Shown here: piece by piece, positions 1 to 64,000 of the stretch
Position numbering within the stretch: position 1 is the first letter of the stretch
Layout of the letters: each line of letters begins with the position of its first letter
Source: Escherichia phage moskry
Strand: one strand, 5' to 3'
Length of the DNA stretch: 64,000 bases
Sequence record: MN850651.1
Program-made: the position numbers and the translations under genes
Notes under the pieces: generated by a model
What the model saw: the letters and a program-made list of their open reading frames with translations, nothing else
Databases searched by the model: none
What the model was told of the DNA's origin: nothing

Positions 1-358
1 GAGAATACGTCTTACCAATACCGGCTGCACCTGAAATAATGAGTGAACGAATTTTGCCATCGATAATGCCATTCGTCATCATGTTCATTACTTTAAAGCG
101 TTTGTTGATACGAGTTTTCATATCTTCAGTGCTTTCAACAACTGCAACTGGTGATGTCTCAACTCTTTCCATTACGATGTCTGATTTGAAGACCCATACT
201 CCACGTTCAGAACCATCAATCATAACGAAAATTTTACCGTCACCTAAGTGGGAACATTCAGGATTAAGCTTTGCTGGGAACCAGGTCTTTGTGGCAACAT
301 AAGAACCAGAGATTTCGTTATTACGATAGATACCTTTTTTGATTTGAACGTTGAACAT
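1..358 (-). CDS. P-loop NTPase, N-terminal 119 aa only (gene runs off the window start)
   Basis: Minus-strand frame open from ATG 358 to position 1; Walker A GAAGIGKTYS at the window edge; SD GGAG upstream; alternative ATG at 379. Confidence 0.5.
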   Translation of the reverse strand, partial: MFNVQIKKGIYRNNEISGSYVATKTWFPAKLNPECSHLGDGKIFVMIDGSERGVWVFKSDIVMERVETSPVAVVESTEDMKTRINKRFKVMNMMTNGIIDGKIRSLIISGAAGIGKTYS

Positions 359-387
359 TTTATTCTCCAATTTACTCATTTCGTTTC

Positions 388-426
388 GATAGGTCTATAA
401 TAACATATCCTAAAAGCATGTACACT
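388..426 (-). promoter_or_regulatory. PeSL-like early promoter cassette (degenerate copy)
   Basis: Minus-strand reading gives TGTACA -35-like, ~17 nt, TATTAT -10-like, then leader CGAAACGAAATGAGTAAATTGGAGAATAAAATG shared with other copies. Confidence 0.45.
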
Positions 427-445
427 ACTTTTTAAAAATATTTTA

Positions 446-472
446 ACCCCCTAAAGGGACCCGAAGGTCCCC
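446..472 (-). terminator. Conserved stem-loop element (GGGACC-CGAA-GGTCCC), terminator-like, copy 1
   Basis: Perfect 6-bp stem just 3' of the stop of gene 477..758; near-identical element at 18815..18841; no clean U-run. Confidence 0.35.
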
Positions 473-476
473 ACAT

Positions 477-758
477 TTACTTATCACACTTAGCAACATA
501 ATTAGGCATATCACAGAATACGGAGCGAGTAACTACTCGACCCTTTGACCATGCTTCAGTTGCTTGTCCGGCCGTGCTATTAATATAGCTTGATTTAATG
601 TTCTCAATACCCTGAGAATGTGATGCATTTACCGAACCATTGGAAGGCCCAGAAGACTGGCTACCACCAGCTCCTGCACTACCGCTGGCTGCACCCGTGG
701 TAGCACCAACAGAGAATGCCATCATTACTGCGAATAAACCAATTACTAATTTTTTCAT
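477..758 (-). CDS. Small secreted or lipoprotein-like protein, Gly/Ser-rich
   Basis: ATG start; N-terminal MKKLVIGLFAVMMAFSVGA signal-like hydrophobic segment; 93 aa. Confidence 0.45.
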   Translation of the reverse strand: MKKLVIGLFAVMMAFSVGATTGAASGSAGAGGSQSSGPSNGSVNASHSQGIENIKSSYINSTAGQATEAWSKGRVVTRSVFCDMPNYVAKCDK

Positions 759-789
759 ATTTACCTCAAGTTAATGGTTATTTATCTAT

Positions 790-1779
790 TTATTTATAGT
801 AAGAATTATGATTTTCGAGATAGACTTGCTCAAGGAAATCATCCCAGAAACTCATATCTACTTTTTGTTGCATACCATTCTTGGCAGCTCGTTCTGATGC
901 TTGTTCAACTTGGTCAACGATATCTTCTAGGAATTCTTGTACAGTTTTAAACGTATGTTTACCAAGCTTAACATCGAGAATAAATGGAGCATCCTGAAGT
1001 GGGTAAACCAGGTCGCCGGTTTTGTAAATTTCTAATAGTTGAAGTCCACCACGACATGCATGACTCAATGCTTTCCAGTCAATACCTTCGTTGGCTTCTG
1101 CCTTACGAGCACGTTCACCATAGTTCTCTTCCAGTTTAACCAGGATGGCATTGAACTCTTTATTGGTTAACGTGTCTTGGAACTTACGGTCTAACAGATT
1201 ATAGAATGTTTGCTTACCTGTTTTCTCGTTTTCGGTTTCAACCCACGAAGCAAATTCACCTACAGGCAGAACATTCTTCATATGTGATAAACGAATTACT
1301 GCACCATTATCAAAGTATTGTCCCCATTCATTAGAACGTTTAAGGGCTTGACGAAGAACAGCCAGTCGAGAACCCTTGACACCGTATTTAGAAGCTTGCT
1401 TACGGACATACCCTAAATAAGATTTCATGTTAGTGGTATAGAAACGAGACCTGTTATCTTGAATATACTTCCATACATCAGGCAAATCAGATTTAACTAC
1501 TAGACTTTGTGGAGTGTGAAGCATATCTAATGCGACGGTTTCACCATCCGTAGCTAGTTTAAAGAAATATTTGAGACTATACAACTCATGGTCCACGTCG
1601 TCTTTTGTGTTCTTAGAAGATGTGTTATTCGTGTTCTTGCTCATATGTTCTTTAACGTTACCGGTCAAGATATCACGAGCATGAGGGACATAAATTTCTT
1701 TAAAATCAACGTCAGATTCTGGGGTAGACGTTCCATAAAGGTGGCTACCAAAGTAGCCTTTCATAATTGTTTTCATCAT
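790..1779 (-). CDS. Pol-beta-type nucleotidyltransferase-like protein
   Basis: 329 aa; ATG ATG start; N-terminal motif YFGSHLYGTSTPESDVDF fits the GS-x(9-13)-DxD signature of the nucleotidyltransferase fold. Confidence 0.55.
   Translation of the reverse strand: MMKTIMKGYFGSHLYGTSTPESDVDFKEIYVPHARDILTGNVKEHMSKNTNNTSSKNTKDDVDHELYSLKYFFKLATDGETVALDMLHTPQSLVVKSDLPDVWKYIQDNRSRFYTTNMKSYLGYVRKQASKYGVKGSRLAVLRQALKRSNEWGQYFDNGAVIRLSHMKNVLPVGEFASWVETENEKTGKQTFYNLLDRKFQDTLTNKEFNAILVKLEENYGERARKAEANEGIDWKALSHACRGGLQLLEIYKTGDLVYPLQDAPFILDVKLGKHTFKTVQEFLEDIVDQVEQASERAAKNGMQQKVDMSFWDDFLEQVYLENHNSYYK
791..798 (-). promoter_or_regulatory. Candidate late promoter (TATAAATA on minus strand)
   Basis: Plus strand reads TATTTATA about 33 nt upstream of ATG 758; matches T4 late promoter consensus. 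Confidence 0.35.
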
Positions 1780-2249
1780 TTAGCCTTATATTCAAGAGTA
1801 GGACAGACTTTTTCTTTACGAGCTTTAAGGTATTCGCCTATTAATGATTTCTTACGTTCAATAGGCTCAAGTCCATTTTTAATTCGTTCTTGGTTTTGTG
1901 CAATGAACTCAATTTCTTTATAATATTTTCTGTCGTTATATTTGTCTAACAACCAAGACGGACCAATTACCAACCCGGTAGCAATAAAAGCCATGACTGC
2001 TACCATTAAAATGCCTACACCGATTGAAGCCGGAACTAATGACCATAGACTGCTAAAAACAAAGAATTTAGTTAAAATTTCCTGGCCAATGATTGTGACT
2101 GCGGCTAAAATCGCAAATCCAATAATTGAAACAGCCAATACCGGGATTAACGTTTTCCAAAAATAAGCACACAACGTTTTCGGACGATTCCATGTACTAT
2201 TGAACGCGGCATAAAGTTTAAAGTGCCAAGAGTTTTCATTGATAATCAT
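1776..2249 (-). CDS. Membrane protein, hypothetical
   Basis: 157 aa; ATG start; two long hydrophobic segments. Confidence 0.5.
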   Translation of the reverse strand: MIINENSWHFKLYAAFNSTWNRPKTLCAYFWKTLIPVLAVSIIGFAILAAVTIIGQEILTKFFVFSSLWSLVPASIGVGILMVAVMAFIATGLVIGPSWLLDKYNDRKYYKEIEFIAQNQERIKNGLEPIERKKSLIGEYLKARKEKVCPTLEYKAK

Positions 2250-2258
2250 AATAATTCC

Positions 2259-2792
2259 TTATTTCAAAGTTGGGATAATAGAATCGAGATAAGCTTTAAG
2301 AGCAACTGCCTCATCTTTGTCTAATGTAATGATATGTTGACGAAGGTCATCAATTTGGCGAATAACTACGACATCACCATCTTCATAAGAAGGATTAACG
2401 CCTAGGACTGTTGTATAGTCAGGGCGGTCCTGATTTGTAATAAAAGCATTACGGCATTTAGCCCATTGAAGTTTGGCCTTTTTGGCTGTTTCAGATTCCA
2501 TTAATTCTTTCACCTTAGTGACAAATGTTTTCCAATTATTGATAGAAAAACATTCGTCTTCAGTTTCGATATTGGCTGCGTTGTAAAGACCAGGATAAAA
2601 ACGAACTTGGAGGTCTTCACCAATGTTAATTACCTCTCGACGACGTCCAGACGGATTGAGTTTCAAAATCTTGTCCAGTTCCATAGGAAGAATAGTAGCA
2701 GCATCATCTTCTTGTGTCAGAACATACACATAACCACGTTTTTCGATACATAAATCACCAAACAACTCGGTTGTTTCAATTACAGTTTTCAT
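2259..2792 (-). CDS. Hypothetical protein
   Basis: ORF track starts at TTG 2804; first ATG is codon 5 (MKTVIETT), giving 177 aa. Confidence 0.5.
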   Translation of the reverse strand: MKTVIETTELFGDLCIEKRGYVYVLTQEDDAATILPMELDKILKLNPSGRRREVINIGEDLQVRFYPGLYNAANIETEDECFSINNWKTFVTKVKELMESETAKKAKLQWAKCRNAFITNQDRPDYTTVLGVNPSYEDGDVVVIRQIDDLRQHIITLDKDEAVALKAYLDSIIPTLK

Positions 2793-2793
2793 A

Positions 2794-2973
2794 TTATTCA
2801 CCAATTAAAGTTTCAACAAAATTCACCAAATCATTCAGACAAGCATCAACCTGTTTTTCATAAAAGTCTTCGTTATCATTTACTGCGTGATAAGCTACAT
2901 CATTCAAATCCGAATCGGCTTCACGTAAGTCATGGATAAGGTCCATCAATTTATTAGCTTGTTCACGGGTCAT
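2794..2973 (-). CDS. Small acidic protein (59 aa), below ORF-track cutoff
   Basis: ATG at 2973; translation MTREQANKLMDLIHDLREADSD...; stop TAA overlaps next ATG (TAATATG). Confidence 0.35.
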   Translation of the reverse strand: MTREQANKLMDLIHDLREADSDLNDVAYHAVNDNEDFYEKQVDACLNDLVNFVETLIGE

Positions 2974-3099
2974 TTTACCATACTCGTTTCAATAAGATTC
3001 ACTATGCCGTTTACCATGTTATAAGTAAACATCGGATAATTGTATTGTACTACAACATAAGCGATAAGCAAAAGTTTCATTTTGTTCTCCGTTTGTTTT

Positions 3100-3139
3100 G
3101 ATAGGACTACTATAACATAGTCCTACCAAGATGTAAACT
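3100..3139 (-). promoter_or_regulatory. PeSL-like early promoter cassette
   Basis: Minus reading: GTTTACA, 17 nt, TATAGT; inverted repeat TAGGACTA/TAGTCCTA around -10; followed by leader CAAAACAAACGGAGAACAAAATG. Confidence 0.5.
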
Positions 3140-3341
3140 ACCGATTGTGTTTTAAATGTTGATAAAGTTCTTCAACTTGTTTAGGGTCCAAAACAATTAG
3201 GTCATTTTCTTGACGAAGATAAATCCATCCCTTATCCCCAGGTCCATTTTTACAAAACATCACCACCATATCATCTTCAGCGCTTTCAGGTAAAAGTTCA
3301 AGTACACCGTCTTCAGATTTTCCAGTATAATCGTAAAGCAT
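3138..3341 (-). CDS. Hypothetical small protein
   Basis: ORF 3138..3368; ATG at codon 10 (3341) has SD GAGGA and avoids overlap with the upstream gene; alternative ATG at 3368. Confidence 0.4.
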   Translation of the reverse strand: MLYDYTGKSEDGVLELLPESAEDDMVVMFCKNGPGDKGWIYLRQENDLIVLDPKQVEELYQHLKHNR

Positions 3342-3348
3342 AATATCC

Positions 3349-3528
3349 TCACATAATCTCGTTAACATACATTTGCAATTCGGTGTGGGCGTCAGCCATC
3401 TTTTTCATAGCTCTGTTAATGTCGATGTCTCCATCTTCGCAACCATGAGCATTTTCCCAATCAGATACCGCATTAGCGTACTCTTCAATCAAAAACATTA
3501 ACTTAGAAATTTTTTCTTTACGTGACAT
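3349..3528 (-). CDS. Small protein at the rI.-1 position
   Basis: ORF track starts at TTG 3597 inside the upstream cassette; ATG at 3528 is preceded by SD GAGGAG; 59 aa. Confidence 0.45.
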   Translation of the reverse strand: MSRKEKISKLMFLIEEYANAVSDWENAHGCEDGDIDINRAMKKMADAHTELQMYVNEIM

Positions 3529-3532
3529 AACG

Positions 3533-3585
3533 TTCTCCTCTAGTAAGTAAGGTTTACTATAACACAACCTGAGGAGAAGTAAACT
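3533..3585 (-). promoter_or_regulatory. PeSL-like cassette with SD-containing stem
   Basis: Minus reading: GTTTACT, 17 nt, TATAGT; arms TTCTCCTC/GAGGAGAA, the 3' arm being the SD of the ATG at 3528. Confidence 0.5.
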
Positions 3586-3595
3586 GATAGATGCC

Positions 3596-3622
3596 AAAAA
3601 GCCCCAACCATAAGGAAGGGGC
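3596..3622 (-). terminator. Intrinsic terminator (minus strand)
   Basis: Stem AGCCCC/GGGGCT with A-run on plus strand (U-run on the minus transcript), 3' of the stop of rI. Confidence 0.6.
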
Positions 3623-3629
3623 TAGTAAA

Positions 3630-3932
3630 TTAGATAGATGTAGGCTCTAATTTTATTTTCATGAACTCGGCAAATTGTCTGGCAGTTTTTATGCCTTGTT
3701 CATGACATTCAAATGCATCATCACAGGGGCTATTTTTGTAATGCTTTGCCATATACTTATAGAATTTTTCAGAATTCTCGACATTTTGAATTTCAAACAA
3801 AGTATATACGTTTTTAATCCCTGATTCCATAAAGTTATCAAAATATGGGTCAACATATGCAGTGCCAACAATAGGAGTTGTTGCTGCAAAAAACCCCAGC
3901 ATCGCCATGACAGCTATCGCTCTTAAGGCCAT
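3630..3932 (-). CDS. rI: Antiholin RI (lysis inhibition)
   Basis: 100 aa; ATG with SD AGGAGG; recalled T4 RI similarity (MAL..A..AMLG..., DP.FD.FMESGI, NSPC..FEC); N-terminal signal-anchor. Confidence 0.8.
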   Translation of the reverse strand: MALRAIAVMAMLGFFAATTPIVGTAYVDPYFDNFMESGIKNVYTLFEIQNVENSEKFYKYMAKHYKNSPCDDAFECHEQGIKTARQFAEFMKIKLEPTSI

Positions 3933-3944
3933 ATAGGCCTCCTG

Positions 3945-4157
3945 TTAATTTTGGCCAGTATTTATTTTTCGCCTTTGGACGGCCTTAACATCTGTGAGGT
4001 ATTTTTCCAGCTTGCGCTTGCGTGTATAATCAGCTTTAGAACCAGTTTGACGGATATCCTCGTTTAAATGAGAAATAGAATGTCCTAATTCTCTTCGGAT
4101 TTCATCCAATTGGGTTACAGTAAGATTACGAAGTTGTCTTTCGTTTAATTGCTGCAT
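3945..4157 (-). CDS. rI.1-like small basic protein
   Basis: 70 aa; ATG start; sits between rI and tk as in T4. Confidence 0.5.
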
Positions 4158-4184
4158 ATATACCTCTTGGTTAGATATTAGTAT

Positions 4185-4766
4185 TTATAACAACCCTGTC
4201 AAATCATTCCAATGCTTCCGGCATAATGACACATATCTATCGGTATCACCAATTTCAATTTGACTGCCATCTGTAATTGGAAGTCCGTCTTCCGTGACTC
4301 TAGCTACCATTGTGGCCTTTTTACCACAATGACAGACACCTTTAAGTTCAACAAGCTTATCAGCAATAGCCATTAATGCTTGAGAACCTTCAAATAGATT
4401 ACCTTTAAAATCTGTTCGTAGTCCATATGCCATTACCGGCACATTGTATACGTCAACAATACGACTAAGTTGATACACCTTTTCAGTAGTTAAGAACTGA
4501 GCTTCGTCAACAAATACACAGTGAATATCCTTTTGTGCTGCAGCCCATTTATAGAATTCAAAGATATCCATGTCTTTTGTAATTATATTGGCGTCCTGAC
4601 GAATACCAATACGAGAGACTATTTCACCTTTTGAATCGCGAGTATCAATAGCCGGTTTAAGAACTAATACACCCATGCCACGTTCTTTATAGTTATGTGC
4701 GGCAGTAAGTAATGAAGCAGACTTACCAGCGTTCATAGCGGCATATGTAAAAATTAAACTAGCCAT
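4185..4766 (-). CDS. tk: Thymidine kinase
   Basis: 193 aa; P-loop AMNAGKS; C-terminal CHCG..C zinc motif; same length and position as T4 tk. Confidence 0.9.
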   Translation of the reverse strand: MASLIFTYAAMNAGKSASLLTAAHNYKERGMGVLVLKPAIDTRDSKGEIVSRIGIRQDANIITKDMDIFEFYKWAAAQKDIHCVFVDEAQFLTTEKVYQLSRIVDVYNVPVMAYGLRTDFKGNLFEGSQALMAIADKLVELKGVCHCGKKATMVARVTEDGLPITDGSQIEIGDTDRYVSLCRKHWNDLTGLL

Positions 4767-4956
4767 AAGAGTCCTTAGTTAAATTTTCTAAATATGTTTC
4801 CAAATCATTTTCAGCTTTATCGATAGATTTTACTAATTCGTAATATGTTTCGGCATCTCCATAATCAGAAGATAATTCAAAAGACAAATCCTTTTCTAAA
4901 CTAATAATTTCACCAACTAAAAATAATATTTCGTTCTTTTGTTCGCGAGTAATCAT
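4759..4956 (-). CDS. Small acidic protein (tk.1 position)
   Basis: 65 aa; ATG start; shares an N-terminal REQKNEILFL-type motif with the next ORF. Confidence 0.45.
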   Translation of the reverse strand: MITREQKNEILFLVGEIISLEKDLSFELSSDYGDAETYYELVKSIDKAENDLETYLENLTKDSYG

Positions 4957-5144
4957 AAGGAATTTATATAATCAATGAGTTCTTGTTCTTTATTATCGAA
5001 TTCTTTAGAAAGTTCTTCGTACTCGTTTGCGCTAAAAGGACCGCATTCATTACAAACTTTTTCCAATTCGCTATTTTTATCCATAACTTCGTGGATAAGA
5101 GAAAAGAGTCTGTCTTTTTGTTCTTTACTTAAACTCATAACCAT
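4953..5144 (-). CDS. Small acidic protein, paralog of 4759..4956
   Basis: ORF track starts at TTG 5159; ATG at codon 6 (5144); SKEQKDRLFSLIHEV motif; CNEC pair. Confidence 0.45.
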   Translation of the reverse strand: MVMSLSKEQKDRLFSLIHEVMDKNSELEKVCNECGPFSANEYEELSKEFDNKEQELIDYINSL

Positions 5145-5347
5145 GTCACCTTTAAGCAATATTCTTCTACATGTTGTTTACGGCCTTTCTTATCAATAAA
5201 GGTATATTCAACGAATGTTCCGATGTAGTCTTTATCTACATCATGTGGACTATTAATTGGACATTTAGTACGACAAATGCGTTCCCATTGACGAATAATT
5301 ACTGCCTTATTCTTTGGATCGTATGGATGTGGATAATGTATATTCAT
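5135..5347 (-). CDS. Hypothetical small protein
   Basis: ATG at codon 6 (5347) abuts the stop of the macro-like gene; 70 aa; Cys-x3-Cys pair. Confidence 0.4.
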   Translation of the reverse strand: MNIHYPHPYDPKNKAVIIRQWERICRTKCPINSPHDVDKDYIGTFVEYTFIDKKGRKQHVEEYCLKVTWL

Positions 5348-5841
5348 AATAACGGTTCCCAATCAACAATCACAATTTCTAGTTTAGTAGAATACGTATC
5401 TAAAATCTCTTCGATGACATCCCAGTTTCCACCACCAATACCTGCGCCAATTCTTGGCATATAAATTACAGGCTTTGTTATCTTATTCTTTCCGAATTCA
5501 TTTAATTCTATTATACAATTCATTAAAGCAGAGTACTCAAAATTAGGTCCAGGCTCAAACTGCGTATAAAGATTAAAGCAATAAGCTTTATGGGTCTTAA
5601 AATATTTTTCATAAACCGAATAAGACCCGAGTTTAGACTCGTCTCCATATGCAGTTTGAAGTTTATCGGCTTCCAGAATTTTTGGATAAGCCTTTGCTAA
5701 TTGTCCTGCCACACCGGCGCCCATTGTATGAAAACAATTACACCCATGAGCAATATTATTACCTTTAGAAAACAGGGCGACAATATCGCCCTTGATATAG
5801 TTTTTAATCACTTGCTGCAAGTCCTCTATTATAAGAGTCAA
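5344..5841 (-). CDS. Macro-domain-like protein (possible ADP-ribose binding/hydrolase)
   Basis: Motifs NIAHGCNCFHTMGAGVAGQL and PRIGAGIGGGNW resemble macro-domain Gly-rich loops; start is TTG 5841 or GTG 5811, no ATG. Confidence 0.45.
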   Translation of the reverse strand: MTLIIEDLQQVIKNYIKGDIVALFSKGNNIAHGCNCFHTMGAGVAGQLAKAYPKILEADKLQTAYGDESKLGSYSVYEKYFKTHKAYCFNLYTQFEPGPNFEYSALMNCIIELNEFGKNKITKPVIYMPRIGAGIGGGNWDVIEEILDTYSTKLEIVIVDWEPLL

Positions 5842-6151
5842 CTAGACGGTCTACCATAGAATTGCATGCTGCCTTATCTTTAGGTTCCGCCACCGAGCAT
5901 TCTAATATTTGCCATTTTTTATAGTATCTTTTAATTAAGGTAGACGCCTTGAACCTACTAGACGCCCCATCTTTTTCTCCGTCTTTATACGCATATAACA
6001 ATTTTTGTGAAAAATCTACTTTACACTCTTGACTTTTACCACAATAATCAGACGCCGTTCTGTTTGTATACTCCGTTACATCAGTATATGTAGTATTAGC
6101 AAGAGCGTTAAATGAAACCAAGCCAACTATTAAAGCCAACATTTTGGTCAT
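5804..6151 (-). CDS. Secreted small protein with four Cys (same position and length as T4 vs, identity unverified)
   Basis: 115 aa; ATG start; N-terminal MTKMLALIVGLVSFNALA signal-like segment. Confidence 0.45.
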   Translation of the reverse strand: MTKMLALIVGLVSFNALANTTYTDVTEYTNRTASDYCGKSQECKVDFSQKLLYAYKDGEKDGASSRFKASTLIKRYYKKWQILECSVAEPKDKAACNSMVDRLVDSYNRGLAASD

Positions 6152-6690
6152 TCTTTTATTTCCAGTAGTTTATTTGATTTAAGGTAATTAGCCTTTTCTA
6201 GGACTTCAGAAGCATATTTACTTCCAGCACTCGTCTTCCATCCCGCATTATATGAGGATATAGCTTTTCTTATATCCCCGTTATGTATATTTAACCAATA
6301 AGAAAATTCTATATAAGCCCATCTGGCTGAATTAGACCGCTTAGATAGCATTTTCTTAATTTGGGCATCAGTCATATTGTAACCAAGCTGGTTAATTCTT
6401 GCCCTCATTGTTGGTAGATAATTTTGGAACATTCCATACGCATGGTGACCTTTCTTATCTTTAAGATTAATACCGGCAGATGATTCTTGCCATAGTATTG
6501 CGGCCATTATGTATCCAAGTCCTTTCTTATGCATATTTTCATGCGTTTTAAATTTTCCATCCTTAGAAAACTGTTCCCCAAACTGATAAGCATAATTCAA
6601 GTTATCGAGTTGGACATTACTAAAAGTATGCTCGGAGCTATGTGCTGATAATGAAAGAGCAAATAGACCAGCGAGTAGTGCTTTTCTCAT
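6148..6690 (-). CDS. Periplasmic lytic-transglycosylase (SLT)-like protein
   Basis: 180 aa; signal-like N-terminus; WQESSAG and YGMFQ motifs resemble the SLT catalytic-Glu region. Confidence 0.5.
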   Translation of the reverse strand: MRKALLAGLFALSLSAHSSEHTFSNVQLDNLNYAYQFGEQFSKDGKFKTHENMHKKGLGYIMAAILWQESSAGINLKDKKGHHAYGMFQNYLPTMRARINQLGYNMTDAQIKKMLSKRSNSARWAYIEFSYWLNIHNGDIRKAISSYNAGWKTSAGSKYASEVLEKANYLKSNKLLEIKE

Positions 6691-6698
6691 GTTTACCT

Positions 6699-7157
6699 CT
6701 AGATTTTAATCACTGCTTTAGAAGCTTTTCCTGGTAGTCGTTTACTGTTAATAATAGCCATTCTGCATTGAAGAGTCTTCATTTTGAATGCCGGATTTTC
6801 GCGACAAACTGTAAGTCCCAACCAAAGATTTCCATCAGTTATTTCTAAACGGCCTGGACGGTATTCGACACCTTCGACAAAATCTTCATCAACATCTGGA
6901 CGTGCCGGCATTGATAAAAATTCTGCAACTTCTTTAACATGATTTTTTACTTTACGAAATAATTCAAAAACGTAATTCTCATCTATTTCTCTCTGGATGG
7001 CACGATCTAAGAGATGTTGAGAATACTTGATATGAAAGCCTGGTAGTCCAAGAGACTTTGCAGCATCTTTTATACTGGCATTTATTTTGCGGAACTCCGT
7101 TTCAAAGATTCGACGGAGTTTATTACGGCGGATAAAAACTTCCGAATTGATAGTCAT
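6699..7157 (-). CDS. regB: Site-specific RNA endonuclease RegB
   Basis: 152 aa; ATG start; long identical stretches to recalled T4 RegB (MTIN.EVFIRRNKLRR, YSQHLLDRAIQREID, GVEYRPGRLEITDGNLWLG, LQCRMAIINS.RLPGKASKAVIK). Confidence 0.85.
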   Translation of the reverse strand: MTINSEVFIRRNKLRRIFETEFRKINASIKDAAKSLGLPGFHIKYSQHLLDRAIQREIDENYVFELFRKVKNHVKEVAEFLSMPARPDVDEDFVEGVEYRPGRLEITDGNLWLGLTVCRENPAFKMKTLQCRMAIINSKRLPGKASKAVIKI

Positions 7158-7163
7158 TTTGAT

Positions 7164-7215
7164 TTCTCCTCTAGTTGACAGGTCTATAGTAACACAACTA
7201 GAGGAGATGTAAACT
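7164..7215 (-). promoter_or_regulatory. PeSL-like cassette with SD-containing stem (upstream of regB)
   Basis: Minus reading: GTTTACA, 18 nt, TACTAT; 13-bp arms TCTCCTCTAGTTG/CAACTAGAGGAGA, the 3' arm being the regB SD. Confidence 0.5.
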
Positions 7216-7217
7216 GC

Positions 7218-7427
7218 TTATTCTTGGAATGGTGTGAGTTTTCCAGCTATCGAACAAATTTCTACCATTGCAGGATAAAACTCTTTCACTTGTTCAAGGC
7301 GCTGGACAGCGTACCGCATTTCGCCTTCTTCAAGACAAGCCACCTGGTCATCGAGCAAATATTTATGGTAACCAGTACAGGCTTCACTAATGATACGTTG
7401 GAATTCTTGCAAACTTTCAATTTTCAC
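7218..7427 (-). CDS. Hypothetical small protein
   Basis: 69 aa; apparent GTG start with SD GAGGA 9 nt upstream. Confidence 0.4.
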   Translation of the reverse strand: MKIESLQEFQRIISEACTGYHKYLLDDQVACLEEGEMRYAVQRLEQVKEFYPAMVEICSIAGKLTPFQE

Positions 7428-7693
7428 TAGTATTTTTCCTCAGGTCGAAATACTGCACGACACGCCCACATGCTGGCTTCTTTTAGATGTTGCTTAGCGT
7501 ACTTAAGAGCCTGCACTGCATCCATATCTTCTTTGGTTTGTTGCTCTGTTTCGTTTTCTTTCAAGATATATGCTTCTTCAATCAGAGCATCAAACAACAA
7601 TCCAAGACGGACTTCAGCATCTTTAATAGCGTTCACTTTACCGATTTTATCATCAGTATGCGGCTTGTAGCCTTTGATGTCTTCAATCGACAT
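7427..7693 (-). CDS. Hypothetical protein
   Basis: ORF track starts at TTG 7861; ATG at codon 57 (MSIEDIKG) fits the overlap with the upstream gene; 88 aa. Confidence 0.35.
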   Translation of the reverse strand: MSIEDIKGYKPHTDDKIGKVNAIKDAEVRLGLLFDALIEEAYILKENETEQQTKEDMDAVQALKYAKQHLKEASMWACRAVFRPEEKY

Positions 7694-7907
7694 AAGGAAT
7701 TTCCTCATCAGTGGCAAGGTCATATTCGACCAATTGGATAGGCTCATTAATACCATATCCACGTACAGTGATATCAGTTGTCGGATAGTTTCCAGTAATA
7801 TCACCCATTCTAAATGATTCAATGAATGATTGCTCGCCTGAGCAACTAAACCAGGCGGCAAAACATTTTAAAACATCTTCAGACCCTTCTATAATCAATT
7901 TAGCCAT
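7683..7907 (-). CDS. Hypothetical small protein
   Basis: 74 aa; ATG overlaps the stop of the GrcA-like gene. Confidence 0.4.
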   Translation of the reverse strand: MAKLIIEGSEDVLKCFAAWFSCSGEQSFIESFRMGDITGNYPTTDITVRGYGINEPIQLVEYDLATDEEIPYVD

Positions 7908-8269
7908 TATAGACTCTCAGTAAAGGTACGAGCGATAACGTCGCGCTGCTGTTCTGGAGTCAGAGAGTTAAAGCGAACTGCATAACCGGATACACGAATG
8001 GTCAGCTGCGGATATTTTTCCGGATGCTTAACTGCATCTTCCAGAGTTTCACGACGCAGAACATTAACGTTCAGGTGTTGACCACCTTCAATTTTAACTT
8101 TAGGTTGATGTTCAATTTCAATTTCACGGGCATTCAAACCGTAGAAAATTTCCGGGTCTACAATAGCGTCTTCTTTAAAAGTCTTAGAGACAATAATCCG
8201 GGCTTGAGTACCGTCTTCAAAATAAATAGTGCCTTTGTGTGTGCCTTCAAGAATTTGATATGCTTTCAT
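7907..8269 (-). CDS. grcA: Autonomous glycyl-radical cofactor (GrcA/YfiD)-like protein
   Basis: 120 aa; ATG with SD GAGG; C-terminal about 60 aa ([60 protein letters not shown]) matches recalled E. coli GrcA, including the RVSGYAV glycyl-radical motif. Confidence 0.8.
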
Positions 8270-8275
8270 ATAACC

Positions 8276-8584
8276 TCAATTAGAAAATAAATTTATCCAA
8301 GTTTTTTCTTTAATCAAAAATGGGTCGGAATTAAACGCCATTAAACTTTGAGTGATTAATCCCTTAAATGGCCCATCAATAAATTCCATTTTGAAATGTG
8401 GAATACTAGTCATCAACCGTGCATTAGGAGCAGTACAAAGAACCTGCTGCCCTGCGAACGGACCTTTAGTCAAACGATATCGTTTAGGTTTAAAATGGTA
8501 AATCTCGTAATTTTCTACAAGGGCCCTTTTATTGCATACTGGGCTGTTATAACAATACTCAAAAACTTCAATAGTGGTCATCAT
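8276..8584 (-). CDS. Hypothetical protein
   Basis: ORF 8276..8632; ATG pair at codons 17-18 adjoins the stop of the upstream gene; about 102 aa. Confidence 0.4.
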   Translation of the reverse strand: MMTTIEVFEYCYNSPVCNKRALVENYEIYHFKPKRYRLTKGPFAGQQVLCTAPNARLMTSIPHFKMEFIDGPFKGLITQSLMAFNSDPFLIKEKTWINLFSN

Positions 8585-9120
8585 TGCATTCCAATCACAA
8601 AAAATTGAGGACGAGCAATACCGCCGTTGCAATATTTACTTTTGCAACAGTGTTGGACTGTTTTAATATGGATGTCGTAAATCTTATCCATATCAGGAGC
8701 TTTAATAGGCTCGTCAATTATATACAGAATACGAGAAAGCGTTAATCCACGGAATTTATGTCCTTCATTACCAATAAAACTACGGACAGAATCAGTAAAT
8801 AAACGGAATCGAATATCATCGCTAGAATAACGAGAAAATTCTTTTTCAATGTTGCCAGCAGAAATTTTAGCATAAGCTGAAGTATTAGAAAGAACAATAA
8901 CTGTTCCACCATCATACAGCCAATTAGCAGCAAAATTAGTTACTGCGGTCGATTTACCTGATTGTCTGCCGCCGTCTAAACGAAGTGTACAGTACTGCTT
9001 GAGTACGTCTTCGAATGGTGGGATATAACCGTTCTTACAAATTTCTTCTACTCTAGCATCAGAATGGTGTGTAAAAGCATTCATCAGGGATAGATAAGGA
9101 CCAGTTAAAAATGTTCTCAT
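8581..9120 (-). CDS. P-loop NTPase or kinase-like protein
   Basis: 179 aa; ATG start; Walker A LDGGRQSGKST. Confidence 0.5.
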   Translation of the reverse strand: MRTFLTGPYLSLMNAFTHHSDARVEEICKNGYIPPFEDVLKQYCTLRLDGGRQSGKSTAVTNFAANWLYDGGTVIVLSNTSAYAKISAGNIEKEFSRYSSDDIRFRLFTDSVRSFIGNEGHKFRGLTLSRILYIIDEPIKAPDMDKIYDIHIKTVQHCCKSKYCNGGIARPQFFVIGMQ

Positions 9121-9288
9121 TTAGTTTCTCTTAAGGTTGGGGCCATTCCATGGCGCATGAATTGTCCATTTCTGTATTTACCCATTACCGCACTTGGGCA
9201 CGACCTTATTACAGGTTGGAAAAGGTACATCACTCAGAGGACTCGACGTTCATGAGGAGAGGTTGCGTTTCCCTTTATTAGGCAAGAA

Positions 9289-9618
9289 TTATACTCTAGG
9301 CTTTTGAGCTTGTTTGGTATTGGATTCCCATGCGGCTTTGGTAATTTTGTTAGCGGCATAACCAAAGGCATTAGATAGAACACCTTTAGAGTTGAATACA
9401 TCCAATCCAATAAGTACACCGGCTGTGTTAAATTTAGGAGCAAAGTACGCATTAGTTTTAGAAAGAGCTTTTTTCAATTCAGGGTCTTGAACCAAGCTAT
9501 CAAAAACACCTTTACTATTTACTTTATATGTTACTTTGGGATTTTTACCTTCTTCGATAGCAGCTTTCTGTTCCGCAGATAATGTAACTTCAGTGATAAA
9601 CTCCTGATATGTTTTCAT
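9289..9618 (-). CDS. Internal-protein-like (capsid targeting sequence) protein
   Basis: 109 aa; N-terminus MKTYQEFITE matches the recalled T4 internal-protein CTS (MKTYQEFIAE) with an L/I-x-E cleavage context. Confidence 0.6.
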   Translation of the reverse strand: MKTYQEFITEVTLSAEQKAAIEEGKNPKVTYKVNSKGVFDSLVQDPELKKALSKTNAYFAPKFNTAGVLIGLDVFNSKGVLSNAFGYAANKITKAAWESNTKQAQKPRV

Positions 9619-9643
9619 TTTGTTCCTATTGTTTTAATTTATG

Positions 9644-9958
9644 TTATTCTTTAGGGAAGTTTTTAGAGTATGCGTCATAAAGTTTATTACCGATGCGACG
9701 GAAGACTTTAGCTGCAAAACGGTTTTCAGGGTTTTTAATCATGATTTGCATCATGTAAGTTCCTGCATCCGAAAGAGCTTCTTCATAGTACCCATTAATT
9801 TCTTTAAGAGTCCTACGTTTACCACCAGGACCATCAACAGTAATTTTCCATTTACCTGTAGAAGTGCGGCTCGGTGGCTCAACTTGTTCAATCCAAATAT
9901 AACCACCTTCAACGCGTTGGTTGGCGGATTCTGCAATAAATTCTTTATACGTTTTCAT
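9644..9958 (-). CDS. Internal-protein-like (CTS) protein
   Basis: 104 aa; N-terminus MKTYKEFIAE; basic body. Confidence 0.6.
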   Translation of the reverse strand: MKTYKEFIAESANQRVEGGYIWIEQVEPPSRTSTGKWKITVDGPGGKRRTLKEINGYYEEALSDAGTYMMQIMIKNPENRFAAKVFRRIGNKLYDAYSKNFPKE

Positions 9959-9979
9959 TTTTGTTTCCTTGTTTGTTTT

Positions 9980-10019
9980 GATAGAGTAATTATACCATAT
10001 TAATACTTAAGCGTAAACA
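9980..10019 (-). promoter_or_regulatory. Early promoter cassette (PeSL-like)
   Basis: Minus reading: GTTTAC, about 18 nt, TATAAT; directly 5' of the CTS gene starting at 9958. Confidence 0.5.
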
Positions 10020-10021
10020 AT

Positions 10022-10282
10022 TTAAGCTTTACCGCCAGAAATAATTCCGAAGTTGTTAAAATCATATCCAATATCGTCAACATCTACTTTAGGACTTGCT
10101 ACAACATAAGCAATTTCACTACGTTTTGCATAGGTGTTGATTTCTTTACCATCGCCACCTAAGAAAGAATACCCATTACGTTTTAATGAGCCAAAGTCTT
10201 CCGCATCACCAATGAAAGCTTTAACTTTAAATTTAGGGTCTTTGGCATCTGCTTCATTGATAAATTCTTGATACATTTTCAT
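10022..10282 (-). CDS. Internal-protein-like (CTS) protein
   Basis: 86 aa; N-terminus MKMYQEFINE. Confidence 0.6.
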   Translation of the reverse strand: MKMYQEFINEADAKDPKFKVKAFIGDAEDFGSLKRNGYSFLGGDGKEINTYAKRSEIAYVVASPKVDVDDIGYDFNNFGIISGGKA

Positions 10283-10288
10283 TTTTCC

Positions 10289-10702
10289 TTAGTAAATTGA
10301 TTTACCATAGTATTTGTACCAAGTCGGACGTTGAGCAATTTTTTCATCTAAGCGTGCTTGACTTATCGCAATGGACGCTTCGGACGGGACATAATTATTA
10401 CGAAATTCGGCAGGGATGTCGGAAATATCCTGGACTGTCGTGTCCTTGATTTTGAAACCACGTTTCAAGCATTCAGCGATTAGCTCGATTTGTCGTAAAC
10501 GTAAAAATTCGAGTTTGTCGTAAAAGAATGTTACGTGACCTGTGCCTAAGATAAATGTTGGAGAGATTTTAAAATCCTTTACACGTTTACCGTTTTGAAC
10601 ATGTTTACGGACTGCACCAAATACGCGTGGTAATTCACGATACTCAGCCATAAGATGTTGGTCGGCCAGTTCAGAAACAAGTGTTAAATTGATACGGGTC
10701 AT
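10289..10702 (-). CDS. denV: Endonuclease V (pyrimidine-dimer DNA glycosylase)
   Basis: ATG at codon 5 of the ORF track; 137 aa; near-identical to recalled T4 DenV ([35 protein letters not shown]...). Confidence 0.9.
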
Positions 10703-10707
10703 AATTT

Positions 10708-10760
10708 CCTCCAAGTAGTTGATGAATGTATAGTATCAAAACCCTTGGAGGAAGTAAACA
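10708..10760 (-). promoter_or_regulatory. PeSL-like cassette with SD-containing stem (upstream of denV)
   Basis: Minus reading: GTTTAC, TACTAT-like -10; arms CCTCCAAG/CTTGGAGG, the latter being the denV SD. Confidence 0.5.
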
Positions 10761-11042
10761 CTATTTTTCTGAAGCGCCTGAAATATATTTTTCAAGACGT
10801 TGTTTCATTAGCGAGCCGTTCTTAGCGATTTCTTCCGGTTTATCGCACATACGTAACAAGGCTTCAAGCTTAGCGATATCGCTAGTACGTTCAAATTTGC
10901 GAGTATCTATCTTACTAGCAAGTTCAGAAATACGTGCTAGTAGACTTTCGGCTTCAACCAAAGCTGCACCTAGCTTAGTTGCAAATGTGTCAGTAGCTTC
11001 GTTAAGAATAGATTCTGATAAAAATTCACTATATGTTTTCAT
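10761..11042 (-). CDS. Internal-protein-like (CTS) protein
   Basis: ATG at codon 6 ([10 protein letters not shown]); 93 aa; 4-nt overlap with the 3' end of gene e. Confidence 0.55.
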
Positions 11043-11527
11043 ATATACGCTTTCCAAGTTCCTGTTTTAAATGTTGAGATTACACGTTTCGCGCGATTAG
11101 GTGTCTGACGATACCATTTAGATTGGGCTAGATTTACTGCCGCTTCATCCCAACGTTTCTGATGAAGCATACGAAGAGAATTAGTAAAACCGGCGACGCC
11201 TGCTACACCCATTTGGAAGACCATATTGACCAATGCACAACGACGAACCGCATCTAAAGAATCATATACCGGTTTAAGTTTAGCATTACCCAAGATTCCG
11301 CGAACGGCTTTATCAACGTCTTCATTAAATAGCTTTTCAGCCTCATCAAGGGTAATTGTACCGTTGCATTTACGTCCGATCATTCTGTCAAGTTCAGCTT
11401 TAGCTACGGCTAAAGACGGGTTCTTTGTTACTAAATGGCCTATGCCAATCGTCCAAAAGCCTTCGGTGTCTTTGTATAAAGTCAGTCTAAGACCTTCGTC
11501 ATTACGAAGCATTTCAAATATATTCAT
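11039..11527 (-). CDS. e: Endolysin (T4 lysozyme)
   Basis: ATG at codon 5 (MNIFEMLR); 162 aa; about 80 percent identical to recalled T4 lysozyme, including DEGLRL.YKDTEG..TIGIGHL and catalytic Glu11/Asp20. Confidence 0.95.
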
Positions 11528-11528
11528 A

Positions 11529-11554
11529 ATACCTCCCACGTTTATAGGAGGTAT
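11529..11554 (-). promoter_or_regulatory. RBS-sequestering hairpin upstream of e
   Basis: Arms ATACCTCC/GGAGGTAT; on the mRNA the 3' arm is the e SD; loop contains TATAAAC, close to a late-promoter core. Confidence 0.5.
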
Positions 11555-11561
11555 TTATTAC

Positions 11562-12020
11562 TTATAGGAGGGTGGTGATCACCTTATATAATGATTTGCC
11601 CATTACATATTCCCATTGAGAAGGTTTAATTAAAGCGAATGCATCAAATTCAGGAATCTGTCGTCCGTCTGGGAATGTATGATAGGAATTACAAACACTG
11701 TTTCTGAATTGCTCGTGCTCTACAGGGATGGTATATAGGAACAGATGAATATTCTTATTGTCTGAGTAATGATGTTCGCCTAGGTCTTTCAGGAAGGCAG
11801 GGTCATATTGTGTAAACCCAGTTTCTTCTTCGCATTCACGAATAGCGGCTTCGATAGGAGATTCGCCAGGTTCGACACGGCCTTTAGGAATATCCCACCG
11901 ATGAGCTAATGCACCTTTAGGACGAGAACCAGTTACACGCCCCATGAATAATTCTTTATCTTCGGTAAGGAAAATAATACCGGCTGATAGTTCTTTCACT
12001 TTATTTTTCTTACTCATCAT
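11562..12020 (-). CDS. nudE: Nudix hydrolase
   Basis: 152 aa; Nudix box GRVEPGESPIEAAIRECEEETG; position just upstream of e as in T4. Confidence 0.8.
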   Translation of the reverse strand: MMSKKNKVKELSAGIIFLTEDKELFMGRVTGSRPKGALAHRWDIPKGRVEPGESPIEAAIRECEEETGFTQYDPAFLKDLGEHHYSDNKNIHLFLYTIPVEHEQFRNSVCNSYHTFPDGRQIPEFDAFALIKPSQWEYVMGKSLYKVITTLL

Positions 12021-12261
12021 CTCGGTCCCATGATTTGGCCATTAATTCGGACATAAATTCTTCAATGCGCGTTTCTTTAGATGGACTTTCACTATTAGAG
12101 ACCGCAAGTTTGTAATCTGCAATAGGACAGAACATATCAAGGTCCATATTAAGGTCGTCTTTGATTTTTTCTTCTGACACATCTTTATCATATGTGTACA
12201 GATAACTATCACATGATTCTGATTTAATGTAAATTGCTATACTCATCTCAAATTCCTGCAT
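12010..12261 (-). CDS. Small acidic protein
   Basis: 83 aa; ATG start; highly acidic. Confidence 0.4.
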   Translation of the reverse strand: MQEFEMSIAIYIKSESCDSYLYTYDKDVSEEKIKDDLNMDLDMFCPIADYKLAVSNSESPSKETRIEEFMSELMAKSWDRDDE

Positions 12262-12734
12262 TCGGTAATAAAACGTTCAACTTCATTATTCTTGGCCTTT
12301 ATCCTGTCTTTACGTTCCTGTAAACTACTTTTAACAAGATTAATAATGATGCCTACAGTACCTCCACCAATTATACCGCCAATTATACTTACGATAGCAG
12401 ATGCTAATAAGATAGCAATAATATCAACAAAACCGAAAGAACTCACCTTAGTACTAAAAAACCACACTGACGGTACAAATATAATCCATCCTGTTATCCA
12501 TTGGCACTTATTGAAAAACTTTTCAAGCTCAGCTTGAGTTGTTCGTATTACTTCATCGATAGGTTGATATCCATTAATGTATCTGTTCACAATAATACCT
12601 GCTGGCTGGTCGATTTTAAATTCTTGGCAAATACGTTTCACTAAGTAGGATGGACATCCTGTCCAATCCACTGAATAGTACGAAATACCTTCATTGCCGT
12701 CGTCAATATTAGACCAATATAGTTTGTTAATCAT
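12243..12734 (-). CDS. Membrane protein with glycine-zipper segment
   Basis: 163 aa; ATG start; C-terminal IIAILLASAIVSIIGGIIGGGTVGIII transmembrane glycine zipper. Confidence 0.45.
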   Translation of the reverse strand: MINKLYWSNIDDGNEGISYYSVDWTGCPSYLVKRICQEFKIDQPAGIIVNRYINGYQPIDEVIRTTQAELEKFFNKCQWITGWIIFVPSVWFFSTKVSSFGFVDIIAILLASAIVSIIGGIIGGGTVGIIINLVKSSLQERKDRIKAKNNEVERFITECRNLR

Positions 12735-13420
12735 TACCAGCCTTCCATAGGGAATTCTAGATAAACTTGAGCGTTGACACGAATTTCATTGGTAATCTTT
12801 TTAACTCGGTCTGTATTACGAGATACACGTCCGAACCAACGCCATCCATTACTAATTGCACGAGAACCAGTGTGCCATGTTTGCCAATCAAACTGAAGAA
12901 GAGTACGGTCCGGAGCTTCCCATTTCTCTAGTTCACCTTTTTCAATTTTTTCGAGGACTTCTTTGTGCCACTGACGATAGATAAGTTCGCCATCAGGAAT
13001 CTGACTGAACTCTGCAGTTCCTGTTGCAAAATGAGTAGGACACACATCAGCGTTAACAAGACCAAGAATGTGTTCAGACAAATAGCGAGGATTGTCATAG
13101 TCAGGTTGTCCTGCAGTAATAAAGTGTTGACCAACCGGAATATCCGGGCGTGGTACATCGTCATGGTGATAACCTGGGATAGCAGGGTACCAACCGGGCA
13201 TCAGCATGTGGACTCGTGAATCAAATACAACCTGGTCGGTGTTCCAATCATCTGGCAAGTTCATGATGAAGCTGCGAGTAATAGGACCGCCGTTATTATA
13301 AGCAAATTCTAAACTACAGTTGAAGAACATAGGCTCGTTTTTAATCTGGTCGTTTTTAATCGCATGAGCAAAACCACCTACTGCACGAGCTTGACTATTA
13401 AACACTTTAGAACTATTCAT
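12734..13420 (-). CDS. Hypothetical protein (His/Asp-rich, possible metal-dependent enzyme)
   Basis: 228 aa; ATG start; YHHDDVP and THFATG motifs; no confident family. Confidence 0.45.
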   Translation of the reverse strand: MNSSKVFNSQARAVGGFAHAIKNDQIKNEPMFFNCSLEFAYNNGGPITRSFIMNLPDDWNTDQVVFDSRVHMLMPGWYPAIPGYHHDDVPRPDIPVGQHFITAGQPDYDNPRYLSEHILGLVNADVCPTHFATGTAEFSQIPDGELIYRQWHKEVLEKIEKGELEKWEAPDRTLLQFDWQTWHTGSRAISNGWRWFGRVSRNTDRVKKITNEIRVNAQVYLEFPMEGW

Positions 13421-13421
13421 A

Positions 13422-13727
13422 TTATTTTCCTCGACATTCTTTAATGAAATTTTCTAGATTGGTAGATTCAATAGCTTTTTTACGAGCTTCTGCGTGTTCT
13501 TCTTCGGACAATTTACGTTTATAATTGACCCAGACATTATGGTCGAAACCAGACGTGGCATATAATAACAAAGCTCCAACGAATAGCAAAAATGGTGATA
13601 AAAATATACAACCAGGAACACCATCCATACTGTAAGCCTTTTGTAATACTGCAACAGAAAGAGTTGCGTAAAAAGGTGATGCAAGTATTGTTAAAAGACC
13701 AATTCGGTTGGTTTCGCCTAATTTCAT
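13422..13727 (-). CDS. Membrane protein, hypothetical
   Basis: 101 aa; ATG with SD GAGGAG; two hydrophobic helices. Confidence 0.45.
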   Translation of the reverse strand: MKLGETNRIGLLTILASPFYATLSVAVLQKAYSMDGVPGCIFLSPFLLFVGALLLYATSGFDHNVWVNYKRKLSEEEHAEARKKAIESTNLENFIKECRGK

Positions 13728-13746
13728 AATATTCTCCTCATGTTTT

Positions 13747-13786
13747 AATAGGACTACTATAACATAGCCCTATCAGTTTGTACACT
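13747..13786 (-). promoter_or_regulatory. PeSL-like early promoter cassette
   Basis: Minus reading: GTGTACA, 17 nt, TATAGT; imperfect inverted repeat TAGGGCTA/TAGTCCTA. Confidence 0.5.
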
Positions 13787-13986
13787 TATTTTGACATTTC
13801 TTCGATGTCACGACGATACCCATCACGAACTTCACGAAGAGCTTCAAGGCCACACATAGGCTCGATACCAGTAATGTGAACTTGATTAATCTGATACTCT
13901 ACATCTTCTAACTGAGCGAAAACATAACGACGTTCTGCTGCACAACCAGGTTTAGCTTTACCGAAACGTTTATTCAAAGTAGTCAT
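13786..13986 (-). CDS. Hypothetical small protein
   Basis: ORF track begins at GTG 14004; ATG at codon 7 (13986) follows SD GGAG; 66 aa. Confidence 0.4.
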   Translation of the reverse strand: MTTLNKRFGKAKPGCAAERRYVFAQLEDVEYQINQVHITGIEPMCGLEALREVRDGYRRDIEEMSK

Positions 13987-14015
13987 TTTTATATCTCCAT
14001 TCACTCATTTGTTTT

Positions 14016-14055
14016 GATAGGTCTATAGTATCAACAACTACAGACCTTGTAAACT
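14016..14055 (-). promoter_or_regulatory. PeSL-like early promoter cassette
   Basis: Minus reading: GTTTACA, 17 nt, TACTAT; inverted repeat GGTCTGTAG/CTATAGACC; leader CAAAACAAATGAGTGAATGGAGATATAAAAATG. Confidence 0.5.
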
Positions 14056-14066
14056 GTTTTGTGAAA

Positions 14067-15023
14067 TTATTTGAAAGGTTTTACCATATGAAAGTTTTGT
14101 TTGAAACGCTTGACGTAATCGTCGTGTCCTAAGCTTTGGTACATACTTACTACTTTGCTATAATTTTCCCAAGCGAACTCACGGAACCATCCTGATGTGA
14201 TTGATGTACAGACCTTTTCAAGGGCCATCATAAAACTATCACGTGGATGGATTTTAAAGTCATTAGGAATCTGAGAACGTTCTAATGCTAGTACACATGA
14301 TTCTTCATATACACCGGCCAATTTGACCATTTCTGGTAATGATTCGAACTTCTCGCGTGAGGTCATGACTTCAGAACCATCTTTCATGTAAAATGTATAC
14401 GCTGGACGGTCTGTTAGTGCAATGGCTTCGTGAATAGTATCATGGTCATATGTATAGATGTCATCTTTAAAGAACGCACTTTTAGAAGTGTCAAGAACAG
14501 GGTGAGCATAGTTCAAAGTTTCTTTTTGGCGTTTCAGCATAATTTCAGTAAGTTCATCGTTCAGTGTAACACCTTTACCACGAAGATACTGAATATGGTT
14601 CATAGTCTTTAAAAAGAATGGATTATTTTTCTTGAAACGATGAGACATCTTAATTGCAAGACATATCTCAGGAGTTGCCCAGTAAAACCCGTTCAAACGG
14701 TCTTTAGACAAATTTTTCTCAGCGTATTTTAAAAGGTCATAAGAAGACGTGAAATCTTCAGGAGTGAGTTCACCGACTAATTCACGGACATTAGTGATTG
14801 CCGGAACAATATATGCTTCAAAATGAGTTTCGCGTCCATTATGGAAGCATTTGAAAACTTGGACATCAGGGTTATCTTGGTGAACATATACACCCATCAT
14901 TTGATTTTTGAATGCATTCCAAGAACCTTGGTCCGCAATAAAGTCCCAATCACTATTTTTAATAGCGCTAGAATCAATAAGACCGTGATAGTGAAGTGCA
15001 CGAGAACCAATAACTAACATCAT
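14067..15023 (-). CDS. Possible second nucleotidyltransferase-fold protein
   Basis: 318 aa; ATG ATG start with SD GAGGA; N-terminal IGSRALHYHGLIDSSAIKNSDWDF loosely fits GS..DxD. Confidence 0.4.
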   Translation of the reverse strand: MMLVIGSRALHYHGLIDSSAIKNSDWDFIADQGSWNAFKNQMMGVYVHQDNPDVQVFKCFHNGRETHFEAYIVPAITNVRELVGELTPEDFTSSYDLLKYAEKNLSKDRLNGFYWATPEICLAIKMSHRFKKNNPFFLKTMNHIQYLRGKGVTLNDELTEIMLKRQKETLNYAHPVLDTSKSAFFKDDIYTYDHDTIHEAIALTDRPAYTFYMKDGSEVMTSREKFESLPEMVKLAGVYEESCVLALERSQIPNDFKIHPRDSFMMALEKVCTSITSGWFREFAWENYSKVVSMYQSLGHDDYVKRFKQNFHMVKPFK

Positions 15024-15051
15024 AATATTTTCCTCGGATTAATTCATTAAC

Positions 15052-15303
15052 TTAAATTTCACGACATGCGATATTATATTCATCCCAGAGGTCATCATGT
15101 GAAGCCTCTACCAATGGAACGATTGTACCGTTTATGTCTTCATTATAAGGGCAAATTGTACAGTGCGCATCTTCGAATCGGATGCCTTTGTGTTCAGATT
15201 TTTTATAACGCATATCGAATATCTTTGCAAACTTTTCACGAGTAATGGTTTTACCAACTACTTCGGTTCCGATACTTTCGTAATAAATCATTGTGGACTC
15301 CAT
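15052..15303 (-). CDS. Hypothetical small protein
   Basis: 83 aa; ATG at 15303 is embedded in the cassette leader; alternative ATG at 15291 (codon 5) has SD GGAG. Confidence 0.4.
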   Translation of the reverse strand: MESTMIYYESIGTEVVGKTITREKFAKIFDMRYKKSEHKGIRFEDAHCTICPYNEDINGTIVPLVEASHDDLWDEYNIACREI

Positions 15304-15310
15304 TTAATTT

Positions 15311-15350
15311 GATAGGACTACTATAACATAGCCCTATCTTGTTGTAAACT
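15311..15350 (-). promoter_or_regulatory. PeSL-like early promoter cassette
   Basis: Minus reading: GTTTACA, 17 nt, TATAGT; inverted repeat around -10. Confidence 0.5.
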
Positions 15351-15353
15351 GTT

Positions 15354-15551
15354 TTAGCAAGAATAACTAGATGATACCCAGCCTTGAACAGTGATACTAT
15401 TGTTGGATAATGAGATCGCGTCCTGGAGATTCAGACCTGCGTTATCTTCAATCCACAATGTAACTTCTTCGCGTTCTTCTGTTGCAATTTGGAACAGGTT
15501 TTCCAGAGCAGCTACTGCCGTACGTACAGCACAATCTAATTCACGAGACAT
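15354..15551 (-). CDS. Small protein, member C of a tandem paralog triplet
   Basis: 65 aa; C-terminus QGWVSSSYSC shared with the two upstream ORFs. Confidence 0.45.
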   Translation of the reverse strand: MSRELDCAVRTAVAALENLFQIATEEREEVTLWIEDNAGLNLQDAISLSNNSITVQGWVSSSYSC

Positions 15552-15560
15552 ATGATTTCC

Positions 15561-15833
15561 TTAACAAGTGTGAGAAGATGCAACCCAACCGCCATCTTCA
15601 AGGCTCAAGTTGTAGTCGTATTGGTAAACGTCAGCCCATTCAGCATAGCCGTTTTTTGTACAACGTTCAAGATCGGCTTTAAGATGTCCGGGTGAATGAT
15701 AGGTTCCACCCATACCATAAGCTGGATACAAGTCGAATGTTGTGTTTTGTTTATCAGCAATTTCTTTGGCAGCCTCAATAGCTGCATAGATTTTTGCTAC
15801 GGCTTCAGCCAGTTCGGTTTGTTCTTTAGACAT
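15561..15833 (-). CDS. Small protein, member B of a tandem paralog triplet
   Basis: 90 aa; C-terminus GGWVASSHTC. Confidence 0.45.
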   Translation of the reverse strand: MSKEQTELAEAVAKIYAAIEAAKEIADKQNTTFDLYPAYGMGGTYHSPGHLKADLERCTKNGYAEWADVYQYDYNLSLEDGGWVASSHTC

Positions 15834-15842
15834 AATGATTCC

Positions 15843-16148
15843 TTAGCACAACGCAGAAGACGAAACCCAAGCACCTTCAGTAATAACGTAACCATTACCT
15901 TCACGCTTAACATCGCCACCATTATTTTCAATTTCATCTTTCATCCACTGGGATACGATTTCACCCTTAGGATAATAAGTACGACCGCTACCATAATCAC
16001 CTACAGAAAATGATACGGCATATTGGTCTGCGATCTTTGTTGCTTCTTCTTCGATACGTTCAGCTTGATTCAGAAGTTTATAAATTGCATCTGAAGCGGA
16101 TTTGGCATCATTAAACTCTGGTACTTTAATTTCAATAATCTTACTCAT
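15843..16148 (-). CDS. Small protein, member A of a tandem paralog triplet
   Basis: 101 aa; ATG start; C-terminus GAWVSSSALC. Confidence 0.45.
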   Translation of the reverse strand: MSKIIEIKVPEFNDAKSASDAIYKLLNQAERIEEEATKIADQYAVSFSVGDYGSGRTYYPKGEIVSQWMKDEIENNGGDVKREGNGYVITEGAWVSSSALC

Positions 16149-16206
16149 TTTCTACATTCCTTAATAAAGTTTTCGATTGTTTCATTTTCACGTCTAGCTA
16201 GGAGTT

Positions 16207-16238
16207 CATTATAACTAATCATTTGAGAAGCGTAAACA
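16207..16238 (-). promoter_or_regulatory. Early promoter (sigma70-like)
   Basis: Minus reading: GTTTAC, about 18 nt, TATAAT; 5' of the paralog triplet. Confidence 0.5.
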
Positions 16239-16246
16239 GCATAAAT

Positions 16247-16639
16247 TCAGTTCAGGCTTTTGCATCTTATCTCCTTAACGAATTCCATGGCTTCGTCATA
16301 TTCATATTTTTTAACAGCCTCGTCATATTGAGCTCTTGCTTTTGCACATTGAATTTTCCATTCGCGTACTCGAGCTCTATAATGTCGTCCTTGGTACCAA
16401 TATCCCACCCAATTAATAGGCATTAATAAAAATGGCACAATAAACGACCCGGCTATAATAAGTAAAAACACTGCATCAGACGATATAACTTCACTAGAAT
16501 CTAAAACAGCTCCTATAATCATAAAGATTAAAAATGCTAAAGCTAAAATAGGGCCAAATAGTACTTCGTTTGGGATTAATTTACGTTTGTATTCGTATGC
16601 CCAGGGCTTAATTGGCATGTACAGGGTTGGCTTTGACAT
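16247..16639 (-). CDS. Membrane protein, hypothetical
   Basis: ORF track 16247..16669 starts at TTG; first ATG at codon 11; hydrophobic core then a basic C-terminus; start uncertain. Confidence 0.35.
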   Translation of the reverse strand: MSKPTLYMPIKPWAYEYKRKLIPNEVLFGPILALAFLIFMIIGAVLDSSEVISSDAVFLLIIAGSFIVPFLLMPINWVGYWYQGRHYRARVREWKIQCAKARAQYDEAVKKYEYDEAMEFVKEIRCKSLN

Positions 16640-17210
16640 ATTCTCTACATTCCATAATAAATTGCTCAAGGATTAAATTGTTAGTGAAATTAGGACTAAC
16701 AACCATAGTTTCATAAAGCGCATCAATAGCACTTAAAGCATCAACTCTCTTAAGCAAAGGCTTGCCTTCATACATAGTTTCAGAATCGACGATTAAAGTG
16801 AAGTAGTATTTTTTATTATTGACCAGAACTTCTGTATCAATATAAAACATGTTAGACCTTAAAAGCTTGTCTCTAAAACCATAATAATCTTTAGAGCATT
16901 CGCTGATATATTCCCATTCAGTGTTTAAACAACAAACAGACCATGTAGGAGCAACGAACTCAGTGAATCTAATATCATGGTCTGCAACTAGTTTAGCAAT
17001 AGCTCCGATATCATGAATCATAATACCTGGGGCTAATAAAGATTTTCTGCTATGGCTAGCCGTTTTCTCAGTAGTCTCATAAGAAGACGACCAGTACCAT
17101 TTACGTCCAGTTGCAACATATCGTAATGAATCAACTAAAGACGTAGGTGGATTTACCTTATCTCGGAACTCTTCGAACATTGAGTCAATATCATTATTTT
17201 GGTTTCGCAT
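16608..17210 (-). CDS. Hypothetical protein
   Basis: ORF track starts at TTG 17231; ATG at codon 8 follows SD AAGGAG; 200 aa. Confidence 0.4.
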   Translation of the reverse strand: MRNQNNDIDSMFEEFRDKVNPPTSLVDSLRYVATGRKWYWSSSYETTEKTASHSRKSLLAPGIMIHDIGAIAKLVADHDIRFTEFVAPTWSVCCLNTEWEYISECSKDYYGFRDKLLRSNMFYIDTEVLVNNKKYYFTLIVDSETMYEGKPLLKRVDALSAIDALYETMVVSPNFTNNLILEQFIMECREYVKANPVHAN

Positions 17211-17229
17211 GTTAACTCCTTTATTATCC

Positions 17230-17251
17230 AAAAGGAGGACCGGAGTCCTCC
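17230..17251 (-). terminator. Intrinsic terminator (minus strand)
   Basis: Stem GGAGGAC/GTCCTCC, loop CGGA, A-run on plus strand (U-run on the minus transcript), 3' of gene 17260..17853. Confidence 0.55.
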
Positions 17252-17259
17252 GTATTATT

Positions 17260-17853
17260 TTATTTCAAAGAGTTAATATATTCTTGTACATCTGCAGAAG
17301 TGGTTTCGACACCAGCTGGAGTGCCATTGAACGTTTCAACACGAGTCAGAGTGTCTTCGATATCAACCTTAGTCAGTGCAGCGATTTCAATTACATCATC
17401 AGCCGTAGAGATACCAAGGGCATTAGCTGCTCGAGTTTCACGAATGTATTCGAGTTTGATTGCCAGATTCTGACGAGCATCGTCAAGTTCAACCACCTTA
17501 CGAGCAATTTCAATTCGCATAGCGGCATACCCGTCAGCTTTTGTATTAAGTTGTTCGGCAGTTCGACGATACAGAAGACCAAGCTTAGCATGCATGGTAA
17601 CATCTTGTCCTTCGGCCAGGAGCTTACGAATTTCACGTTCCTTAGAAGCGGCTTGCTTGTTCTTTTCATTAACAAGTTCGCGAATACGTTTTTCTTCATT
17701 AATAGATTTAACAGAAGCCGTTTTTAGTTCTTTGATTTGGGTAATCAACTTATCTGCAGCTGCGTTATACTGTTCTTCGACAGTCAGATTTTTAGCCATA
17801 GCAGTACCCAGTTTAGTGCGGATGAATTCAACAAGTTTCTTCAGTGTGTTCAT
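17260..17853 (-). CDS. Coiled-coil protein (possibly PspA/IM30-like)
   Basis: ATG at codon 6 (MNTLKKL); about 197 aa; predominantly helical heptad-like sequence; family assignment tentative. Confidence 0.4.
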
Positions 17854-17887
17854 ATTATTACCTTTCAATTGGTGGTTTATTATCCAA

Positions 17888-17923
17888 CGAGAGCATTATA
17901 CTCTGCTCTCAAGAGTTTGTAAA
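17888..17923 (-). promoter_or_regulatory. Early promoter with flanking inverted repeat
   Basis: Minus reading: TTTACA, 17 nt, TATAAT; arms GAGAGC/GCTCTC flank the -10. Confidence 0.5.
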
Positions 17924-18151
17924 TTATTTTTTAATCAAATTGACATAAAACTTGGCGTCTTCGGGGTGCATGCCTTCGCAGTATTCTTCAACCATGAACT
18001 TCTTAACAGCTTCATAAGGACCACTCAGATTAAGCTCGGTTGTCCAGAACTTGGAATCTTGTACTGAATCGATACGAACTTCAGGGTGACGGTTGCGAAT
18101 AACTTCTTCTGTGTATTCATAATCAACGACATCAATACTAACTTTAGCCAT
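17924..18151 (-). CDS. Hypothetical small protein
   Basis: 75 aa; ATG start preceded by GGAAAACAAA leader. Confidence 0.45.
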   Translation of the reverse strand: MAKVSIDVVDYEYTEEVIRNRHPEVRIDSVQDSKFWTTELNLSGPYEAVKKFMVEEYCEGMHPEDAKFYVNLIKK

Positions 18152-18170
18152 TTTGTTTTCCTCTTGATTT

Positions 18171-18210
18171 GATAGGACTACTATAACATAAACTTACTTA
18201 GATGTAAATT
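18171..18210 (-). promoter_or_regulatory. PeSL-like early promoter cassette
   Basis: Minus reading: ATTTACA, 17 nt, TATAGT; left arm GATAGGACTA conserved, right arm degenerate. Confidence 0.45.
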
Positions 18211-18362
18211 ATTTCAACGTCACCTTTAGCTGCTTTATAACCTTCAGCCCAAGATACAACAGAGTTTTTATCTGAGGATTCAAATTCAGGCATTGGACTT
18301 TCACCAATATTCACACAGTATGTTTCTTCATTTTCATCGAACCAAATAATTAAAGTAGTCAT
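18198..18362 (-). CDS. Small protein (54 aa), below ORF-track cutoff
   Basis: ATG at 18362 lies in the conserved leader GTCATTTTGTTTACTCCTCTG (plus strand), also found at 55251; 3' end overlaps the downstream cassette. Confidence 0.3.
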   Translation of the reverse strand: MTTLIIWFDENEETYCVNIGESPMPEFESSDKNSVVSWAEGYKAAKGDVEIIYI

Positions 18363-18370
18363 TTTGTTTA

Positions 18371-18422
18371 CTCCTCTGTAGTTGTTAAGTCTATAGTATC
18401 ACCATCCTTGGTGATTGTACAT
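18371..18422 (-). promoter_or_regulatory. PeSL-like cassette, near-duplicate of 55261..55312
   Basis: Plus-strand CTCCTCTGTAGTTG(T/A)TAAGTCTATAGTATCA shared with the copy at 55261; TGTACA -35-like. Confidence 0.45.
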
Positions 18423-18430
18423 CATTATTT

Positions 18431-18736
18431 TTAATTTTTCCAACTTAACAACTTGTAGTGTCCTTCATTCATACGTGGTTTATCCCAAGAAATACTAATA
18501 TATGATTCACTGTCAATAGAAATCGCCGGGTTTTTCTCTACCGTAAGACCTTCACTTTCCAGCCATTCAATAGTATTTGCGCATAAATCAGAAGAACACC
18601 TCATCGGGAACCGGCAAGATTTTTCACCTTTAGCTGCAGTGTTATACATCTTTTCTAAAATACGCTTTTGCACGTTTTTAAAAATAGTTTCAGCAGATTC
18701 TTCAGATTTTTTATTCAGTTCAGTGTAAAGACTCAT
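18431..18736 (-). CDS. Hypothetical protein
   Basis: 101 aa; ATG start; Cys-rich centre (CRFPMRCSSDLC). Confidence 0.45.
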   Translation of the reverse strand: MSLYTELNKKSEESAETIFKNVQKRILEKMYNTAAKGEKSCRFPMRCSSDLCANTIEWLESEGLTVEKNPAISIDSESYISISWDKPRMNEGHYKLLSWKN

Positions 18737-18755
18737 AATATTCTCCTCATGTTTT

Positions 18756-18794
18756 GATGGGTCTATAGTAACACATCTAGGGAAGAAGTAAACA
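18756..18794 (-). promoter_or_regulatory. PeSL-like early promoter cassette
   Basis: Minus reading: GTTTAC, spacer, TACTAT-like -10. Confidence 0.45.
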
Positions 18795-18814
18795 ACTTTT
18801 TCAGTAAGTTATAG

Positions 18815-18841
18815 ACCCCCTAATGGGGACCGAAGTCCCCA
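18815..18841 (-). terminator. Conserved stem-loop element (GGGGAC-CGAA-GTCCCC), copy 2
   Basis: Same CCCCCTAA-GGGGACCGAAG-TCCCCA unit as 446..472, again just 3' of a gene stop. Confidence 0.35.
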
Positions 18842-18845
18842 TTCT

Positions 18846-19478
18846 TTACTTACGAGTTTTTGCATACTGAGCAGCGTCAGCAGCCAAACGACCTGCCTGA
18901 CGAAGTTTTTCTTTAATCTCATCATGAAGTGGTTGAGTATACTTCAAACCTTCGATAGTCAAATAAAGACGATAAAGGTCTGGGGTATCAAGGTTGTTGA
19001 TATGTTGGCCATTACGAAGACTATTGAATTCACGAACGAGTGAAGATGTATCGGATTCAATATCACGAACAAGCGAAGATAGTTGTTTATATTTTTTTTC
19101 CAGGCTAGAAGTATCAAACTTAAGAGCAGGAGCTTTAGGAGTTGCTTTTACTTCAGGCTTAGGCTTAGGTTCAGGTTTTGCTATTGCTTTAGGGGTCGCA
19201 GGTTTAGGAATGGTAGGAGCAGGTTTTACTTTAGGCGAACCCGATTTAGCAGAAACACCACCACTAACAATATCTTTGAATGCTTTAGAAGCTCTGTAAT
19301 ATTCTTTTTGGCTGGAAGTGTCGATACCGTACATGGCTTGAACGTTTTTGAAAAACTCTGTACTAGTTTTTGTACCAGAAATAGCATCGTAAGCAGCTTG
19401 CCATTTCTCTTTTGTCATACGTACGCCGGCTTCGGTGATTACTTCCGTTTCGGCTAAAAATTCATTAAAAGTATACAT
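18846..19478 (-). CDS. Internal-protein-like (CTS) protein with Pro/Lys-rich linker
   Basis: 210 aa; N-terminus MYTFNEFLAE is CTS-like; central PKVKPAPTIPKPATPKAIAKPEPKPKPEVKATPKAP low-complexity tract. Confidence 0.55.
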   Translation of the reverse strand: MYTFNEFLAETEVITEAGVRMTKEKWQAAYDAISGTKTSTEFFKNVQAMYGIDTSSQKEYYRASKAFKDIVSGGVSAKSGSPKVKPAPTIPKPATPKAIAKPEPKPKPEVKATPKAPALKFDTSSLEKKYKQLSSLVRDIESDTSSLVREFNSLRNGQHINNLDTPDLYRLYLTIEGLKYTQPLHDEIKEKLRQAGRLAADAAQYAKTRK

Positions 19479-19513
19479 TGATGGTCCTTAGAAAGTGGGT
19501 TTATTGTTTACTA

Positions 19514-19521
19514 TATTTATA
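19514..19521 (-). promoter_or_regulatory. Late promoter (TATAAATA on minus strand)
   Basis: Plus strand TATTTATA about 36 nt upstream of ATG 19478. Confidence 0.5.
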
Positions 19522-19522
19522 C

Positions 19523-19550
19523 AAAAAAGCCCCAACCTTTCGGAAGGGGC
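19523..19550 (-). terminator. Intrinsic terminator at the end of the tRNA cluster
   Basis: Stem GCCCC/GGGGC with a 6-A run on plus strand (U-run on the minus transcript). Confidence 0.6.
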
Positions 19551-19593
19551 TATATACCTTGTCGGGGTTCCACCTGCTAAGGCAAGTGTTTGT

Positions 19594-19685
19594 ACGAAAC
19601 GCCGGGATTCGAACCCGGTTATTAAGTAGTTGACGCTACTCAATATTTTTAAAAGGCCATATCTCGACCATATCCGAACGTTCCG
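19594..19685 (-). ncRNA. tRNA-like structured RNA (type II tRNA, pseudo-tRNA or rnaC/rnaD-like)
   Basis: Canonical T-arm CCGGG-TTCGAAT-CCCGG; 7-bp acceptor pairing CGGAACG/CGTTTCG; 6-bp variable-arm-like stem; the anticodon arm does not fold canonically (12-nt loop). Confidence 0.3.
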
Positions 19686-19853
19686 TCAAAAACGCTACTC
19701 GGCTTACGGCAAAGATATTTCCTCGAATCGATAATTCGGTGCGCCGTTTCTGCTGTGATGTAAGGGGATATTAACAAATCGTAAAGATTTATTAAGACCA
19801 GTCCTTACTCAGGGAACATCAGTCCGACGACTTACCGGTAGCGACCCGGCTTC

Positions 19854-20198
19854 TTATTTTGACATATCATCAATTTGCTCTCGACGCCGACGCCATAGAT
19901 TAATCGCTTCATTAACACATTCGGCGTTTGGTATATGACGGCAATAATATAATGATTCGCGTTTCTGGAACCGATGTTGCAATGGGATTTCGTTTAAAAG
20001 GTCTTTACGGTCAAAGTATTCAAAACTAGTTAACCCAGAACGGTTTTTAAGGAACTTCCAATGACCGAATTCATTTTGAACATAGATGTAATCTGCATGT
20101 TGGTATAACAAATTAATCAATCGGTCTGAAATAACTGTATCATGTTCGTTAAAATAAAACGTTAAATCATGAACTACTAAGTAAACATTACCTTTCAT
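19854..20198 (-). CDS. Hypothetical protein within the tRNA cluster
   Basis: ORF track start at 20246 overlaps tRNA-Arg; ATG at codon 17 (MKGNVYLVV) gives 114 aa. Confidence 0.4.
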   Translation of the reverse strand: MKGNVYLVVHDLTFYFNEHDTVISDRLINLLYQHADYIYVQNEFGHWKFLKNRSGLTSFEYFDRKDLLNEIPLQHRFQKRESLYYCRHIPNAECVNEAINLWRRRREQIDDMSK

Positions 20199-20216
20199 AT
20201 TTTCCTCACTTGAAGT

Positions 20217-20293
<77 letters not shown>

Positions 20294-20299
20294 AATATA

Positions 20300-20373
20300 T
20301 GACCCAGACCAGATTCGAACTGGTAACCTTTCCCTTATGAGGGGACTGCTGCTAACCATTGAGCTACAGGGCC
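20300..20373 (-). tRNA. tRNA with CAU anticodon (Ile or Met type)
   Basis: 74 nt; T arm ACCAG-TTCGAAT-CTGGT; anticodon loop CTCATAA; acceptor GGCCCTG/CTGGGTC with one mismatch; CCA not encoded. Confidence 0.65.
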
Positions 20374-20452
20374 TAAATAACTTTCTATTATGAAAGGCAC
20401 TTTAGAGCACCTTTGGTAATAGAGGGTATGAATTAATAATAACACATAATTC

Positions 20453-20968
20453 TTAAAGCAAATCAATCATTTTAACAGTCGGCAAAACGATTTCTTCTTC
20501 AATATAAGCAAATTCAACACATTCAACTACACGCAAGAAATCATAATCATAATATTCAGAAGCATTGCCAAGAATATCAGTGAGACCTTCTGATACCAAA
20601 TATCCATTCTCACGGAACAGGTCAAATACACGTGATTCGTCTTCTTCAGATTTATTACCGAGGTCGACTTCAATATCAAAGACCTTTTTAATGAATTCTG
20701 GATAAAGATGGTCTGAGAACAGTCCTTCAACCAAGTATTCATAGATTAAAAGCGAGCAATCACTGAATAGTGTATTACCACAGTAACGTTCAGCTTTAGT
20801 ACTAGAATGACGACTCTTAAATTTCTTCAAGAGATATTTAAACTGTTGGAGCTCATGCTCTTCTACACCAAATAATGTTTTGGTTTTATAGTTGTCACCG
20901 TCATTTTCCGAAGTAGTGACATCAATTACGTAACCCTTAGGAATTGTACTGCCTAAACAAATATTCAT
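20453..20968 (-). CDS. Hypothetical protein
   Basis: 171 aa; ATG start; acidic. Confidence 0.45.
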   Translation of the reverse strand: MNICLGSTIPKGYVIDVTTSENDGDNYKTKTLFGVEEHELQQFKYLLKKFKSRHSSTKAERYCGNTLFSDCSLLIYEYLVEGLFSDHLYPEFIKKVFDIEVDLGNKSEEDESRVFDLFRENGYLVSEGLTDILGNASEYYDYDFLRVVECVEFAYIEEEIVLPTVKMIDLL

Positions 20969-20972
20969 TTAC

Positions 20973-21263
20973 TCACCGTACCATATTAATGTAATTATAT
21001 TCAATGCAACGTAATTTCAAAGGATTCTTGAAAATATCATATTCAAGAGGGCCTTTTTCTGTTTCAATAAAGAAATCAAAGTTCACACTATTAAATTTGC
21101 GGTCTTCCCAAAGTAATTTAACCTGTGAAGATGAACGGTCGACGTAAACCTTTTCAACTTCAAAGTGGGTCAAAATACCATAGTAATCGACTAGTGCTTT
21201 AGCTGCAGCTCGGTCGCTTTCATATCCATTCTCAACGGATTTTACCTTAGCATAAAGAATCAT
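20973..21263 (-). CDS. Hypothetical protein
   Basis: 96 aa; ATG start. Confidence 0.45.
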   Translation of the reverse strand: MILYAKVKSVENGYESDRAAAKALVDYYGILTHFEVEKVYVDRSSSQVKLLWEDRKFNSVNFDFFIETEKGPLEYDIFKNPLKLRCIEYNYINMVR

Positions 21264-21622
21264 GAATGTTCCACCATTTCAAAGGTATGAGCATCAACAA
21301 TATGATACCAGTCAAAATTTTCTTCTGCGTTTTTATAAATTTCGCGAAGAGCCTCAACAGTTTTTCCTGTAGCAACAAGATCATCAATACCGCCAAGAGG
21401 ATAACAGTCGTAACCAGCAAACAGAAGGAAATTAATAGTTTCTGTAGGTTCTGGATGCAGAATACCGTTATCATCTACCACTTCAAAGAAAGTGTAAGAA
21501 GGAGTACAAGTTTTAATCCAAGCCCAGGCTTGAGCTGCTGAATCAAATGGCCTGCGTATCAAACGACAATCAGGGTCTTTAGAAGGATTTGCTTCAAAAT
21601 CTGCATATACATGATATTTCAT
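21260..21622 (-). CDS. Hypothetical protein
   Basis: 120 aa; ATG start overlapping the upstream stop. Confidence 0.45.
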   Translation of the reverse strand: MKYHVYADFEANPSKDPDCRLIRRPFDSAAQAWAWIKTCTPSYTFFEVVDDNGILHPEPTETINFLLFAGYDCYPLGGIDDLVATGKTVEALREIYKNAEENFDWYHIVDAHTFEMVEHS

Positions 21623-21808
21623 TTACTCACCTTTTGCAATTTTATCCATAACGATAGCGATTAAGCCGATTAGAAATGCTACTACCAATGAGATAGAATT
21701 TTCTGTTGTTGTCAGTAGTCCACAAATGAATCCTACAAACATCGAAAAACTAAAAGCCATTGAAGCAATTACTACAGCAACATTACGAATCAGTTCAGCG
21801 CGTTTCAT
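21623..21808 (-). CDS. Small membrane protein
   Basis: ORF track start at 21829 is the ATG inside the cassette leader; ATG at codon 8 follows SD GGAG; 61 aa with one transmembrane helix. Confidence 0.4.
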   Translation of the reverse strand: MKRAELIRNVAVVIASMAFSFSMFVGFICGLLTTTENSISLVVAFLIGLIAIVMDKIAKGE

Positions 21809-21836
21809 TTTATTTCTCCATTTACTCATTTGTTTT

Positions 21837-21876
21837 GATAGGACTACTATAACATAGTCCTATCAGCATGTAAACT
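21837..21876 (-). promoter_or_regulatory. PeSL-like early promoter cassette (perfect copy)
   Basis: Minus reading: GTTTACA, 17 nt, TATAGT; perfect 10-bp inverted repeat GATAGGACTA/TAGTCCTATC; leader CAAAACAAATGAGTAAATGGAGAAATAAAATG. Confidence 0.55.
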
Positions 21877-21878
21877 AC

Positions 21879-22166
21879 TTACAGAAGAGTTTTTGCAATA
21901 ATTTTAAGCTGAGCTACAGAAATATGCTTAGCTTTAAACAGTGCAGTCTCTTCAGCCGGAGAGATAACAATAGTAGCGCCATCTTTCTTAGCAGACCATC
22001 CATCCCCTAAGTAAACAGTACCTTTTACTTCTTCGCCGTCAACCAGGCCAATCATTGGTTTACCCTCACGTCCTTTATTTGCTTTAATAACTTCGGAAGT
22101 AAGGGTTGCTTCGGTTAGAGTAGAAACATTAGCATCAGGTGATATAAATTCTTTATAGGTTTTCAT
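21879..22166 (-). CDS. Internal protein I-like (CTS) protein
   Basis: 95 aa; N-terminus MKTYKEFIS; adjacent to 57B as ipI is in T4; length matches recalled T4 IPI. Confidence 0.55.
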   Translation of the reverse strand: MKTYKEFISPDANVSTLTEATLTSEVIKANKGREGKPMIGLVDGEEVKGTVYLGDGWSAKKDGATIVISPAEETALFKAKHISVAQLKIIAKTLL

Positions 22167-22191
22167 TTTATTTCCTTGAGGTCGTTTATTT

Positions 22192-22231
22192 GATAGGATG
22201 ATAGTAACACACCATCATCCTTATGTAAACT
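22192..22231 (-). promoter_or_regulatory. PeSL-like early promoter cassette
   Basis: Minus reading: GTTTACA, 17 nt, TACTAT; inverted repeat GATGATGGTG-like around -10. Confidence 0.5.
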
Positions 22232-22243
22232 GTTTTGTGAAAA

Positions 22244-22929
<686 letters not shown>

Positions 22930-22933
22930 TTTA

Positions 22934-23668
22934 TTACCTTAAGATTGTTTCAATTTTAGAATAAAGCTCTTCTAAAGAGCCGTCGTTTGTAATAACTAAA
23001 TCGCCTTCTTCAATAGGCAACCCAGCTTCTGTAATATGTTTATCGGTGGATTCCGTACCAGAGCGAACCACATGAATAACTGTAGCACCCATCGCTCTAG
23101 CGGTTTCCATTTCATGGACTTGACGTGTATCGGTTACGACATAGTAATCGAAATCACTTCCAATATAATCCATATAGTTTAATGCAAAAAGCTTAACCCA
23201 ATACATACGGTCAAATAAATTAACGACAACATCCGTACCGAGGGCTTGCATAAGACGGCGGATTGACCATGTGTCGTTGATATTATTTATAGCTTCACGC
23301 AGGGCTTCATATGGTTTAATATCTAGATACGAATATCCACCTTCTAACGATGATAATACTTTAACATTATTAATCGGTAAATATTGACTTTGTAAATAAA
23401 TTAGCGCTTCTTCCATTAATTCAATAACATCCAACTTATTGATATTTAATGGCGTTTCACGGTCGTATCCAACACCTTCAAAGTATTCATATTTCAACTC
23501 AGTGAATACATCAGGGTTTTCAGCATGTTTACGTCCCCAGGCTATTGCTAGAGCGTCTTTAATCGGATAGGCCAATTGGTATTTTACGGATTTAAAGTTT
23601 GAATTGATGTAATCAGCAGTGGTGTCTTTACCACTACGTTTGATGCCGCTTAAAAAGATTAGCTCCAT
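22934..23668 (-). CDS. 1: dNMP kinase (gp1)
   Basis: 244 aa; ATG start; N-terminal P-loop IFLSGIKRSGKDTTADY as in T4 gp1. Confidence 0.85.
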   Translation of the reverse strand: MELIFLSGIKRSGKDTTADYINSNFKSVKYQLAYPIKDALAIAWGRKHAENPDVFTELKYEYFEGVGYDRETPLNINKLDVIELMEEALIYLQSQYLPINNVKVLSSLEGGYSYLDIKPYEALREAINNINDTWSIRRLMQALGTDVVVNLFDRMYWVKLFALNYMDYIGSDFDYYVVTDTRQVHEMETARAMGATVIHVVRSGTESTDKHITEAGLPIEEGDLVITNDGSLEELYSKIETILR

Positions 23669-23721
23669 AGGTTTTCCTCATATAATTTATGAGTGATTAT
23701 AACATACGGAGCTAGAAGCGA

Positions 23722-24306
23722 TTAACGCAAGGAAGGGTGTCTAGAAATGGATTTAGATTCGGCTGCCTGACGTGGTTGTTGAGATACAATGACTTCGCCA
23801 TCCTTTTCTATCGTCATATACGCGTAGTGAATAGTTGCTACGCACGTAACGGCAGGGTCAGAGTCTTCAGTGTAACTAAATTCAATTTCACTCAAATCAG
23901 AAATCCATGGTTTATAGAAATTTGCCGTCAAAACGACTTCTGTCTTATTGTTGTTTAAAATGTGCAAAGTAACAAACTCAGGACCATCGGAGTGGGCCGT
24001 ATTGTGTCCGGTTATATAGTTATTAGTGCTGAGCATCCATTTATACATGTTCATCCAGGACATCATGTCTTCATCAACTATAAATCGTACAATAAAAGGG
24101 TCATATTCAAATGTGGTGCCTGCACGCATTGCACGTCCTAACCCCATTGTGCCTGTCACAGTTTCAACAACAGGAATTCTCACACCTGGCAATGGAGCCG
24201 TTTGGGCATTGAGCACAAAACCTGAAGTTCGTGTACTATCCGGGATATCCACAACAAAGTTTGTTATATTTGTTTGGTTAAAAATCTGTCTCGCTGGACG
24301 AGTCAT
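23722..24306 (-). CDS. 3: Tail completion / sheath stabiliser gp3
   Basis: ORF track begins at GTG 24312; ATG at codon 3; about 194 aa; assignment by gene order 1-3-2-4. Confidence 0.55.
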   Translation of the reverse strand: MTRPARQIFNQTNITNFVVDIPDSTRTSGFVLNAQTAPLPGVRIPVVETVTGTMGLGRAMRAGTTFEYDPFIVRFIVDEDMMSWMNMYKWMLSTNNYITGHNTAHSDGPEFVTLHILNNNKTEVVLTANFYKPWISDLSEIEFSYTEDSDPAVTCVATIHYAYMTIEKDGEVIVSQQPRQAAESKSISRHPSLR

Positions 24307-24408
24307 AAGCACCTCAAAAACGCTTTAATAAAAATACAGTATAATGGTTTTAGGTCTCTTCCATTAATCTGGTTCAACAGAATATCAGAAGAACGGAAGA
24401 GAATAGAA

Positions 24409-25230
24409 TTAAGATTTCCAAACAGTATTCGCAGAGAAACGTTTTCCTTTTGACATAAACTGCTGAGTAGGTAACATGATTATGTTAGCCCAGTCTTTAG
24501 GAGCTATTTCTGTTATTGTTCCTCTAATGTGGCCTGGCAGGTATGCTTTAATCATTTTGTCAGCACCTTGAAATCCTTTCACCTTGCTCCAGTCTATCTT
24601 CAACTTTGTGTTATTAGTAATAGTAGTTGTGCTAGCATATTGCTTCAGCAATTCTTCAAGAAACTGTTGACGTGCTTTAGGTGGGATATAGTGCAAGTTT
24701 AACCCGTACATCAAATTATGTTTACCTAATCCCAAATAAATAATTAAAGGATATCGGTCCCAATACGGCAGAGTATCTTTATGTTTAGCATCATACACGT
24801 AAGTATAAATTTTGCCTGGCGTAGGCTTGACTACTTTATGACCTTTTACACTTTTCTTAATTGTTTCAACAAACCACTTAGATGATTTGTTGTTTACTGC
24901 TGCGCCTTCATTTCTAATCTTTTCTCGTATTGAACTGCGAAACGAGTTTATCATCAGAAGTTGACGTTCTTGCTTATTGAGTTTATTTTTAGGTTTAGAT
25001 TCAAGCGTTTCAATTTTCTGTGCAGTCTTAATAGATGATGCATATCTAGACATTGCAGATGTAAACGACGAGTATTTTATTCCTTTTGATTCTGCAAATG
25101 CTTTTGCAGTGATTCCTTTCTCTTTAGCTTTCTTGTATTCTAATCCTATCTCAATCCATTTTCTTTCATTCATAGACTGAGCAATCTTAGGGGCTTGTAC
25201 GCCTTCAGATATAATTTGGAATATGCTCAT
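24409..25230 (-). CDS. 2: DNA end protector gp2
   Basis: 273 aa (T4 gp2 is 274); ATG start; basic; gene order. Confidence 0.7.
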
Positions 25231-25232
25231 AA

Positions 25233-25682
25233 TTACCCCTTGTATCCGAGTTTTCTAAGTCCGTCTTCGGTTAGAACTCGAAATTTTATATTTCTCTTTT
25301 CAGCAACAGCCGAGGCAGCTTTCCATTTGTCACAGTTCACAGACCAGGTATATATTTCATTCATATAACGTTTCTTTGCTGCAGTCGTAAGATTTGCAGG
25401 CTTAATAGGTGGTTGAGTTTCTTTCTTTGGTTTTATTTCTACAAAGAACTCTTGACCTGATGCATCTTTCATCCATATGTCCATATAGTATCGACGTTTC
25501 TTACCTTCAGCATTACAAAAATATGGAATTACTGCCGTTTCACTACCCCATGCAATAATTTCTGGATTTTTATCCAACCATTCGAAAAAGAATTTTTCCC
25601 AGTTTGAACGATACGTTATTTTGGTATGGTCTCCACGGTATTTTTTTAAATTTTTTGGGACCCATTTACCAGAGTAGGCCAT
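25233..25682 (-). CDS. 4: Head completion protein gp4
   Basis: ORF track starts at an upstream alternative codon; ATG at codon 49 ([11 protein letters not shown]) follows SD GGAGG; 149 aa (T4 gp4 is 150). Confidence 0.65.
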
Positions 25683-25693
25683 GTTGTCCTCCT

Positions 25694-25701
25694 TATAAAT
25701 A
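25694..25701 (+). promoter_or_regulatory. Late promoter TATAAATA for gene 53
   Basis: Exact TATAAATA 43 nt upstream of the gene 53 start; SD GAAGGAGA follows. Confidence 0.6.
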
Positions 25702-25708
25702 GTATTAT

Positions 25709-25716
25709 TATTTATA
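25709..25716 (-). promoter_or_regulatory. Late promoter TATAAATA for gene 4 (divergent)
   Basis: Plus strand TATTTATA 27 nt upstream of ATG 25682. Confidence 0.55.
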
Positions 25717-25743
25717 CCAATTTCATATTGGAAGGAGACTATC

Positions 25744-26319
25744 TTGTTATTTACATTCTTCGACCCAATAGGATATAGTGCTAAAACAGTTAATAAGAAC
25801 GCACCTACTATTCCTATGACAGACATATTTCGTAACTATAAAGAGTACTTTAAGCGTGTTGCTGCCAATTATAGATTACGTTCTTATTATATTAAAGGCT
25901 CTCCGCGTCCTGAAGAACTAGCAAACATAATTTATGGAAACCCTCAATTATACTGGGTTCTTTTGATGTGTAACGATAACTACGACCCGTATTATGGTTG
26001 GATTACATCTCAGGAAGCAGCGTATCAAGCTTCTATTCAGAAATATGCAAATGCTGGTGGAGACCAAATTCTTTACCATATTAATGAGAACCGTGAGAAA
26101 TTTTACAATTTGGTTTCATATCCAGACGAGCCTTTAGTGTGGTACGATAAAGGTGATGAAGCTCGTAAGTATCCGCAATATAAAGGACCTTTAGCTGCAG
26201 TAGATACTTATGAAGCTGCAGTATTAGATAATGAAAAACTTCGTAAAATAAAAATTGTTGCAAAAGAAGATATAAACTCGTTTATCACAGATTTGATTCG
26301 TGAGATGGAGATTGCATAA
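25744..26319 (+). CDS. 53: Baseplate wedge protein gp53
   Basis: 191 aa; apparent TTG start with SD GAAGGAGA 6 nt upstream; N-terminus MLFTFFDP matches recalled T4 gp53; stop overlaps the gene 5 ATG. Confidence 0.7.
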   Translation: MLFTFFDPIGYSAKTVNKNAPTIPMTDIFRNYKEYFKRVAANYRLRSYYIKGSPRPEELANIIYGNPQLYWVLLMCNDNYDPYYGWITSQEAAYQASIQKYANAGGDQILYHINENREKFYNLVSYPDEPLVWYDKGDEARKYPQYKGPLAAVDTYEAAVLDNEKLRKIKIVAKEDINSFITDLIREMEIA

Positions 26320-28052
26320 TGGAAATGATTAGCAGTAGCCTTAATTGGTTCGTGGGTGTTGTCGAGGACAGAATGGACCCATTAAAACAAGGGCGAGTTC
26401 GAGTGCGAGTAGTTGGACTTCATCCCGCACAGAGAGTACAAGGCGACGTGCAGGGTATTCCTACAGAAAAACTTCCATGGATGACTGTTATTCAACCTAT
26501 TACGTCTGCATCAATGTCAGGTATTGGTGGTTCTGTTACAGGTCCTGTTGAAGGAACTCGAGTATATGGTCATTTCTTAGACAAATGGAAAACAAACGGG
26601 ATTGTACTTGGTACATATGGCGGAATCGTACGTGAAAAGCCTAATAGACTTGAAGGTTTTTCAGACCCGACAGGTCAGTATCCGCGACGTTTAGGTAATG
26701 ATACGAACGTATTAAACCAAGGTGGTGAAGCTGGTTATTATTCGAACTCTAACGTAATTCAAGATAACAACTTAGATTATGGTATAAACCCAGACGATAC
26801 AGATTTAGCAAATATTCCAGAAGATGATGACCCTAATTTTACAATAACGGAAATGTTACGTCGTGATGAAGGTCTTCGTGATAAAGTGTATTGGGACCAT
26901 CTCGGGTATCCTACAGTAGGTATTGGACACCTTATCGTAATGGAAAAGACCCGAGATATGTCTCGAATTAATAAATTGTTATCTGATCAAGTAGGGCGTG
27001 AAGTAACAGGAAATCCGGGAACTATTACATTAGAAGAAGCAACAGCGTTATTTGAGAAGGACCTTGCTAAGATGCAGAAAGACATTCGTTCTAATTCTAA
27101 AGTAGGTCCTGTTTATGCTAAAATGAACAGATCTCGCCAAATGGCATTAGAAAACATGTGCTTCCAAATGGGCGTTGGTGGTGTAGCAAAATTCAATACT
27201 ATGCTTAAAGCAATGGCCGAAGGTGATTGGAAAACTGCATACAAATCTGGGCGCGATTCATTATGGTTCCAACAGACTAAAGGACGCGCTTCACGTGTAA
27301 CAACAATTATTTTAACCGGTAACATGGAATCATACGGTGTTCCTGTTAAAACACCGCCTTCACCAGGAGTTGGTGCCGATTTAGTTACTAGAAATACCGA
27401 TTCAGAAGACCCGGCTGGTCCTCCTGTTCCATTAGATTCACGCATCCTTTTTAAAGAACCGGAATCAAGTTATCGTGGTGAGTATCCATACGTTCATGCT
27501 ATGGAAACAGAAAGTGGTCATATCCAAGAATTTGACGATACTCCAGGTAATGAACGTTATCGTTTAGTTCATCCAACAGGGTCATATGAGGAAGTTTCTC
27601 CGTCTGGGCGACGTACTCGTAAAACTGTAGAAGACCTTTTTGACATCACTAATGGTGATGGGAACTTCTTGATTTCTGGCGATAAGCTTGTTAACGTTGG
27701 TGCTAATGAAATATATTATAACATGGCAGACCGCCTCCATCAAATAGACGGCAATGACACAATCTTTATTCGTGGTAACCAATCTAAAACTGTTGAAGGC
27801 GATGGAACTCTTTACGTTAAGGGTAATATCAAAATAGTTGTTGACGGAAATGCAGATATTCTTGTTAAAGGTGATGCTAAAACTCAGGTCGAAGGGAATC
27901 ATGATTACACCGTCAACGGAAACGTTAAATGGACTGTTAATGGTAATGTTGATATGACTGTTGCCGGGGATTGGGCAGAAACAATGTCTACAATGAGCTC
28001 AGTAGCTTCAGGACAATACACTGTTGACGGATCTCGTATTGATATTGGGTAA
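26319..28052 (+). CDS. 5: Baseplate hub and tail lysozyme gp5
   Basis: 577 aa (T4 gp5 is 575); central lysozyme motif DEGLRDKVYWDHLGYPTVGIGHL; C-terminal V.G.-type beta-helix repeats. Confidence 0.9.
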   Translation: MEMISSSLNWFVGVVEDRMDPLKQGRVRVRVVGLHPAQRVQGDVQGIPTEKLPWMTVIQPITSASMSGIGGSVTGPVEGTRVYGHFLDKWKTNGIVLGTYGGIVREKPNRLEGFSDPTGQYPRRLGNDTNVLNQGGEAGYYSNSNVIQDNNLDYGINPDDTDLANIPEDDDPNFTITEMLRRDEGLRDKVYWDHLGYPTVGIGHLIVMEKTRDMSRINKLLSDQVGREVTGNPGTITLEEATALFEKDLAKMQKDIRSNSKVGPVYAKMNRSRQMALENMCFQMGVGGVAKFNTMLKAMAEGDWKTAYKSGRDSLWFQQTKGRASRVTTIILTGNMESYGVPVKTPPSPGVGADLVTRNTDSEDPAGPPVPLDSRILFKEPESSYRGEYPYVHAMETESGHIQEFDDTPGNERYRLVHPTGSYEEVSPSGRRTRKTVEDLFDITNGDGNFLISGDKLVNVGANEIYYNMADRLHQIDGNDTIFIRGNQSKTVEGDGTLYVKGNIKIVVDGNADILVKGDAKTQVEGNHDYTVNGNVKWTVNGNVDMTVAGDWAETMSTMSSVASGQYTVDGSRIDIG

Positions 28053-28055
28053 TAT

Positions 28056-28571
28056 ATGGCACAAATACTTCCTTTAAATACCGACTTAGGAGAAGACATG
28101 GAAGGGGCGTCTATTGACGTCCTTTTTACTCCACAGTTAGAAACAACCGAAACTTTAGTGTCAATAAATATAACAGATTATGAACCGACACAAGGCATTA
28201 CGGTAGATGGTAATCGTTTATATGGAACATATGAAAGTGTGTTTAGCTTTTCTTCGGATGCATTGAAATACCGATTAAATGATGATTTTGAAACCGCATC
28301 TTCATGGGATGATTTACCAAAAGATGAATCCACACAGTTATATTTGTGGAGAGCTCCTCAGAATCTTCGTAAAGTGTTTAGTTATACGGTTGAAATGATT
28401 TATAACTACCAAGAAGAAAGTTCATCAGGCGGTTCTAGAAGTGACTCTGGTACAGAACCTCCACCGGCTCCAGTACAAAAAACTCTTACTAAGGTTTATA
28501 CAAAAACTATAGTAGGAAATTGGAGCAAATGGGCTCATCAATTACGAAACTATGTTTATGCGAGGCCGTGA
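28056..28571 (+). CDS. 5.1-like hypothetical protein
   Basis: 171 aa; ATG start; position between gene 5 and 5.4 as in T4. Confidence 0.5.
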
Positions 28572-28573
28572 AA

Positions 28574-28867
28574 ATGTCTGGCTTAAGTTACGACAAGTGC
28601 GTTACAACAGGTCATGAAGCATGGCCTCCTACGGTAATTAACGCTTCTCAATCTAAAGTATTCACCGGCGGTATTCCTGTTCTTGTGGCAGGAGACCAAA
28701 TAACACCTCATACAGAAATTAAAAAACCATACGAGACTCATGGAGGTGTTACTGAACCTCGTACATCTAAAGTATATGTCACCGGTAAAAAGGCCGTTCA
28801 AATGGCTGACCCAATTTCATGCGGGGATACTGTTTCTCAGGCCTCGTCAAAAGTCTTTATCAAATAG
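28574..28867 (+). CDS. 5.4: Baseplate spike-tip protein gp5.4-like
   Basis: ATG at codon 19 of the ORF track gives 97 aa, the T4 gp5.4 length; position immediately before gene 6. Confidence 0.6.
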
Positions 28868-28875
28868 GAATTAAA

Positions 28876-30849
28876 ATGGCAAACACTCCTGTAAATTATC
28901 AATTAACCCGAACAGCGAATGCTATTCCCGAGATTTTTATCGGGGGCACATTTGCCGAAATCAAACAGAACATTATCGAATGGCTTAATGGGCAGAATGA
29001 ATTTCTTGATTATGATTTTGAAGGTTCACGCTTAAACGTATTGTGCGACCTTTTAGCATATAACACTCTTTACATCCAACAGTTCAGTAATAGTGCAGTG
29101 TATGAAAGTTTTATGCGTACTGCAAACTTGCGTAGTTCTGTTGTACAAGCGGCTCAAGATAACGGATATCTGCCTTCATCTAAATCAGCAGCACAAACAG
29201 AAATTATGCTCACATGTACGGATGCATTAAATAGAAACTATATCACCATTCCACGTGGCACTCGTTTCTTAGCATACGCTAAAGATACTTCTGTTAACCC
29301 ATATAACTTTGTTTCTACCGAAGATGTCATTGTAGTTAAAGACAAAAATAACCAATATTTTCCACGTCTTCGATTAGCTCAAGGACGTATTGTTCGCACT
29401 GAATTAACATTTGATAGATTAAAACCTATCATTATTCGTGATAAGAATATTGACCGTAATTTGGTTAAGTTGTATGTTGACGGAGCAGAATGGATTAACT
29501 GGACTCGTAAGTCGATGGTTCACGCTGGTTCTACGTCAACAATCTATTATATGCGTGAAACAGTTGATGGGAACACCGAATTTTATTTTGGTGAAGGCGA
29601 AATCTCTATTAACACATCAGAAGGTGCGTTAACATCTAACTATATTGGTGGCCTTAAACCTGTTCAGGGTTCTAAAATCGTAATTGAGTATATTTCTACT
29701 AATGGCGCAGATGCTAACGGTGCTGTAGGATTTTCTTATGCTGATACATTAGCTAATATCACGGTAATCGATATTAACGAGAACCCTAGCAATAACCCGG
29801 ACTTTGTTGGGGCCGACGGTGGTGGTGACCCTGAAGATATTGAACGTATCCGCGAATTAGGCACAATTAAACGCGAAACTCAACAACGTTGTGTAACCGC
29901 TTCCGACTATGACACATTCGTCTCTGAGCGGTTTGGTTCTATTATTCAAGCGGTTCAAACATTCACGGATTCATCTAAACCAGGGTACGCATATATTGCT
30001 GCTAAGCCTAAATCTGGATTGTATTTGACTTCTGTCCAACGCGATGATATCAAAAACTATTTAAATGATTATAACTTAGGGACTATTACACCTGTTGTTA
30101 TTTCGCCTGATTATTTGTTTATCAAAATGAATATCAAAGTTACATACGCGTTGAATAAACTCCAAGAATCAGAACAATATCTTGAAGGGCAGATTATTAA
30201 TAAAATAGACCGATATTATATCGAAGATGTAGAAATTTTTAACTCATCGTTTGCAAAATCTAAAATGCTAACTTATGTCGATGATGCAGATATTTCTATT
30301 ATTGGTTCTTCAGCTACTATTCAAATGGTTCGCGAAGTACAAAACTTCTATAAAACGCCTGAGGCCGGTATTAAATACAATAATCAGATTAAAGATAGAT
30401 CGATGGAATCTAATATATTCTCGTTTGATTCGCACAGACCTAATCCAGAAAATGCAAACGAAACTATTAAATACGGTGTTCGCATAGTATCTTCTGACCG
30501 TAATGACCGTGGCATAGGTCAAGTTATTATTGGTCCATTTGCAGACGGTGATGTTGTTGAAAACGAAAATATACAACCTTATACAGGTAATGATTTTAAT
30601 AAACTTACTGTTACTGACGGACGAAACAAATACTATTCAATTGGTGAAGTGAATTATCCTGCCGATTCGATTTATTGGAACATTGCTAAAATTGACCTCA
30701 CTTCAGACCGTTTTGAAGTTCAAACAATTGAACTTTATTCCGACCCTGCAGATGATATTATTTTTACAAAGGATGGTTCTTTAATCGTATTCGAAAATGA
30801 CTTACGTCCTCAGTACTTAACTATAGATTTGGAGCCTATTTCACAATGA
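28876..30849 (+). CDS. 6: Baseplate wedge protein gp6
   Basis: ATG at codon 20 of the ORF track; 657 aa (T4 gp6 is 660); gene order. Confidence 0.8.
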   Translation: MANTPVNYQLTRTANAIPEIFIGGTFAEIKQNIIEWLNGQNEFLDYDFEGSRLNVLCDLLAYNTLYIQQFSNSAVYESFMRTANLRSSVVQAAQDNGYLPSSKSAAQTEIMLTCTDALNRNYITIPRGTRFLAYAKDTSVNPYNFVSTEDVIVVKDKNNQYFPRLRLAQGRIVRTELTFDRLKPIIIRDKNIDRNLVKLYVDGAEWINWTRKSMVHAGSTSTIYYMRETVDGNTEFYFGEGEISINTSEGALTSNYIGGLKPVQGSKIVIEYISTNGADANGAVGFSYADTLANITVIDINENPSNNPDFVGADGGGDPEDIERIRELGTIKRETQQRCVTASDYDTFVSERFGSIIQAVQTFTDSSKPGYAYIAAKPKSGLYLTSVQRDDIKNYLNDYNLGTITPVVISPDYLFIKMNIKVTYALNKLQESEQYLEGQIINKIDRYYIEDVEIFNSSFAKSKMLTYVDDADISIIGSSATIQMVREVQNFYKTPEAGIKYNNQIKDRSMESNIFSFDSHRPNPENANETIKYGVRIVSSDRNDRGIGQVIIGPFADGDVVENENIQPYTGNDFNKLTVTDGRNKYYSIGEVNYPADSIYWNIAKIDLTSDRFEVQTIELYSDPADDIIFTKDGSLIVFENDLRPQYLTIDLEPISQ

Positions 30850-33800
30850 CAGTAAAAGCGCCAGCAGTCACAAGTCTCAGAATATCCAAGTTGTCCGCTA
30901 ACCAAGTTCAAATACGCTGGGATGACGTTGGTGCTAATTTCTACTATTTCGTAGAAATCGCTGAGACTAAAACGGCAGACGGTGGAATAATTCCCCCTGC
31001 CAGCTACAGATGGATAAATTTAGGATATACTCCTAATAGCAACTGGTTCGAAAATAGCTTAGACCCATTAACTTCTTATATTATTCGTGTATCAACTGCC
31101 GCCGAAGGCTTTGAGAGATCTGATTGGGTATATACCGAAATATTTGAATCATTTCAGACTAACGCGTATACATTTCAACATATGATTGAAATGCAATTGG
31201 CTAACACTTTTATTAGAGAAAAATTTACAAATAACAACATGGCTTATGTCGATTTTAATAACGACACTATAATGGCAGCTCTAATGAATGAATCGTTCCA
31301 ATTTAGCCCTGCTTATGCAGATATTTCATCTATTAAAAATTTCATTATTGGCGAAAATGAGTATCATGAAATTCAAGGTTCGATTCAACAGGTGTGTCAT
31401 GATATAAACCGTGTTTATTTGATGGAATCCGAAGGAATTCTTTATTTGTTTGAACGGTATCAGCCTGTGGTTAAAGTCTCTAATGATAAGGGACAAACCT
31501 GGAAATCGGTTAAATTGTTTAATGACCGTGTAGGGTACCCTGTATCAAGAACAGTGTATTACCAGACAGATTACACCACGTATGTTCTTGGGTACGATAA
31601 ATTATTTTACGGCCGTAAATCAACTGACGTTCGTTGGTCTGCTGATGATGTGAGATTTAGTTCTCAAGATATAACATTTGCTAAAATTGGTGACCAGTTA
31701 AATTTAGGATATGATGTAGAAATATTTGGTAACTATGCATCATTACCTGCTAACGTATCACGTATTGCAGAAGCTATCGTTTGCAATGACGATTATGTAT
31801 ACGTTGCTGCTCGAGATAAAGTTCGTTTTATTAAAACTAGTAATGCCCCTATTGATTCAGACCCGTTATCTCCGACATATTCCGAACGTTTGTTTGAACA
31901 AGAAACATTTAACATCACAGGTAACCCTAAGGCAGTTTGCTATAAAATGGATTCTGTCGGTGGTAAAATATTTGCACTGATTATTGGTGAAGTTGTTAAT
32001 CTTAATGACGACCCGAGGACCACTCCTATTGTCGATTCTGCTGATAAGGGTGTTTACGTTCTAGACCATGATGCTGGCACATTTAAACGTGTGTTTGGTA
32101 ATACTGAAGAAGAACGCCGTCGTATTGAACCTGGGTACACCAGTATGTCTACTGATGGTGTTGAGTTATCTATTTCATCTAGTAATTTTAAATTTTTAGA
32201 ATCAGATATTGTTGATGACCCAAAAACACAAATCAAGTACGGTTTAATCGGTGCTGTTAAATATGAGTATCCTCGCGAATGGTTGGCTGATAAACATTAT
32301 CATATGATGGCATTTATTTCAACTGAAGACTCTCAATGGGAATCGTTCACTCCACAACCGATGGAATACTACGCCGAGCCATTCTTTAGTTATTCTAGAA
32401 AGTCTGGTACTCGATGTTGGATTAATAACTCAGACAAGGCCGTTGTAATTTATTCTGATTTACTTTACACTAAGGTTATTGAGAATCATCCACTTAGTTC
32501 TTCAGACCGTGAAGTTCATGAATATTGGAAAGACGGTGACTGTACAATAGTGATGCCTAACGTAGATTTCACCGGATTTAAAAAATATGCATCCGGCATG
32601 ATTTTCTATAAATCATCAGGTGAGATTATTTCTTATTATGATTTTAGTTATCGTGTTAGAGATAATGTTTCTATAATTTGGAAGCCTACTAATATATTCT
32701 TAACAGCATCGTTACAAAACCAAGAAAAAGATACCACATGGACTCCTGTAGAAGAGAACGGTATTGCAGACCCAGATTTACGACCATTGCTCACTACAAT
32801 GATGCCGGAGTCTTATCTTTTAGATAATACAAACTTCGAAGCATTCTGCGAGGCTTATATTCAGTATCTTTCTGACGGTTATGGGACCCATTATAACAAC
32901 CTTTTGAATCTTATTAAAAATCAGTATCCGCGAGAAGAACATGCGTGGGAATATTTATGGTCCGAGATTTATAAACGAAACATTTACTTAAACGCCGAAA
33001 AACGCGATTTAGTGTCTCGTTTCTTTGAATCAAGAAGTTATGACTTCTATTCAACTAAAGGAACTGAAGCATCATATAAATTCTTGTTTAAAGTGCTTTA
33101 TAACGAAGATGTTGAAATTGAAATTGAATCTAGTTCTGGGACCGAATATGATATCATCATTGAATCTGATTCGCTGACAGAAGATTTGGTCGGACAAACC
33201 ATATACACCGCGACAGGACGTTGTAATGTGACGTATATCGAGAGAAGTTACTCTAAAGGTAAATTACAATGGACTGTAACAATTCACAACCTCTTAGGAC
33301 GTTTAATCCAAGGACAGGAAGTTAAAGCTGAAAGACTCCCTGGTTTTGAAGGTGAAATTGTTCGTGGTATTAAAGGTAAAGAGCTTTCTCAGAACAACAT
33401 CGATTACATAAATCGTGGTAGAGCATACTACGTAATGAAGATTAAATCTAAACTTCCATCATCTCGTTGGAAATCAGACGTATTACGTTTTGTTCATCCG
33501 GTTGGATTTGGATTTATCGCAATTACCCTTCTCACAATGTTTATTAACACCGGATTAACACTTAAACATGTTGAAACCATTATTAATAAATACAAAAACT
33601 ATAAGTGGGATTCTGGATTACCGACTAAATATGCAGACCGAGTGGCTAAATTAGACCCACAAGGAAATGTTGAGTTTGACCCTATTACAGGTAAAGCGAT
33701 ATATGAAATAGGCCCTATGGCTGGTCAAGATTATCCATTACCTGAAGATTATAACGCTGAAAACAATAACTCCATATTTCAAGGTCAACTTCCATCGGAA

Positions 33801-33944
33801 CGACGTAAACTGATGAGCCCATTATTTGATGCGTCCGGAACAACATTCTCTAGATTTAGAGATTTGGTTGAACAGCGGTTAATCGATAATGTAGGAAATC
33901 CAAGAGACCCCGTGAATCCACCACAGGTTAAATTAGATGAATGA
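30846..33944 (+). CDS. 7: Baseplate wedge initiator gp7
   Basis: 1032 aa, identical to the T4 gp7 length; gene order. Confidence 0.85.
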   Translation: MTVKAPAVTSLRISKLSANQVQIRWDDVGANFYYFVEIAETKTADGGIIPPASYRWINLGYTPNSNWFENSLDPLTSYIIRVSTAAEGFERSDWVYTEIFESFQTNAYTFQHMIEMQLANTFIREKFTNNNMAYVDFNNDTIMAALMNESFQFSPAYADISSIKNFIIGENEYHEIQGSIQQVCHDINRVYLMESEGILYLFERYQPVVKVSNDKGQTWKSVKLFNDRVGYPVSRTVYYQTDYTTYVLGYDKLFYGRKSTDVRWSADDVRFSSQDITFAKIGDQLNLGYDVEIFGNYASLPANVSRIAEAIVCNDDYVYVAARDKVRFIKTSNAPIDSDPLSPTYSERLFEQETFNITGNPKAVCYKMDSVGGKIFALIIGEVVNLNDDPRTTPIVDSADKGVYVLDHDAGTFKRVFGNTEEERRRIEPGYTSMSTDGVELSISSSNFKFLESDIVDDPKTQIKYGLIGAVKYEYPREWLADKHYHMMAFISTEDSQWESFTPQPMEYYAEPFFSYSRKSGTRCWINNSDKAVVIYSDLLYTKVIENHPLSSSDREVHEYWKDGDCTIVMPNVDFTGFKKYASGMIFYKSSGEIISYYDFSYRVRDNVSIIWKPTNIFLTASLQNQEKDTTWTPVEENGIADPDLRPLLTTMMPESYLLDNTNFEAFCEAYIQYLSDGYGTHYNNLLNLIKNQYPREEHAWEYLWSEIYKRNIYLNAEKRDLVSRFFESRSYDFYSTKGTEASYKFLFKVLYNEDVEIEIESSSGTEYDIIIESDSLTEDLVGQTIYTATGRCNVTYIERSYSKGKLQWTVTIHNLLGRLIQGQEVKAERLPGFEGEIVRGIKGKELSQNNIDYINRGRAYYVMKIKSKLPSSRWKSDVLRFVHPVGFGFIAITLLTMFINTGLTLKHVETIINKYKNYKWDSGLPTKYADRVAKLDPQGNVEFDPITGKAIYEIGPMAGQDYPLPEDYNAENNNSIFQGQLPSERRKLMSPLFDASGTTFSRFRDLVEQRLIDNVGNPRDPVNPPQVKLDE

Positions 33945-34941
33945 TTCAAGTGTTATCTATCGTGCAATAGTTACATCAAAATTTAGAACAGAGAAAATGC
34001 TGAATTTTTATAATTCAGTTGGGGATGGAGATGATAAGAACTCCATTTATATTACGTTTGGACGTTCAGAGCCTTGGGCGTCAAATGAAAATGAGGTGGG
34101 CTTCGCCCCACCTTATCCTACAGATTCTGTTCTTGGTGTTACTGATATGTGGACCCACATGATGGGTACCGTTAAAGTTTTACCTTCAATGTTAGATTCT
34201 GTTATTCCTAGACGTGATTGGGGAGATGTGCGATATCCAGACCCTTACACGTTTAGAATTAACGATATAGTCGCATGTAATACTGCTCCGTACAACGCGA
34301 CAGAAGTTGGAGCCGGTTGGTTAATTTACCGTTGTTTAGATGTCCCTGACGTAGGGCTCTGTTCAATAGAATCTTTAGATAATAAAGATGAATGTCTTAA
34401 ATTGGGTGGTAAATGGACTCCGTCTGTTCGTTCTATGTCTCCTCCTGAAGGCAGAGGCGATGCTAATGGGGTTATCGAAACCGGTGATGGATATATTTGG
34501 GAATATCTTTATGAGATTCCTGCCGATGTGTCAATTAACCGTTGCACTAATGAATATCTTGTAGTTCCGTGGCCGGAAGAAATTAAAGAAGACCCCACCC
34601 GTTGGGGATATGAAAATAACTTAACTTGGCAACAAGACGACTACGGCTTGATTTATCGTGTTAAAGCTAATACAATGCGGTTTAAAGCATATTTTGATTC
34701 TGTTTATTTCCCTGAGGCAGCTTTGCCTGGTAACAAGGGATTTAGACAGATATCAATTATCGCAAACCCATTAGAAGCTAAGAAAAATCCAAATGACCCT
34801 AATGTTAAAGCAGAAAAGGATTATTACGACCCTAGAGACCTGCAACGTCATTCTGGTGAAATGATTTATATGGAAAACCGACCACCTGTTATTATGGCAA
34901 TGGACCAAACAGAAGAAATTAACATTTTGTTTATGTTTTAA
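33937..34941 (+). CDS. 8: Baseplate wedge protein gp8
   Basis: 334 aa, the T4 gp8 length; gene order. Confidence 0.85.
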   Translation: MNDSSVIYRAIVTSKFRTEKMLNFYNSVGDGDDKNSIYITFGRSEPWASNENEVGFAPPYPTDSVLGVTDMWTHMMGTVKVLPSMLDSVIPRRDWGDVRYPDPYTFRINDIVACNTAPYNATEVGAGWLIYRCLDVPDVGLCSIESLDNKDECLKLGGKWTPSVRSMSPPEGRGDANGVIETGDGYIWEYLYEIPADVSINRCTNEYLVVPWPEEIKEDPTRWGYENNLTWQQDDYGLIYRVKANTMRFKAYFDSVYFPEAALPGNKGFRQISIIANPLEAKKNPNDPNVKAEKDYYDPRDLQRHSGEMIYMENRPPVIMAMDQTEEINILFMF

Positions 34942-34944
34942 TTA

Positions 34945-34968
34945 GGGAGCCTTCGGGCTCCCATTTTT
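34945..34968 (+). terminator. Intrinsic terminator after gene 8
   Basis: Stem GGGAGCC-TTCG-GGCTCCC followed by a T-run. Confidence 0.7.
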
Positions 34969-34973
34969 GTGTC

Positions 34974-34981
34974 TATAAATA
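34974..34981 (+). promoter_or_regulatory. Late promoter TATAAATA for gene 9
   Basis: Exact TATAAATA 33 nt upstream of ATG 35014. Confidence 0.65.
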
Positions 34982-35013
34982 GAATATAATATCGGACAAC
35001 AAAAGGCAGAATT

Positions 35014-35886
35014 ATGGCATTTTTTAAGCAAACTCCTAAACAATTAATCGATACCGGCGAAATTGGTAATGCCTCAACAGGTGATATCTTATTCGACGGT
35101 GGTAATAAAATAAATGACGATATCAACGCTATTTACAATGCATTTGGCGATCAACGTAAAATGGCCGTAGCAGATGGAACCGGACCTACAGGTCAAACTA
35201 TTCATGCCACAGGTTATTATCAAAAAGGAAAGGCGGTCGATTATCAAACTCCTATTAAACCAGGCACTATGCATGATATTGATGCTTCTGATGGTGGTGT
35301 GATTGTTATTATTGACCGTCCTGAATTAGGTGACTCCGTAGAATTCATAAACTCTAATGGGTCTATTTCTGTTAACAATCCTTTAAGTATCCAAGTAACT
35401 GATGGTTCAATTAAAGGTGTTCTTAATAATCTTGTTATTTCCACCCCTTATACCCATGTTGTTCTTCGTTGTGTTGAAATTAATGGGCCGACTTCAGTAT
35501 GGAATTATTCTACTGATAGCATGTTTGGGCAGAAAGAATCTCCTGTCGATGGGACTTGGAGTCTTACAGGAAACACAGTTTCTATTCCTCTGTTTTATCG
35601 CACAGATTATAACATGGCTAAATTGCTTGTTACATGTCAATCCGCTGACGGTAGAAAAATAAAAACATGTGAAATAAATATTCTAATAGATACAATTAAC
35701 TCAGAAGTTCTTTCTACCGAATTTGCAGTAATGCGAGTTGGTAATGTAGATGAAACCGACGAGATTGCTAATATTAGCTTTAGTATTATTAACAACTTTG
35801 CTACTATGACGATTACATCCGATATTATTGGATTACGTTCGGCAGTTAAAATTATCTCAACTCAGAAAATTGGGGTCGCTCAATAA
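35014..35886 (+). CDS. 9: Baseplate wedge / long tail fibre socket gp9
   Basis: 290 aa (T4 gp9 is 288); gene order. Confidence 0.8.
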   Translation: MAFFKQTPKQLIDTGEIGNASTGDILFDGGNKINDDINAIYNAFGDQRKMAVADGTGPTGQTIHATGYYQKGKAVDYQTPIKPGTMHDIDASDGGVIVIIDRPELGDSVEFINSNGSISVNNPLSIQVTDGSIKGVLNNLVISTPYTHVVLRCVEINGPTSVWNYSTDSMFGQKESPVDGTWSLTGNTVSIPLFYRTDYNMAKLLVTCQSADGRKIKTCEINILIDTINSEVLSTEFAVMRVGNVDETDEIANISFSIINNFATMTITSDIIGLRSAVKIISTQKIGVAQ

Positions 35887-37691
35887 TGAAACAAAATATT
35901 AAAATTGGTAACGTCGTTGATGACGGACAAGGCGATTACCTTCGTCGAGGTGGTGAAAAAATAAATGAGAACTTTGACGAAATCTATTATGAATTAGGTG
36001 ATGGTGAAGTTCCTTATGCCGCTGGTGCATGGAAGACTTATGATGCGGCTGATGGTCTTAATCTTAAGGCTGCTTGGGGTAAATCTTATGCAATTAATAC
36101 TACTTCTGGGCGAGTTTCGGTAAATCTTCCTAAAGGGACAATTGCAGACTATAATAAAGTTATTCGTGCCCGTGACGTATTTGCAACTTGGAACATTAAC
36201 CCTGTTACTTTAATTCCGGCAAACGGAGACACGATTAAAGGTTCTTCATCTCCGGTGGAAATTAACGTTCAGTTCTCTGATTTAGAATTAGTTTATTGTG
36301 CTCCTGGACGTTGGGAATACATCAAGAACAAACAAATTGACAAAATAGTTAGCTCTGACATTAGTAACGTTGCTCGTAGAGAATATCTGGTTGAAACCCA
36401 AGGTCAGACCGATTTCATGGATGTTTTTAACGGGACCTCTTATAACGTTAACAACATTCGCGTAAAACATCGTGGCAACGAATTGTACTATGGTGATGTA
36501 TTCAGTGATAACAGTGATTTTGGTTCTCCAGGCGCTAATCCTGGTGAACTGGTTGCACTCGATGGATTTAATATTAGATTACGCCAACCGTGTAATGTTG
36601 GGGACACTGTACAAATTGAGACATTCCTAGATGGTGTTTCTCAGTGGCGTAGTTCATATACTCGTCGCCAAGTTCGCATTTTAGATAGTAAATTGACTGC
36701 TAAAAAGTCTATTGACGGAAGTATTTACGTCACTGATTTGAGTACGTTCCGGTCTATTCCATTTACAGCATTTGGTATTAATCCTACGGAACCACCTAAC
36801 CCTAATTCGTTAGAAGTTCGCTTCAATGGTATTCTCCAAGAATTAGCTGGTACTGTTGGAACTCCTATTTTCCGTTGTGAAGGTGTGGATGCTGATTCTG
36901 AAGAGTCATGCGCTAATCTCGGTGGGACGTGGACTCAATCGTATACAGATTATGCGATTGAATATACTGATAATATCCCTAGCGCAATTCTGTTTGACCG
37001 TCAATTTGAAGACCAAGACATTATTACCATCACATGGTTTAATAACGATTTAGGAACTCTTCTTGAAATGGAAGAAATCCTTGATGTCGCTGATGAGAAA
37101 TATGTTTCTCAAGGGTCTAACATTGAAATTACTGGTGACGTTGCATTAACCGATTTCGATAAAATTGGATGGCCTAATGTAGAACCTGTTCCTAAGTATG
37201 AACGTGAATTCTCGACTATCTCAGCAATATTTGATACAATTTATCCTGTCGGGACTATTTACGAAAATGCGGTTAACCCTAATAATCCGGCAACTTATTT
37301 AGGTTTTGGTTTGTGGAAAATTTGGGGACAAGGCAAAGTATTAGCAGGTTGGAATGACGACGCATCCGATCCTAATTTTGCATTAAATAATAATGACCTT
37401 GACGTCAATGGTAACCCTACTCATACCGCAGGTGGTACCGTTGGTGTAACAACCATCACATTAGAAAATGCTGATTTACCAGCTACACAAACCGATGAAA
37501 AGGTTCTTATTTCTGATGATAATGGTACAGTAATTATAGGCGGTTGCCAATATGACCCGGATGAAGAAGGTCCTATTTACACTAAATATCGTGAAGACCA
37601 TGCAAAGACTAATGGATCTCATGTTCCAGCGCGTTCTATAACTAATATTCAGCCATCTATAACTGTATACCGTTGGGTAAGGATTGCATAA
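35886..37691 (+). CDS. 10: Baseplate wedge and tail pin gp10
   Basis: 601 aa (T4 gp10 is 602); gene order. Confidence 0.85.
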
Positions 37692-38350
37692 TGACTGTAC
37701 TTAATACAAAGGCGGGAGTTATTTCCCGTCATGCTGATTTTTTGAATTACAGAAAAAATCCAGCTCAAATTGATGTTTTAAACAACCAAGCTGTAGGTTC
37801 CGTGACTATTTCTCAGTTAGCTCGCGGTTTTTATGATGCTAACGTAGAATCTGCAATAAATGATGTCCATAATATGGCACGAGCTGATATTGGTACTGTT
37901 GTCACAAACACTTCAGGCGTATCGCCTGAAGGTACAGCACAAGTTGATTATTGGACTTTTTCTGGTGATGTTCTCGACGATACTTTGACCACTGGAACGC
38001 CAGTCGTTATTAACGTATTTGGACTTGCTGTTAAAGCAACAATCGGTATGACTGATAACGAATTAACGGCACAAGTTCGTATAGCTTTACAAGAAGCCAT
38101 TGCTAATCAAATCGCTATTTCTTCTTATAAAGACCATCCATCCGAAGGTAATAAACTTCAGGTGACATATTTAGATAACCAACGTCATGTGTTGCCAACA
38201 TATGCTTCGTTTGGTGTAACAATTTCGCAAGAAATTTTGTCTGAAGCAAAATCCGGATACGGAACATGGAATTTATTAGGTGCCCAAACGGTTACTCTTG
38301 ATAACCATGATACTCCTACCGTTTTCTACCACTTTGTGAGAGCCTCATGA
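37691..38350 (+). CDS. 11: Baseplate wedge and tail pin gp11
   Basis: ATG at codon 7 of the ORF track gives 219 aa, the T4 gp11 length; stop of gene 10 overlaps the ATG. Confidence 0.8.
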
Positions 38351-39930
38351 GTAATAACAATACATACCAACACGTTTCAAATGAATCTATTTACGTTGAA
38401 TTCGACCCTACTGGGTCGAATTTTCCAGATACAGTCACTAATGTCCAAGCCGCATTAGCTGCTATTTCTCCTTCAGGTGTTAATGGCGTACCGGAAGCAA
38501 CAACTACTACACCTGGAATTATTCAAATAGCCACTCCACAAGAAGTTATTGATGGATTAGATAATAGTAAAGCTGTTACTCCGGCATCACTGAATGCTCG
38601 TCTACAATATCCTAATGCAACCGAAACTCAATATGGTTTAACTCGTTATGCTACTGAAGATGAAGCAGTAGCCGGAGCTATTGACGATGCATCAATTACT
38701 CCGCTTAAATTGAATCAAAAAATAGACAATGTATTCCAGACAAAAGTATCAACAGAAGCAACAAATGGTGTAATTAAAATTTCAACTTCTGCTGCGGCAT
38801 TAGCTGGTTCTGACGATACAACGGCAATGACCCCGTTAAAAACACAACAATTAGCAATTAAACTTATTTCACAAATTGCTCCAAATAATGGTGACGCCAC
38901 CGAATCTATTACCGGTGTTGTTCGTTTGGCTACAGTTGCTCAAGCACAACAAGGCACCCTGCGTGAAGGCTATGCAATTTCACCTTATACCTTTATGAAT
39001 TCAGTAGCATCAGAAACTAATAAAGGTGTCGTTAAACTAGGGACACAGACTGAAGTAAATAGTAACAACTCTTCAGTTGTAGTGACTGGCGCAACATTAA
39101 ACGGGCGTGGGGCTACAACTTCTTTACGTGGAGTTGTTCGTTTAACTACACAAGCGGGTAGCCAATCAGGTGGTGATGGTTCTTCTGCCCTTGCTTGGAA
39201 TGCTGATGTTATCCACCAACGAGGTGGACAAACTATTAATGGCACGCTTCGCATTAATAATACGTTGACGGTTGGTTCTGGTGGAGCTAATATAACTGGT
39301 AATGTCAATATGACTGGTGGTTATATTCAAGGCAATCGTATTGTGACTCAAAATGAATTAGACCGAATTCTTCCAGTTGGCGCTATTACAATGTGGGCTG
39401 CAGATAGTTTACCGAGTTCTGACTGGCGCTTCTGTCACGGTGGGACCGTTTCTGCTTCAGAATGTCCGGTATATGCTTCCAGAATTGGGACACGATATGG
39501 TGGTAGTTCTTCTAACCCAGGCTTGCCTGATATGCGTGGATTATTTGTTCGCGGCTCAGGTCGTGGTAACCATTTAACTAACCCTAATGTTAATGGTAAT
39601 GACCAATTCGGTAAGCCTCGTCTGGCGGTAGGTTGTACCGGTGGATATGTTGGTGAGGTGCAAAAACAACAGATGTCATATCATAAGCATGCTGGCGGTT
39701 TTGGTGAACATGACGATGCAGGAGCATTCGGTAATACTCGTCGTTCAAACTTTGTTGGTACTCGTAAAGGACTTGACTGGGATAACCGTTCGTATTTTAC
39801 TAACGATGGATATGAAATTGATCCAGCGTCTCAGCGTAACTCTAAATATACCCTGAATCGTCCTGAATTAATTGGAAATGAAACACGTCCATGGAACATT
39901 TCTTTAAACTATATCATTAAGGTAAAATAA
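38347..39930 (+). CDS. 12: Short tail fibre gp12
   Basis: 527 aa, the T4 gp12 length; Gly/Thr-rich repetitive fibre-like sequence. Confidence 0.85.
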
Positions 39931-41378
39931 TGGCTGATATAACTCTGGTAGATTTACCATATGTTGACGGCCCGCCAGACGCGGGTCAGAGTCGTATTGA
40001 ATGGATTAAAAACGATGAAGAAATAACAGGTGCTGACACAAAATACGGTTCTGAAGGTGTAATGAACCGTCCTATTGTTGAAGTTCAACGTAACGTAGAA
40101 GCGTTAGATGTTAATATTAAAACTATAGCATCTTCTTTGAATACGGCCAATGAAGATATCAAAGTTATTCAAGGTATTTTAGATGTTTCTGGGGATGTTG
40201 ATGCTCTTTCACAGATAGGTCAGAACACCCAAGATATCGATGTCATTAAAGTCACAGTTCAAACCCATGCCAGTGAATTGAATGATTTGAATGAACATAT
40301 TGATGCGAATACTGATGATATTGGTGTTTATAATCAGGAAACAGATTCAGTTTATAGAACGGTTCGTAACGACCTGCTTTGGATTAAAAATGAATTAGGA
40401 CAATATACCGGTCAAGATATTAATGGGGTTCCTACTCCAGGAAATGATAGCACTGGTATGAAACGCCGTATTATGACTAATAGCTCCGTAATTGTTGACC
40501 ACGGTGTTCGTTTAACCGATTTAGAAACTAAATTTGCTGATTCTGACGTCGGCTCTTTAACTATTGAAGTCGAACACTTGCGCGAAGAAATGGGACCTCG
40601 CACTTCTTTCACTACTCCAGTGTTTAGTCGTCTTTCCAGTATTGATTTAACTTTATCGCGTCAAAATGCTGACTTGGATGGCATTAAACAGTCTATTGGG
40701 TATCCTAATACGACTTCTATTATTACTACAACTAATGCGAATAGTTCAGCAATAAACGACATTAATCTTGAGCTCAATCAATCAGGCGGTATTAAACCTC
40801 GTTTGACTACAGTAGAAACTGCCATTGGCGCCGATGATTTGCCTACTACAATCCAAGGACGTATTAAACTCAATACTGATGCTATCGGAGCATTGAATAC
40901 TGTTGTCGGCTCTGATTCTTCGTCAGGATTGCGTTTTAATGTGTCATGGTTAAATAACGTAGTTGGTGTTGACGCTTCAGGTGGGAAACCGGAACCAGAC
41001 GGCTCTTTGCTTTATCGTACTCGAGAGCTTGAAGGAACTATCGGTGGGCTGAGTAATGACATTCAGAACATTCAAACTGATGTTGGGACTAATTCCACAG
41101 GAATTAAGGGTTCTGTAAACACATTAAATACTCTTATAAATGGCACCAACCCAAATGGTTCGACTGTTGAAGAACGCGGTATATTGCCTACAGTTAAAAG
41201 TCATGATACGACAATTAATGGTTTAACTTCTAGAATTGCTACTCTTGAAACTGATTTGGCCGCTGCAGAAGCTGAAATCCAAACTCTTAAGGACGCTGGA
41301 TATATTGAAGATGCTCCTTCAGACGGTAAATTCTATGTTCGCAAAGATGGTGCATGGGTTGAACTTCCTACAGCTTAA
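39930..41378 (+). CDS. wac: Fibritin (neck whiskers)
   Basis: 482 aa (T4 Wac is 487); extended coiled-coil repeats; C-terminal GYIEDAPSDGKFYVRKDGAWVELPTA resembles the recalled foldon. Confidence 0.85.
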   Translation: MADITLVDLPYVDGPPDAGQSRIEWIKNDEEITGADTKYGSEGVMNRPIVEVQRNVEALDVNIKTIASSLNTANEDIKVIQGILDVSGDVDALSQIGQNTQDIDVIKVTVQTHASELNDLNEHIDANTDDIGVYNQETDSVYRTVRNDLLWIKNELGQYTGQDINGVPTPGNDSTGMKRRIMTNSSVIVDHGVRLTDLETKFADSDVGSLTIEVEHLREEMGPRTSFTTPVFSRLSSIDLTLSRQNADLDGIKQSIGYPNTTSIITTTNANSSAINDINLELNQSGGIKPRLTTVETAIGADDLPTTIQGRIKLNTDAIGALNTVVGSDSSSGLRFNVSWLNNVVGVDASGGKPEPDGSLLYRTRELEGTIGGLSNDIQNIQTDVGTNSTGIKGSVNTLNTLINGTNPNGSTVEERGILPTVKSHDTTINGLTSRIATLETDLAAAEAEIQTLKDAGYIEDAPSDGKFYVRKDGAWVELPTA

Positions 41379-41384
41379 TGAAAA

Positions 41385-41398
41385 GGGCCTTCGGGCCC
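41385..41398 (+). terminator. Stem-loop after wac (weak terminator)
   Basis: GGGCC-TTCG-GGCCC hairpin; no T-run. Confidence 0.35.
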
Positions 41399-41410
41399 TA
41401 AAGGATTTAT

Positions 41411-42337
41411 ATGTCAGGTTATAATGCACAAAACCCTAAAGAATTAAAGGATGTAATATTACGTCGTTTAGGCGCTCCTATTGTAAATGTTGAATTAACT
41501 ACAGACCAAATTTATGATTGTATTTCACGAGCGTTAGAACTTTATGGCGAATACCATTTTGACGGGTTGAATAAAGGTTTCCATGTATTTTTTGTTGATG
41601 ACGAAGAAAAATACCGTCACGGCGTATTTGATATGCGTGGTTCTAACGTATTTGCTGTAACAAGAATTATAAGAACAAACGTTGGCTCTATTACTTCAAT
41701 GGATGGTAATGCAACTTATCCATGGTTCACTGATTTCCTTTTAGGAATGGCAGGTGTTTCAGGTGGTATGGGTAGTAATTGTGGTAAATTCTACGGCCCG
41801 AACGCTTTTGGCGCTGACCTCGGGTATTATTCTCAATTAGTATCTTATATGGGTATGCTTCAAGATATGATTGCTCCTCTTCCAGATTTTTGGTTTAACT
41901 CTGCAAACGAGCAATTAAAAGTAATGGGTAACTTTAGACAGAAAGATGTCATTATCGTTGAATCGTACGTTCGCTCTTATATCGAGACCCATAAGATGGT
42001 AGGAAATACAGTAGGGTACGGTCAGGTCGGTCCTCGTGATTCATGGTCTATTTCTGAACGTTATGATAATCCAGACCATAATTTGGTCGGACGTCGAGTT
42101 GGTGAAGATCCTGCAACTAAACAAGGCGCATATAACAACCGCTGGGTTAAAGATTATGCAACTGCATTAGCTAAAGAGCTTAATGGACAAATTCTTGCTA
42201 AACATCAAGGTATGATGTTACCGGGTGGCGTCACTGTTGATGGTGTTCGATTAATTGAAGAAGCTCGTTTAGAGAAAGAAGCTTTACGAGAAGAGTTATA
42301 TTTACTGGACCCTCCTGCAGGTATTTTGGTAGGTTAA
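41411..42337 (+). CDS. 13: Neck protein gp13
   Basis: 308 aa (T4 gp13 is 309); gene order. Confidence 0.8.
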
Positions 42338-42338
42338 T

Positions 42339-42974
42339 ATGGCAACATACTACAGATTGTATATTACAACATTTGAAACATCCACCGGTATAAAGATTTA
42401 TGGTGGTAAACACAAATCAGTTTACGAAGACCCTTCAAAAGACCCTTATACTGGGTCTGGTACCTTTATACGAAGGGCCAAAAGAAAATACGGTCCGTCT
42501 TGTATAAAAGAAATTATATGGTCTAAGCCATTTGAATCTAAAGCTCTAATGGATGAAGCTGAAGAGTTACTGGTAGATGAATTATCCATTTTAGAAAATT
42601 GCGCAAATCTTGTTAAAGGTGGTGCAGGCGGAAGGTCGTATATTAACCCAGAAGATAATCCATCTATAGGACAAAAACGTTCAGTCCAAACTAAAAAGAA
42701 AATGTCTGACGCCGCAAAATCAAGAAAATGGACTGAAGAAGGGTTAAGAAAACGTAAAGAATCTACAGCAAGAATGTGGAAAGATTTCAAACATAGACAT
42801 CCTGATTTTTCTGGTTCAAAAAATCCAGCAGCTCGAAAAGTTAGTGTAAATGGTAAAATATTTAACACCTGCAAAGAATGTGGTGAAGAATTTAATATCA
42901 CATCAAGCGCGGTTATAGGCCGATGCAAAAACAACAAACCTAAATGGGCAGGATGGAATTATGTCGACGTATAA
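42339..42974 (+). CDS. GIY-YIG family homing endonuclease (seg-like)
   Basis: 211 aa; ATG 1 nt after the gene 13 stop; N-terminal [21 protein letters not shown] fits the GIY-x(10)-YIG pattern; basic C-terminus with CxxC..C; 3' end overlaps the gene 14 ATG by 14 nt. Confidence 0.6.
42339..42974 (+). mobile_element. Putative free-standing homing endonuclease gene insertion between genes 13 and 14
   Basis: T4 has 13 followed directly by 14 (recalled); this extra ORF fills the junction exactly. Confidence 0.45.
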
Positions 42975-43725
42975 TTCAAATTTATTTGCAAAGTTAGAAA
43001 ACCGAGAAGGCTATTCTAAAACTAATGAAACCGAGATTTTAAACAAATACGTGAACTTCAACAAATACGAAAATAGTCAGACATTAGCCGATGTTCTAGT
43101 GGCAGAAAGCATACAGATGCGCGGTATTGAATGTTTTTATGTTCCACGTGAATATGTTGCCGTGGACCTTATCTTTGGTGAGGACCTTAAAAATAAATTT
43201 ACTAAAGCATGGAAATTTGCGGCATATCTGAACTCATTTGAAGGTTATGAAGGAGCGAAATCGTTCTTCAGCAACTTCGGAATGCAAGTTCAAGACGAAG
43301 TTACATTATCTATTAACCCGGGTCTTTTCAAACACCAGGTCAACAATCAGGAGCCCAAGGAAGGTGATTTAATATACTTCCCAATGGACAACAGTTTGTT
43401 TGAGATTAACTGGGTTGAACCATATGACCCATTCTATCAAGTAGGTAAAAATGCGATTCGTAAAATTACTGCAGGCAAGTTTATTTACTCTGGCGAAGAA
43501 ATCAATCCGGTGCTTCAGAAAAATGAAGGTATCAATATACCTGAATTTAGTGACTTGGAACTTAACCCTGTTAGAAATCTTGACGGTATCCATGACATTA
43601 ATATCGATGAATATTCTGAAGTTGAGCAAATCAATTCAGAGGCAAGTGAATACGTTGAGCCGTATGTAGTAGTTAACAACCGTGGTAGACAAAATTCACC
43701 ATTTGACGATGGGTTTATGAATTAA
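42961..43725 (+). CDS. 14: Neck protein gp14
   Basis: 254 aa (T4 gp14 is 256); gene order. Confidence 0.8.
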
Positions 43726-43774
43726 TAAATAGATAAGATAAAGCAAACACCGGTCGAAAGGCCGGTTAGGAGAA

Positions 43775-44599
43775 ATGATGTTTGGTTATTTTTACAACTC
43801 GTCGTTCAGGCGATATATCACAATGATGGGCGATTTGTTTTCAAATATCCAAGTTAACCGTCAATTGTCTACAGGCAATAAATTAATTAGAGTTCCTATT
43901 ACGTATGCATCTAAAGAGCACTTTATGATGAAACTTAATAAATGGACCTCTATAAACTCACAAGAAGATGTGGCTAAAGTCGAAACTATTCTACCACGTA
44001 TAAATCTCCAAATGGTAGATTTCGTTTATAACCCAACGTTTAAAACGAATATATTGAATAACTCTCTTTTGAGTAAATCGACTAAGGATATTGTAGACCA
44101 ATACAACCCATCACCAATTAAAATGATTTTTGAACTGAGCATCTTTACTCGTTATGAAGATGATATGTTCCAAATCGTTGAGCAAATTATTCCATATTTT
44201 CAGCCGCATTTTAATACGACTATGATTGAGCAATATGGGCAGGATATTCCATTTGAAAGGGATATTAAAGTCGTATGGATGGCAGCAGCAATGGATGAAC
44301 AAATAGACGGTGATAATTTATCCCGTCGACGTTTAGAGTGGTCATTAACATTTGAAGTAAATGGATGGATGTATCCTCCGGTAGGCGCAGCTGAAGGCCT
44401 TATTAAAACGACTTATCTTGATTTTCATGCTAATGAACGAGACCTTCAAACAGCCGCCAGTGTTTTTGAATCAGTTGATACAGAAATTAAACCGAGAGAC
44501 GTTGAAGCACAAGATTGGAATGGCGAAGTTGAACAAACTTATACTCATGATATTCCAATCCCGACTCCACCAACCCCTCCTGGTCCTAGAAAACAATAA
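43775..44599 (+). CDS. 15: Tail sheath stabiliser / tail terminator gp15
   Basis: 274 aa (T4 gp15 is 272); gene order. Confidence 0.8.
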   Translation: MMFGYFYNSSFRRYITMMGDLFSNIQVNRQLSTGNKLIRVPITYASKEHFMMKLNKWTSINSQEDVAKVETILPRINLQMVDFVYNPTFKTNILNNSLLSKSTKDIVDQYNPSPIKMIFELSIFTRYEDDMFQIVEQIIPYFQPHFNTTMIEQYGQDIPFERDIKVVWMAAAMDEQIDGDNLSRRRLEWSLTFEVNGWMYPPVGAAEGLIKTTYLDFHANERDLQTAASVFESVDTEIKPRDVEAQDWNGEVEQTYTHDIPIPTPPTPPGPRKQ

Positions 44600-46922
<2,323 letters not shown>

Positions 46923-46952
46923 ATAAAATAAAGCAAATTAAGAGGAATTAAA

Positions 46953-48935
46953 ATGGCACTTCTCTCTCCGGGCGTTGAGCTCAAAGAAACTACCGTACAG
47001 AGTACTGTAGTTAATAACTCCACTGGTACTGCTGCCCTGGCTGGAAAATTCCAATGGGGACCTGCATTCCAGATTAAACAAATCACTGATGAAGTTGCAT
47101 TAGTTGATATGTTTGGTACTCCTAATACGGATACAGCAGATTATTTCATGTCTGCTATGAACTTCCTTCAATATGGTAATGACCTTCGTGTTGTACGCGC
47201 AGTTGATCGTGATACTGCTAAGAACTCATCTCCTGTAGCAGGCAATATTGAATTCACAATCTCTGCTACTGGTAGTAACTATGCAGTTGGTGATAAAATT
47301 ATCGTTAAGTATTTGACCGAAACTGTTGAAGCAGATGGTTATGTCACTTCAGTTGATGTCGATGGTAAAATTCTTAACATTTATATCCCAACCGGTAAAA
47401 TTATTGCTCGTGCAAAAGAAATTAATGAATATCCGGCATTGGGTTCTAACTGGACCGCCGAAGTTGCCAGTTCTTCTTCTGGTCTCTCTGGCGTTATTAC
47501 AATTGGTTCTATCGTAACCGATTCGGGTATTCTGTTAACTGAAGTTGAAACTTCTGAAGAAGCTATTACTTCTCTAACTTTCCAAGAATCTATTAAAAAA
47601 TATGGTGTCCCAGGCGTAGTTGCTCTTTATCCTGGTGAACTTGGCGACCAGCTCGAAATTGAAATCGTATCTAAAGCAGACTATGACAAAGGTGCTTCAG
47701 CCCAGTTAAAAATTTATCCTGATGGTGGTACTCGTGCATCTACTGCTAAAGCAATCTTTGGGTATGGCCCACAAACTGATGACCAATATGCAATTATCGT
47801 TCGTCGTAACGATGCTGTAGTTCAGAGCGTAGTTCTTTCTACTAAACGTGGTGAACGCGATATTTATGGTAGTAATATCTTTATTGATGATTTCTTTGCT
47901 AAAGGCGCAAGCAATTATATTTTCGCTACTGCACAAGGTTGGCCAAAAGGTTTCTCTGGCGTAATCAAACTGGGTGGTGGCTTATCATCTAATGAAACGG
48001 TTGACGCTGGTGATTTAATGGAAGCTTGGGATTTGTTTGCTGACCGTGAATCTGTTAATGCGCAGTTGTTTATTGCCGGTTCTTGTGCAGGTGAATCTTT
48101 AGAAGTTGCTTCTACAGTTCAGAAACATGTTGTAGCAATTGGTGATTCTCGCCAAGATTGCTTGGTTCTTTGCTCACCGCCACGTGCAACTATAGTCGGT
48201 ATTCCTGTTAATCGTGCAGTTGATAATCTGGTTGATTGGCGTACTGCGTCAGGAACTTACACCGATAATAACTTTAATGTAAGTTCTACTTATGCCGCTA
48301 TTGACGGTAACTATAAATATCAATATGACAAATATAATGATGTGAATCGTTGGGTTCCATTAGCCGCTGATATCGCTGGACTTTGTGCTCGTACAGACAA
48401 TATTTCTCAGCCTTGGATGTCTCCAGCCGGTTATAACCGTGGACAAATTCTTAACGTTATTAAGCTTGCAATTGAAACTCGCCAAGCACAACGTGATCGT
48501 TTGTATCAGGAAGCTATTAACCCTGTTACTGGTACCGGTGGTGATGGATATGTTCTGTACGGTGATAAAACTGCCACTTCTGTTCCTTCGCCATTTGACC
48601 GTATTAACGTACGTCGTTTGTTTAACATGGTTAAAACGAACATTGGTTCAGCATCTAAATATCGCCTGTTTGAATTGAACAACGCATTTACCCGTTCTTC
48701 TTTCCGTACAGAGACTTCTCAATATCTACAGGGTATTAAAGCTCTCGGTGGTGTATATAACTTTAAAGTTGTTTGTGATACTACCAATAACACTCCAGCA
48801 GTTATCGACCGTAATGAATTTGTAGCTACTTTCTACTTACAACCTGCCCGCTCGATAAATTATATTACGTTGAACTTTGTAGCAACAGCAACTGGTGCCG
48901 ATTTCGACGAACTAATTGGTGCTGTAGGTGGTTAA
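46953..48935 (+). CDS. 18: Tail sheath protein gp18
   Basis: 660 aa (T4 gp18 is 659); gene order. Confidence 0.9.
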   Translation: MALLSPGVELKETTVQSTVVNNSTGTAALAGKFQWGPAFQIKQITDEVALVDMFGTPNTDTADYFMSAMNFLQYGNDLRVVRAVDRDTAKNSSPVAGNIEFTISATGSNYAVGDKIIVKYLTETVEADGYVTSVDVDGKILNIYIPTGKIIARAKEINEYPALGSNWTAEVASSSSGLSGVITIGSIVTDSGILLTEVETSEEAITSLTFQESIKKYGVPGVVALYPGELGDQLEIEIVSKADYDKGASAQLKIYPDGGTRASTAKAIFGYGPQTDDQYAIIVRRNDAVVQSVVLSTKRGERDIYGSNIFIDDFFAKGASNYIFATAQGWPKGFSGVIKLGGGLSSNETVDAGDLMEAWDLFADRESVNAQLFIAGSCAGESLEVASTVQKHVVAIGDSRQDCLVLCSPPRATIVGIPVNRAVDNLVDWRTASGTYTDNNFNVSSTYAAIDGNYKYQYDKYNDVNRWVPLAADIAGLCARTDNISQPWMSPAGYNRGQILNVIKLAIETRQAQRDRLYQEAINPVTGTGGDGYVLYGDKTATSVPSPFDRINVRRLFNMVKTNIGSASKYRLFELNNAFTRSSFRTETSQYLQGIKALGGVYNFKVVCDTTNNTPAVIDRNEFVATFYLQPARSINYITLNFVATATGADFDELIGAVGG

Positions 48936-48967
48936 TAAGACGCCTGATGGGCTATTTCGGTAGCCCA

Positions 48968-48975
48968 TATAAATA
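48968..48975 (+). promoter_or_regulatory. Late promoter TATAAATA for gene 19
   Basis: Exact TATAAATA right after hairpin GGGCTA-TTTCGG-TAGCCC; 73 nt upstream of ATG 49048. Confidence 0.6.
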
Positions 48976-49047
48976 TACTATATCGTTTAAAAATTAATTC
49001 TATGGGCATCCGGTTAATCCTAGGCCCATATTACTACAGAGGCTAAT

Positions 49048-49539
49048 ATGTTTGTAGATGACGTAACTCGTGCCTTCGAATCTGGTGATTTCGCTCGCCC
49101 TAACCTGTTCGAAGTAGAAATCTCTTATCTTGGGCAAAACTTTAGCTTCCAGTGTCGTGCTACGGCTCTTCCTGCTGCGATAGTTGAAAAGGTTCCTGTT
49201 TCTTATATGAACCGTAAAATTAACGTGGCTGGTGATCGTACATTCGATGATTGGACTATTACAGTAATGAACGATGATGCTCATAGCATTCGTCAGAAAT
49301 TTGTTGATTGGCAAGGTATTGCAGCAGGACAAGGTAATGAAATTACCGGTGGTAAACCTGCTGAATATAAAAAGTCTGCTATCGTTCGTCAATTTGCTCG
49401 TGATGCTAAAACGGTCACTAAAGAAGTTGAAATTGTCGGCTTGTGGCCTACTAACGTTGGTGAAGTATCTCTTGATTGGGATTCTAATAACGAGATTGAA
49501 ACGTTCGAAGTAACTCTTGCTCTTGATTGGTGGGAATAA
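49048..49539 (+). CDS. 19: Tail tube protein gp19
   Basis: 163 aa, the T4 gp19 length; gene order. Confidence 0.9.
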   Translation: MFVDDVTRAFESGDFARPNLFEVEISYLGQNFSFQCRATALPAAIVEKVPVSYMNRKINVAGDRTFDDWTITVMNDDAHSIRQKFVDWQGIAAGQGNEITGGKPAEYKKSAIVRQFARDAKTVTKEVEIVGLWPTNVGEVSLDWDSNNEIETFEVTLALDWWE

Positions 49540-49587
49540 TCTGGTTGGGGAGAAATCCCCAGCTTCCCGTGATGACGGAGAAGTCCA

Positions 49588-49595
49588 TATAAATA
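49588..49595 (+). promoter_or_regulatory. Late promoter TATAAATA for gene 20
   Basis: Exact TATAAATA 29 nt upstream of ATG 49624; preceded by hairpin GGGGAGAAATCCCC. Confidence 0.6.
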
Positions 49596-49623
49596 TAACT
49601 ATAATTCCCATTCGGAGAATACA

Positions 49624-51195
49624 ATGAAATTTAATATCTTAAGTTTGTTTGCTCCATGGGCAAAAATGGACGAACGTGATTACAAAGACCAAGAAAAAGA
49701 AAATTTAGAATCTATCACCACACCAAAATTAGACGACGGCGCTAAAGAATACGAAGTATCTGAAAATGAAGCACAGCAAACATATAATGCTATGTTTCAG
49801 AGAATGTTTGGTAGTCAAGAACCAGGGCTCAAATCAACCCGTGAATTAATCGATACGTATCGAAATTTGATGACGAACTATGAAGTGGATAACGCGGTCT
49901 CTGAAATAGTTTCTGATGCTATCGTGTATGAAGATGATACAGAAGTCGTTTCTATAAATTTAGACAACACAAAATTTAGTCCAAATATAAAATCAATGAT
50001 GTTGGATGAATTTAACGAAGTGTTGAATCATTTATCTTTCCAACGTAAAGGTTCAGACCATTTTAGGCGTTGGTATGTAGATTCTCGAATTTTCTTCCAT
50101 AAAATTATTGACCCTAAACGCCCTAAAGAAGGTATTAAAGAGCTTCGTCGTTTAGACCCACGTCAAGTTCAATATGTCCGTGAAGTTATTACAACCACTG
50201 AAGCCGGTGTTAAAATAGTCAAGGGTTATAAAGAATATTTCATTTATGACACATCACACGAATCTTATGCTTGTGATGGTCGCATATATGAAGCTGGCAC
50301 AAAAATAAAAATCCCTAAAGCCGCGATTGTTTACGCCCATTCTGGTTTAGTTGATTGTTGTGGTAAAAATATCATCGGTTATTTGCATCGGGCTATTAAG
50401 CCAGCGAACCAATTAAAACTTCTTGAAGATGCTGTCGTAATTTATCGTATTACTCGTGCTCCCGATCGTCGTGTATGGTACGTTGATACAGGTAATATGC
50501 CTTCAAGAAAAGCAGCAGAACATATGCAACATGTTATGAATACGATGAAAAACCGTATTGCATATGATGCTACTACAGGCAAGATTAAAAACCAGCAGCA
50601 TATTATGTCGATGACCGAAGATTATTGGTTACAACGACGTGATGGTAAAGCAGTAACAGAAGTTGATACATTACCAGGCGCAGATAATACCGGAAATATG
50701 GAAGATGTACGTTGGTTCCGTAATGCGCTTTATATGGCTTTACGTATTCCTATTACCCGTATTCCAAGTGACCAAGGTGGTATACAGTTTGATGCTGGTA
50801 CTTCTATTACACGAGATGAATTGTCATTTGGTAAATTTATTCGTGAGCTGCAACATAAATTTGAAGAGATATTCCTAGACCCGCTTAAAACCAATTTAAT
50901 TCTTAAAGGAATTATTACAGAAGATGAGTGGAATGATGAAATAAATAATATTAAGATAAAATTTCATCGGGATAGTTATTTCTCGGAATTAAAGGATGCT
51001 GAGATTCTGGAGCGTCGCATTAATATGCTTCAGATGGCCGAACCATTTATTGGTAAATATATTTCTCACAGAACAGCTATGAAAGATATTCTTCAGATGT
51101 CTGACGAGGAAATTGAACAAGAGGCTAAGCAAATTGAAGAAGAGTCGAAAGAGGCTCGTTTCCAAGACCCCGACCAAGAACAAGAGGATTTTTAA
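49624..51195 (+). CDS. 20: Portal vertex protein gp20
   Basis: 523 aa (T4 gp20 is 524); gene order. Confidence 0.9.
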
Positions 51196-51431
51196 TGGAC
51201 GATTTAATTCAAGCTATTAAATCAAACGACCTCGTTGCTACTCGAAAGTTTTTTGAAAGTGCAATGGCAGAAAAAACGGTTCGTTTGATTGAAGCACGCA
51301 AAGCAGAAATCGCTTCTCAATTTTTGATTGAAGGCGAAGAACCTGAAGAAGAAAAGAAAGCTAAAGCTTCGGAAGACGACGCTGATGAAGGCGATGACGA
51401 CGAAGACGAAGATGATGAGGACGATGAATAA
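51195..51431 (+). CDS. 67: Prohead core protein gp67
   Basis: 78 aa with a poly-acidic C-terminal tail ([18 protein letters not shown]); position between 20 and 68. Confidence 0.75.
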
Positions 51432-51856
51432 TGTATCTTATCCCTGAATCTTATGAATTGGTACTCGAAAATGTCGAAGCACTTATTCCTGAAGCACAGG
51501 GCCGAATCGATGCATTGTCTTCTGCTCTCGATATTGACGATATAAATACTATTATCGAGAACATGCTTGAAACTGAAACGGATTTAGCTGTTGCAATGGC
51601 TTCCATTATTAATGAAGAACAGTTAAATGAGTTTATTGTTAAACATGTTTCTTCTCGTGGTGAAGTCACCCGCACTAAAGACCGTAAAACTCGTGAACGT
51701 AATGCGTTCCAAACCACTGGTCTTTCTAAAGCAAAACGTAGACAAATCGCTCGTAAGGTCGTTAAAGCTAAAAAAGCTAACCCTTCAGGCCAAGTTAAAG
51801 GCTTGCGTAAGCGTAAAAAGGCTCTTAAACGTCGTAAAGCATTAGGATTAAGCTAA
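51431..51856 (+). CDS. 68: Prohead core protein gp68
   Basis: 141 aa, the T4 gp68 length; basic C-terminus. Confidence 0.75.
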
Positions 51857-52497
51857 TGAATAAACCCGAGTTACTTATTGAAACTTGGGGTCAACCCGGT
51901 GAGATTATTGATGGCGTTCCAATGTTGGAATCTCATGATGGAAAAGATTCTGGCTTAAAACCAGGGCTTTATATAGAAGGTATTTTTCTTCAGGCAGAGG
52001 TTGTTAACCGAAATAAACGTTTATATCCTAAACGCGTTTTGGAAAAAGCAGTAAGTGACTATATTAAAGAACAAGTCGCAACCAAACAAGCCCTTGGAGA
52101 ATTAAACCATCCACCTCGTGCAAATGTTGACCCTATGCAAGCCGCTATCATTATTGAAGATATGTGGTGGAAAGGAAACGATGTATATGGACGTGCTAGA
52201 ATTATTGAAGGCGACCATGGTCCCGGCGATAAATTAGCTGCTAATATACGAGCTGGTTGGATTCCAGGTGTTTCCTCTCGTGGTCTTGGTTCTTTAACCG
52301 ACACCAATAAAGGGTACCGTATCGTGAACGAAGGATTTAAATTAACCGTCGGCGTAGATGCCGTATGGGGACCTTCTGCTCCAGATGCTTGGGTTACTCC
52401 TAAACAAATATCAGAATCAGAAAATTCGGTGGAAATCACCAAAAACAGTGCTGACGAAGCATTTAAAGCTCTCGCAGAGAGTTTAAAAGCATTATAA
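51856..52497 (+). CDS. 21: Prohead core scaffold protease gp21
   Basis: 213 aa (T4 gp21 is 212); gene order 68-21-22-23. Confidence 0.85.
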   Translation: MNKPELLIETWGQPGEIIDGVPMLESHDGKDSGLKPGLYIEGIFLQAEVVNRNKRLYPKRVLEKAVSDYIKEQVATKQALGELNHPPRANVDPMQAAIIIEDMWWKGNDVYGRARIIEGDHGPGDKLAANIRAGWIPGVSSRGLGSLTDTNKGYRIVNEGFKLTVGVDAVWGPSAPDAWVTPKQISESENSVEITKNSADEAFKALAESLKAL

Positions 52498-52500
52498 ATA
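52493..52500 (+). promoter_or_regulatory. Late promoter TATAAATA for gene 22
   Basis: Exact TATAAATA overlapping the gene 21 stop, 31 nt upstream of ATG 52531. Confidence 0.6.
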
Positions 52501-52530
52501 ATAATGTAATCTAAACCACAGGACACTAAA

Positions 52531-53343
52531 ATGATCAAAGAACAACTTTTGAAAGAAGCTCAGAACATCGAGACTTCAGTTGCTCTTAATAGTGTTTTCG
52601 AATCAGTAGAACTGTCTCCGGACGTTAAAGCTAATTTCAGCACTGTATTCGAAGCCACCGTTAAGCAGGAAGCAGTCAAACTGGCTGAATCTCATATCAA
52701 AGCCATCGCCGAAAAGGCCGAAGAAGAAGTTGAAAAGGCTAAAGAAGATGCTGAAGAGAAAGCTGATAAAAAATTGGCTGAACAAGCTTCTAAATTCCTA
52801 GACCATCTTGCAAAAGAATGGCTCGCAGAAAACCAAATCGCAGTTGATAAAGGCATTAAAGCTGATTTGTTCGAATCCATGCTTGGTGGTCTGAAAGAAC
52901 TGTTTGTTGAACATAACGTTGTTGTTCCAGAAGAATCCGTAGATGTTGTAGCAGAAATGGAAGAAGAGCTGGCCGAACATAAAGAAGAAACCGCTCGTTT
53001 GTTCGAAGAAGTTACCAAACGTGATGCATATATCAATTACGTTCAGCGTGAAACCGCTATTAATGAAAGCGTAAAAGACCTGACTGAATCTCAGAAAGAA
53101 AAAGTTATTGGCCTGGTTGAAGGTATGGATTATTCTGACGCATTTGGTACTAAGTTAACTGCTATTGTAGAAATGGTTAAAGGTTCTACTAAAGAAGAAG
53201 CCGCTATTACCGAAAGTATAAATACAGTTGACAATGACGCTGCCGGTCTTAATTTTGTTGCCGAAGCAGTTGACACTACCACAACTCAGGTAGAACAGAA
53301 TTCTAATGTAAGTTTATATGCGAAAGTCGCATCTCGTTTCTAA
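52531..53343 (+). CDS. 22: Prohead core scaffold protein gp22
   Basis: 270 aa (T4 gp22 is 269); acidic coiled coil. Confidence 0.85.
   Translation: MIKEQLLKEAQNIETSVALNSVFESVELSPDVKANFSTVFEATVKQEAVKLAESHIKAIAEKAEEEVEKAKEDAEEKADKKLAEQASKFLDHLAKEWLAENQIAVDKGIKADLFESMLGGLKELFVEHNVVVPEESVDVVAEMEEELAEHKEETARLFEEVTKRDAYINYVQRETAINESVKDLTESQKEKVIGLVEGMDYSDAFGTKLTAIVEMVKGSTKEEAAITESINTVDNDAAGLNFVAEAVDTTTTQVEQNSNVSLYAKVASRF
53217..53224 (+). promoter_or_regulatory. Candidate late promoter TATAAATA within the 3' end of gene 22 (for gene 23)
   Basis: Exact TATAAATA about 137 nt upstream of ATG 53361. Confidence 0.45.
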
Positions 53344-53360
53344 TTTAAAGGTTAACACAA

Positions 53361-54929
53361 ATGACTACTATCAAAACTAAAGCTCAGCTCGTAGACAAAT
53401 GGAAAGAACTGCTGGAAGGTGAAGGCCTGCCGGAAATCGCTAATAGCAAGCAGGCTATTATCGCTAAAATCTTCGAAAACCAGGAAAAAGATTTCGAAGT
53501 ATCCCCTGAATATAAAGACGAGAAAATCGCTCAGGCATTTGGTTCTTTCTTGACCGAAGCTGAAATTGGTGGTGACCATGGTTATAATGCTCAGAACATC
53601 GCAGCAGGTCAAACCTCTGGTGCAGTAACCCAAATTGGGCCGGCAGTTATGGGTATGGTTCGTCGTGCTATTCCTAATCTGATTGCTTTTGATATTTGTG
53701 GTGTTCAGCCTATGAACAGCCCGACCGGTCAGGTATTTGCTCTCCGTGCAGTATATGGTAAAGACCCTATCGCTGCTGGCGCTAAAGAAGCTTTCCATCC
53801 GATGTATGCCCCAGACGCGATGTTCTCTGGTCAGGGTGCTGCTAAGAAATTCCCAGCTCTGGCTGCTGACACTACTACTGTTGTAGGTGATATCTATACT
53901 CACTTCTTCCAAGAAACTGGTACCGTATATCTGCAAGCTTCTGCTATCGTAACACTTGATTCTAGTGCAACTGATGCAGCTAAATTAGATGCAGAAGTTA
54001 AGAAACAAATGGAAGCTGGTGCACTGGTAGAAATCGCTGAAGGTATGGCTACTTCTATCGCTGAACTTCAGGAAGGTTTCAACGGTTCTACCGATAACCC
54101 ATGGAATGAAATGGGCTTCCGTATCGATAAACAAGTTATCGAAGCTAAATCTCGTCAGCTGAAAGCTGCTTACTCTATCGAATTAGCACAAGACCTCCGT
54201 GCAGTACACGGTATGGATGCTGATGCTGAACTGAGCGGTATTCTGGCTACAGAAATTATGCTAGAAATCAACCGTGAAGTTGTTGATTGGATTAACTACT
54301 CTGCACAGGTTGGTAAATCTGGTATGACCCTGACTCCGGGTTCTAAAGCTGGCGTATTTGACTTCCAGGACCCGATTGATATCCGTGGTGCTCGTTGGGC
54401 CGGTGAAAGCTTTAAATCTCTGTTGTTCCAGATTGATAAAGAAGCAGTTGAAATTGCTCGTCAAACCGGTCGTGGTGAAGGTAACTTCATTATCGCTTCC
54501 CGTAACGTAGTTAACGTACTGGCTTCAGTTGATACTGGTATTTCTTACGCTGCGCAGGGTCTGGCTTCTGGTTTTAATACCGACACTACTAAGTCTGTAT
54601 TTGCCGGTGTACTTGGTGGTAAATACCGCGTATACATCGACCAGTATGCTAAACAGGATTACTTCACCGTTGGTTACAAAGGCGCTAACGAAATGGATGC
54701 AGGTATTTACTATGCTCCTTACGTTGCACTTACCCCGCTGCGTGGTTCCGATCCTAAGAACTTCCAGCCGGTAATGGGCTTCAAAACTCGTTACGGTATC
54801 GGTGTTAACCCGTTTGCTGAAAGTTCCCTGCAGGCTCCAGGTGCTCGCATCCAGTCCGGTATGCCGTCTATCCTGAACAGCCTTGGTAAGAACGCTTACT
54901 TCCGCCGTGTATATGTAAAAGGCATCTAA
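53361..54929 (+). CDS. 23: Major capsid protein gp23
   Basis: 522 aa (T4 gp23 is 521); N-terminus closely matches recalled T4 gp23 (KWK.LLEGEGLPEIANSKQAIIAKIFENQEKDF...). Confidence 0.95.
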   Translation: MTTIKTKAQLVDKWKELLEGEGLPEIANSKQAIIAKIFENQEKDFEVSPEYKDEKIAQAFGSFLTEAEIGGDHGYNAQNIAAGQTSGAVTQIGPAVMGMVRRAIPNLIAFDICGVQPMNSPTGQVFALRAVYGKDPIAAGAKEAFHPMYAPDAMFSGQGAAKKFPALAADTTTVVGDIYTHFFQETGTVYLQASAIVTLDSSATDAAKLDAEVKKQMEAGALVEIAEGMATSIAELQEGFNGSTDNPWNEMGFRIDKQVIEAKSRQLKAAYSIELAQDLRAVHGMDADAELSGILATEIMLEINREVVDWINYSAQVGKSGMTLTPGSKAGVFDFQDPIDIRGARWAGESFKSLLFQIDKEAVEIARQTGRGEGNFIIASRNVVNVLASVDTGISYAAQGLASGFNTDTTKSVFAGVLGGKYRVYIDQYAKQDYFTVGYKGANEMDAGIYYAPYVALTPLRGSDPKNFQPVMGFKTRYGIGVNPFAESSLQAPGARIQSGMPSILNSLGKNAYFRRVYVKGI

Positions 54930-54953
54930 TCTTAATTGATTAAATCTTATTTT

Positions 54954-54983
54954 GGGAGACTTCGGTCTCCCATTTTTGGTTTT
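54954..54983 (+). terminator. Intrinsic terminator after gene 23
   Basis: Stem GGGAGAC-TTCG-GTCTCCC followed by a T-rich run. Confidence 0.7.
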
Positions 54984-55251
54984 ATTTCTGTGCAATTTTG
55001 ATGTAAGTTTTCAAAATATTTTGCCAATTAGGCATACCTTCTTGGATATATGCTGGAGAACCGTCTTTGTTTTTGAATGATGCAAGTTTATCAGTGGCCC
55101 AATAACCTTTAGCTCGAGCTTCAGAATCAACTTTCATCCATACTTTGTTGAAGGCATTACCATTAACTTTTGCACCATATTTTTCTACTAACTTAACTGC
55201 TTCAGCTTCCAGAACTTTTAAAGTATCTCGTAAGAAACGTGCTTTAGTCAT
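54982..55251 (-). CDS. Small basic protein on the opposite strand between genes 23 and 24
   Basis: 89 aa; ATG in the same leader (GTCATTTTGTTTACTCCTCTG on plus strand) as the ORF at 18362; SD GAGGAG. Confidence 0.5.
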   Translation of the reverse strand: MTKARFLRDTLKVLEAEAVKLVEKYGAKVNGNAFNKVWMKVDSEARAKGYWATDKLASFKNKDGSPAYIQEGMPNWQNILKTYIKIAQK

Positions 55252-55260
55252 TTTGTTTAC

Positions 55261-55312
55261 TCCTCTGTAGTTGATAAGTCTATAGTATCATATACCAAAT
55301 ACGTTGTAAACA
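55261..55312 (-). promoter_or_regulatory. PeSL-like early promoter cassette inside the late module
   Basis: Near-duplicate of 18371..18422; minus reading GTTTACA, spacer, TACTAT-like -10. Confidence 0.5.
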
Positions 55313-55317
55313 ATCTT

Positions 55318-55325
55318 TATAAATA
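55318..55325 (+). promoter_or_regulatory. Late promoter TATAAATA for gene 24
   Basis: Exact TATAAATA 28 nt upstream of ATG 55353. Confidence 0.6.
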
Positions 55326-55352
55326 ATCTATATCACATAAGGAAAAAATGCA

Positions 55353-56636
55353 ATGAGTAAAATCCAAAAATTATTGCGTGAATCTACAACGTCTACTAGC
55401 AACTCAATTGGTCGCCCAAATCTCGTTGCTTTGACTCGCGCTACGACTAAATTAATATATTCTGACATTGTAGCAACACAAAGAACTAATCAACCTGTTG
55501 CTGCTTTTTATGGTATCAAATATCTTAACCCAGATAACGAATTCACATTTAAAACTGGCGCTACTTATGCGGGTGAAGCTGGATACGTAGACCGAGAAAA
55601 AATTACTGAGCTCACAGAAGAATCAAAAGTCACACTAAATAAAGGCGATTTTTTCAAATATAATAATATCGTCTATAAAGTGTTAGAAGATACACCATTT
55701 GCAGATATTCAAGAAAGTGATCTAGAATTAGCTCTTCAGATTGCAGTCGTTCATTTAAAGGTACGGTTATTTTCAGATGCAGCGGTAACAAGCAAATTTG
55801 AAAGCTCTGATAGCGAAATTTCTGATGCAAGATTCCAGATTAATAAATGGCAAACTTCAGTCAAATCTCGTAAACTTAAAACTGGTCTCACGGTTGAATT
55901 AGCGCAAGATTTGGAAGCGAATGGATTTGATGCCCCTAACTTCTTAGAAGATTTGCTTGCTACTGAAATGGCAGATGAAATTAATAAAGATATTCTTCAG
56001 TCTTTAATTACTGTATCGAAACGTTATAAAGTTACTGGAATTACTGACACTGGATTTATTGACTTGAGCTATGCGTCAGCTCCAGAAGCAGGTCGTTCAT
56101 TATATCGAATGGTGTGTGAAATGGTATCACACATTCAAAAAGAGACAACTTATACTGCAACGTTTTGTGTAGCCTCAGCTCGTGCAGCTGCTATTCTTGC
56201 TGCTTCTGGTTGGTTAAAACATAAGCCAGAAGATGACAAGTATCTTTCACAAAATGCTTATGGATTCTTGGCAAATGGATTACCTCTTTACTGCGATACC
56301 AACAGCCCGTTAGATTATGTTATTGTGGGTGTTGTAGAAAATCTCGGCGAAAAAGAAATTGTAGGGTCCATCTTTTATGCTCCATACACTGAAGGAGTAG
56401 ATTTAGATGACCCAGAACATGTCGGTGCTTTTAAAGTTGTAGTTGATCCAGAAAGCTTGCAACCGTCTATCGGATTATTGGTTAGATATGCTTTATCAGC
56501 AAATCCTTACACAGTAGCAAAAGACGAAAAAGAAGCGAGAATAATTGATGGTGGGGACATGGATAAAATGGCAGGACGTTCAGACTTGTCTGTTTTACTC
56601 GGTGTTAAATTGCCTAAAATTATTATAGATGAATAA
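55353..56636 (+). CDS. 24: Capsid vertex protein gp24
   Basis: 427 aa, the T4 gp24 length; gp23-like fold expected; follows gene 23. Confidence 0.85.
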   Translation: MSKIQKLLRESTTSTSNSIGRPNLVALTRATTKLIYSDIVATQRTNQPVAAFYGIKYLNPDNEFTFKTGATYAGEAGYVDREKITELTEESKVTLNKGDFFKYNNIVYKVLEDTPFADIQESDLELALQIAVVHLKVRLFSDAAVTSKFESSDSEISDARFQINKWQTSVKSRKLKTGLTVELAQDLEANGFDAPNFLEDLLATEMADEINKDILQSLITVSKRYKVTGITDTGFIDLSYASAPEAGRSLYRMVCEMVSHIQKETTYTATFCVASARAAAILAASGWLKHKPEDDKYLSQNAYGFLANGLPLYCDTNSPLDYVIVGVVENLGEKEIVGSIFYAPYTEGVDLDDPEHVGAFKVVVDPESLQPSIGLLVRYALSANPYTVAKDEKEARIIDGGDMDKMAGRSDLSVLLGVKLPKIIIDE

Positions 56637-56639
56637 ACA

Positions 56640-56669
56640 AAAAAAAAAGGGACCTTACGGTCCCTTTTT
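56640..56669. terminator. Bidirectional intrinsic terminator
   Basis: A9 run, stem GGGACC-TTAC-GGTCCC, T5 run; lies between convergent genes 24 (plus) and rnlB (minus). Confidence 0.75.
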
Positions 56670-56671
56670 CG

Positions 56672-57670
56672 TTATGATACTAATTCAATCCATGCAGGAC
56701 GCAGAACATCTTGCACCATTCTGACTAATTCTTTCTTAACAAGATTCGGATTATCAGATGATGTTAATACAATACCTTCACGAGAAGTTTCTTCCAGAAT
56801 ATCTTGAACAGTCAATCCCATCACTTTGCCAAAATCTTTTGGCGTTACAGTCCCAATCTTAGAAATCACATTATTAATACGATTTAATGTAACATAACAA
56901 GCTAGAACATCAAGCAAGTTTTTGTCAGTTTCGGTTAATGGAACCTGAGTTTTAATAGGCTTATCAGACTTTTTCTTTTCACTGAATTTAGAGTTCTTGC
57001 ACTTAATAGCTACACGAGTACCGTTTGGCAGCCATTTAGGGAAACAGGGCTTCAGAACATAACCTTCTGCCGTATTATCGCCAATAACATTAGCATCAAA
57101 TACGCAATTATTTGCTTCGACAAGGTCTTCCGATGCCGTGGCGTTATAAGCGGCTAAGACGGAATCAAGGTCATTTGGAATCATGATAAGAGAATCAAAT
57201 GTTCCACGTCCAAGCATTGGTGCCATTTTAAAACCGAATTCATTACAGAAATCTTGCATTTCGTAATCGGTCAAATACGTATTATCACCACTTTCTGTAT
57301 TGATAAGGATATCGAACACGTAAAAATCTTTTTCACCGTAGTCAACACCTTTCTGGATTCCACCACCAGCGAATTCACCGAATACTTGATATGATACGGC
57401 TCGAGCTGTGTACATGAATTCCTGAACGGCTTTAATAGCTTTATCATACTTCTTGAGTATGATTTCATAACCATAAAAATCTTCTGCTGGAAGAATAGGG
57501 CCTGTGCGCTTGGCGCATGTGACGTTGTCACGTTCAATTATTAACGAGAAGTTAGTCCCATGGATTTTCTCACGTGCTACCCAAACACCAGTAGTCAAAC
57601 CATTAGTGTAGAGTTTTTCAATAAACTTAGAGTTGTAGTGGTTTTCAAGACTGCTGTATTTCTTAAACAT
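56672..57670 (-). CDS. rnlB: RNA ligase 2
   Basis: 332 aa (T4 Rnl2 is 334); nucleotidyltransferase lysine motif KIHGTNF; long identical stretches to recalled T4 Rnl2 at both ends. Confidence 0.9.
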
Positions 57671-57761
57671 AAATCACCATTATAAATAATAATATCAAAA
57701 TAATTAGCAGAGACTCTGTCTCCGACCAGATGTTTAATTTGAATGGATAGAACCTAGATTC

Positions 57762-57788
57762 ATTATACCATCAAAAAATGTAAAGCAT
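57762..57788 (-). promoter_or_regulatory. Candidate MotA-type middle promoter for rnlB
   Basis: Minus reading ATGCTTTA (MotA-box-like), 13 nt, TATAAT. Confidence 0.3.
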
Positions 57789-57789
57789 A

Positions 57790-58041
57790 TTAGAACTTGA
57801 TTTCTATCCAATGACCATCACGCTGGTCGTGATTAATTTTATACTGAAAGCCATTATCACGTAACCACTGCCCGACTTGCTCAGTGATAGTTAAATCATT
57901 CTTTGACGGATAGTATGTAAATTGTGTCTGGCCTTTATCAGCGGCTTTCTCTGCCATCACAGAGAAGTTAGTAATAAAATCACTCAACAAATTAGCTTTA
58001 GTGGCCAGAGCCCTTTCTCTTAATTCCTGTGCAAAACTCAT
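57790..58041 (-). CDS. Hypothetical protein (24.2 position)
   Basis: 83 aa; ATG start. Confidence 0.5.
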   Translation of the reverse strand: MSFAQELRERALATKANLLSDFITNFSVMAEKAADKGQTQFTYYPSKNDLTITEQVGQWLRDNGFQYKINHDQRDGHWIEIKF

Positions 58042-58232
58042 TTCTTCACCTTTTTGTTAATCAAACGTTTACGGTATACAACTTTTTCTTTTGCTTTAAA
58101 CTTTGACCGAGCTGTCTCGGCTTTAGTCCATAGTAATCCAACTTCTTTAGGTTGTAAACCGATTTTTTGAGCAATTTCTACGAATGAAAATCCCGCCTCA
58201 TGTAATGTATAAACTTCAACTTCAGCTCTCAT
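58038..58232 (-). CDS. Hypothetical small basic protein (24.3 position)
   Basis: ORF track starts at TTG 58238; ATG at codon 3; 64 aa. Confidence 0.45.
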   Translation of the reverse strand: MRAEVEVYTLHEAGFSFVEIAQKIGLQPKEVGLLWTKAETARSKFKAKEKVVYRKRLINKKVKK

Positions 58233-58310
58233 AATCAATCCCGTATTATTTGGTTTGTGCCATTATATACATCAATCTCAAGATGTGTTTTGTATGCTTT
58301 AAAAACGAAG

Positions 58311-58329
58311 AAAGGGGCCGAAGCCCCTT
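58311..58329 (-). terminator. Intrinsic terminator after hoc
   Basis: Stem AGGGGC-CGAA-GCCCCT followed on the minus transcript by a U-rich run. Confidence 0.55.
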
Positions 58330-58331
58330 GA

Positions 58332-59750
58332 TTATGGATATGTATAGATGATACCAGTTTCCAAAGCAGTTTTATGGATGATGTATCCATTACGTGATTC
58401 TTGAACATCAACTTCTGGATAATCTTTCATCATCTTCTGAAGAGTGTAACGATGCAGGTAGTATTTACTATCTGGATCTTCAGTTTTCCAATCTTTACCT
58501 TCTTCAGTCATTTTTTGGATTTCATCCATAACCCACCATCCGCACCAGATGTAAGCTGAAGTACGATGTGGAAGAGGATGAACATAAGGTAATTCACCTT
58601 CTGGTTCTGGAGCAACTTTATCGGTTACCTGAACTTGACCTTCTGCTGTAATAGTTTTGCTATCGTAATCAGTTGCAGTAATAGTTGCAGTAACTTCAAT
58701 AGTTTGACTTCCAATAGATGAGGTATCAACGGTATATACATTAGTTGACCCTTCTACAGGAGAAGAATCTTTCTTCCATGAATACTCAATTTGCGCTTCT
58801 TCTGGAGCATCAGTGACATTAGCGGTAAATGTAGCCGAAGCATCTTGCTGAACGTTAATAGAAGGAGGAGTCAATGTAACCCGTGGATTCATTGTCTTCT
58901 TATTAACCGTTAATGATACTTCATTCGAAGTAACTTCCTTTGCATCATAATCTGTCGCGGTTACTTGGGCTACACATTTAATTCTTTTTACCCCGCTTGT
59001 AGTCGGAGTATAGCTAAATGTAGAGTTAGTTTCTCCACCAACCTGTGAATCATCTACATACCACTGATACGTAGCAGACGCTCCAACCGGTTGAGAAGCT
59101 AAGGCAGCAGTAAATTGAACTGGGGTTCCAATTACTCCGGCTGAAGGACTATTGGGAGTTACTGCCAACGTAGTTGTCTGTGTCTTTTTATTAACAGTCA
59201 GTGACACTTCATTAGAAGTAACGCTTAGTGCGTCATAATCTGTTGCGGTTACTTGAGCCACACACTTAATTCTTTTTACCCCGCTTTCGGCAGGAGTGTA
59301 ATTGAACGTAGCGTTAGTTGCTTCACCAACAGGAGAATCATCTACATACCATTGATAAGTAGCGTTTGCGCCTGATGGCTGCGAAGCTAAAGCGGCAGTA
59401 AATTGAATAGCTGTTCCTATTACTCCAGCGTCAGGGCTATTAGGAGTTACAGCTAAGGTAGTCGTTTGTGTCTTGTTTTGAACTGTGATAGTTGTAGTAG
59501 CTTCTGCTGTTTCAGCTTCAGCTTCTGGAACTGTATTTGTTGCAACTACTTTAATAGTCTTTTGACCGGCAGGTCCTTTTAGTACATAACTAAAAGTTGC
59601 TTCAGCTCCATCTTGTGGAACATCATCCACAGACCAAGCATATGTAATAGGTCCATCTCCAGTTTGACCACTGGGTGTAGCAGTAAACTGCTTAGTCTCA
59701 TCTATAACTCCAGTAGGTGTTTTAGGAGTTATATCAACTGTAAAAGCCAT
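58332..59750 (-). CDS. hoc: Head outer capsid protein Hoc with an extra Ig-like domain
   Basis: 472 aa (recalled T4 Hoc is 376); N- and C-termini match recalled T4 Hoc; two near-identical 96-aa Ig-like repeats. Confidence 0.85.
   Translation of the reverse strand: MAFTVDITPKTPTGVIDETKQFTATPSGQTGDGPITYAWSVDDVPQDGAEATFSYVLKGPAGQKTIKVVATNTVPEAEAETAEATTTITVQNKTQTTTLAVTPNSPDAGVIGTAIQFTAALASQPSGANATYQWYVDDSPVGEATNATFNYTPAESGVKRIKCVAQVTATDYDALSVTSNEVSLTVNKKTQTTTLAVTPNSPSAGVIGTPVQFTAALASQPVGASATYQWYVDDSQVGGETNSTFSYTPTTSGVKRIKCVAQVTATDYDAKEVTSNEVSLTVNKKTMNPRVTLTPPSINVQQDASATFTANVTDAPEEAQIEYSWKKDSSPVEGSTNVYTVDTSSIGSQTIEVTATITATDYDSKTITAEGQVQVTDKVAPEPEGELPYVHPLPHRTSAYIWCGWWVMDEIQKMTEEGKDWKTEDPDSKYYLHRYTLQKMMKDYPEVDVQESRNGYIIHKTALETGIIYTYP
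58894..59469 (-). repeat. Tandem direct repeat, 2 x 288 bp, within hoc
   Basis: Units starting 58894 and 59182 are about 85 percent identical; each encodes one KKTQTTTLAVTPNSP...SLTVNKKT Ig-like domain. Confidence 0.7.
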
Positions 59751-59759
59751 AACTTATCC

Positions 59760-60428
59760 TTATTTTAATGTTACGAAAGAAGAATTACGAGTTTCACGAA
59801 TTAGAACTGATCCATCGCGATTAATATAATAAATTAAGCTAAATAATGTTTGGTGAGCAGAAGCATGCACAAAACTAGTTGGGCGAGATTTCCAATCTGG
59901 GGTTTCGGCTATCCATTGATAAATCCACCAAGGAACAGTAACATATCCTGGGCCTTTGCCTAATTTAATGAGTGTAGGACTAAAATTTTCAGGCAGAACA
60001 AATTTTACTTCTTTATTTACCTCTGGTTCAGGCTCTTTTTCGGATTCAACAATCTGAGTAATTGCTTCTTCGAATTTATCATGGTCGAATTCTTTTTCTT
60101 GTTCGACAACTTCTAATACTTCAACTTGTTCTGTTGGAGAATCAAACAACAGAATAGCTTCTTCTTTAACTTCTTCGTTGGTGAAATTAACACCGTCCAC
60201 ATCATCTGCGGCAGTAATTAAATCGGTGATAGATAATCCATCAGTTTCAGGTAATGGTTCATCAGCCAGTGCGTTAAGAGCTTCTTCGATATCAATAACA
60301 ATATTATCGAATGATTTTGTTTTCTTAACACTAATGCCAAATTGTTCCGCGTATTCAAACAGTTTAGCTTTGGCTTCCTTTTTATCAGAAAGAGCACGTA
60401 ACTCTTCAATATAGTCTTTATCGATCAT
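59760..60428 (-). CDS. inh: Inhibitor of prohead protease (Inh)
   Basis: 222 aa (T4 Inh is 226); acidic; position between hoc and uvsW. Confidence 0.6.
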   Translation of the reverse strand: MIDKDYIEELRALSDKKEAKAKLFEYAEQFGISVKKTKSFDNIVIDIEEALNALADEPLPETDGLSITDLITAADDVDGVNFTNEEVKEEAILLFDSPTEQVEVLEVVEQEKEFDHDKFEEAITQIVESEKEPEPEVNKEVKFVLPENFSPTLIKLGKGPGYVTVPWWIYQWIAETPDWKSRPTSFVHASAHQTLFSLIYYINRDGSVLIRETRNSSFVTLK

Positions 60429-60441
60429 GGTATTTCCTCAT

Positions 60442-60449
60442 TATAAATA
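60442..60449 (+). promoter_or_regulatory. Late promoter TATAAATA for uvsW
   Basis: Exact TATAAATA 30 nt upstream of ATG 60479. Confidence 0.55.
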
Positions 60450-60478
60450 TAACTATATTTATTACATGGTAATTTGAC

Positions 60479-61993
60479 ATGACTGACATTAAAGTACATT
60501 TTCATGATTTTAGTCACGTGCGCATTGAATGCGACGAAAGTACGTTTTACGAACTTCGTGACTTTTTTAGCTTTGAAGCTGACGGGTATAAATTTAACCC
60601 AAAATATCGCTATGGGCAATGGGATGGTAGAATTCGACTTTTAGATTACAATCGTTTGTTACCATATGGACTTGTAGGTCAAATAAAAAAGTTCTGTAAC
60701 AATATGAGTTATTCTGTATGGATTGACCCTAAAATCTTTGAGACTGAAGACCTTACCAGGGAAGATTTTGACGCATGGCTTTCTAAACAAGAAATTTATT
60801 CTGGCAACGCCAAAATTGAACCACATTGGTATCAAAAAGATGCAGTATATGAAGGACTAGTTAATCGTCGTCGAATTTTAAACCTTCCAACATCAGCAGG
60901 TAAATCACTAATCCAAGCACTTTTAGCTCGATATTATCTAGAGAACTATGAAGGTAAAATTCTCATTATCGTCCCTACAACGGCATTGACAACTCAGATG
61001 GCTAATGATTTTGTTGATTATCGCTTGTTTAGTCATTCGATGATTAAGAAAATTGGCGGTGGTGCTGATAAAGCGGACAGAGCTAAAAACGACGCTCCAA
61101 TTATTGTTGGCACATGGCAAACGGTAGTTAAGCAGCCTAAAGAATGGTTCTCTCAGTTCGGTATGATGATGAACGATGAATGCCACTTAGCAACAGGCAA
61201 AAGTATTTCTTCAATCATCTCAGGATTAAATAATTGCATGTTTAAATTCGGTTTATCCGGCTCATTAAGAGACGGAAAAGCCAATGTAATGCAGTATGTA
61301 GGCATGTTCGGCGAAATCTTCCGTCCTGTTAGCACGTCTAAATTAATGGAAGATGGACAGGTAACTGAGCTTAAGATTAATAGTATTTTCCTTCGTTATC
61401 CAGATGAATTCGCCATTAAATTAAAAGGTAAAACATACCAAGAAGAAGTTAAAATTATTACCGGACTAAAACGTCGTACAAAGTGGATTGCTCAACTTTC
61501 AGTCAAATTGGCTAAGAAAGACGAGAACGCCTTTGTAATGTTTAAACACGTTACACACGGTAAAGAAATATTTGAAGCTATTAAAGAGCTTGGATACGAA
61601 AAAGTTTATTACGTATCAGGTGAAGTTGATACTGAAACACGTAACGCGCTTAAAGTCATGGCAGAAAATGGTAAAGGCATTATTATTGTCGCATCATACG
61701 GAGTATTCTCTACTGGTATTTCAGTCAAGAATCTTCATCATGTTATTTTTGCTCATGGTGTTAAATCAAAAATTATCGTACTTCAAACCGTAGGTCGTGT
61801 GCTTCGTAAGCACGGTTCTAAAGCTGTTGCTACAGTTTGGGATCTCATAGATGACGCAGGTGTAAAACCTAAATCATTAAATACTAAAAAGAAGTATACT
61901 CATCTTAATTACTTGTTAAAACACGGTATTGATCGTATCCAACGTTACGCTGATGAGAAATTTAACTATGTAATGAAAACAATTAATTTATAA
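60479..61993 (+). CDS. uvsW: Helicase UvsW
   Basis: 504 aa; SF2 helicase motifs (Walker A PTSAGKS, DECH box, TVGRVLR arginine finger region). Confidence 0.85.
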   Translation: MTDIKVHFHDFSHVRIECDESTFYELRDFFSFEADGYKFNPKYRYGQWDGRIRLLDYNRLLPYGLVGQIKKFCNNMSYSVWIDPKIFETEDLTREDFDAWLSKQEIYSGNAKIEPHWYQKDAVYEGLVNRRRILNLPTSAGKSLIQALLARYYLENYEGKILIIVPTTALTTQMANDFVDYRLFSHSMIKKIGGGADKADRAKNDAPIIVGTWQTVVKQPKEWFSQFGMMMNDECHLATGKSISSIISGLNNCMFKFGLSGSLRDGKANVMQYVGMFGEIFRPVSTSKLMEDGQVTELKINSIFLRYPDEFAIKLKGKTYQEEVKIITGLKRRTKWIAQLSVKLAKKDENAFVMFKHVTHGKEIFEAIKELGYEKVYYVSGEVDTETRNALKVMAENGKGIIIVASYGVFSTGISVKNLHHVIFAHGVKSKIIVLQTVGRVLRKHGSKAVATVWDLIDDAGVKPKSLNTKKKYTHLNYLLKHGIDRIQRYADEKFNYVMKTINL

Positions 61994-62018
61994 GGGCTTC
62001 GGCCCTTAGGAGATAAAA

Positions 62019-62249
62019 ATGGTACTTGAATTTAAACAATTTTTATACGAAGCATCTATTGACGAATTCATGGGTAAAATTGCTAGTTGTCATACCTTAG
62101 AAGGGCTTGAAGAATTGGAAGCTTATTATAAGAAACGTATAAAAGAAACGGAATTAAAAGATACAGATGATATTTCTGTCAGGGATGCCTTAGCAGGTAA
62201 GCGTGCCGAACTTGAAGGCGATGATGAGGATGTGGAAGAAGACTTCTAA
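62019..62249 (+). CDS. uvsW.1: UvsW.1
   Basis: 76 aa, the recalled T4 UvsW.1 length; acidic C-terminus; SD GGAG. Confidence 0.7.
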   Translation: MVLEFKQFLYEASIDEFMGKIASCHTLEGLEELEAYYKKRIKETELKDTDDISVRDALAGKRAELEGDDEDVEEDF

Positions 62250-62251
62250 TT

Positions 62252-62287
62252 AAAAAAAGGCCCGACCTTTTTGGAAGGGCCAAAAAC
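62252..62287. terminator. Bidirectional stem-loop terminator
   Basis: A7 run, stem GGCCC/GGGCC with a 13-nt loop, then an A-run; lies between convergent genes. Confidence 0.45.
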
Positions 62288-62307
62288 CATAGGCAAAAAA
62301 GGTAACA

Positions 62308-62475
62308 CTATAGTAAAAGTTGGGTTTCGTTCAATTGCTCTTCTGAACTTTCTGAAACCGGCAATTGTTGGACATAATTATAACAAGGACCAGGATGTGC
62401 TGGACCTTTGTCTGTTTCAACAACCAATGCAGAATCGATTGGAGTTTTACAGACAACACAAATCTTATCTGACAT
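62308..62475 (-). CDS. Small zinc-ribbon-like protein (uvsY.-1 position), below ORF-track cutoff
   Basis: 55 aa; ATG with SD AGGAGG; CVVC...C motif; late promoter motif upstream. Confidence 0.5.
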   Translation of the reverse strand: MSDKICVVCKTPIDSALVVETDKGPAHPGPCYNYVQQLPVSESSEEQLNETQLLL

Positions 62476-62504
62476 GATTGCCTCCTAAGTTGAAATTACA
62501 TATC

Positions 62505-62512
62505 TATTTATA
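62505..62512 (-). promoter_or_regulatory. Late promoter (TATAAATA on minus strand)
   Basis: Plus strand TATTTATA 30 nt upstream of ATG 62475. Confidence 0.45.
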
Positions 62513-62732
62513 CCACTCGCATGCACATATCGATACCCATATCTTTTGTATAAAAATACTCGTCGATGTACCCAGCAAACTTCCCTTTAATATAAAGGAC
62601 GTCTTCGCCACAAGGATGGTCTGCCAGGATACGAATATCCTGACGACGTAGACGATACTTTTCCATTAAGAATTTAATTTCAGTTTCAAATTCTTCATCA
62701 TTATTAAAGGCATCTTCAATTGAATAACGCAT
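62508..62732 (-). CDS. Hypothetical small protein (uvsY.-2 position)
   Basis: 74 aa; ATG overlapping the uvsY stop. Confidence 0.5.
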   Translation of the reverse strand: MRYSIEDAFNNDEEFETEIKFLMEKYRLRRQDIRILADHPCGEDVLYIKGKFAGYIDEYFYTKDMGIDMCMRVV

Positions 62733-63145
62733 TATTGCCCCGCTTCAAATTCTCGCATATCCTGGATATGTTTAAGTGCAAAACTACGAGATTTAACTGC
62801 GTCAAGTGCACCACTACAGAACTCAAGTAAAATTCCCCAGTATTGTAAAGTAGTCTCTATTTTAAGCACATCTTTATCTGCAGCCAGGACAGTTTTCATT
62901 TCAGATTTCTCGTATCGGTCCATACTGAATTCATCACCATCACCTCGTCCCGAGTAGTAGTCTAATCTCGCTTTTAGAGCAGTTTTCTTCTGAGTCTCTA
63001 TACGCAACATTTCTTTACGAATAAATGAGTGCTTACGTAACCATTTGCTGTATAACTTAACATTATTCGCCGTCTCGTATTGCAACTTTGTCGTATCAAT
63101 AACTAAGTCTGCGTCTAACTCTTCCTGTAAATCTTCCAGCTTCAT
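62732..63145 (-). CDS. uvsY: Recombination mediator UvsY
   Basis: ATG at codon 28 of the ORF track gives 137 aa, the T4 UvsY length; near-identical to recalled T4 UvsY (KLEDLQEEL..., LDYYSGRGDGDEFSMDRYEKSEMKTVL). Confidence 0.9.
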   Translation of the reverse strand: MKLEDLQEELDADLVIDTTKLQYETANNVKLYSKWLRKHSFIRKEMLRIETQKKTALKARLDYYSGRGDGDEFSMDRYEKSEMKTVLAADKDVLKIETTLQYWGILLEFCSGALDAVKSRSFALKHIQDMREFEAGQ

Positions 63146-63225
63146 AATATTCTCTCTTTTAACTAATAATCTCCCGGCTGTATCGGAAGGACCTAAAACC
63201 ATTATACATAGGTTGCCTTGAAGCA

Positions 63226-63624
63226 TTACACTCTATTGCTTGATGCTAACTGAAGTTTGATTTGTTCGATATCATCAGGGTTATCTACGACCGAAAATCT
63301 AATCTCTACTATAACTGTATAGTCATCATATACTGGCGTTACACTTACAGAAAGTTTGTCGATGCGCGGCTCATAGTTACGGACGGCTGCCTGGATATTA
63401 CGCTCAATCGTATCGGCTGTAAGTGGTGACATGTTCTCGAAAAGTTCATCAACCAAATCGCATCCAAATTCAGGGTCGAAGGGGCGTGAGCCTTTTCTAG
63501 TTGTCACTATGCCAAGAAGACTATTTTTAATAGAACGAAGTCCTACAGAACGAGCAACGTCCTTGTTCCAATCCATACGCATTTCTGGGTCGATATCTGA
63601 ATAAAGTTTATTGATATTAGACAT
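63226..63624 (-). CDS. 25: Baseplate wedge protein gp25
   Basis: 132 aa, the T4 gp25 length; position after uvsY. Confidence 0.85.
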   Translation of the reverse strand: MSNINKLYSDIDPEMRMDWNKDVARSVGLRSIKNSLLGIVTTRKGSRPFDPEFGCDLVDELFENMSPLTADTIERNIQAAVRNYEPRIDKLSVSVTPVYDDYTVIVEIRFSVVDNPDDIEQIKLQLASSNRV

Positions 63625-64000
63625 TATAGTAACTCAAAGAATTCTTTGAGGCCTCGTATTGTGTGAACGTGTGACGCCCCACATTTGGGACATTTAATAG
63701 GGGTTGCCAGATAAATTGATGGCGACACCAAAAGATTTTTAATATTGATCATATCATCTTCTGTTATAAGGCCGTAAAGGTCGTTTATTTCTGCTTCAGT
63801 TAAATCTTCAACAGCGATGGACTCTCCATTTACAAAAACGGCCTCAATACATGAAGCAATCATTAATGCGATATTTTTATCGTCAAATAATTTAGGTTGA
63901 CGGAACTTAATTTTAATACCACTAAACGAATACCAGGGATCGGCCTGTTCATCTAATTGAGTGTGCAATAAATTCATATAGACTTGAAATGAATGCCCAC
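63624..64000 (-). CDS. 26: Baseplate hub protein gp26, C-terminal part (gene start lies beyond the window end)
   Basis: 117-aa ORF open to the window edge (last codon at 63977, alternative start); stop overlaps the gene 25 ATG; C-terminal CPKCGASH motif. Confidence 0.6.
   Translation of the reverse strand, partial: GHSFQVYMNLLHTQLDEQADPWYSFSGIKIKFRQPKLFDDKNIALMIASCIEAVFVNGESIAVEDLTEAEINDLYGLITEDDMINIKNLLVSPSIYLATPIKCPKCGASHVHTIRGLKEFFELL

Follow-up and report, generated by a model that had tools for sequence, protein, structure and literature searches.

Early-promoter cassettes of the PeSL type, with predicted read-through stems and a probable role in recombination, in Escherichia phage moskry

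Results

Repeated cassettes resemble T4-type early promoters

The window analysed here is the whole 64-kb (64,000-nt) stretch of Escherichia phage moskry DNA (MN850651.1), which is that of a Mosigvirus, an RB69/JS09-like T-even phage. Immediately 5′ of minus-strand ORFs lie repeated elements (Table 1) with the motifs described in the original prediction, GTTTACA or TGTACA followed by a spacer and TATAGT, TACTAT, TATAAT or TATTAT; the distance between the hexamers was measured as 16-17 nt instead of the 17-18 nt claimed. When both strands (128 kb) were scanned with a two-block weight matrix, 16 copies scored at least 14 bits on the minus strand, each named here after the coordinate at which its -10 ends, and the plus strand of the 64 kb gave no match at this threshold. 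In leave-one-out scoring, 14 of these 16 copies reached 19-44 bits and exceeded the best score among 40 shuffled strands (15.8 bits; 12.9 bits on the real plus strand). The repeat family is genuine. The leave-one-out score of c9989 was 13.9 bits and that of c17895 was -1.0; because of this score, c17895 is regarded as a generic sigma70 promoter with a hairpin and not as a member of the sequence family. The element c16208 is a weak 17th. A further candidate, c4175, was rejected as a family member, since it is a late promoter (TATAAATA) that corresponds to RB69 Pl:58753.

Table 1. Cassettes and neighbouring elements in the window.
Element	Position	Strand	Sequence features	Folding	Context and breakpoints
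c397 cassette	356..425	-	TGTACA N16 TATTAT; leader with GGAGAATAAAA; ATG at 358; 43 bits	No embedded hairpin (MFE -3.9, p=0.32)	
Stand-alone GC-rich terminator-like hairpin	445..478	-	GGGGACCTTCGGGTCCC + T run		Just 5′ of c397
c3109 cassette	3078..3138	-	Class A GGTAGGACTA/TAGTCCTATC (3100-3127) around -10; ATG at 3080	dG -18.0, z -6.5	Breakpoint nearby at 3156-3179
c3556 cassette	3526..3584	-	Class B, TTCTCCTC (3571-3578) pairs with GAGGAGAA (3533-3540, SD)	dG -13.9, p=0.09, not significant by itself	Terminator repeat upstream at 3591-3624; 608-bp insertion nearby in ECO111 at 3595-3609
c7186 cassette, regB promoter	7155..7214	-	13-bp class B stem TCTCCTCTAGTTG/CAACTAGAGGAGA (7165-7207) on SD	dG -20.5, p=0	Breakpoint at 7215-7219 in 8/8 relatives
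c9989 cassette	9956..10018	-	TTTACG N17 TATAAT	No hairpin	Upstream of internal-protein-like ORF; RB69 Pe:64193
c10730 cassette, denV promoter	10700..10759	-	Class B stem TTCCTCCAAG/CTTGGAGGAA (10706-10753) on SD	dG -18.9, p=0	
c13756 cassette	13725..13785	-	Class A GATAGGGCTA/TAGTCCTATT (13747-13774)	dG -14.9, p=0	
c14025 cassette	13984..14054	-	Class A AGGTCTGTAG/CTATAGACCT (14019-14046)	dG -15.5	
c15320 cassette	15289..15349	-	Class A GATAGGGCTA/TAGTCCTATC (15311-15338); ATG at 15291	dG -16.0	
c16208, weak generic promoter-like site, doubtful member	16208..16237	-	TTTACG N17 TATAAT		RB69 Pe:70143, score 4.9; 250-bp indel breakpoint nearby at 16237-16249
c17895, e.6 promoter	17851..17924	-	TTTACA N17 TATAAT; class A GAGAGC/GCTCTC (17889-17910)	dG -12.6	Other arms at this site in other lineages
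c18180 cassette (frd.3)	18149..18209	-	3′ arm TAGTCCTATC retained	dG 0.0; no hairpin because the 5′ arm has decayed	
c18393 cassette	18360..18422	-	Hairpin ATCACCA/TGGTGAT (18398-18415) in spacer	dG -8.4, p=0.02	
c18765 cassette	18734..18793	-	Weak class B pairing		Stand-alone terminator-like hairpin upstream at 18822-18843; breakpoints 18750 and 18799
c21846 cassette (tRNA.4)	21806..21875	-	Perfect class A GATAGGACTA/TAGTCCTATC (21837-21864); ATG at 21808	dG -17.7; DNA-parameter z -5.8	Breakpoints 21814-21877
c22201 cassette (internal-protein gene)	22164..22230	-	Class A AGGATGAT/ATCATCCT (22195-22221)	dG -15.4	
c55282 cassette	55249..55311	-		No -10 hairpin	Between genes 23 and 24; drives 89-aa minus-strand ORF (54982-55251); matches RB69 Pe:109605 by spacing

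Each cassette runs from an A/T-rich upstream tract (A+T 0.72, compared with 0.62 in the background) through GTTTACA, the spacer and a TGn-extended -10 (15 of 16 copies) to the start region CCTATCAA, an A-rich leader, usually a GGAG Shine-Dalgarno sequence, and ATG. The seventh nucleotide after the -10 is A in 13 of 16 copies, and positions past the -10 carry 1.1-1.5 bits each. The leader that the original prediction had quoted for several copies is exact in c21846, and only near-identical versions occur in c14025 and c397. Leaders are also common to c18393 and c55282 (46 nt at 98%, reaching the first codons) and to c13756 and c18765. Nolan 2006 (Additional file 3) predicted 18 early promoters in the homologous region of RB69, and 16 of them fall on the elements described here. 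The cassettes are orthologous to these predicted RB69 promoters and to known T4 early promoters; the -35, the extended -10, the upstream A+T content, the A at the seventh nucleotide and the coincidence with RB69 all agree with the T4-type sigma70 early promoter that had been proposed.

Most cassettes contain a stem that points to selection on RNA

About 11 of the 17 copies contain a stem, in accordance with the inverted repeats predicted for most copies, although only 7 enclose the -10. In these seven (3109, 13756, 14025, 15320, 17895, 21846 and 22201; class A), a short significant hairpin of 6-13 bp surrounds the -10, with its end near +3 (RNA dG -12.6 to -18, p<=0.005 against shuffles). In class B, found in three to four copies (7186, 10730, 3556 and weakly 18765), a longer stem joins the spacer to the Shine-Dalgarno sequence, and in one copy (c18393) the hairpin is internal to the spacer. 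No embedded stem was found in c397, c9989, c18180, c55282 and c16208; five of the 17 copies were counted as having neither a stem nor an upstream terminator. The arms GATAGGACTA/TAGTCCTATC, described beforehand as common, were found in four copies and in one decayed copy. In about two thirds of the copies, the 5′ arm precedes the predicted start site of the cassette itself, so the stem would form only in read-through RNA. Class B stems, the start site inside the stem and the missing U tract (below) all go beyond the account in the original prediction.

A swap test of spacers against downstream sequences covered five genera and 49 non-redundant promoters. Native combinations had a mean MFE of -9.0 (51% at or below -10) and swapped combinations a mean of -5.15 (10% at or below -10), and none of 2000 permutations reached the native mean, in a set that includes paralogues and orthologues, which are not entirely independent of one another. 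The same position is occupied by at least 10 different arm sequences, with complementarity kept and sequence not, and the identical -35/-10 pattern in unrelated IMG/VR contigs folded with just 0 to -7.5 kcal/mol. Folding was more favourable by 2.56 kcal/mol on the sense strand than on the antisense strand; in composition-matched shuffles this difference was -0.23 ± 0.44, and 0 of 60 reached the real value. Since G·U pairs favour the sense strand, the stems point to RNA, and the results point to selection on the stems at the RNA level.

The same data bear on the idea that a dimeric DNA-binding protein recognises the inverted repeats as palindromic operators; such a protein could be a phage factor that binds at the -10 and thereby shuts off early promoters. 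An operator would fit the symmetry centred on the -10, the identical arms in four copies, and the still unexplained mechanism of early-promoter shut-off in T4 (PMC3014915, PMC2988021). However, the conservation of complementarity instead of sequence across unrelated arms at one position argues against it, as do G·U pairs, which are confined to the sense strand and would not be expected at a duplex-DNA site, the variable length and position of the stems (within the spacer, spanning the -10, or reaching the Shine-Dalgarno sequence) and the absence of any repeat from one third of the promoters. We therefore consider operators highly improbable and stems acting in RNA the better reading.

Class B stems are predicted to cover the ribosome-binding site in read-through RNA

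The regB stem is kept in nine lineages, with two to four Watson-Crick pair types at four positions, which represent compensatory changes. Stems at denV occur in many lineages in two geometries, and the 5′ arm precedes the predicted start in every case; those of T4, MY742 and many IMG/VR lineages differ in sequence yet remain complementary. Ribosome-binding-site accessibility was 0.65 in the gene's own transcript and 0.43 in read-through RNA for regB, and 0.71 and 0.30, respectively, for denV. This drop in the read-through context was found in class B only, and the regB and denV stems are predicted to sequester the ribosome-binding site.

Embedded stems and stand-alone terminators exclude each other

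Of the 25 promoters that carry an embedded stem, none had a strong hairpin within 70 nt upstream, against 12 of the 24 that lack one (Fisher p=3e-5, with copies that are again not fully independent). Most of the stand-alone hairpins are GC-rich, with a tetraloop and a T run behind them. An embedded stem and a stand-alone upstream terminator thus never occurred at one promoter, and this mutual exclusivity with RNA terminators points to a role for the stems at the transcript level.

Such a role could be that of ordinary Rho-independent terminators of the upstream genes, which overlap the next promoter by chance. The embedded stems do take the place of stand-alone terminators, the authors of the PeSL concept found terminator activity to be strong when they measured one RB49 stem-loop (PMC2839356), and promoter-coupled terminators have been reported as widespread in bacteria (bioRxiv 10.64898/2026.08.19.745784). 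However, no U tract follows any embedded stem (ATCAAAACAAA follows instead), so these stems are not canonical intrinsic terminators, and the terminator scan called none of them. They are also weaker and AT-richer than nearby stand-alone terminators, and the cassette geometry differs from that of the bacterial coupled terminators, whose stem overlaps the -35 and whose T tract comes before the -10. Chance-placed ordinary terminators are therefore rather unlikely, and true termination at the embedded stems is doubtful.

Many cassette junctions coincide with rearrangement breakpoints

Rearrangement breakpoints were identified by comparison with eight Mosigvirus relatives. They were found at 10 of 16 gene junctions with a cassette and at 10 of the 40 remaining ones (Fisher p=0.010), which is only a modest enrichment over the gene-junction null. 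In two events, both ends lie in cassettes in the same register and one chimeric cassette remains. The first is a deletion (13773..14048) with its left end in c13756 and its right end in c14025; the second is a 254-bp insertion at c397. In LNA2, ECO111 and RB69 an extra gene lies between two cassettes, and c397 is a chimera of these two. In a Tequatrovirus case, the e.7 promoter is joined to the e.6 leader. A cassette lies inside or at the edge of 9 of 23 relative-specific segments, and none is involved in the other 14 of 23. Relatives differ by genes gained, lost or replaced, more often at cassettes than elsewhere. The enrichment and the chimeric cassettes support the earlier suggestion that the repeats could mediate shuffling of the small genes that they flank.

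Breakpoints at cassettes would also be expected if the stems acted as DNA cruciforms or hairpins, either as recombination hot spots (e.g., endonuclease VII targets) or as supercoiling-dependent modulators of promoter opening, and single strands of class A fold significantly with DNA parameters as well (z -3 to -5.8). However, that stability is only -6 to -9 kcal/mol, crossovers map to the -35 or to the shared -10 block, and not specifically to loops, and a cruciform needs both strands paired, which is at odds with the sense-antisense asymmetry; the exclusivity with upstream terminators likewise suggests a role in the transcript. A DNA structure is thus quite improbable.

The similarity between copies could in principle reflect the convergence of strong sigma70 promoters, with hairpins as by-products and an association with indels that is merely intergenic. 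In favour of this, a generic sigma70 consensus scan was not enriched here (74 sites, 65 ± 8 expected), the breakpoint enrichment is modest, and over half of the indels lack a cassette. Convergence does not account for the information at positions after the -10, for the sharing of entire leaders (in addition to c18393/c55282, a 40-nt copy of c15320, 95% identical, occurs in the otherwise distant Serratia phage 4S), for the co-adaptation of spacer and downstream sequence in the swap test, or for chimeric cassettes at indels in exact register, and we consider it very improbable.

Discussion

Taken as a whole, the elements are probably T-even early-promoter cassettes of the PeSL type whose stems exist only in read-through RNA and which serve as recombination substrates. 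Host sigma70 RNA polymerase would bind the A/T-rich tract, the GTTTACA -35 and the TGn-extended -10; its predicted start is the A of CCTATCAA, about 7 nt beyond the -10, and the short A-rich leader would supply a small early gene with its GGAG Shine-Dalgarno sequence and start codon. Some two thirds of the copies have complementarity between the spacer and the sequence beyond the -10, which would produce a stem in read-through RNA alone. Class A stems may act as attenuators, pause sites or exonuclease barriers that set the 3′ limit of the transcription unit upstream, and could substitute for a conventional terminator in very short intergenic regions. At the class B genes, which are regB, denV and the one that follows c3556, the spacer would pair with the Shine-Dalgarno sequence or start codon, and the gene would be translatable from its own early transcript and occluded on read-through transcripts. 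As direct near-repeats of 60-90 bp, the cassettes may be substrates for homologous recombination, which would delete, insert or replace the intervening small genes.

The cassettes fit an already described kind, as RB69 early promoters (predicted in 2006) and under the PeSL concept (2010, 2014). In T4, the same architecture occurs at orthologous sites, including regB, whose early promoter is described as typical; the stem at the T4 ipI promoter (GATGAGGTA/TACCTCATC) differs from that of c22201, and in RB69 the c22201 cassette precedes an extra IP gene. The resemblance to PeSLs noted in the original prediction holds against the literature. Arbiol 2010 (PMC2839356) defined the PeSL as a strong sigma70-like promoter with a stem-loop, mostly between the -35 and -10 or overlapping the -10, that ends in a Shine-Dalgarno sequence and start codon, and demonstrated promoter, terminator and mini-circle activity for those of RB49/phi1; Comeau 2014 (PMC4122927) extended PeSLs to T4/PST and KVP40/nt-1.

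Promoter cassettes in the early region

The first 22,500 nt of the window (1-22500) were ~96% identical, over 90-99% of the query, to the Mosigvirus genomes SSE1, HY126, JS09 and p000v (megablast against the phage collection); judged by sequence, the phage is a Mosigvirus of the RB69/JS09 type. Transferred annotation shows that 1-22.7 kb is the early region, on the minus strand, in the order nrdC.9 - tk - vs - regB - vs.x - IP genes - denV - e - nudE - e.x - tRNAs - tRNA.x - ipI, and that 57B/57A/1/3 and then late genes lie beyond it. In T-even phages, such an early region is the classical 'hyperplastic' region. The only Rfam matches in the window were two tRNAs at 20220-20373; at this site (20209-20373), relatives carry insertions of 710-930 bp with extra tRNAs or a homing endonuclease. 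In the late region, a 288-nt unit is present twice in tandem at 58893-59468 (78% identity, repeat family D2), presumably an internal duplication within a late structural gene.

The promoter/stem-loop cassettes described in the original prediction are real, since a strict regular expression and a repeat finder recovered 16 copies, all on the minus strand and directly 5' of an ORF. Each is named here by the coordinate at which its -10 ends. At least 17 copies had been claimed; 16 were recovered and the 17th element, c16208, is a weak extra site. A weight matrix of two blocks (10 nt around the -35 and 22 nt around and after the -10, with a spacer of 16-18) gave matches of at least 14 bits at exactly these 16 elements when both strands of the 64 kb were scanned; the plus strand had no match. 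As had been expected of a true family, the copies resemble one another more than random AT-rich DNA does: 14 of 16 had leave-one-out scores of 19-44 bits, compared with 15.8 bits for the best of 40 shuffled strands and 12.9 bits for the real plus strand. The cassette c9989 is borderline (13.9 bits), and c17895 (-1.0 bits) is a generic sigma70 promoter with a hairpin only. A generic sigma70 consensus scan, which carries little information in DNA so rich in A+T, showed no enrichment (74 sites vs 65 +/- 8 expected), and therefore the signal is that of a specific family and not of AT-richness. There are 15-16 copies within 22 kb (the nrdC-tk-regB-denV-e-tRNA-ipI early region) and one copy in the other 41 kb.

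Coordinates of the cassettes and associated features (for single cassettes, the position is the end of the -10)
Feature	Position	Strand	Basis or location	Long stem
c397	397	-	Regular expression, repeat finder	
c3109	3109	-	Regular expression, repeat finder	
c3556	3556	-	Regular expression, repeat finder	8+5 bp, non-significant alone
c7186 (regB)	7186	-	Regular expression, repeat finder	13 bp
c9989	9989	-	Regular expression, repeat finder	
c10730 (denV)	10730	-	Regular expression, repeat finder	10 bp
c13756	13756	-	Regular expression, repeat finder	
c14025	14025	-	Regular expression, repeat finder	
c15320	15320	-	Regular expression, repeat finder	
c17895	17895	-	Regular expression, repeat finder	
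c18180	18180	-	Regular expression, repeat finder	
c18393	18393	-	Regular expression, repeat finder	
c18765	18765	-	Regular expression, repeat finder	Weak
c21846	21846	-	Regular expression, repeat finder	
c22201	22201	-	Regular expression, repeat finder	
c55282	55282	-	Regular expression, repeat finder	
c55282 with 89-aa ORF	54982-55311	-	Between gene 23 (53361-54929) and gene 24 (55353-56636)	
tRNA gene	20220-20293		Rfam	
tRNA gene	20300-20373		Rfam	
denV geometry 2, IMG/VR loci L055, L061, L062, L070-L072, L076, L084	about 330-410			

Two candidate sources of further members were rejected. The site c4175 (4175-4202) is a late promoter and carries the late-promoter motif TATAAATA; by spacing, it matches the predicted RB69 late promoter Pl:58753, upstream of rI.1. 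The pattern GTTTACA-N13-TGTTATAGT had 21 matches in IMG/VR, essentially all in unrelated contigs and with no further family members, and these were kept as a negative control for hairpins. The T4 GenBank record AF158101 is without promoter features, and a literature search for T4 genome-wide maps of transcription start sites or 3' ends found none.

The cassettes share a common anatomy. The tract 5' of the -35 is rich in A+T (0.72 vs 0.62 in the background), the -35 is (G)TTTACA or TGTACA, TG stands at -15/-14 in 15 of 16 copies, the -10 is TATAGT, TACTAT, TATAAT or TATTAT, and a conserved block, AGTCCTATCAAA or AGACCTATCAAC, follows it. The spacer had been put at 17-18 nt; it is 16-17 nt in the 16 copies. 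Information content reaches 2.0 bits at TTAC and, within the -10, at TA and the last T; it is 1.7 bits at TG and 1.1-1.5 bits at each of the 12 positions past the -10. In 13 of 16 copies, A stands seven bases past the -10, and the predicted start site is the A of CCTATCAA, ~7 nt past the -10. The leader is A-rich, with GGAG at most 16 nt from the ATG in 12 of 16 copies, and the distance from -10 to ATG is 27-41 nt in all copies. The leader quoted in the original prediction for several copies is exact in c21846 and only near-identical in c14025 and c397. Other leaders are also shared, one by c18393 and c55282 (46 nt, 98%) and another by c13756 and c18765. With at most one mismatch, the RegB/S1 consensus GGAGRAYARAA had 16 matches (expectation 10 +/- 3.4), and the c397 and c3109 leaders alone contain it exactly; a full RegB site in every cassette is therefore not supported.

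Cassettes can also be used in annotation, as marks of true start codons. The longest ORFs begin at upstream in-frame ATGs within the cassette leader (ATGGAG.. and ATGAGTAAATGGAG.., at 15291-15303 and 21808-21829), and cassette anatomy together with gene lengths in JS09 indicates that ATG 15291 and ATG 21808 are the true starts.

Evidence for selection on the stems at the RNA level

Most copies had been described as having an inverted repeat that straddles the -10. An embedded stem is present in 11-12 of the 17 elements, and five are without one. A significant short stem was found in seven copies (c3109, c13756, c14025, c15320, c17895, c21846 and c22201), in which the loop or 3' arm contains the -10 and the stem ends at about +3; the RNA dG is -12.6 to -18 (p<=0.005 vs dinucleotide shuffles) and, with DNA parameters, z is -3.0 to -5.8. 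In c18393, the stem is inside the spacer. A longer stem, in which the first spacer bases (TCTCCTC...) pair with the Shine-Dalgarno sequence (SD; GAGGAGA), occurs in 3-4 copies. Stems that enclose the -10 are termed class A here, and those whose 5' arm pairs with the SD or start codon class B. The 5' arm of c18180 is visibly decayed. A stand-alone hairpin is found upstream of c397, c3556 and c18765, and c9989, c18180, c55282 and c16208 have neither an embedded stem nor a stand-alone upstream hairpin. In every stem the 5' arm is upstream of the predicted start site; therefore, the stem cannot form on the cassette's own transcript (RNA begun at its predicted start) but only on RNA reading through from the upstream gene.

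To compare stems across phages, 161 matrix matches from the window, eight Mosigvirus relatives, T4, JS10 (Dhakavirus), Enterobacter phage MY742 and Serratia phage 4S were reduced to 49 non-redundant promoters. The native combination of spacer and -10/downstream sequence had a mean MFE of -9.0, with 51% at <=-10, vs -5.15 and 10% when spacers were swapped among the 49 promoters; none of 2000 random pairings reached the native mean. At least ten unrelated arm pairs take the same position, such as GATGAGGTA/TACCTCATC at T4 ipI, TAGGCTCAT/ATGAGCCTA at T4 e.7, a 15-bp stem at T4 mobD.2, AGGATGAT/ATCATCCT at the ipI of the window, and, at e.6, GAGAGC/GCTCTC in the window vs GTGTAGGAG/CTCCTACAC in other lineages. 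As a negative control, the unrelated IMG/VR contigs with the same -35/-10 pattern folded with just 0 to -7.5. Folding of the sense strand is more stable than that of the antisense strand by 2.56 kcal/mol, because the stems use G·U pairs; the strand difference in composition-matched shuffles was -0.23 +/- 0.44, with the real value reached by 0 of 60 (Wilcoxon p=0.001). This evidence speaks for an RNA structure on the sense transcript, and against a protein operator and a DNA cruciform.

Embedded stems in place of terminators

Two simple roles for the embedded stems were considered. As canonical intrinsic terminators, they should be followed by a U tract; no U tract or T run was found after the embedded stems, and a terminator scan called none of them, so they are not canonical intrinsic terminators. 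The stand-alone hairpins 5' of c397, c3556 and c18765 do fit an intrinsic terminator, with a GC-rich stem and a T run. As occluders of the ribosome binding site (RBS), class A stems were rejected, since predicted accessibility is equal in the own and read-through contexts.

A strong hairpin within 70 nt upstream was found at 0 of 25 promoters with an embedded stem vs 12 of 24 without one (Fisher p=3e-5), and the hairpins at these 12 typically have a GC-rich tetraloop and then a T run. The stop codons of upstream genes often adjoin the -35, and therefore any 3' signal of the upstream gene must overlap the promoter. We infer that the class A stem is a 3'-boundary element of the upstream unit, which would attenuate transcription, pause the polymerase or block an exonuclease.

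A GC-rich terminator-like hairpin (AAAAAGCCCCAACC..GGAAGGGGCT, family D13) is present three times in the window, at 3591-3624, 19519-19552 and 62249-62282. Copies 1 and 2 coincide with rearrangement breakpoints at 3595-3609 and 19519, and thus terminators may also serve as recombination sites.

Predicted sequestration of ribosome binding sites at regB and denV

RegB relatives from IMG/VR and phage records were grouped into nine distinct lineages, and in nine regB lineages the spacer pairs with the SD region (dG -14 to -21). The CTCC/GGAG core of this stem is constant, and four adjoining pairs show 2-4 Watson-Crick types. These pair tables were anchored on GGAG in place of MAFFT and RNAalifold, which put the unequal stems of the regB promoters out of register and recovered the SD part alone. 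At regB of Serratia phage 4S, the partner of the spacer is the start codon region and not the SD.

At denV, 55 distinct upstream regions showed two geometries. In geometry 1, the spacer pairs with the SD (TTCCTCCAAG/CTTGGAGGAA in the window, TCTCCTGTAG/CTACAGGAGA in T4 and TCTCCGTTTG/CAAACGGAGA in MY742-like sequences). In geometry 2, the SD and AUG pair instead with a segment running from the -10 into the discriminator. The 5' arm in both is upstream of the predicted start and absent from the own transcript, and by the predicted folds geometry 2 is a second solution with the same consequence as geometry 1.

The predicted RBS accessibility fell from the own transcript to the read-through RNA, from 0.65 to 0.43 at regB and from 0.71 to 0.30 at denV. 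A promoter inside a hairpin, with the RBS in the 3' arm and the predicted start within, is found clearly at regB and denV and marginally at c3556. Secondary structure is known to inhibit RegB, and in T4 the denV SD resists RegB in vivo. A literature search for RBS sequestration at regB or denV found no report.

Tentatively, and with our judgement leaning somewhat towards doubt, we propose that origin-dependent switches are built into T-even early promoters, including both the confinement of regB/denV and the insulation by class A stems. Because the 5' arm is in the promoter spacer, the same gene would be 'open' on the immediate-early transcript begun at its own promoter and 'closed' on RNA that comes from upstream. 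Such a switch would limit translation of regB and denV to the first minutes of infection and would shield their GGAG from RegB on read-through RNA. Class A stems would insulate neighbouring early units, and a polymerase paused at such a stem would occupy the downstream promoter, which could conceivably aid early-promoter shut-off. If true, the hairpin gating known from the late promoters of e, soc and I-TevI would have a counterpart at early promoters, conserved in several genera with compensatory changes.

Cassette-mediated gain and loss of genes

Comparison of window 1-23500 with eight relatives by BLAST chains gave 32 breakpoint clusters. The suggestion that the cassettes mediate shuffling agrees with their distribution: a breakpoint lies at 10 of 16 cassette junctions vs 10 of 40 others (57 tiled minus-strand genes; Fisher p=0.010, odds ratio 5). 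The segment 13773..14048 (the ORF at 13786-14004 and one cassette) is absent from p000v, LNA2 and phiEC1 and, judged by promoter spacing, from RB69; p000v, LNA2 and phiEC1 have a single chimeric cassette, in which the UP/-35 of c14025 is joined to the spacer/-10/leader of c13756. At another site, an extra gene (RB69 ORF102c) is flanked by two cassettes in LNA2, ECO111 and RB69, and the window has the single chimeric c397, with the crossover within the common ATGTTATTATAGACCTATC. Between ipI and 57B, RB69 carries one more IP gene, which has a cassette of its own, and in two Tequatrovirus-like contigs the e.7 promoter is joined to the e.6 leader. A cassette is inside or at the edge of 9 of 23 relative-specific segments; the others use overlapping stop/start junctions, the IP N-terminal leader, terminator repeats or tRNA/homing-endonuclease sites.

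The single cassette outside the early region, c55282, drives an 89-aa minus-strand ORF and has the look of a late-region insertion of a cassette together with its gene. The ORF is followed by a bidirectional hairpin, GGGAGACCGAAGTCTCCC, and at the gene 23/24 position T4 has segD in the opposite orientation.

Two further repeats were observed. A 30-nt block, the reverse complement of ATGAAAAC.TAT.A.GA.TT.. (MKTY.EFI..), occurs at 9589-9618, 9929-9958, 11013-11042, 19449-19478 and 22137-22166; we take it to encode the conserved N-terminal leader that targets the internal proteins of T-even phages to the capsid. The breakpoints at 9588-9595 and 22144 are inside this IP N-terminal coding leader (MKTY..EFI..) and not in a promoter cassette. 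In the Serratia phage 4S record, 40 nt at 6001-6040 are 95% identical to c15320, and the surrounding genes are otherwise too diverged for megablast, which suggests, from the sequence, that the cassette either is very strongly constrained or has moved horizontally.

Taken together, these results support the original prediction both in its observation and in its reading of the elements as PeSL-type/T4-type early-promoter cassettes. The cassettes explain how dozens of small early genes each get a strong, self-contained expression signal, and also the plasticity of the region, since neighbouring copies recombine and move genes with their own promoter and RBS. Stems formed only on read-through RNA, the replacement of terminators and the hiding of the RBS at regB/denV lead to testable hypotheses on how overlapping early transcripts are separated and timed, and the same observations may be relevant to the shut-down of early expression, which is poorly understood.

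Comparison with known systems

Cassettes of the PeSL and T4 type are already known, and the RB69 sites were already predicted as promoters. What is added here is evidence that the stems act in read-through RNA, the finding that stems and stand-alone terminators complement each other, a conserved variant at regB/denV that is predicted to sequester the RBS, and sequence examples of cassette-mediated gene gain and loss.

PeSLs were defined in RB49/phi1 by Arbiol et al. 2010 as a promoter and stem-loop with SD and ATG at the end; the stem-loops are most often between the -35 and -10 or overlap the -10, promoter and terminator activity was measured, and mini-circles were found (PMC2839356). Comeau et al. 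2014 added PST/T4 and nt-1/KVP40 to the phages with PeSLs and suggested that probably all T4-like phages have them (PMC4122927); our literature search found no published PeSL description for Mosigvirus (RB69/JS09 type). The suggested likeness to PeSLs holds for every sequence-level feature: both are dispersed composites of ~60-100 bp in hyperplastic early regions, 5' of small ORFs, with an AT-rich tract, a sigma70-type -35/-10, a stem-loop between or over these elements and an SD and ATG at the end, and in both, the elements are sites at which close relatives differ by indels and replacements, with chimeric elements left behind. However, the stems of the window are AT-richer (e.g. GATAGGACTA) than the polyG/polyC stems of RB49 and are without a U tract. 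The published PST/T4 stems are just upstream of the promoter, whereas many in the window, and in T4 on re-inspection, are around the -10.

For RB69, Nolan et al. 2006 listed 58 predicted early promoters and noted C at -3 to -1, with no mention of stem-loops, palindromes or inverted repeats (PMC1524935). Assignment of the cassettes to the T4-type sigma70 early promoters is upheld by these sites, as 16 of 18 in the homologous region are orthologues of window copies. The two have in common a -35 of GTTTAC at -36..-31, a TGn-extended -10 of the form TAnnnT, an A/T tract of the UP type and further conserved bases near +1, with C at -3 to -1; T4 shows the same -35/-10 pattern, with its regB promoter in the same position. 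The RB69 paper treats the sites as promoters only and not as rearrangement-linked repeats (PMC1524935).

Shuffling of IP genes in T-even phages is described by Repoila et al. 1994, as cited in PMC4122927. The IP genes of the window (9.2-10.3 kb and 21.9-22.2 kb) are likewise replaced among relatives with breakpoints in conserved flanks, but some breakpoints are within the IP N-terminal coding leader and not in a cassette.

In bacteria, Fletcher et al. 2026 described a stem over the -35 with a T tract before the -10 and an RNA 3' end ~10 bp upstream of the start (bioRxiv 10.64898/2026.08.19.745784). In these promoter-coupled terminators, as in the window, the structure ending the upstream transcript overlaps the next tandem promoter and saves intergenic space; the window stem differs in that it straddles the -10 and start site and is without a T tract.

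Hairpins that sequester the RBS and contain an internal promoter are known in T4 at e, soc, 39, 25, 26, I-TevI and segB, and all reviewed cases are late genes with late internal promoters, where translation is delayed to late times (PMC2988022). Similarly, the SD or AUG of regB/denV is in the 3' arm, the predicted proximal start is inside the hairpin, and the RBS is predicted to be free on proximal transcripts only. In contrast to the T4 cases, the internal promoter at regB/denV is early-type and would confine translation to the immediate-early period, and hairpin gating by an early promoter is thus possibly a new variant.

Follow-up and report, generated by a model that had tools for sequence, protein, structure and literature searches.

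The window analysed here, a stretch of 64,000 nucleotides from Escherichia phage moskry (MN850651.1), begins with 4.8 kb that is 97-99% identical to many T4-like Mosigvirus phages of E. coli and Shigella. Close to its start lies the open reading frame for which the original prediction had proposed a nucleotidyltransferase fold. The frame is borne out on the minus strand. Read from the ATG at 1779 to the stop codon at 790-792 it yields 329 aa, and its product is 100% identical to the annotated Escherichia phage moskry protein. A second ATG follows three bases on, at 1776, and would give a protein of 328 aa; this is the start used by T4 NrdC.11 and by most database entries. A Shine-Dalgarno-like AAGG stands 4 nt ahead of the first ATG and 7 nt ahead of the second, and because of this spacing the ATG at 1776 is the likelier candidate for the true start of the gene. 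The features of the locus, and the RNA ligase gene found elsewhere in the window, are collected in Table 1.

Table 1. Positions of the nucleotidyltransferase gene, its parts, its neighbours and the RNA ligase gene in the 64,000-nucleotide window
Feature	Position	Strand	Basis or remark
NrdC.10-type P-loop ATPase, N-terminal 126 aa	2..379	-	Runs off the window start; 62% identity to T4 NrdC.10; phrog_1250
GGGGACC-UUCG-GGUCCCC hairpin, 7-bp stem	455..472	-	After the 93-aa ORF; possible transcript boundary or stabiliser before nrdC.10
93-aa Gly/Ser-rich signal-peptide ORF	477..758	-	Between nrdC.11 and nrdC.10; phrog_2243
NrdC.11-type RlaP nucleotidyltransferase, coding sequence	790..1779	-	ORF; 77% identity to T4 NrdC.11; PF10127; phrog_388 (E 1.4e-125)
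C-terminal helical domain, aa 216-329	793..1134	-	Conserved Y220, G221, R223, D234, K236, S239, H240, R243, P260, K271, G273
Variable middle segment, aa 140-215	1135..1362	-	43% identity to T4; end of long helix, beta insert 177-201, start of helix 206-228
Codon of D63, predicted third catalytic carboxylate	1591..1593	-	91/91 homologs; starts strand 62-68
aa 10-26, FGSHLYGTSTPESDVDF, GS motif and predicted metal-binding D23/D25	1702..1752	-	Sole pattern match in the window; invariant in 91 homologs
157-aa membrane-protein gene	1776..2249	-	phrog_944; TGA overlaps the nucleotidyltransferase ATG
Rnl2-type RNA ligase gene rnlB	56672..57670	-	PF09414, E 5.4e-24; PF18043 (T4_Rnl2_C), E 1.4e-22

We compared the gene with its relatives in 80 bacterial or archaeal loci (33-52% identity) and 79 viral loci, whose flanks were searched with reference proteins. 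T4 nrdC.11 and the window gene share their position, between a mobD.1-like gene and nrdC.10, and the synteny extends to rI and tk. Upstream, T4 has a mobD homing endonuclease gene where the window phage has a membrane-protein gene, and downstream of nrdC.11 the window phage, unlike T4, has an extra small ORF. Of the viral loci, 43 have the membrane-protein gene, and 42 of these 43 have it upstream in the same orientation; it diverges much faster than the nucleotidyltransferase; the small signal-peptide ORF is present in just 2 of the 79. The original prediction had also placed a P-loop ATPase next to the gene. The ATPase is real, the truncated NrdC.10-type frame ending in GAAGIGKTYS (full-length T4 NrdC.10 gives weak AAA-type Pfam matches only), but it is not directly adjacent, as the small ORF and a hairpin lie between. 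This UUCG hairpin has a folding energy of -12.9 kcal/mol, no better than shuffled sequences (z -0.92). A terminator-like site is found at 461..445, and the counts of promoter and terminator sites are at the level of shuffles.

Some other genes of the window were identified along the way. The minus-strand frame at 5344..5841 encodes a 165-aa Macro-domain protein at the position of T4 tk.4, to which the syntenic phi25-307 record gives the name "phosphatase". Macro domains process ADP-ribose-phosphate products, among them those that arise when an RNA 2'-phosphate is removed. A 120-aa GrcA-like glycyl-radical protein (PF01228; 7907..8269, minus strand), recorded as GrcA in phi25-307, matches the glycyl-radical assignment made for T4 vs.6 (PMC1524935). 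ARAGORN finds two tRNA genes only in the 64-kb window, Arg-TCT and Met-CAT, at 20217..20373 on the minus strand.

Along its entire length the protein shares 77% identity with T4 NrdC.11 (NP_049709), an ortholog with identical motifs that RefSeq names "nucleotidyltransferase". It matches the Pfam family RlaP (PF10127) with 48 bits where the cutoff is 23 (E 1.7e-12), the match being confined to aa 7-138 and to profile positions 23-145 of 249, and it matches PHROG 388, "nucleotidyltransferase", over aa 1-329 (E 1.4e-125). Of 50,697 phage records, 1,572 hold a similar gene, and 1,450 of these cover at least 80% of the protein. When the representatives of 50%-identity clusters were searched exhaustively, 3,235 clusters matched at E <=0.001 and 741 at E <=1e-30. 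From sequence comparison we identify the gene as the Mosigvirus ortholog of T4 nrdC.11, encoding a long-form RlaP (PF10127) nucleotidyltransferase of the Pol-beta fold; the name RlaP was reportedly coined by Burroughs and Aravind in 2016. The earlier identification is correct, yet it is of an already known gene. Many GenBank phage records, among them those of moskry, mogra and the AV11x series, name the nrdC.11 product "thioredoxin", a label that was apparently carried over from the locus name nrdC.x. The label is wrong: the protein has no thioredoxin similarity and is a predicted RNA nucleotidyltransferase of the RlaP family.

Assignment to other branches of the superfamily was also considered. 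A CCA-adding enzyme or poly(A) polymerase head is rejected, as Pfam and NCBIfam searches at E up to 0.1 gave no PolyA_pol or NTP_transf_2 match; in Rheinheimera phage Barba19A, the bona fide CCA-adding enzyme is a separate gene, two genes upstream of the homolog. A cGAS/DncV-like CD-NTase of the CBASS type was likewise rejected, no such assignment being given by Pfam, NCBIfam or PADLOC searches. PADLOC returned nothing for the nucleotidyltransferase protein and NCBIfam returned MntA alone, below threshold. Neither the single protein nor the family profile gave a meaningful match in sequence searches of the PDB.

The GS...DxD motif near the N-terminus, on which the original prediction was built, holds up well. 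In aa 10-26, G11-S12 is followed after ten residues by D23-V-D25-F, and when the six frames were scanned with the regular expression h-G-[GS]-x(9,13)-D-h-[DE]-h, in all stop-free stretches of 60 aa or more (34,809 residues), this was the only match in the window. An alignment of 91 cluster representatives, which are 34-53% identical to the query, leaves G11, S12, S22, D23, D25, D63, Y132, K236, R243 and G273 invariant, while D61 and D85 are conserved at about 95%. Since G11, S12, D23 and D25 are invariant in these 91 homologs, the motif is, judging by the alignment, under selection and no chance match. The third catalytic acidic residue, named earlier as a point to check, is predicted to be D63. 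It is found in 91 of 91 homologs, opens strand 62-68 of the predicted structure, and is paired by hhalign with the invariant D73 of canonical short RlaP. The catalytic triad D23, D25 and D63 is intact.

An AlphaFold2 model made with the family alignment has a pLDDT of 93.5 and a pTM of 0.82. It opens with strand 3-10, G11-S12, helix 12-15 and strand 24-31, with D23 and D25 at its start, and continues through strand 45-49 and strand 62-68, with D63 as its first residue, to a long helix at 119-155. A three-stranded insert (177-201), helix 206-228 and a helical C-terminal domain complete the chain, so that the model predicts a two-domain architecture of nucleotidyltransferase plus helical domain. 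The motif residues sit on a Pol-beta-type sheet in the order strand, GS, helix, DxD strand, D strand. All significant matches among solved structures are nucleotidyltransferases, the best being HalB, 3c18 and KNTase; the PfRlaP crystal structure was not among the matches in the PDB copy searched. Among predicted viral structures there are full-length matches to phage nucleotidyltransferases, such as that of Barba19A (TM 0.69). A PF10127 score above the gathering cutoff, the presence of D63, the layout of the model and the solved-structure matches together support the claim that the protein belongs to the Pol-beta superfamily.

The solved structures also bring up a different function, that of an anti-defence (oligo)nucleotide synthase or of a nucleotidylyltransferase acting on proteins or small molecules. 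Such an enzyme could, for example, make a HalB-like oligo-dA decoy that keeps a Hailong-type channel closed, carry out MntA-like AMPylation of a host toxin, or adenylylate a small molecule in the manner of KNTase. HalB of the Hailong system (PDB 9dbh) is the closest solved structure, but it is 15% identical and forms a tetramer (~217 aa) partnered by the HalA channel, and its tyrosine-primed synthesis of oligo-dA is a different chemistry from the RNA extension proposed below. Kanamycin nucleotidyltransferase ANT(4') (PDB 1kny), which acts on a small molecule, is 10% identical, with a TM-score of 0.33-0.40 and no sequence-family match. Identities of 10-15% in the structure matches reflect the common superfamily fold. 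Membership of the HalB group was rejected, a HalA-like gene being absent here and no PADLOC defence-system model matching. An MNT/MntA minimal antitoxin was rejected as well, with an MntA score of 12.9 bits against a cutoff of 60 and with a membrane protein, a y05I-like protein and a secreted peptide as neighbours. In the window, no HalA, HEPN or toxin partner adjoins the gene. The RlaP members tested label neither protein nor DNA, and the conserved neighbours are RNA repair genes. We regard an anti-defence function of this kind as very unlikely.

According to the original prediction, the substrate could not be deduced from sequence. The class of substrate can nevertheless be narrowed, as the characterised members of RlaP act on RNA 3'-OH ends (PMC12776372). 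In a December 2025 preprint, two Pseudomonas RlaP enzymes were reported to add one or two NMP or dNMP residues onto RNA 3'-OH, with RNA but not DNA or protein being labelled and with a preference for Mn2+ (PMC12776372). In a mimic of cleaved tRNA, the enzymes act preferentially at the 3' end of the 5' half, and they partially rescue aminoacylation of a tRNA missing one anticodon-loop nucleotide; they also label full-length tRNA and rRNA and extend single-stranded RNA (PMC12776372). The preprint assigns T4 NrdC.11 to RlaP cluster 5, and its authors propose a role for RlaP against ribotoxins that, like RloC, cut and also excise a nucleotide (PMC12776372). The loss of the wobble nucleotide to RloC has been described as damage whose reversal by phage tRNA repair enzymes is expected to be impeded (PMC3458546). 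A survey of jumbo phages arrived at the same RlaP prediction and found that the distribution of RlaP tracks that of RNA ligases (PMC7824862).

Canonical RlaP, as in Pseudomonas fluorescens and P. aeruginosa (PMC12776372), has a Pol-beta nucleotidyltransferase domain with the GS motif and three invariant Asp residues and a helical domain after it, as here, and links to RNA ligase and end-healing genes are common to canonical RlaP and the NrdC.11 clade. The canonical protein is ~255 aa long, whereas the NrdC.11-type protein, at 329 aa, is ~75 aa longer, and the beta insert and C-terminal half of the latter are without significant sequence match to canonical RlaP. When the clade was aligned by hhalign with 16 short RlaP paralogs, the match (probability 94.3%, E 1.1e-7) covered the first 165 columns only, with both Asp motifs aligned and with G11, S12, D23, D25 and D63 each opposite an invariant residue of canonical RlaP. 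For the C-terminal ~124-150 aa, profile-profile comparison with short RlaP gave E 0.53 in global and 0.22 in local mode, neither of which is significant. A pattern K-x3-[HY]-x2-R...K-[ST]-G can be seen by eye in the C-termini of both the long and the short form and is paired in the global alignment; we do not claim homology from it. Because the C-terminal part lacks significant similarity to canonical RlaP, the substrate choice of the long form could differ. Conservation across the family is lowest in aa 140-215. In this segment identity to T4 NrdC.11 falls to 43%, with two 4-aa indels, against 90% in each of the N- and C-terminal flanks; it has the look of a hypervariable or swapped module that includes the three-stranded beta insert.

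In 21 of the 80 bacterial loci the long form has a second, short canonical RlaP in its vicinity, which in 19 stands directly downstream on the same strand; the 79 viral loci and the window revealed none. Since 21 of 80 loci hold both, the long and the short form are probably not redundant and would do different jobs. An example of such a pair is found in a Nitrosospira locus (L025:6004-7746), where the short RlaP of ~255 aa matches PF10127 over its full length (E 3e-51). In this locus Ro60, RtcB, RtcA, the NrdC.11-like gene, canonical RlaP and Hen1 follow one another in this order, with every gene confirmed by Pfam.

Across the bacterial loci, RtcB, RtcA, Hen1, Ro60/TROVE, Pnkp or Rnl1 lies within 6 kb of the gene in 15 of 80, RtcB alone accounting for 9; no repair gene is within reach in the other 65. 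By a rough estimate, chance would bring a single-copy gene this near in well below 1% of cases, given a genome size of several megabases. At L010:62-3803, closely spaced genes run in a single direction, in the order NrdC.11-like RlaP, NT5C-like gene, T4-type Pnkp, one further ORF and T4 Rnl1-type ligase. This 4-kb contig was binned as Bathyarchaeota; it carries a compact RNA repair cassette in the T4 style and is possibly viral. A further locus (L028) has a Pnkp-type 3'-phosphatase domain directly upstream of the gene and RtcB downstream. Among viruses, Sinorhizobium phage phiN3 has a gene annotated as NrdC.11 that is flanked by two RNA ligase genes within 5 kb, and Rnl1 is found in two viral contigs. 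T4 is the founding model of RNA repair, and in its genome pseT (Pnkp) and rnlA (Rnl1) are located elsewhere than nrdC.11. In the window, nrdC.11 adjoins no RNA repair gene, and rnlB is found 55 kb away, directly after a gene 24-like ORF. Overall, the NrdC.11 clade is associated with RNA ligase and end-healing genes, and in the window phage this link is one of the same genome only.

The same loci bear on the suggestion that the NrdC.10 P-loop ATPase and the nucleotidyltransferase form a two-part machine, in which the nucleotidyltransferase would have its substrate loaded or remodelled by the ATPase. In T4, in the window and in 37 of the 79 viral loci the two genes are co-directional neighbours, and the Nitrosospira RNA repair island also has a MoxR-type AAA ATPase. 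The latter, however, is of a different AAA family (AAA_5/MoxR) and has its own vWA partner: at L025:9201-12060, the AAA_5 ATPase comes after Hen1 together with a DUF2201 metallopeptidase/vWA protein. Of the 79 viral loci, 42 lack NrdC.10 within 8 kb, some of them with a nucleotidyltransferase that is 65-70% identical, and it is missing from 80 of 80 bacterial loci. Where it does lie downstream, the gap ranges from 112 to 2290 bp with differing inserted genes, and here it contains the secreted-protein ORF and the hairpin. The ATPase is no conserved partner of the gene, and it is a neighbour in part of the T4-like phages only. A two-gene module of NrdC.10 and NrdC.11 was rejected, and we read the presence of NrdC.10 and of the membrane-protein gene next to nrdC.11 as T4-group synteny, not as a sign of functional partners. 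Of the functions considered here, the two-part machine seems to us the least probable.

From the characterised RlaP members and the gene neighbourhoods we infer both the activity and the biological role of NrdC.11. It would most likely restore nucleotides ahead of ligation in phage tRNA repair, a role that we consider reasonably probable. A host anticodon nuclease such as RloC would cut the tRNA and also remove a nucleotide, and end-healing by Pnkp would leave a 3'-OH and a 5'-phosphate. Using NTPs and two divalent metal ions, likely Mn2+, NrdC.11 would then add 1-2 nt to the damaged RNA 3'-OH in a template-independent manner and so put back the missing nucleotide. Rnl1 or Rnl2 would seal the break; in the window phage, the Rnl2 encoded by rnlB would be the likely sealing enzyme. 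Such a chemistry would be coherent for T4-type systems, because the 3'-OH produced by RlaP is what T4-type 5'-phosphate ligases use directly. Against this role stand the 65 of 80 bacterial loci with no repair gene in reach, the 55 kb between nrdC.11 and rnlB in the window, the C-terminal part that does not align significantly with canonical RlaP, and the different chemistry of HalB.

The same enzymatic activity could also serve the repair or remodelling of tRNA 3' ends, with the enzyme acting not at anticodon loops but on damaged CCA or other RNA 3' ends after attack by a host exonuclease or toxin, alongside or instead of a CCA-adding enzyme. Genes for CCA-adding enzymes near the homolog, as in Barba19A and within 8 kb in three viral loci (L144, L156 and L159), point in this direction, as does the labelling of full-length tRNA and rRNA and the extension of single-stranded RNA by Pseudomonas RlaP. 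On a mimic of cleaved tRNA, however, the characterised enzymes favour the 3' end of its 5' half over an acceptor-type end, and their low NTP specificity is a poor fit to CCA restoration. The bacterial context, moreover, is mainly one of ligases and end-healing enzymes. We therefore think a primary role at tRNA 3' ends unlikely, and favour restoration of the nucleotide lost at the break, ahead of ligation.

Genetic evidence from T4 is consistent with a role of this kind being conditional. The block from nrdC.11 to mobD.3 was lost from viable T4 in a genome-reduction study (PMC9825161), and in a deposited T4 mutant genome only the last 39 codons of nrdC.11 are left, fused to mobD.1. That nrdC.11 is dispensable fits an accessory, conditional gene for counter-defence or repair, and gives no positive support for the role itself.

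More tentatively, the NrdC.11 clade may be a functionally distinct long form of RlaP, in which the variable insert and the private C-terminal domain would pick out damaged tRNAs. T4-like phages would use it to restore the wobble nucleotide removed by RloC, and in bacteria the long form would work together with the short RlaP encoded downstream. This wider picture is possible, and on present evidence we lean towards doubting it.

The classification of the gene is unchanged by these results, and their practical value lies in annotation and in the design of experiments. Loss of the wobble nucleotide to RloC is thought to defeat the classic repair by Pnkp and Rnl1. If NrdC.11 fills in the nucleotides that RloC removes, it would supply the step that the Pnkp/Rnl pathway has been missing for the reversal of such damage.

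Follow-up and report, generated by a model that had tools for sequence, protein, structure and literature searches.

Inverted repeats across early promoters can pair with the Shine-Dalgarno sequences of regB and denV in Escherichia phage moskry: a candidate control of translation by transcript start point

Inverted repeats and promoters

Escherichia phage moskry is an RB69-like T-even phage (Mosigvirus). The window analysed comprises the whole stretch of 64,000 nucleotides of sequence record MN850651.1. An earlier note on this DNA described four inverted repeats, the downstream arm of each being the ribosome-binding site. All four were recovered by a repeat search, each with 100% complementarity. 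The four genes concerned lie on the minus strand; hence, the arm with the higher coordinates is the upstream (5') arm and the arm with the lower coordinates carries the Shine-Dalgarno sequence (SD). At all four sites the SD arm is located 3-7 nt before the ATG. The following features were identified, all on the minus strand.

3533-3540 / 3571-3578, minus: mobD.2a-like repeat, TTCTCCTC / GAGGAGAA, 8 bp, 30 nt between the arms
3571..3584, minus: mobD.2a-like -35 GTTTAC (3584-3579) followed by the anti-SD arm TTCTCCTC (3578-3571); -10 TATAGT at 3561-3556
3533..3540, minus: mobD.2a-like 3' arm GAGGAGAA, the SD; ATG 3528-3526, ORF 3349-3528
3596..3622, minus: terminator-like hairpin GCCCC...GGGGC with TTTTT after rI, adjoining the mobD.2a-like promoter upstream (read from the sequence)
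7165-7177 / 7195-7207, minus: regB repeat, TCTCCTCTAGTTG / CAACTAGAGGAGA, 13 bp, 17 nt between the arms
7209..7214, minus: regB early promoter, -35 GTTTAC; -10 TACTAT at 7191-7186, 17-nt spacer, extended TG
7195..7207, minus: regB anti-SD (5') arm TCTCCTCTAGTTG, within the promoter spacer, 1 nt after the -35
7165..7177, minus: regB 3' arm CAACTAGAGGAGA, including the SD GAGGAG; ATG 7157-7155, ORF 6699-7157
10706-10715 / 10744-10753, minus: denV repeat, TTCCTCCAAG / CTTGGAGGAA, 10 bp, 28 nt between the arms
10754..10759, minus: denV early promoter, -35 GTTTAC; -10 TACTAT at 10735-10730
10744..10753, minus: denV anti-SD (5') arm TTCCTCCAAG, immediately after the -35
10706..10715, minus: denV 3' arm CTTGGAGGAA, including the SD GGAGG; ATG 10702-10700, ORF 10289-10702
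11528-11536 / 11547-11555, minus: e repeat, AATACCTCC / GGAGGTATT, 9 bp
11552..11559, minus: late-promoter-like element AATAAATA upstream of e, one mismatch from TATAAATA
11544..11555, minus: e anti-SD (5') arm AATACCTCCTAT
11528..11539, minus: e 3' arm GTGGGAGGTATT, including the SD and abutting ATG 11527-11525; ORF 11039-11527

The gene behind the first repeat had been assigned to the rI.-1 position. This assignment has to be corrected, as ORF 3349-3528 is the homologue of RB69 mobD.2a with 96.6% identity. The early promoters of regB, denV and the mobD.2a-like ORF follow the pattern GTTTAC-N17/18-TAnnnT. At these genes the upstream arm begins 0-1 nt past the -35 hexamer GTTTAC, the downstream arm is the SD and the arms are separated by loops of 17-30 nt. 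For T4 denV the promoter was detected by primer extension (PMC1702504).

Gene e is arranged differently. The last 4 nt of AATAAATA overlap the 5' arm, which reaches about the expected late start, and a degenerate second copy of the late promoter, TATAAACG, is found at the arm-loop junction and in the loop. The helix grows to 12 pairs including G-U around an AAAC loop. The proposed position of the upstream arm 5' of the promoter -10 was found for regB, denV and the mobD.2a-like ORF with the arm in the spacer, but not for e, where the arm shares its first nucleotides with the 3' end of AATAAATA. T4-like relatives have the core ATAAATA directly before the 5' arm of their e leaders. The e site of the window is the orthologue of the published T4 lysozyme hairpin (McPheeters et al. 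1986, reviewed in PMC3014915; the e leaders of relatives are compared in its Figure 5), as the earlier note had recognized. The case of gene e is ordinary and was published before.

Folding of read-through and own-promoter RNA

The complementarity might be explained by a chance match of purine-rich SDs and pyrimidine-rich spacers. For read-through RNA none of 200 dinucleotide shuffles folded as well as the regB site (z -3.43) or the e site (z -3.25), and 3 of 200 did so for denV (z -2.24). At the mobD.2a-like site 37 of 200 shuffles were as good (z -1.01) and the helix test with mononucleotide shuffles gave p = 0.18, so that this fold alone is no better than chance. Among the 83 starts with SD, ATG and ORF in the 64-kb window, ordered by the longest helix covering the SD, the four sites occupy ranks 1, 2, 3 and 5, i.e. 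four of the top five, which argues against chance. The start at rank 4 (ATG at 17210) is of a different kind; its helix spans a terminator and a promoter is absent. The spacers of the other early promoters within the window are not CTCC-rich, a further point against a chance match. Hence, better folding than in shuffled controls was obtained for regB, e and denV, not for 3533-3578.

In the long transcript, SD or AUG is predicted to lie within a stable helix of 8-13 bp. The computed probability of an unpaired SD was 0.00 when 0, 100 or 200 nt of upstream sequence were included and 0.45-0.57 from the predicted early start. For eight other early promoters in the window this probability mostly stays at 0.2-0.7. 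Opening of the ribosome site (-15 to +3) costs 11-17.5 kcal/mol in read-through RNA compared to 2.5-4.0 kcal/mol in own-promoter RNA; the values for the long RNA are 14.4-16.5 (regB), 12.3-13.4 (denV), 17.4-17.5 (e) and 11.1 kcal/mol (mobD.2a-like ORF). In the leaders of own-promoter RNA the degree of structure does not exceed that of shuffled sequences (z 0 to +1.4). Every computation run supports the core logic for regB, denV and e, i.e. that RNA from the own promoter would be open and the SD of read-through RNA hidden. The first site did not pass the comparison with shuffled controls that the earlier note had named as a check (z -1.0).

The mobD.2a-like site is a weak member of the group, a decayed copy of the regB-type cassette. 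It is located directly after the terminator-like hairpin at 3596..3622, so little read-through is expected there, and this terminator-preceded site has the weakest helix of the window. A simple terminator scan did not call the hairpin, because its loop exceeds 8 nt.

Comparison with T4 and other relatives

The calculation was calibrated with T4. For the T4 e hairpin, which is reported to lower lysozyme synthesis 100-fold in early read-through RNA (PMC3014915), opening was computed to cost 15.5-16.3 kcal/mol in read-through RNA and 2.1 kcal/mol in own-promoter RNA. T4 regB gave 18 and 4.9 kcal/mol for the long and the short form, respectively; T4 ipII, ipIII and mobD.5 required 2-5 kcal/mol in both forms. 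The same arrangement was found in T4 at regB, denV, modB, motB.2 and imm.1. In about 61 kb of T4, 5 of 16 pairs of early promoter and gene fit clearly and 2 partly; in the window 3 of 14 fit.

Furthermore, about 70 unique leaders of relatives (36 regB, 35 denV) were compared. The mean probability of an unpaired SD was 0.02 in long RNA and 0.69 in short RNA for regB, and 0.05 and 0.52 for denV. With the upstream part shuffled, 0.25 (regB) and 0.23 (denV) were obtained; the SD is then still about 75% paired, and part of the predicted pairing is therefore due to base composition. The partner of the SD occupies one of two places, immediately past the -35 (-24 to -29) or in the interval from the -10 to the start (about -4 to +1). 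In none of the approximately 70 regB and denV leaders was it clearly within the leader; it was always at or upstream of the predicted start. Judged by promoter geometry, with predicted starts, the 5' strand of the helix should be missing from the proximal transcript.

The helix is kept while its sequence changes. The regB stems comprise at least 11 different sequences, and the mean helix length is 11.4 bp within one leader vs. 7.0 bp with arms mixed across lineages. In a model-built alignment, fitted to the structure and containing some antisense hits (a few), 96% of the cells were paired (78% in shuffles, 46-64% with slid partners), 9 of 10 pairs changed on both sides, and the covariation score was 0.40 vs. 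0.12, a level that none of 500 shuffles reached. Chance complementarity is rejected for regB, denV and e by shuffles, ranking and covariation, and for the set as a whole it is very improbable. Covariation in relatives also supports the claim that the same logic is used at several early genes as far as regB and denV are concerned; the first site is not significant alone. The stems are nearly all Watson-Crick, with G-U no commoner than A-C in regB and denV; thus, the sequence alone is no proof that the sense RNA and not the DNA is the selected form. In general, the hairpins are a real, selected element.

Leaders preceded by a terminator served as a natural control; they lack sequestration (2.5-6 kcal/mol) and were found for a distant regB (L018), for jumbo-phage denV (L041, L043, L047, L049) and for T4 mobD.5. 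Phylogenetic distance is a confounding factor in this correlation of terminator and hairpin. L012 and L011 differ in the flank upstream of the regB promoter, and the L012 stem has 2 mismatches.

In the spacer arrangement the stop codon of the upstream ORF ends 4-13 nt before the arm. At this distance the outer pairs of the SD might be opened by a ribosome that terminates there.

Translational coupling was considered as another explanation. The ribosome ending the upstream ORF would melt the outer SD:anti-SD pairs, and translation would be proportional to that of the upstream ORF rather than silenced. The short distance, with the stop sometimes overlapping the -35 (TAGTTTAC), is in favor of this possibility. 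A terminating ribosome covers roughly 9-10 nt past the stop. However, stop and arm are 15-32 nt apart in leaders of the second arrangement and also in several of the spacer type, and T4 e has the same short geometry and is the gene reported to be repressed in early read-through RNA (PMC3014915). Coupling is regarded as improbable.

Relation to known systems

In the T4 e hairpin the SD and start region pairs with a 5' strand upstream of the proximal start; the long RNA is silent and the proximal one translated. The pairing is shared by the sites described here, probably with the same consequence for translation. The same logic of sequestration and internal promoter applies to soc, 49, I-TevI/II/III, segB and Aeh1 mobE. 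Genes known to be regulated by such hairpins are all late (PMC2988022). The late gene e has a late promoter (TATAAATA) in the form of AATAAATA at 11559-11552; regB, denV and the mobD.2a-like ORF have early promoters instead and are thus a variant of the e/soc/49/I-TevI class, not plain members. Unlike in T4 e, their anti-SD lies within the -35/-10 spacer of an early sigma-70-type promoter. As the proximal promoter is early and not late, the timing would be reversed compared to T4 e, with expression in the first minutes only and not postponed to late infection. These early-promoter cases are absent from the lists of hairpin genes in the reviews PMC3014915 and PMC2988022. The arrangement is an early-promoter-built variant of a known late-gene mechanism and new relative to the e-type cases.

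The repeats resemble the PeSL (promoter-early stem-loop) cassettes of T4-like phages (Arbiol 2010; Comeau 2014). PeSLs consist of an early promoter with a stem-loop that lies between -35 and -10 or covers the -10, end with an SD on the 3' side, and are repeated and exchanged between loci (PMC2839356; PMC4122927). Their stem-loops are interpreted there as terminators or attenuators and recombination sites. The words 'ribosome', 'translation' and 'hairpin' do not occur in Arbiol 2010 (PMC2839356), and in the accessible parts of PMC2839356 and PMC4122927 pairing of the SD is not mentioned for PeSLs. At the sites of moskry a strong sigma-70-like early promoter is followed by SD and start codon, and repetition in the genome, associated with an exchange of neighbouring genes, is seen in the regB/denV cassettes shared among relatives. 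The leader cassette serving denV in T4 serves regB in L022, L025 and L113; in L021, L022, L025 and L054 both genes have it.

The repeats might therefore be PeSL-type elements acting on the DNA level or as terminators/attenuators in modular recombination, with the SD included incidentally. The exchanged cassette, the almost purely Watson-Crick stems and five other early promoters of the window with hairpins across the -10 that leave the SD untouched are consistent with this. Yet a terminator/attenuator stem-loop between -35 and -10 or over the -10 was not found at the moskry hairpins; in contrast to PeSLs their 3' arm is the SD itself, 17-30 nt away. GC-rich stem, short loop and T-run, as expected for an intrinsic terminator, were not detected at these hairpins. 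Downstream of the 3' arms the sequence is A-rich and has no T-run, and the terminator scan gave no terminator there. The long loops are also unfavourable for cruciform extrusion. Moreover, two unlike arrangements have a single property in common, namely a partner of the SD located upstream of the start, the helix is kept through the different stem sequences of regB, and it is missing where a real terminator precedes the promoter. Mobility of the cassettes fits alongside a translational function and does not replace it. A purely PeSL-type role is considered unlikely.

A third explanation concerns RNA stability. Pairing could hide the intercistronic GGAG from RegB, perhaps also from RNase E, so that read-through RNA survives for the downstream genes and the translational block is a side effect. 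GGAG is present in all four SDs. The GGAG of early SDs is a cleavage site of RegB, which secondary structure inhibits, and structured GGAG was described in sixteen RegB-resistant T4 RNAs (PMC3014915; PMC1702504). However, the resistance of the T4 denV GGAG was traced to a missing A-rich 3' element and not to structure (PMC1702504). By eye, the elements after GGAG in the window (AAAUCAA, GAAAUUA, AACGUUA) seem a poor fit to the published RegB consensus GGAGRAYARAA (PMC1702504). The same device is found at e, a late gene with mRNA outside RegB targeting. Stabilization as the main role is considered unlikely, and it could coexist with translational silencing. Autoregulation of RegB involves the same GGAG-containing SD of regB and likewise keeps RegB synthesis early. 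It acts in trans by cleavage, whereas the hairpin would be a cis element on the other class of transcripts.

Proposed mechanism and significance

The analysis shows the helices with their computed energetics, how they are conserved and covary among relatives, and where they lie relative to the promoter elements. Most likely, the hairpins silence the translation of read-through transcripts. Cis-acting RNA hairpins would thereby tie translation to the start point of the transcript, with a pulse from the early promoter and, for e, expression with the late promoter; we consider this reading probable.

For this mechanism we infer where transcription starts, that read-through RNA exists and in what amount, and how translation is affected. 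A pyrimidine-rich anti-SD follows the -35 directly within the spacer of the sigma-70-type early promoter that belongs to regB, to denV and, as a weak case, to the mobD.2a-like ORF. RNA from this promoter would start about 25 nt downstream of the anti-SD and be translated from an unstructured leader of 21-22 nt. RNA from upstream promoters, i.e. delayed-early or late read-through, would carry the anti-SD; a helix of 10-13 bp would cover the SD and block ribosomes. The regB, denV and mobD.2a-like proteins would then be made from immediate-early transcripts only. Their synthesis would be a short pulse, because early promoters are shut off within minutes, and expression would not depend on the amount of upstream transcription. 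At gene e this device is combined with a late promoter, as in the published T4 lysozyme case.

There is an even chance that T-even early promoters often carry such a built-in translational insulator, with the anti-SD either in the spacer or downstream of the -10 and ahead of the start. The gene in the cassette would be expressed solely from its own promoter, which would define a strictly immediate-early class including RegB and ModB, both toxic to the host, and DenV. Being part of the mobile PeSL cassettes, the insulator would move together with them.

Genes expressed from their own promoter only might be annotated by a simple rule, the presence of an anti-SD in the stretch from the -35 to the start, and the arrangement may offer a compact natural design to insulate genes from read-through in engineered phages. 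If the mechanism is true, the widespread PeSLs gain a concrete post-transcriptional role. Some T-even early proteins would be made only in a brief pulse despite later transcription in long read-through RNAs, and a purely cis-encoded layer would be added on top of the distinction of immediate-early and delayed-early expression.

Genes of the locus

The region 3.3-11.8 kb of the window shares 97-98% identity with RB69-like (Mosigvirus) T-even phages. Going by the annotations of T4 and of a near-identical genome, the genes follow each other in this order:

Minus strand, part 1: nudE, e, a small ORF, denV, three internal-protein genes
Minus strand, part 2: vs.8 to vs.3, regB, vs.1, vs, tk.4 to tk
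Minus strand, part 3: rI.1, rI, then a 59-codon ORF

The 59-codon ORF, preceded by the inverted repeat at 3533-3578, had been assigned to the rI.-1 position in the earlier note. By homology it is instead the homologue of RB69 mobD.2a (mobD.2a-like ORF). Phage records with orthologues numbered 161; identity was at least 90% in nearly all, and only seven contained distant homologues, of which the one inspected overlaps the upstream gene and lacks a promoter.

A gap of about 170 nt (9121-9288) separates vs.8 from the last internal-protein gene and has no ORF matching the annotation of the near-identical genome. It contains a short unannotated plus-strand ORF, the 5' end of a minus-strand ORF and, close to its upstream end, a TATAAT-like hexamer. 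No Rfam match was obtained for the gap, which may represent the remnant of a gene or encode a small RNA.

Arrangement of the inverted repeats

All four inverted repeats described before were found at the positions given, with 100% complementarity over 8, 13, 10 and 9 bp. The downstream arm contains the Shine-Dalgarno sequence (SD), the upstream arm is the anti-SD. One common anatomy was observed on the coding strand for regB, denV and the mobD.2a-like ORF: the -35 element GTTTAC is followed after 0-1 nt by the anti-SD arm, within a spacer of 17-18 nt, and by the -10 element TAnnnT; about 7 nt later begins a leader of 21-22 nt, which contains the 3' arm with the SD and runs up to the ATG. The position of the upstream arm 5' of the -10 could thus be verified for these three genes. 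It does not apply to e, where the arm comes after AATAAATA, one mismatch away from the late-promoter sequence TATAAATA, and the helix of 12 pairs ends at the ATG. The proposed correspondence to T4 lysozyme regulation was correct: the element at e is the hairpin already known for T4 lysozyme.

A strict MotA-box middle-promoter pattern matched nowhere in 3000-16000. Read-through RNA is likely to come from early promoters farther upstream and from the late promoter of e. Rfam gave no family match, only a sub-threshold chance match to NsiR4 on the e hairpin.

Folding of read-through and own-promoter RNA

By the longest helix covering the SD, the four sites take ranks 1, 2, 3 and 5 among the 83 starts with SD, ATG and ORF counted across the window.

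Folding of the four sites compared with shuffled sequences
regB: z -3.43; 0/200 shuffles folding as well
e: z -3.25; 0/200 shuffles folding as well
denV: z -2.24; 3/200 shuffles folding as well
mobD.2a-like: z -1.01; 37/200 shuffles folding as well

Hence, folding better than shuffled controls was obtained for regB, e and denV, and chance complementarity is excluded for these three. It remains an explanation only for the mobD.2a-like site, which is by itself not significant given its z value. Own-promoter leaders, folded from their predicted starts, were no more structured than shuffles (z 0 to +1.4).

Rank 4 (ATG 17210) was rejected as a fifth candidate. In this region (17210-17275, minus strand) a terminator hairpin, GGAGGACTCCGGTCCTCC plus TTTT, but no promoter, separates the SD AAGGAGTTAA from its complement TTAACTCTTT, located where the preceding ORF ends. 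This pairing is probably unrelated or due to chance.

The predicted difference between read-through and promoter-proximal 5' ends is borne out by computed folding. The probability of an unpaired SD was 0.45-0.57 in own-promoter RNA vs 0.00 in read-through RNA starting at the -35 or farther upstream by 100 or 200 nt. For eight other early promoters of the window it mostly stays at 0.2-0.7.

Predicted opening cost of positions -15 to +3 (kcal/mol)
Window mobD.2a-like: read-through 11.1; own-promoter 4.0
Window denV: read-through 12.3-13.4; own-promoter 2.5
Window regB: read-through 14.4-16.5; own-promoter 3.0
Window e: read-through 17.4-17.5; own-promoter 3.6
T4 e (calibration): read-through 15.5-16.3; own-promoter 2.1
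T4 regB: read-through 18.0-18.4; own-promoter 4.9
T4 denV: read-through 9.2-11.7; own-promoter 3.2
T4 ipII, ipIII, mobD.5: read-through 2-5; own-promoter 2-4

The hairpin of T4 e used for calibration is experimentally documented, and lysozyme synthesis from early RNA is described as 100-fold lower (PMC3014915).

In the proposed mechanism the anti-SD would be transcribed only if RNA polymerase comes from upstream, and read-through RNA would therefore be silent for these cistrons. Own-promoter RNA would lack the anti-SD and keep its SD open. This reading, put forward in the earlier note, is the best supported. Translational coupling via the ribosome ending the upstream ORF would be another explanation, as in the spacer arrangement 4-13 nt separate the upstream stop codon from the arm. 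However, other leaders have 15-32 nt between stop and arm, and T4 e is repressed despite its short stop-to-arm spacing; coupling is considered improbable. As an effect added to translational silencing, the hairpin may possibly shield GGAG from RegB.

Long leaders were as open as short ones (2.5-6 kcal/mol) if the promoter came immediately after a terminator. Such leaders were found for:

a distant regB (L018)
denV of jumbo phages (L041, L043, L047, L049)
mobD.5 of T4

In the window, a terminator-like hairpin with T-run lies before the mobD.2a-like ORF (3596-3622). This terminator-preceded site has the weakest helix of the four and resembles a regB-type cassette that has decayed. Absence of the hairpin behind terminators fits a function aimed at read-through RNA, in a comparison confounded with phylogenetic distance.

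Comparison of regB and denV leaders

Loci of regB and denV were drawn from viral and metagenome contigs. For regB, 36 unique leaders were obtained, and for denV 35 that were unique and analysable.

Mean probability of an unpaired SD
regB leaders: long 0.02; short 0.69; upstream part shuffled 0.25
denV leaders: long 0.05; short 0.52; upstream part shuffled 0.23

Two positions relative to the predicted start were seen for the SD partner, one immediately downstream of the -35, at -24 to -29, and the other in the interval from the -10 to the start, at about -4 to +1. In these leaders the partner was never clearly within the transcribed part. The stems vary by lineage and are fully compensated; for example, TCTCCTCTAGTTG, TTTTCCTCTTGACTG, TTTCTCCTCTTTATG, TCTCCTGTAAG, ATCTCCTTTTAGT, ATCCTCATTTG and ATCCTCTCTG each occur with the exact complement. 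The mean helix was 11.4 bp within one leader vs 7.0 bp with arms combined across lineages.

A MAFFT alignment of regB leaders for RNAalifold had the 3' arms out of register and was replaced by anchored helix counts and a covariance-model alignment. Seeded with seven leaders, the model was applied to 40 loci and aligned 47 distinct sequences. Of the alignment cells, 96% were paired, compared with 78% after shuffling and 46-64% when partners were slid; both sides had changed in nine of ten pairs, and the covariation score of 0.40 vs 0.12 was reached by 0/500 shuffles; the alignment is fitted to the structure, so that absolute figures lean towards it, but the controls are clearly apart. The suggestion that several early genes share the logic of e is supported for regB and denV by shuffles, SD accessibility and covariation; the mobD.2a-like site by itself does not fold significantly better than its shuffles.

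The asymmetry of G-U vs A-C favours sense RNA only for e. In regB and denV stems G-U pairs are nearly absent, so sense RNA as the selected form is not provable from sequence alone. Leaders of e in relatives have a like pattern behind a conserved ATAAATA, as already published (PMC3014915).

The T4 denV leader (L002, 8354-8414) and the window regB leader (7155-7214) are one cassette; their shared 10-bp stem differs at a single pair, a clean compensatory change from G:C to C:G. An alignment of seven leaders (A3) had a mean column identity of 88%. In four loci (L021, L022, L025, L054) both regB and denV carry the cassette, as direct repeats 2.1-2.5 kb apart, which could permit excision or exchange as for the promoter-early stem-loop (PeSL) cassettes of T4-like phages. 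Further members or variants were observed:

18732-18793, minus strand: same family, 39 bits with the leader-cassette model R1; decayed anti-SD, TTCTTCC vs GAGGAGAA
55249-55311, minus strand: same family, 37 bits with R1; 5' arm replaced
L011 vs L012, about 5943-6003: close relatives with differing sequence upstream of the regB promoter; two mismatches in the L012 5' arm, CTCTGGATG vs CTCTTTATG

The SD is stably sequestered in neither of the two window copies. The difference between L011 and L012 may point to an exchange junction in or close to the stem.

Other early promoters

For T4, the scoring covered 16 early promoter-gene pairs within about 61 kb. The SD was predicted to be fully sequestered in long RNA for regB, denV, modB, motB.2 and imm.1, partially for 55.4 and 55.6, and open in own-promoter RNA of these genes. 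The 13-bp helix of modB has a 5' arm beginning in the -10. In the window, 3/14 pairs were sequestered. Start codons in L120 (T4 1-50000) are:

modB: ATG 13130
motB.2: ATG 8161
imm.1: ATG 27013
55.4: ATG 41170
55.6: ATG 41646

Five other early promoters of the window (minus strand; -35 at 3138, 14054, 15349, 21875 and 22230) have inverted repeats of 7-10 bp flanking the -10 and excluding the SD, for example GATAGGACTA...TAGTCCTATC. Three of the five share a nearly identical cassette, TAGGACTATGTTATAGTAGTCCTATCAAAAC. These hairpins look like PeSL-type stem-loops. At 21808-21975 (minus strand), folding predicts pairing at 9/10 positions between the SD of the gene served by the 21875 promoter and TTATCTCTCC, about 90 nt upstream in the preceding ORF, enclosing the promoter hairpin; once 100-200 nt of upstream sequence are included, the probability of an unpaired SD is 0.0, although such long-range predictions are unreliable.

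Two papers place PeSL stem-loops in or over early promoters and interpret them as terminators and recombination sites (PMC4122927, PMC2839356). The SD-pairing hairpins might likewise act at the DNA level or as attenuators. The five promoters with hairpins not touching the SD, the near-absence of G-U pairs and the visible cassette exchange, with one leader serving denV in T4 and regB elsewhere, are in line with this. In contrast, the SD-type helices have loops of 17-30 nt and no T-run, and SD pairing is the sole common property of the two arrangements. A DNA-level or attenuator role is therefore regarded as unlikely.

Relation to known hairpins and significance

Genes reported to be regulated by such hairpins are e, soc, 49, I-TevI/II/III, segB and mobE, all late genes (PMC3014915, PMC2988022). 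In contrast, regB, denV and the mobD.2a-like ORF use an early promoter. No description of an early-promoter version was found in these reviews or in further searches of the accessible literature. Possible stem-loops before ipIII, ipII, denV and orf61.9 (regB) were reportedly noted by Valerie et al. 1986 (Nucleic Acids Res.), which could lower the novelty of the early-gene cases.

The element is real, conserved and testable, and its principle is already established. If silencing of read-through RNA is true, RegB and DenV would be made in a short pulse, because early promoters are shut off within minutes (PMC3014915), and would be insulated from upstream transcription. Such a pulse fits the need for tight control stated for the nuclease RegB.

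Follow-up and report, generated by a model that had tools for sequence, protein, structure and literature searches.

A minus-strand open reading frame of Escherichia phage moskry (MN850651.1), located in the 64,000-nucleotide stretch that was analysed as a whole (the window), raises three connected questions: whether its two glycine-rich stretches belong to a macro domain, where its translation begins, and which ADP-ribosylated compound its product would act on. The longest form of the frame runs from a TTG at 5841 to a TGA at 5344 and carries both of the motifs, NIAHGCNCFHTMGAGVAGQL and PRIGAGIGGGNW, that had suggested a macro-domain-like protein in the original prediction. This assignment is borne out by Pfam, a profile search, AlphaFold2 and Foldseek, and the two stretches correspond to the two ADP-ribose-binding loops. 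The protein exceeds the gathering cut-off of the Pfam Macro profile PF01661 (28.2 bits for a cut-off of 22, E=1.9e-6) and covers positions 2–117 of its 118. Among the NCBIfam profiles the sole match is DarG, at 33 bits with respect to a cut-off of 250 and over positions 4–146 of 338. A family profile built from 113 relatives and run against the PDB retrieved BT1257 (3e-17) and TARG1 (4e-17), with SCO6735, Poa1p and the DarG macrodomains comprised in the same range of 3e-17 to 2e-11; MacroD/nsp3-type domains reach merely ~1e-5.

The AlphaFold2 model, calculated with the family alignment as input, presents alternating strands and helices (pLDDT 95.9, pTM 0.91), and its comparison with solved structures predicts the three-layer α/β/α fold of macro domains, with a mixed sheet at the centre. 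TARG1 is the first Foldseek match (3.7e-10), followed by Poa1p, BT1257 and DarG (2.4e-7); the matches listed are macro domains or designed serine hydrolases of the OSH55 family, all with a probability of 1.00. We are confident that the product is a macro domain, in this case a stand-alone one of 155 amino acids. A relative is present in 2845 of the 50,697 phage records (~5–6%); the carriers include T4-like phages as well as numerous other large phages infecting enterobacteria, Pseudomonas, Vibrio, Acinetobacter and Aeromonas. One relative (P0103, locus L056) is filed under a "Nitrospirae MAG" (GCA_015233485.1, JADFXO010000349.1). Its 4.5-kb contig encodes an SLT-domain protein like vs.1 and no DarT, a phage-like context that speaks against a bacterial origin of this sequence; the contig was probably binned into the bacterial MAG from a phage.

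Table 1. Features of the tk.4 region in the window, with the basis of each assignment.
Feature	Coordinates	Strand	Basis or remark
tk.4 / adfM orthologue, coding sequence	5344..5811	minus	ORF; same extent annotated in HX01 and PNJ-6; 85% amino acid identity to T4 Tk.4
GTG start codon	5809..5811	minus	Aligns with the ATG of T4 tk.4 and of most relatives
30-nt in-frame extension (TTG 5841, TTG 5820)	5812..5841	minus	3' end of vs, outside tk.4
Shine-Dalgarno-like GAGGA	5822..5826	minus	10 nt upstream of GTG; read from sequence
vs TAA stop	5804..5806	minus	Overlapped by tk.4 codons 2-3 (GTGATTAA)
Loop 1 of the ADP-ribose pocket, residues 22-35, HGCNCFHTMGAGVA	5707..5748	minus	Conservation in 118 and 113 family members
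Invariant Asp49	5665..5667	minus	Subfamily-specific; Tyr or absent in DarG, TARG1 and BT1257
Strand-end motif N80-L-Y82-T-Q84	5560..5574	minus	MAFFT and HMM alignments agree
Loop 2, diphosphate-binding, Gly-rich, residues 119-130, PRIGAGIGGGNW	5422..5457	minus	MAFFT and HMM alignments
tk.3 ATG start	5345..5347	minus	ATGA overlap with the tk.4 TGA stop; annotated alike in HX01 and T4
Three small ORFs between thymidine kinase and the tk.4 orthologue		minus	ORF list
Thymidine kinase	4185-4766	minus	ORF list and annotation of relatives
vs (valyl-tRNA-synthetase modifier Vs), 115 aa, upstream of the tk.4 orthologue		minus	PHROG 1256, 1.8e-35
vs.1-like protein, 180 aa		minus	ORF list and annotation of relatives
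152-aa ORF		minus	Position of endoribonuclease RegB in the HX01 and T4 annotation

The minus-strand genes around this frame form a head-to-tail string in which stops and starts overlap, tightly so throughout the regB-to-tk stretch (Table 1), and the order rI-rI.1-tk-tk.1-tk.2-tk.3-tk.4-vs-vs.1-regB is identical in the window, HX01, PNJ-6 and T4. The region 5100–6200 is ~98% identical to Mosigvirus phages, e.g. HX01 and PNJ-6, and, judged by these sequence comparisons, the window genome is a Mosigvirus relative (RB69/HX01-like), T4 proper being excluded. With respect to the closest complete genome, OR844765.1, the window is a mosaic with identities of 82–98%, most blocks lying at 94–98%; the blocks 25228–39065 and 39955–42349 are merely ~83–84% identical, which suggests the replacement of these segments by recombination. 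The tk.3 frame (5135–5362, minus strand) begins in the mechanical ORF list at a TTG five codons upstream of its annotated start, ATG 5347, which is also the start that agrees with the overlap.

The same comparisons identify the gene as the Mosigvirus orthologue of T4 tk.4, the gene of AdfM (anti-DarT factor Macrodomain; NP_049723), which also encodes 155 residues and occupies the same site between vs and tk.3. The two proteins align over 155/155 residues without gaps (85% identity), whereas the nucleotide identity is 81%; a dS of 1.35 and a dN/dS of 0.064 indicate a gene under purifying selection. The gene was therefore already known, with a role assigned recently (2025): its orthologues were matched to the A1pp/macro domain by Nolan et al. 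in 2006 (PMC1524935), the homologous 155-aa coding sequences in the HX01 and PNJ-6 records are routinely labelled "phosphatase" or "macro domain protein", the T4 RefSeq record on tk.4 reads "phosphatase; contains A1pp phosphatase motif", and the anti-DarTG2 role dates from 2025 (see below).

The start of translation can be fixed by comparison with the relatives. The original prediction named TTG 5841 and GTG 5811 as the only starts in frame, and took the lack of an ATG as a sign of translational coupling or of a non-canonical start. Both codons are indeed in frame and there is no ATG start, but the list omitted a second TTG at 5818–5820, as well as an internal ATG at codon 30 (5722–5724), from which the domain would be truncated. 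In T4 the codon that is GTG here is ATG, with an in-frame TAG immediately 5' of it; in two loci 97% identical to the window (L004 and L005) the GTG is kept and an in-frame TAG lies two codons upstream. Stop codons thus break the 30-nt extension both in T4 and in close relatives. In addition, the N-termini of the family follow the pattern M-I-x-x-Y/T-I-K-G-D and the residues upstream of M1 are unconserved, so that TTG 5841 and TTG 5820 are both ruled out as starts. Therefore the coding sequence extends over 5344–5811, that is 155 codons and the TGA stop; these coordinates were verified, and RefSeq gives the gene the same extent in close relatives. At this position nearly all of the more distant relatives carry ATG, GTG being found also in one lineage (L013) of 55% identity.

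The gene, from its GTG, shares 8 nt with the end of vs (GTGATTAA), whereas in T4 the tk.4 ATG forms part of an ATGA common to both genes. The 8-nt overlap, together with that of the tk.4 TGA with the ATG of tk.3, makes translational coupling plausible, so that this part of the original suggestion stands; the non-ATG start is in itself unremarkable, T4 and most relatives having ATG at that codon. A GAGGA is also found in T4, 11 nt upstream of its ATG, but its conservation is no independent evidence because it lies inside vs codons as well. A promoter of its own was rejected for tk.4: 14 sigma-70-like matches were counted in 3800–8000 as against 15.2 in shuffles, none of them convincing upstream of the GTG, and an Rfam scan of 4000–8000 at E<=1 found no RNA family.

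A strong terminator-like hairpin was seen at 5774–5792 (minus strand), within tk.4 codons 7–13 and 19 nt after the GTG start. It consists of AGGGCGAT-ATT-GTCGCCCT followed by GTTTTCT, with a dG of ~-13 kcal/mol. The hairpin is identical in T4 (L003), although elsewhere in the gene 41% of the codons for the same amino acid differ synonymously (P ~0.03–0.04). In distant relatives with other residues at this place (GDLISL; L028 and L030) it is kept through apparent compensatory changes (GGC:GCC to GGA:TCC), whereas many intermediate lineages are without it. Between vs and tk.4 this element might act as an attenuator or provide an mRNA-stabilising end, or else it could be an accident of codon usage.

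A closer inspection of the predicted pocket showed a nearly invariant set of polar residues. In loop 1, residues H22, N25, C26, G33 and A35 are 99–100% conserved in the 118 and 113 family members. N25, itself 99% conserved in the family, aligns with N22 of DarG and N23 of PhiKZ AdfM, so that the active-site asparagine of the DarG type is present. The stretches M30-G-A-G33 and P119-x-I-G-x-G-x-G/A-G-G-x-W130 are 90–100% conserved in 113–118 relatives, and N80, Y82 and Q84, at the end of a strand, are invariant across 113–118 sequences. Three independent alignments (MAFFT and HMM) place Q84 at the catalytic lysine position, occupied by K80 in DarG (of both T. aquaticus and M. tuberculosis), K78 in PhiKZ AdfM and K84, the known catalytic lysine, in TARG1. 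The active-site lysine of the DarG type is thus replaced by an invariant glutamine. Of the TARG1/OARD1 dyad Lys84/Asp125 neither member is found; Q84 and G126 align instead, and the position of G126, in loop 2, is occupied by Gly or Ala within the family. The DarG sequences used as reference were verified against PDB entries 5M3I and 5M31, and that of TARG1 against 2LGR. Likewise, the C-terminal DarT-binding domain and an adjacent darT are absent, the 155-aa protein consisting of the macro domain only and its neighbours being vs and tk.3. The protein was assigned to neither the DarG nor the TARG1 catalytic type, the lysine (and the TARG1 aspartate) being absent; with an invariant glutamine in place of the catalytic lysine, it must use another chemistry than DarG and TARG1 do. 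With the gene already known, what remains of value here is this catalytic site, that of a Gln-type subfamily lacking the lysine considered essential in DarG-type enzymes.

Which compound is bound in this pocket is best approached from T4. DarT2 modifies thymidine in single-stranded DNA at TNTC motifs and DarG-type macro domains reverse the modification (PMC11825919, PMC13309987). T4 devoid of both adfA and adfN withstands DarTG2 all the same, and a further factor was predicted (Johannesman et al. 2025, PMC11825919). In a HIDEN-SEQ transposon screen on a DarTG2 host, T4 tk.4 was the single significant match, and a clean tk.4 knockout was sensitised to DarTG2, upon which the gene was renamed adfM, according to a preprint (bioRxiv 10.1101/2025.11.20.689424); these genetics fit the earlier adfA/adfN result (PMC11825919). 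Of an enzymatic step that takes ADP-ribose off the DNA, the authors of the preprint say only that it "seems likely" (bioRxiv 10.1101/2025.11.20.689424). The macro domain gp104 of PhiKZ removes DarT2 marks from DNA in vitro and the mutation of its N23 lowers the activity; in this group of enzymes K80 of DarG and K78 of PhiKZ AdfM are active-site lysines (PMC13309987).

Taken with these data, the conservation of N25 and of both glycine-rich loops makes an orphan eraser of DarT2 marks the best explanation, and the tk.4 orthologue is probably a macro-domain hydrolase that serves as a counter-defence against host DarTG2. In this scenario, the DarT2 toxin would ADP-ribosylate thymidines in the single-stranded phage DNA upon infection, blocking replication; the phage protein would then bind the ADP-ribose in the cleft between loop 1 (HGCNCFHTMGAGVA) and loop 2 (PRIGAGIGGGNW) and remove the group placed on the ribose C1'', restoring the DNA. 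The window orthologue would be expected to act against DarTG2 as T4 tk.4 does, and its predicted enzymatic substrate would be ADP-ribosyl-thymidine. The phenotype itself was obtained in T4 only, in one preprint (bioRxiv 10.1101/2025.11.20.689424). Two observations speak against this reading: the glutamine at the catalytic lysine position, with Gly or Ala in place of the TARG1 D125, and the much closer relationship to an enzyme of another function, the Adpp protein of Vibrio phage Gary, than to DarG or PhiKZ AdfM. With the family profile, Adpp scores 119 bits (38% identity to the tk.4 product), DarG 47–54 bits (23% identity) and PhiKZ AdfM 35 bits.

This last relationship leads to the main alternative, in which the tk.4 product would primarily be an ADP-ribose-1''-phosphate (ADPR-1P) phosphatase similar to Adpp and Poa1p, as in the old "A1pp phosphatase" label, converting to ADP-ribose the ADPR-1P produced by RES-type NAD+ phosphorolysis in aRES defence. 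Gary Adpp, the closest biochemically characterised relative (E=7e-24), turns ADPR-1P into ADPR in vitro and is required if NARP1-AP is to overcome aRES (bioRxiv 10.64898/2026.01.28.702374). The Adpp signature (H-x-C/A-N-C, A-D, K-L-G, N-x-Y-G/T-Q and I-G-x-G-x-x-G-G-D/N-W) is present in full in the tk.4 product: H22, N25, C26, D49, K60, N80, Y82, Q84 and loop 2 are common to both proteins and T83 alone differs, being Gly in Adpp (sequence from Tables S1 and S4 of bioRxiv 10.64898/2026.01.28.702374). Moreover, in a rough NJ tree the macro protein of Acinetobacter phage phiAbaA1, which is associated with NARP1, branches within the Tk.4 family, and the HxCNC motif is common with yeast Poa1p, one of the top structural matches. 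The genetic context is a different one, however. Homologues of Adps, Namat and Nampt were not found by tblastn in the window or in the complete OR844765.1 genome (best E 0.12, nothing below E=0.1) with Gary and SPbetaL1 Adps and Namat and KVP40 Nampt and Nmnat as queries, whereas Adpp, as positive control, matched tk.4 at 4e-20. A weak match (E=0.23) of the C-terminal part of KVP40 Nmnat was seen at 11751–11918 (minus strand), perhaps the region of the T4 nudE/e.1 Nudix hydrolase, as guessed from the T4 gene order; it is no significant match to an NAD+ salvage gene. With none of these genes in the window or in OR844765.1, the pathway in which dephosphorylating ADPR-1P would be of use is missing, a component of the NARP1-AP pathway is ruled out, and the neighbours of tk.4 are vs and tk.3 instead of NARP1 genes. 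Since the context for rebuilding NAD+ is absent here, and the sole phenotype reported for T4 tk.4 in the preprint is DarTG2 sensitivity (bioRxiv 10.1101/2025.11.20.689424), the anti-DarT2 role stays in first place and a primarily phosphatase function is considered unlikely; such an activity could nevertheless exist alongside the anti-DarT2 role.

The loss of the Lys/Asp dyad would also agree with a protein that only binds ADP-ribose, or blocks DarT2 by binding, and the automatic JGI annotation of relatives as "O-acetyl-ADP-ribose deacetylase", together with the activities given in the PDB names of the related TARG1 and Poa1p, with a general O-acyl-ADP-ribose deacylase devoid of a defence target. 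All three appear very improbable. The polar residues of the pocket (H22, N25, C26, D49, N80, Y82 and Q84) are invariant, a pattern typical of an enzyme rather than of a reader; Adpp, its nearest relative, has catalytic activity (bioRxiv 10.64898/2026.01.28.702374); and in the 155 residues there is no counterpart of the C-terminal domain by which DarG binds DarT (PMC11825919). A further possibility, put forward in the original prediction, was a partner of the phage's own ADP-ribosyltransferases, which would reverse or read the marks that Alt, ModA and ModB leave on host proteins or RNA. The one argument for it is that the macro domain and these transferases co-occur in T-even genomes. Alt, ModA and ModB are arginine-specific R-S-E transferases, acting for example on R265 of RNA polymerase alpha and R84 of MazF. 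Arginine-linked ADP-ribose is cleaved by ARH/DraG-type enzymes. The substrates of macro-domain hydrolases are ADP-ribose in ester, phosphate or thymidine linkage, and no macro domain is known to cleave the arginine linkage. Furthermore, tk.4 lies in the tk-vs cluster and not beside alt or modA/modB, and the T4 phenotype is described with DarTG2 alone, no other condition being flagged in the consulted passages of the preprint (bioRxiv 10.1101/2025.11.20.689424). The proposal thus finds no support, and an Alt/Mod partner, which has hardly any probability left, was discarded because of the substrate chemistry and the T4 genetics. The eraser would counter a host weapon that ADP-ribosylates the phage DNA rather than the work of the phage's Alt/Mod enzymes.

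The position of the tk.4 product between an anti-DarT2 factor and Adpp maybe admits a broader view, in which the Gln-type macro domains of the Tk.4/Adpp kind would be one family that removes whatever sits on the ribose C1'' without the lysine of DarG and TARG1. We put this forward only tentatively and hold it to be rather doubtful. If it were true, one protein would erase DarT2 marks from thymidine in DNA and also dephosphorylate ADPR-1''-phosphate; a widespread phage gene (~5–6% of phage records) would act on the products of two NAD+-based defences; and its catalytic mechanism would be one not yet described for DNA de-ADP-ribosylation. The T4 adfM preprint and the Adpp preprint (bioRxiv 10.64898/2026.01.28.702374) are each silent on the function treated in the other. 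The name AdfM at present covers two different macro sub-lineages, PhiKZ gp104 being Lys-type and grouped with DarG, and T4 Tk.4 being Gln-type and grouped with Adpp.

Compared with the known systems, the window protein is closest to T4 Tk.4, with which it has the signature residues in common; at residue 127, in loop 2, the Lys of T4 Tk.4 is Gly in the window protein. Gary Adpp (KNV71_gp137) belongs to the same Gln-type subfamily and is also a stand-alone protein, of 158 residues. It is encoded between Adps and Namat in the NARP1 operon, genes of a kind that neither the window nor OR844765.1 contains, and its demonstrated substrate is a small molecule, whereas the phenotype of the T4 orthologue concerns the ADP-ribosylation of DNA. 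DarG (DarG2; PDB 5M31/5M3E, 5M3I and 7OMU) displays the same fold (Foldseek 2.4e-7 to 6.5e-7, TM ~0.75). Both DarG and PhiKZ gp104 have in common with the tk.4 product the conserved asparagine, the glycine-rich loops and the proposed target, the product of DarT2; nevertheless, their identity to it is only 20–23%, they carry the catalytic lysine (K80/K78) where Gln84 is found here, and PhiKZ AdfM clusters with DarG and not with Tk.4. The best structural and profile matches are TARG1/OARD1 (PDB 4J5R/4J5S), Poa1p (6LFQ–6LFU) and BT1257 (2FG1/2AFC), all three of which have His22. The residues of the TARG1 dyad K84/D125 are Q84 and G126 in the tk.4 product, and Poa1p has Ser at position 84. BT1257, a protein of unknown function, presents a Gln at this position and a PRIGCGLAGG loop, as the tk.4 product does. 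Compared with these three proteins, the phage subfamily alone has D49, K60 and Y82.
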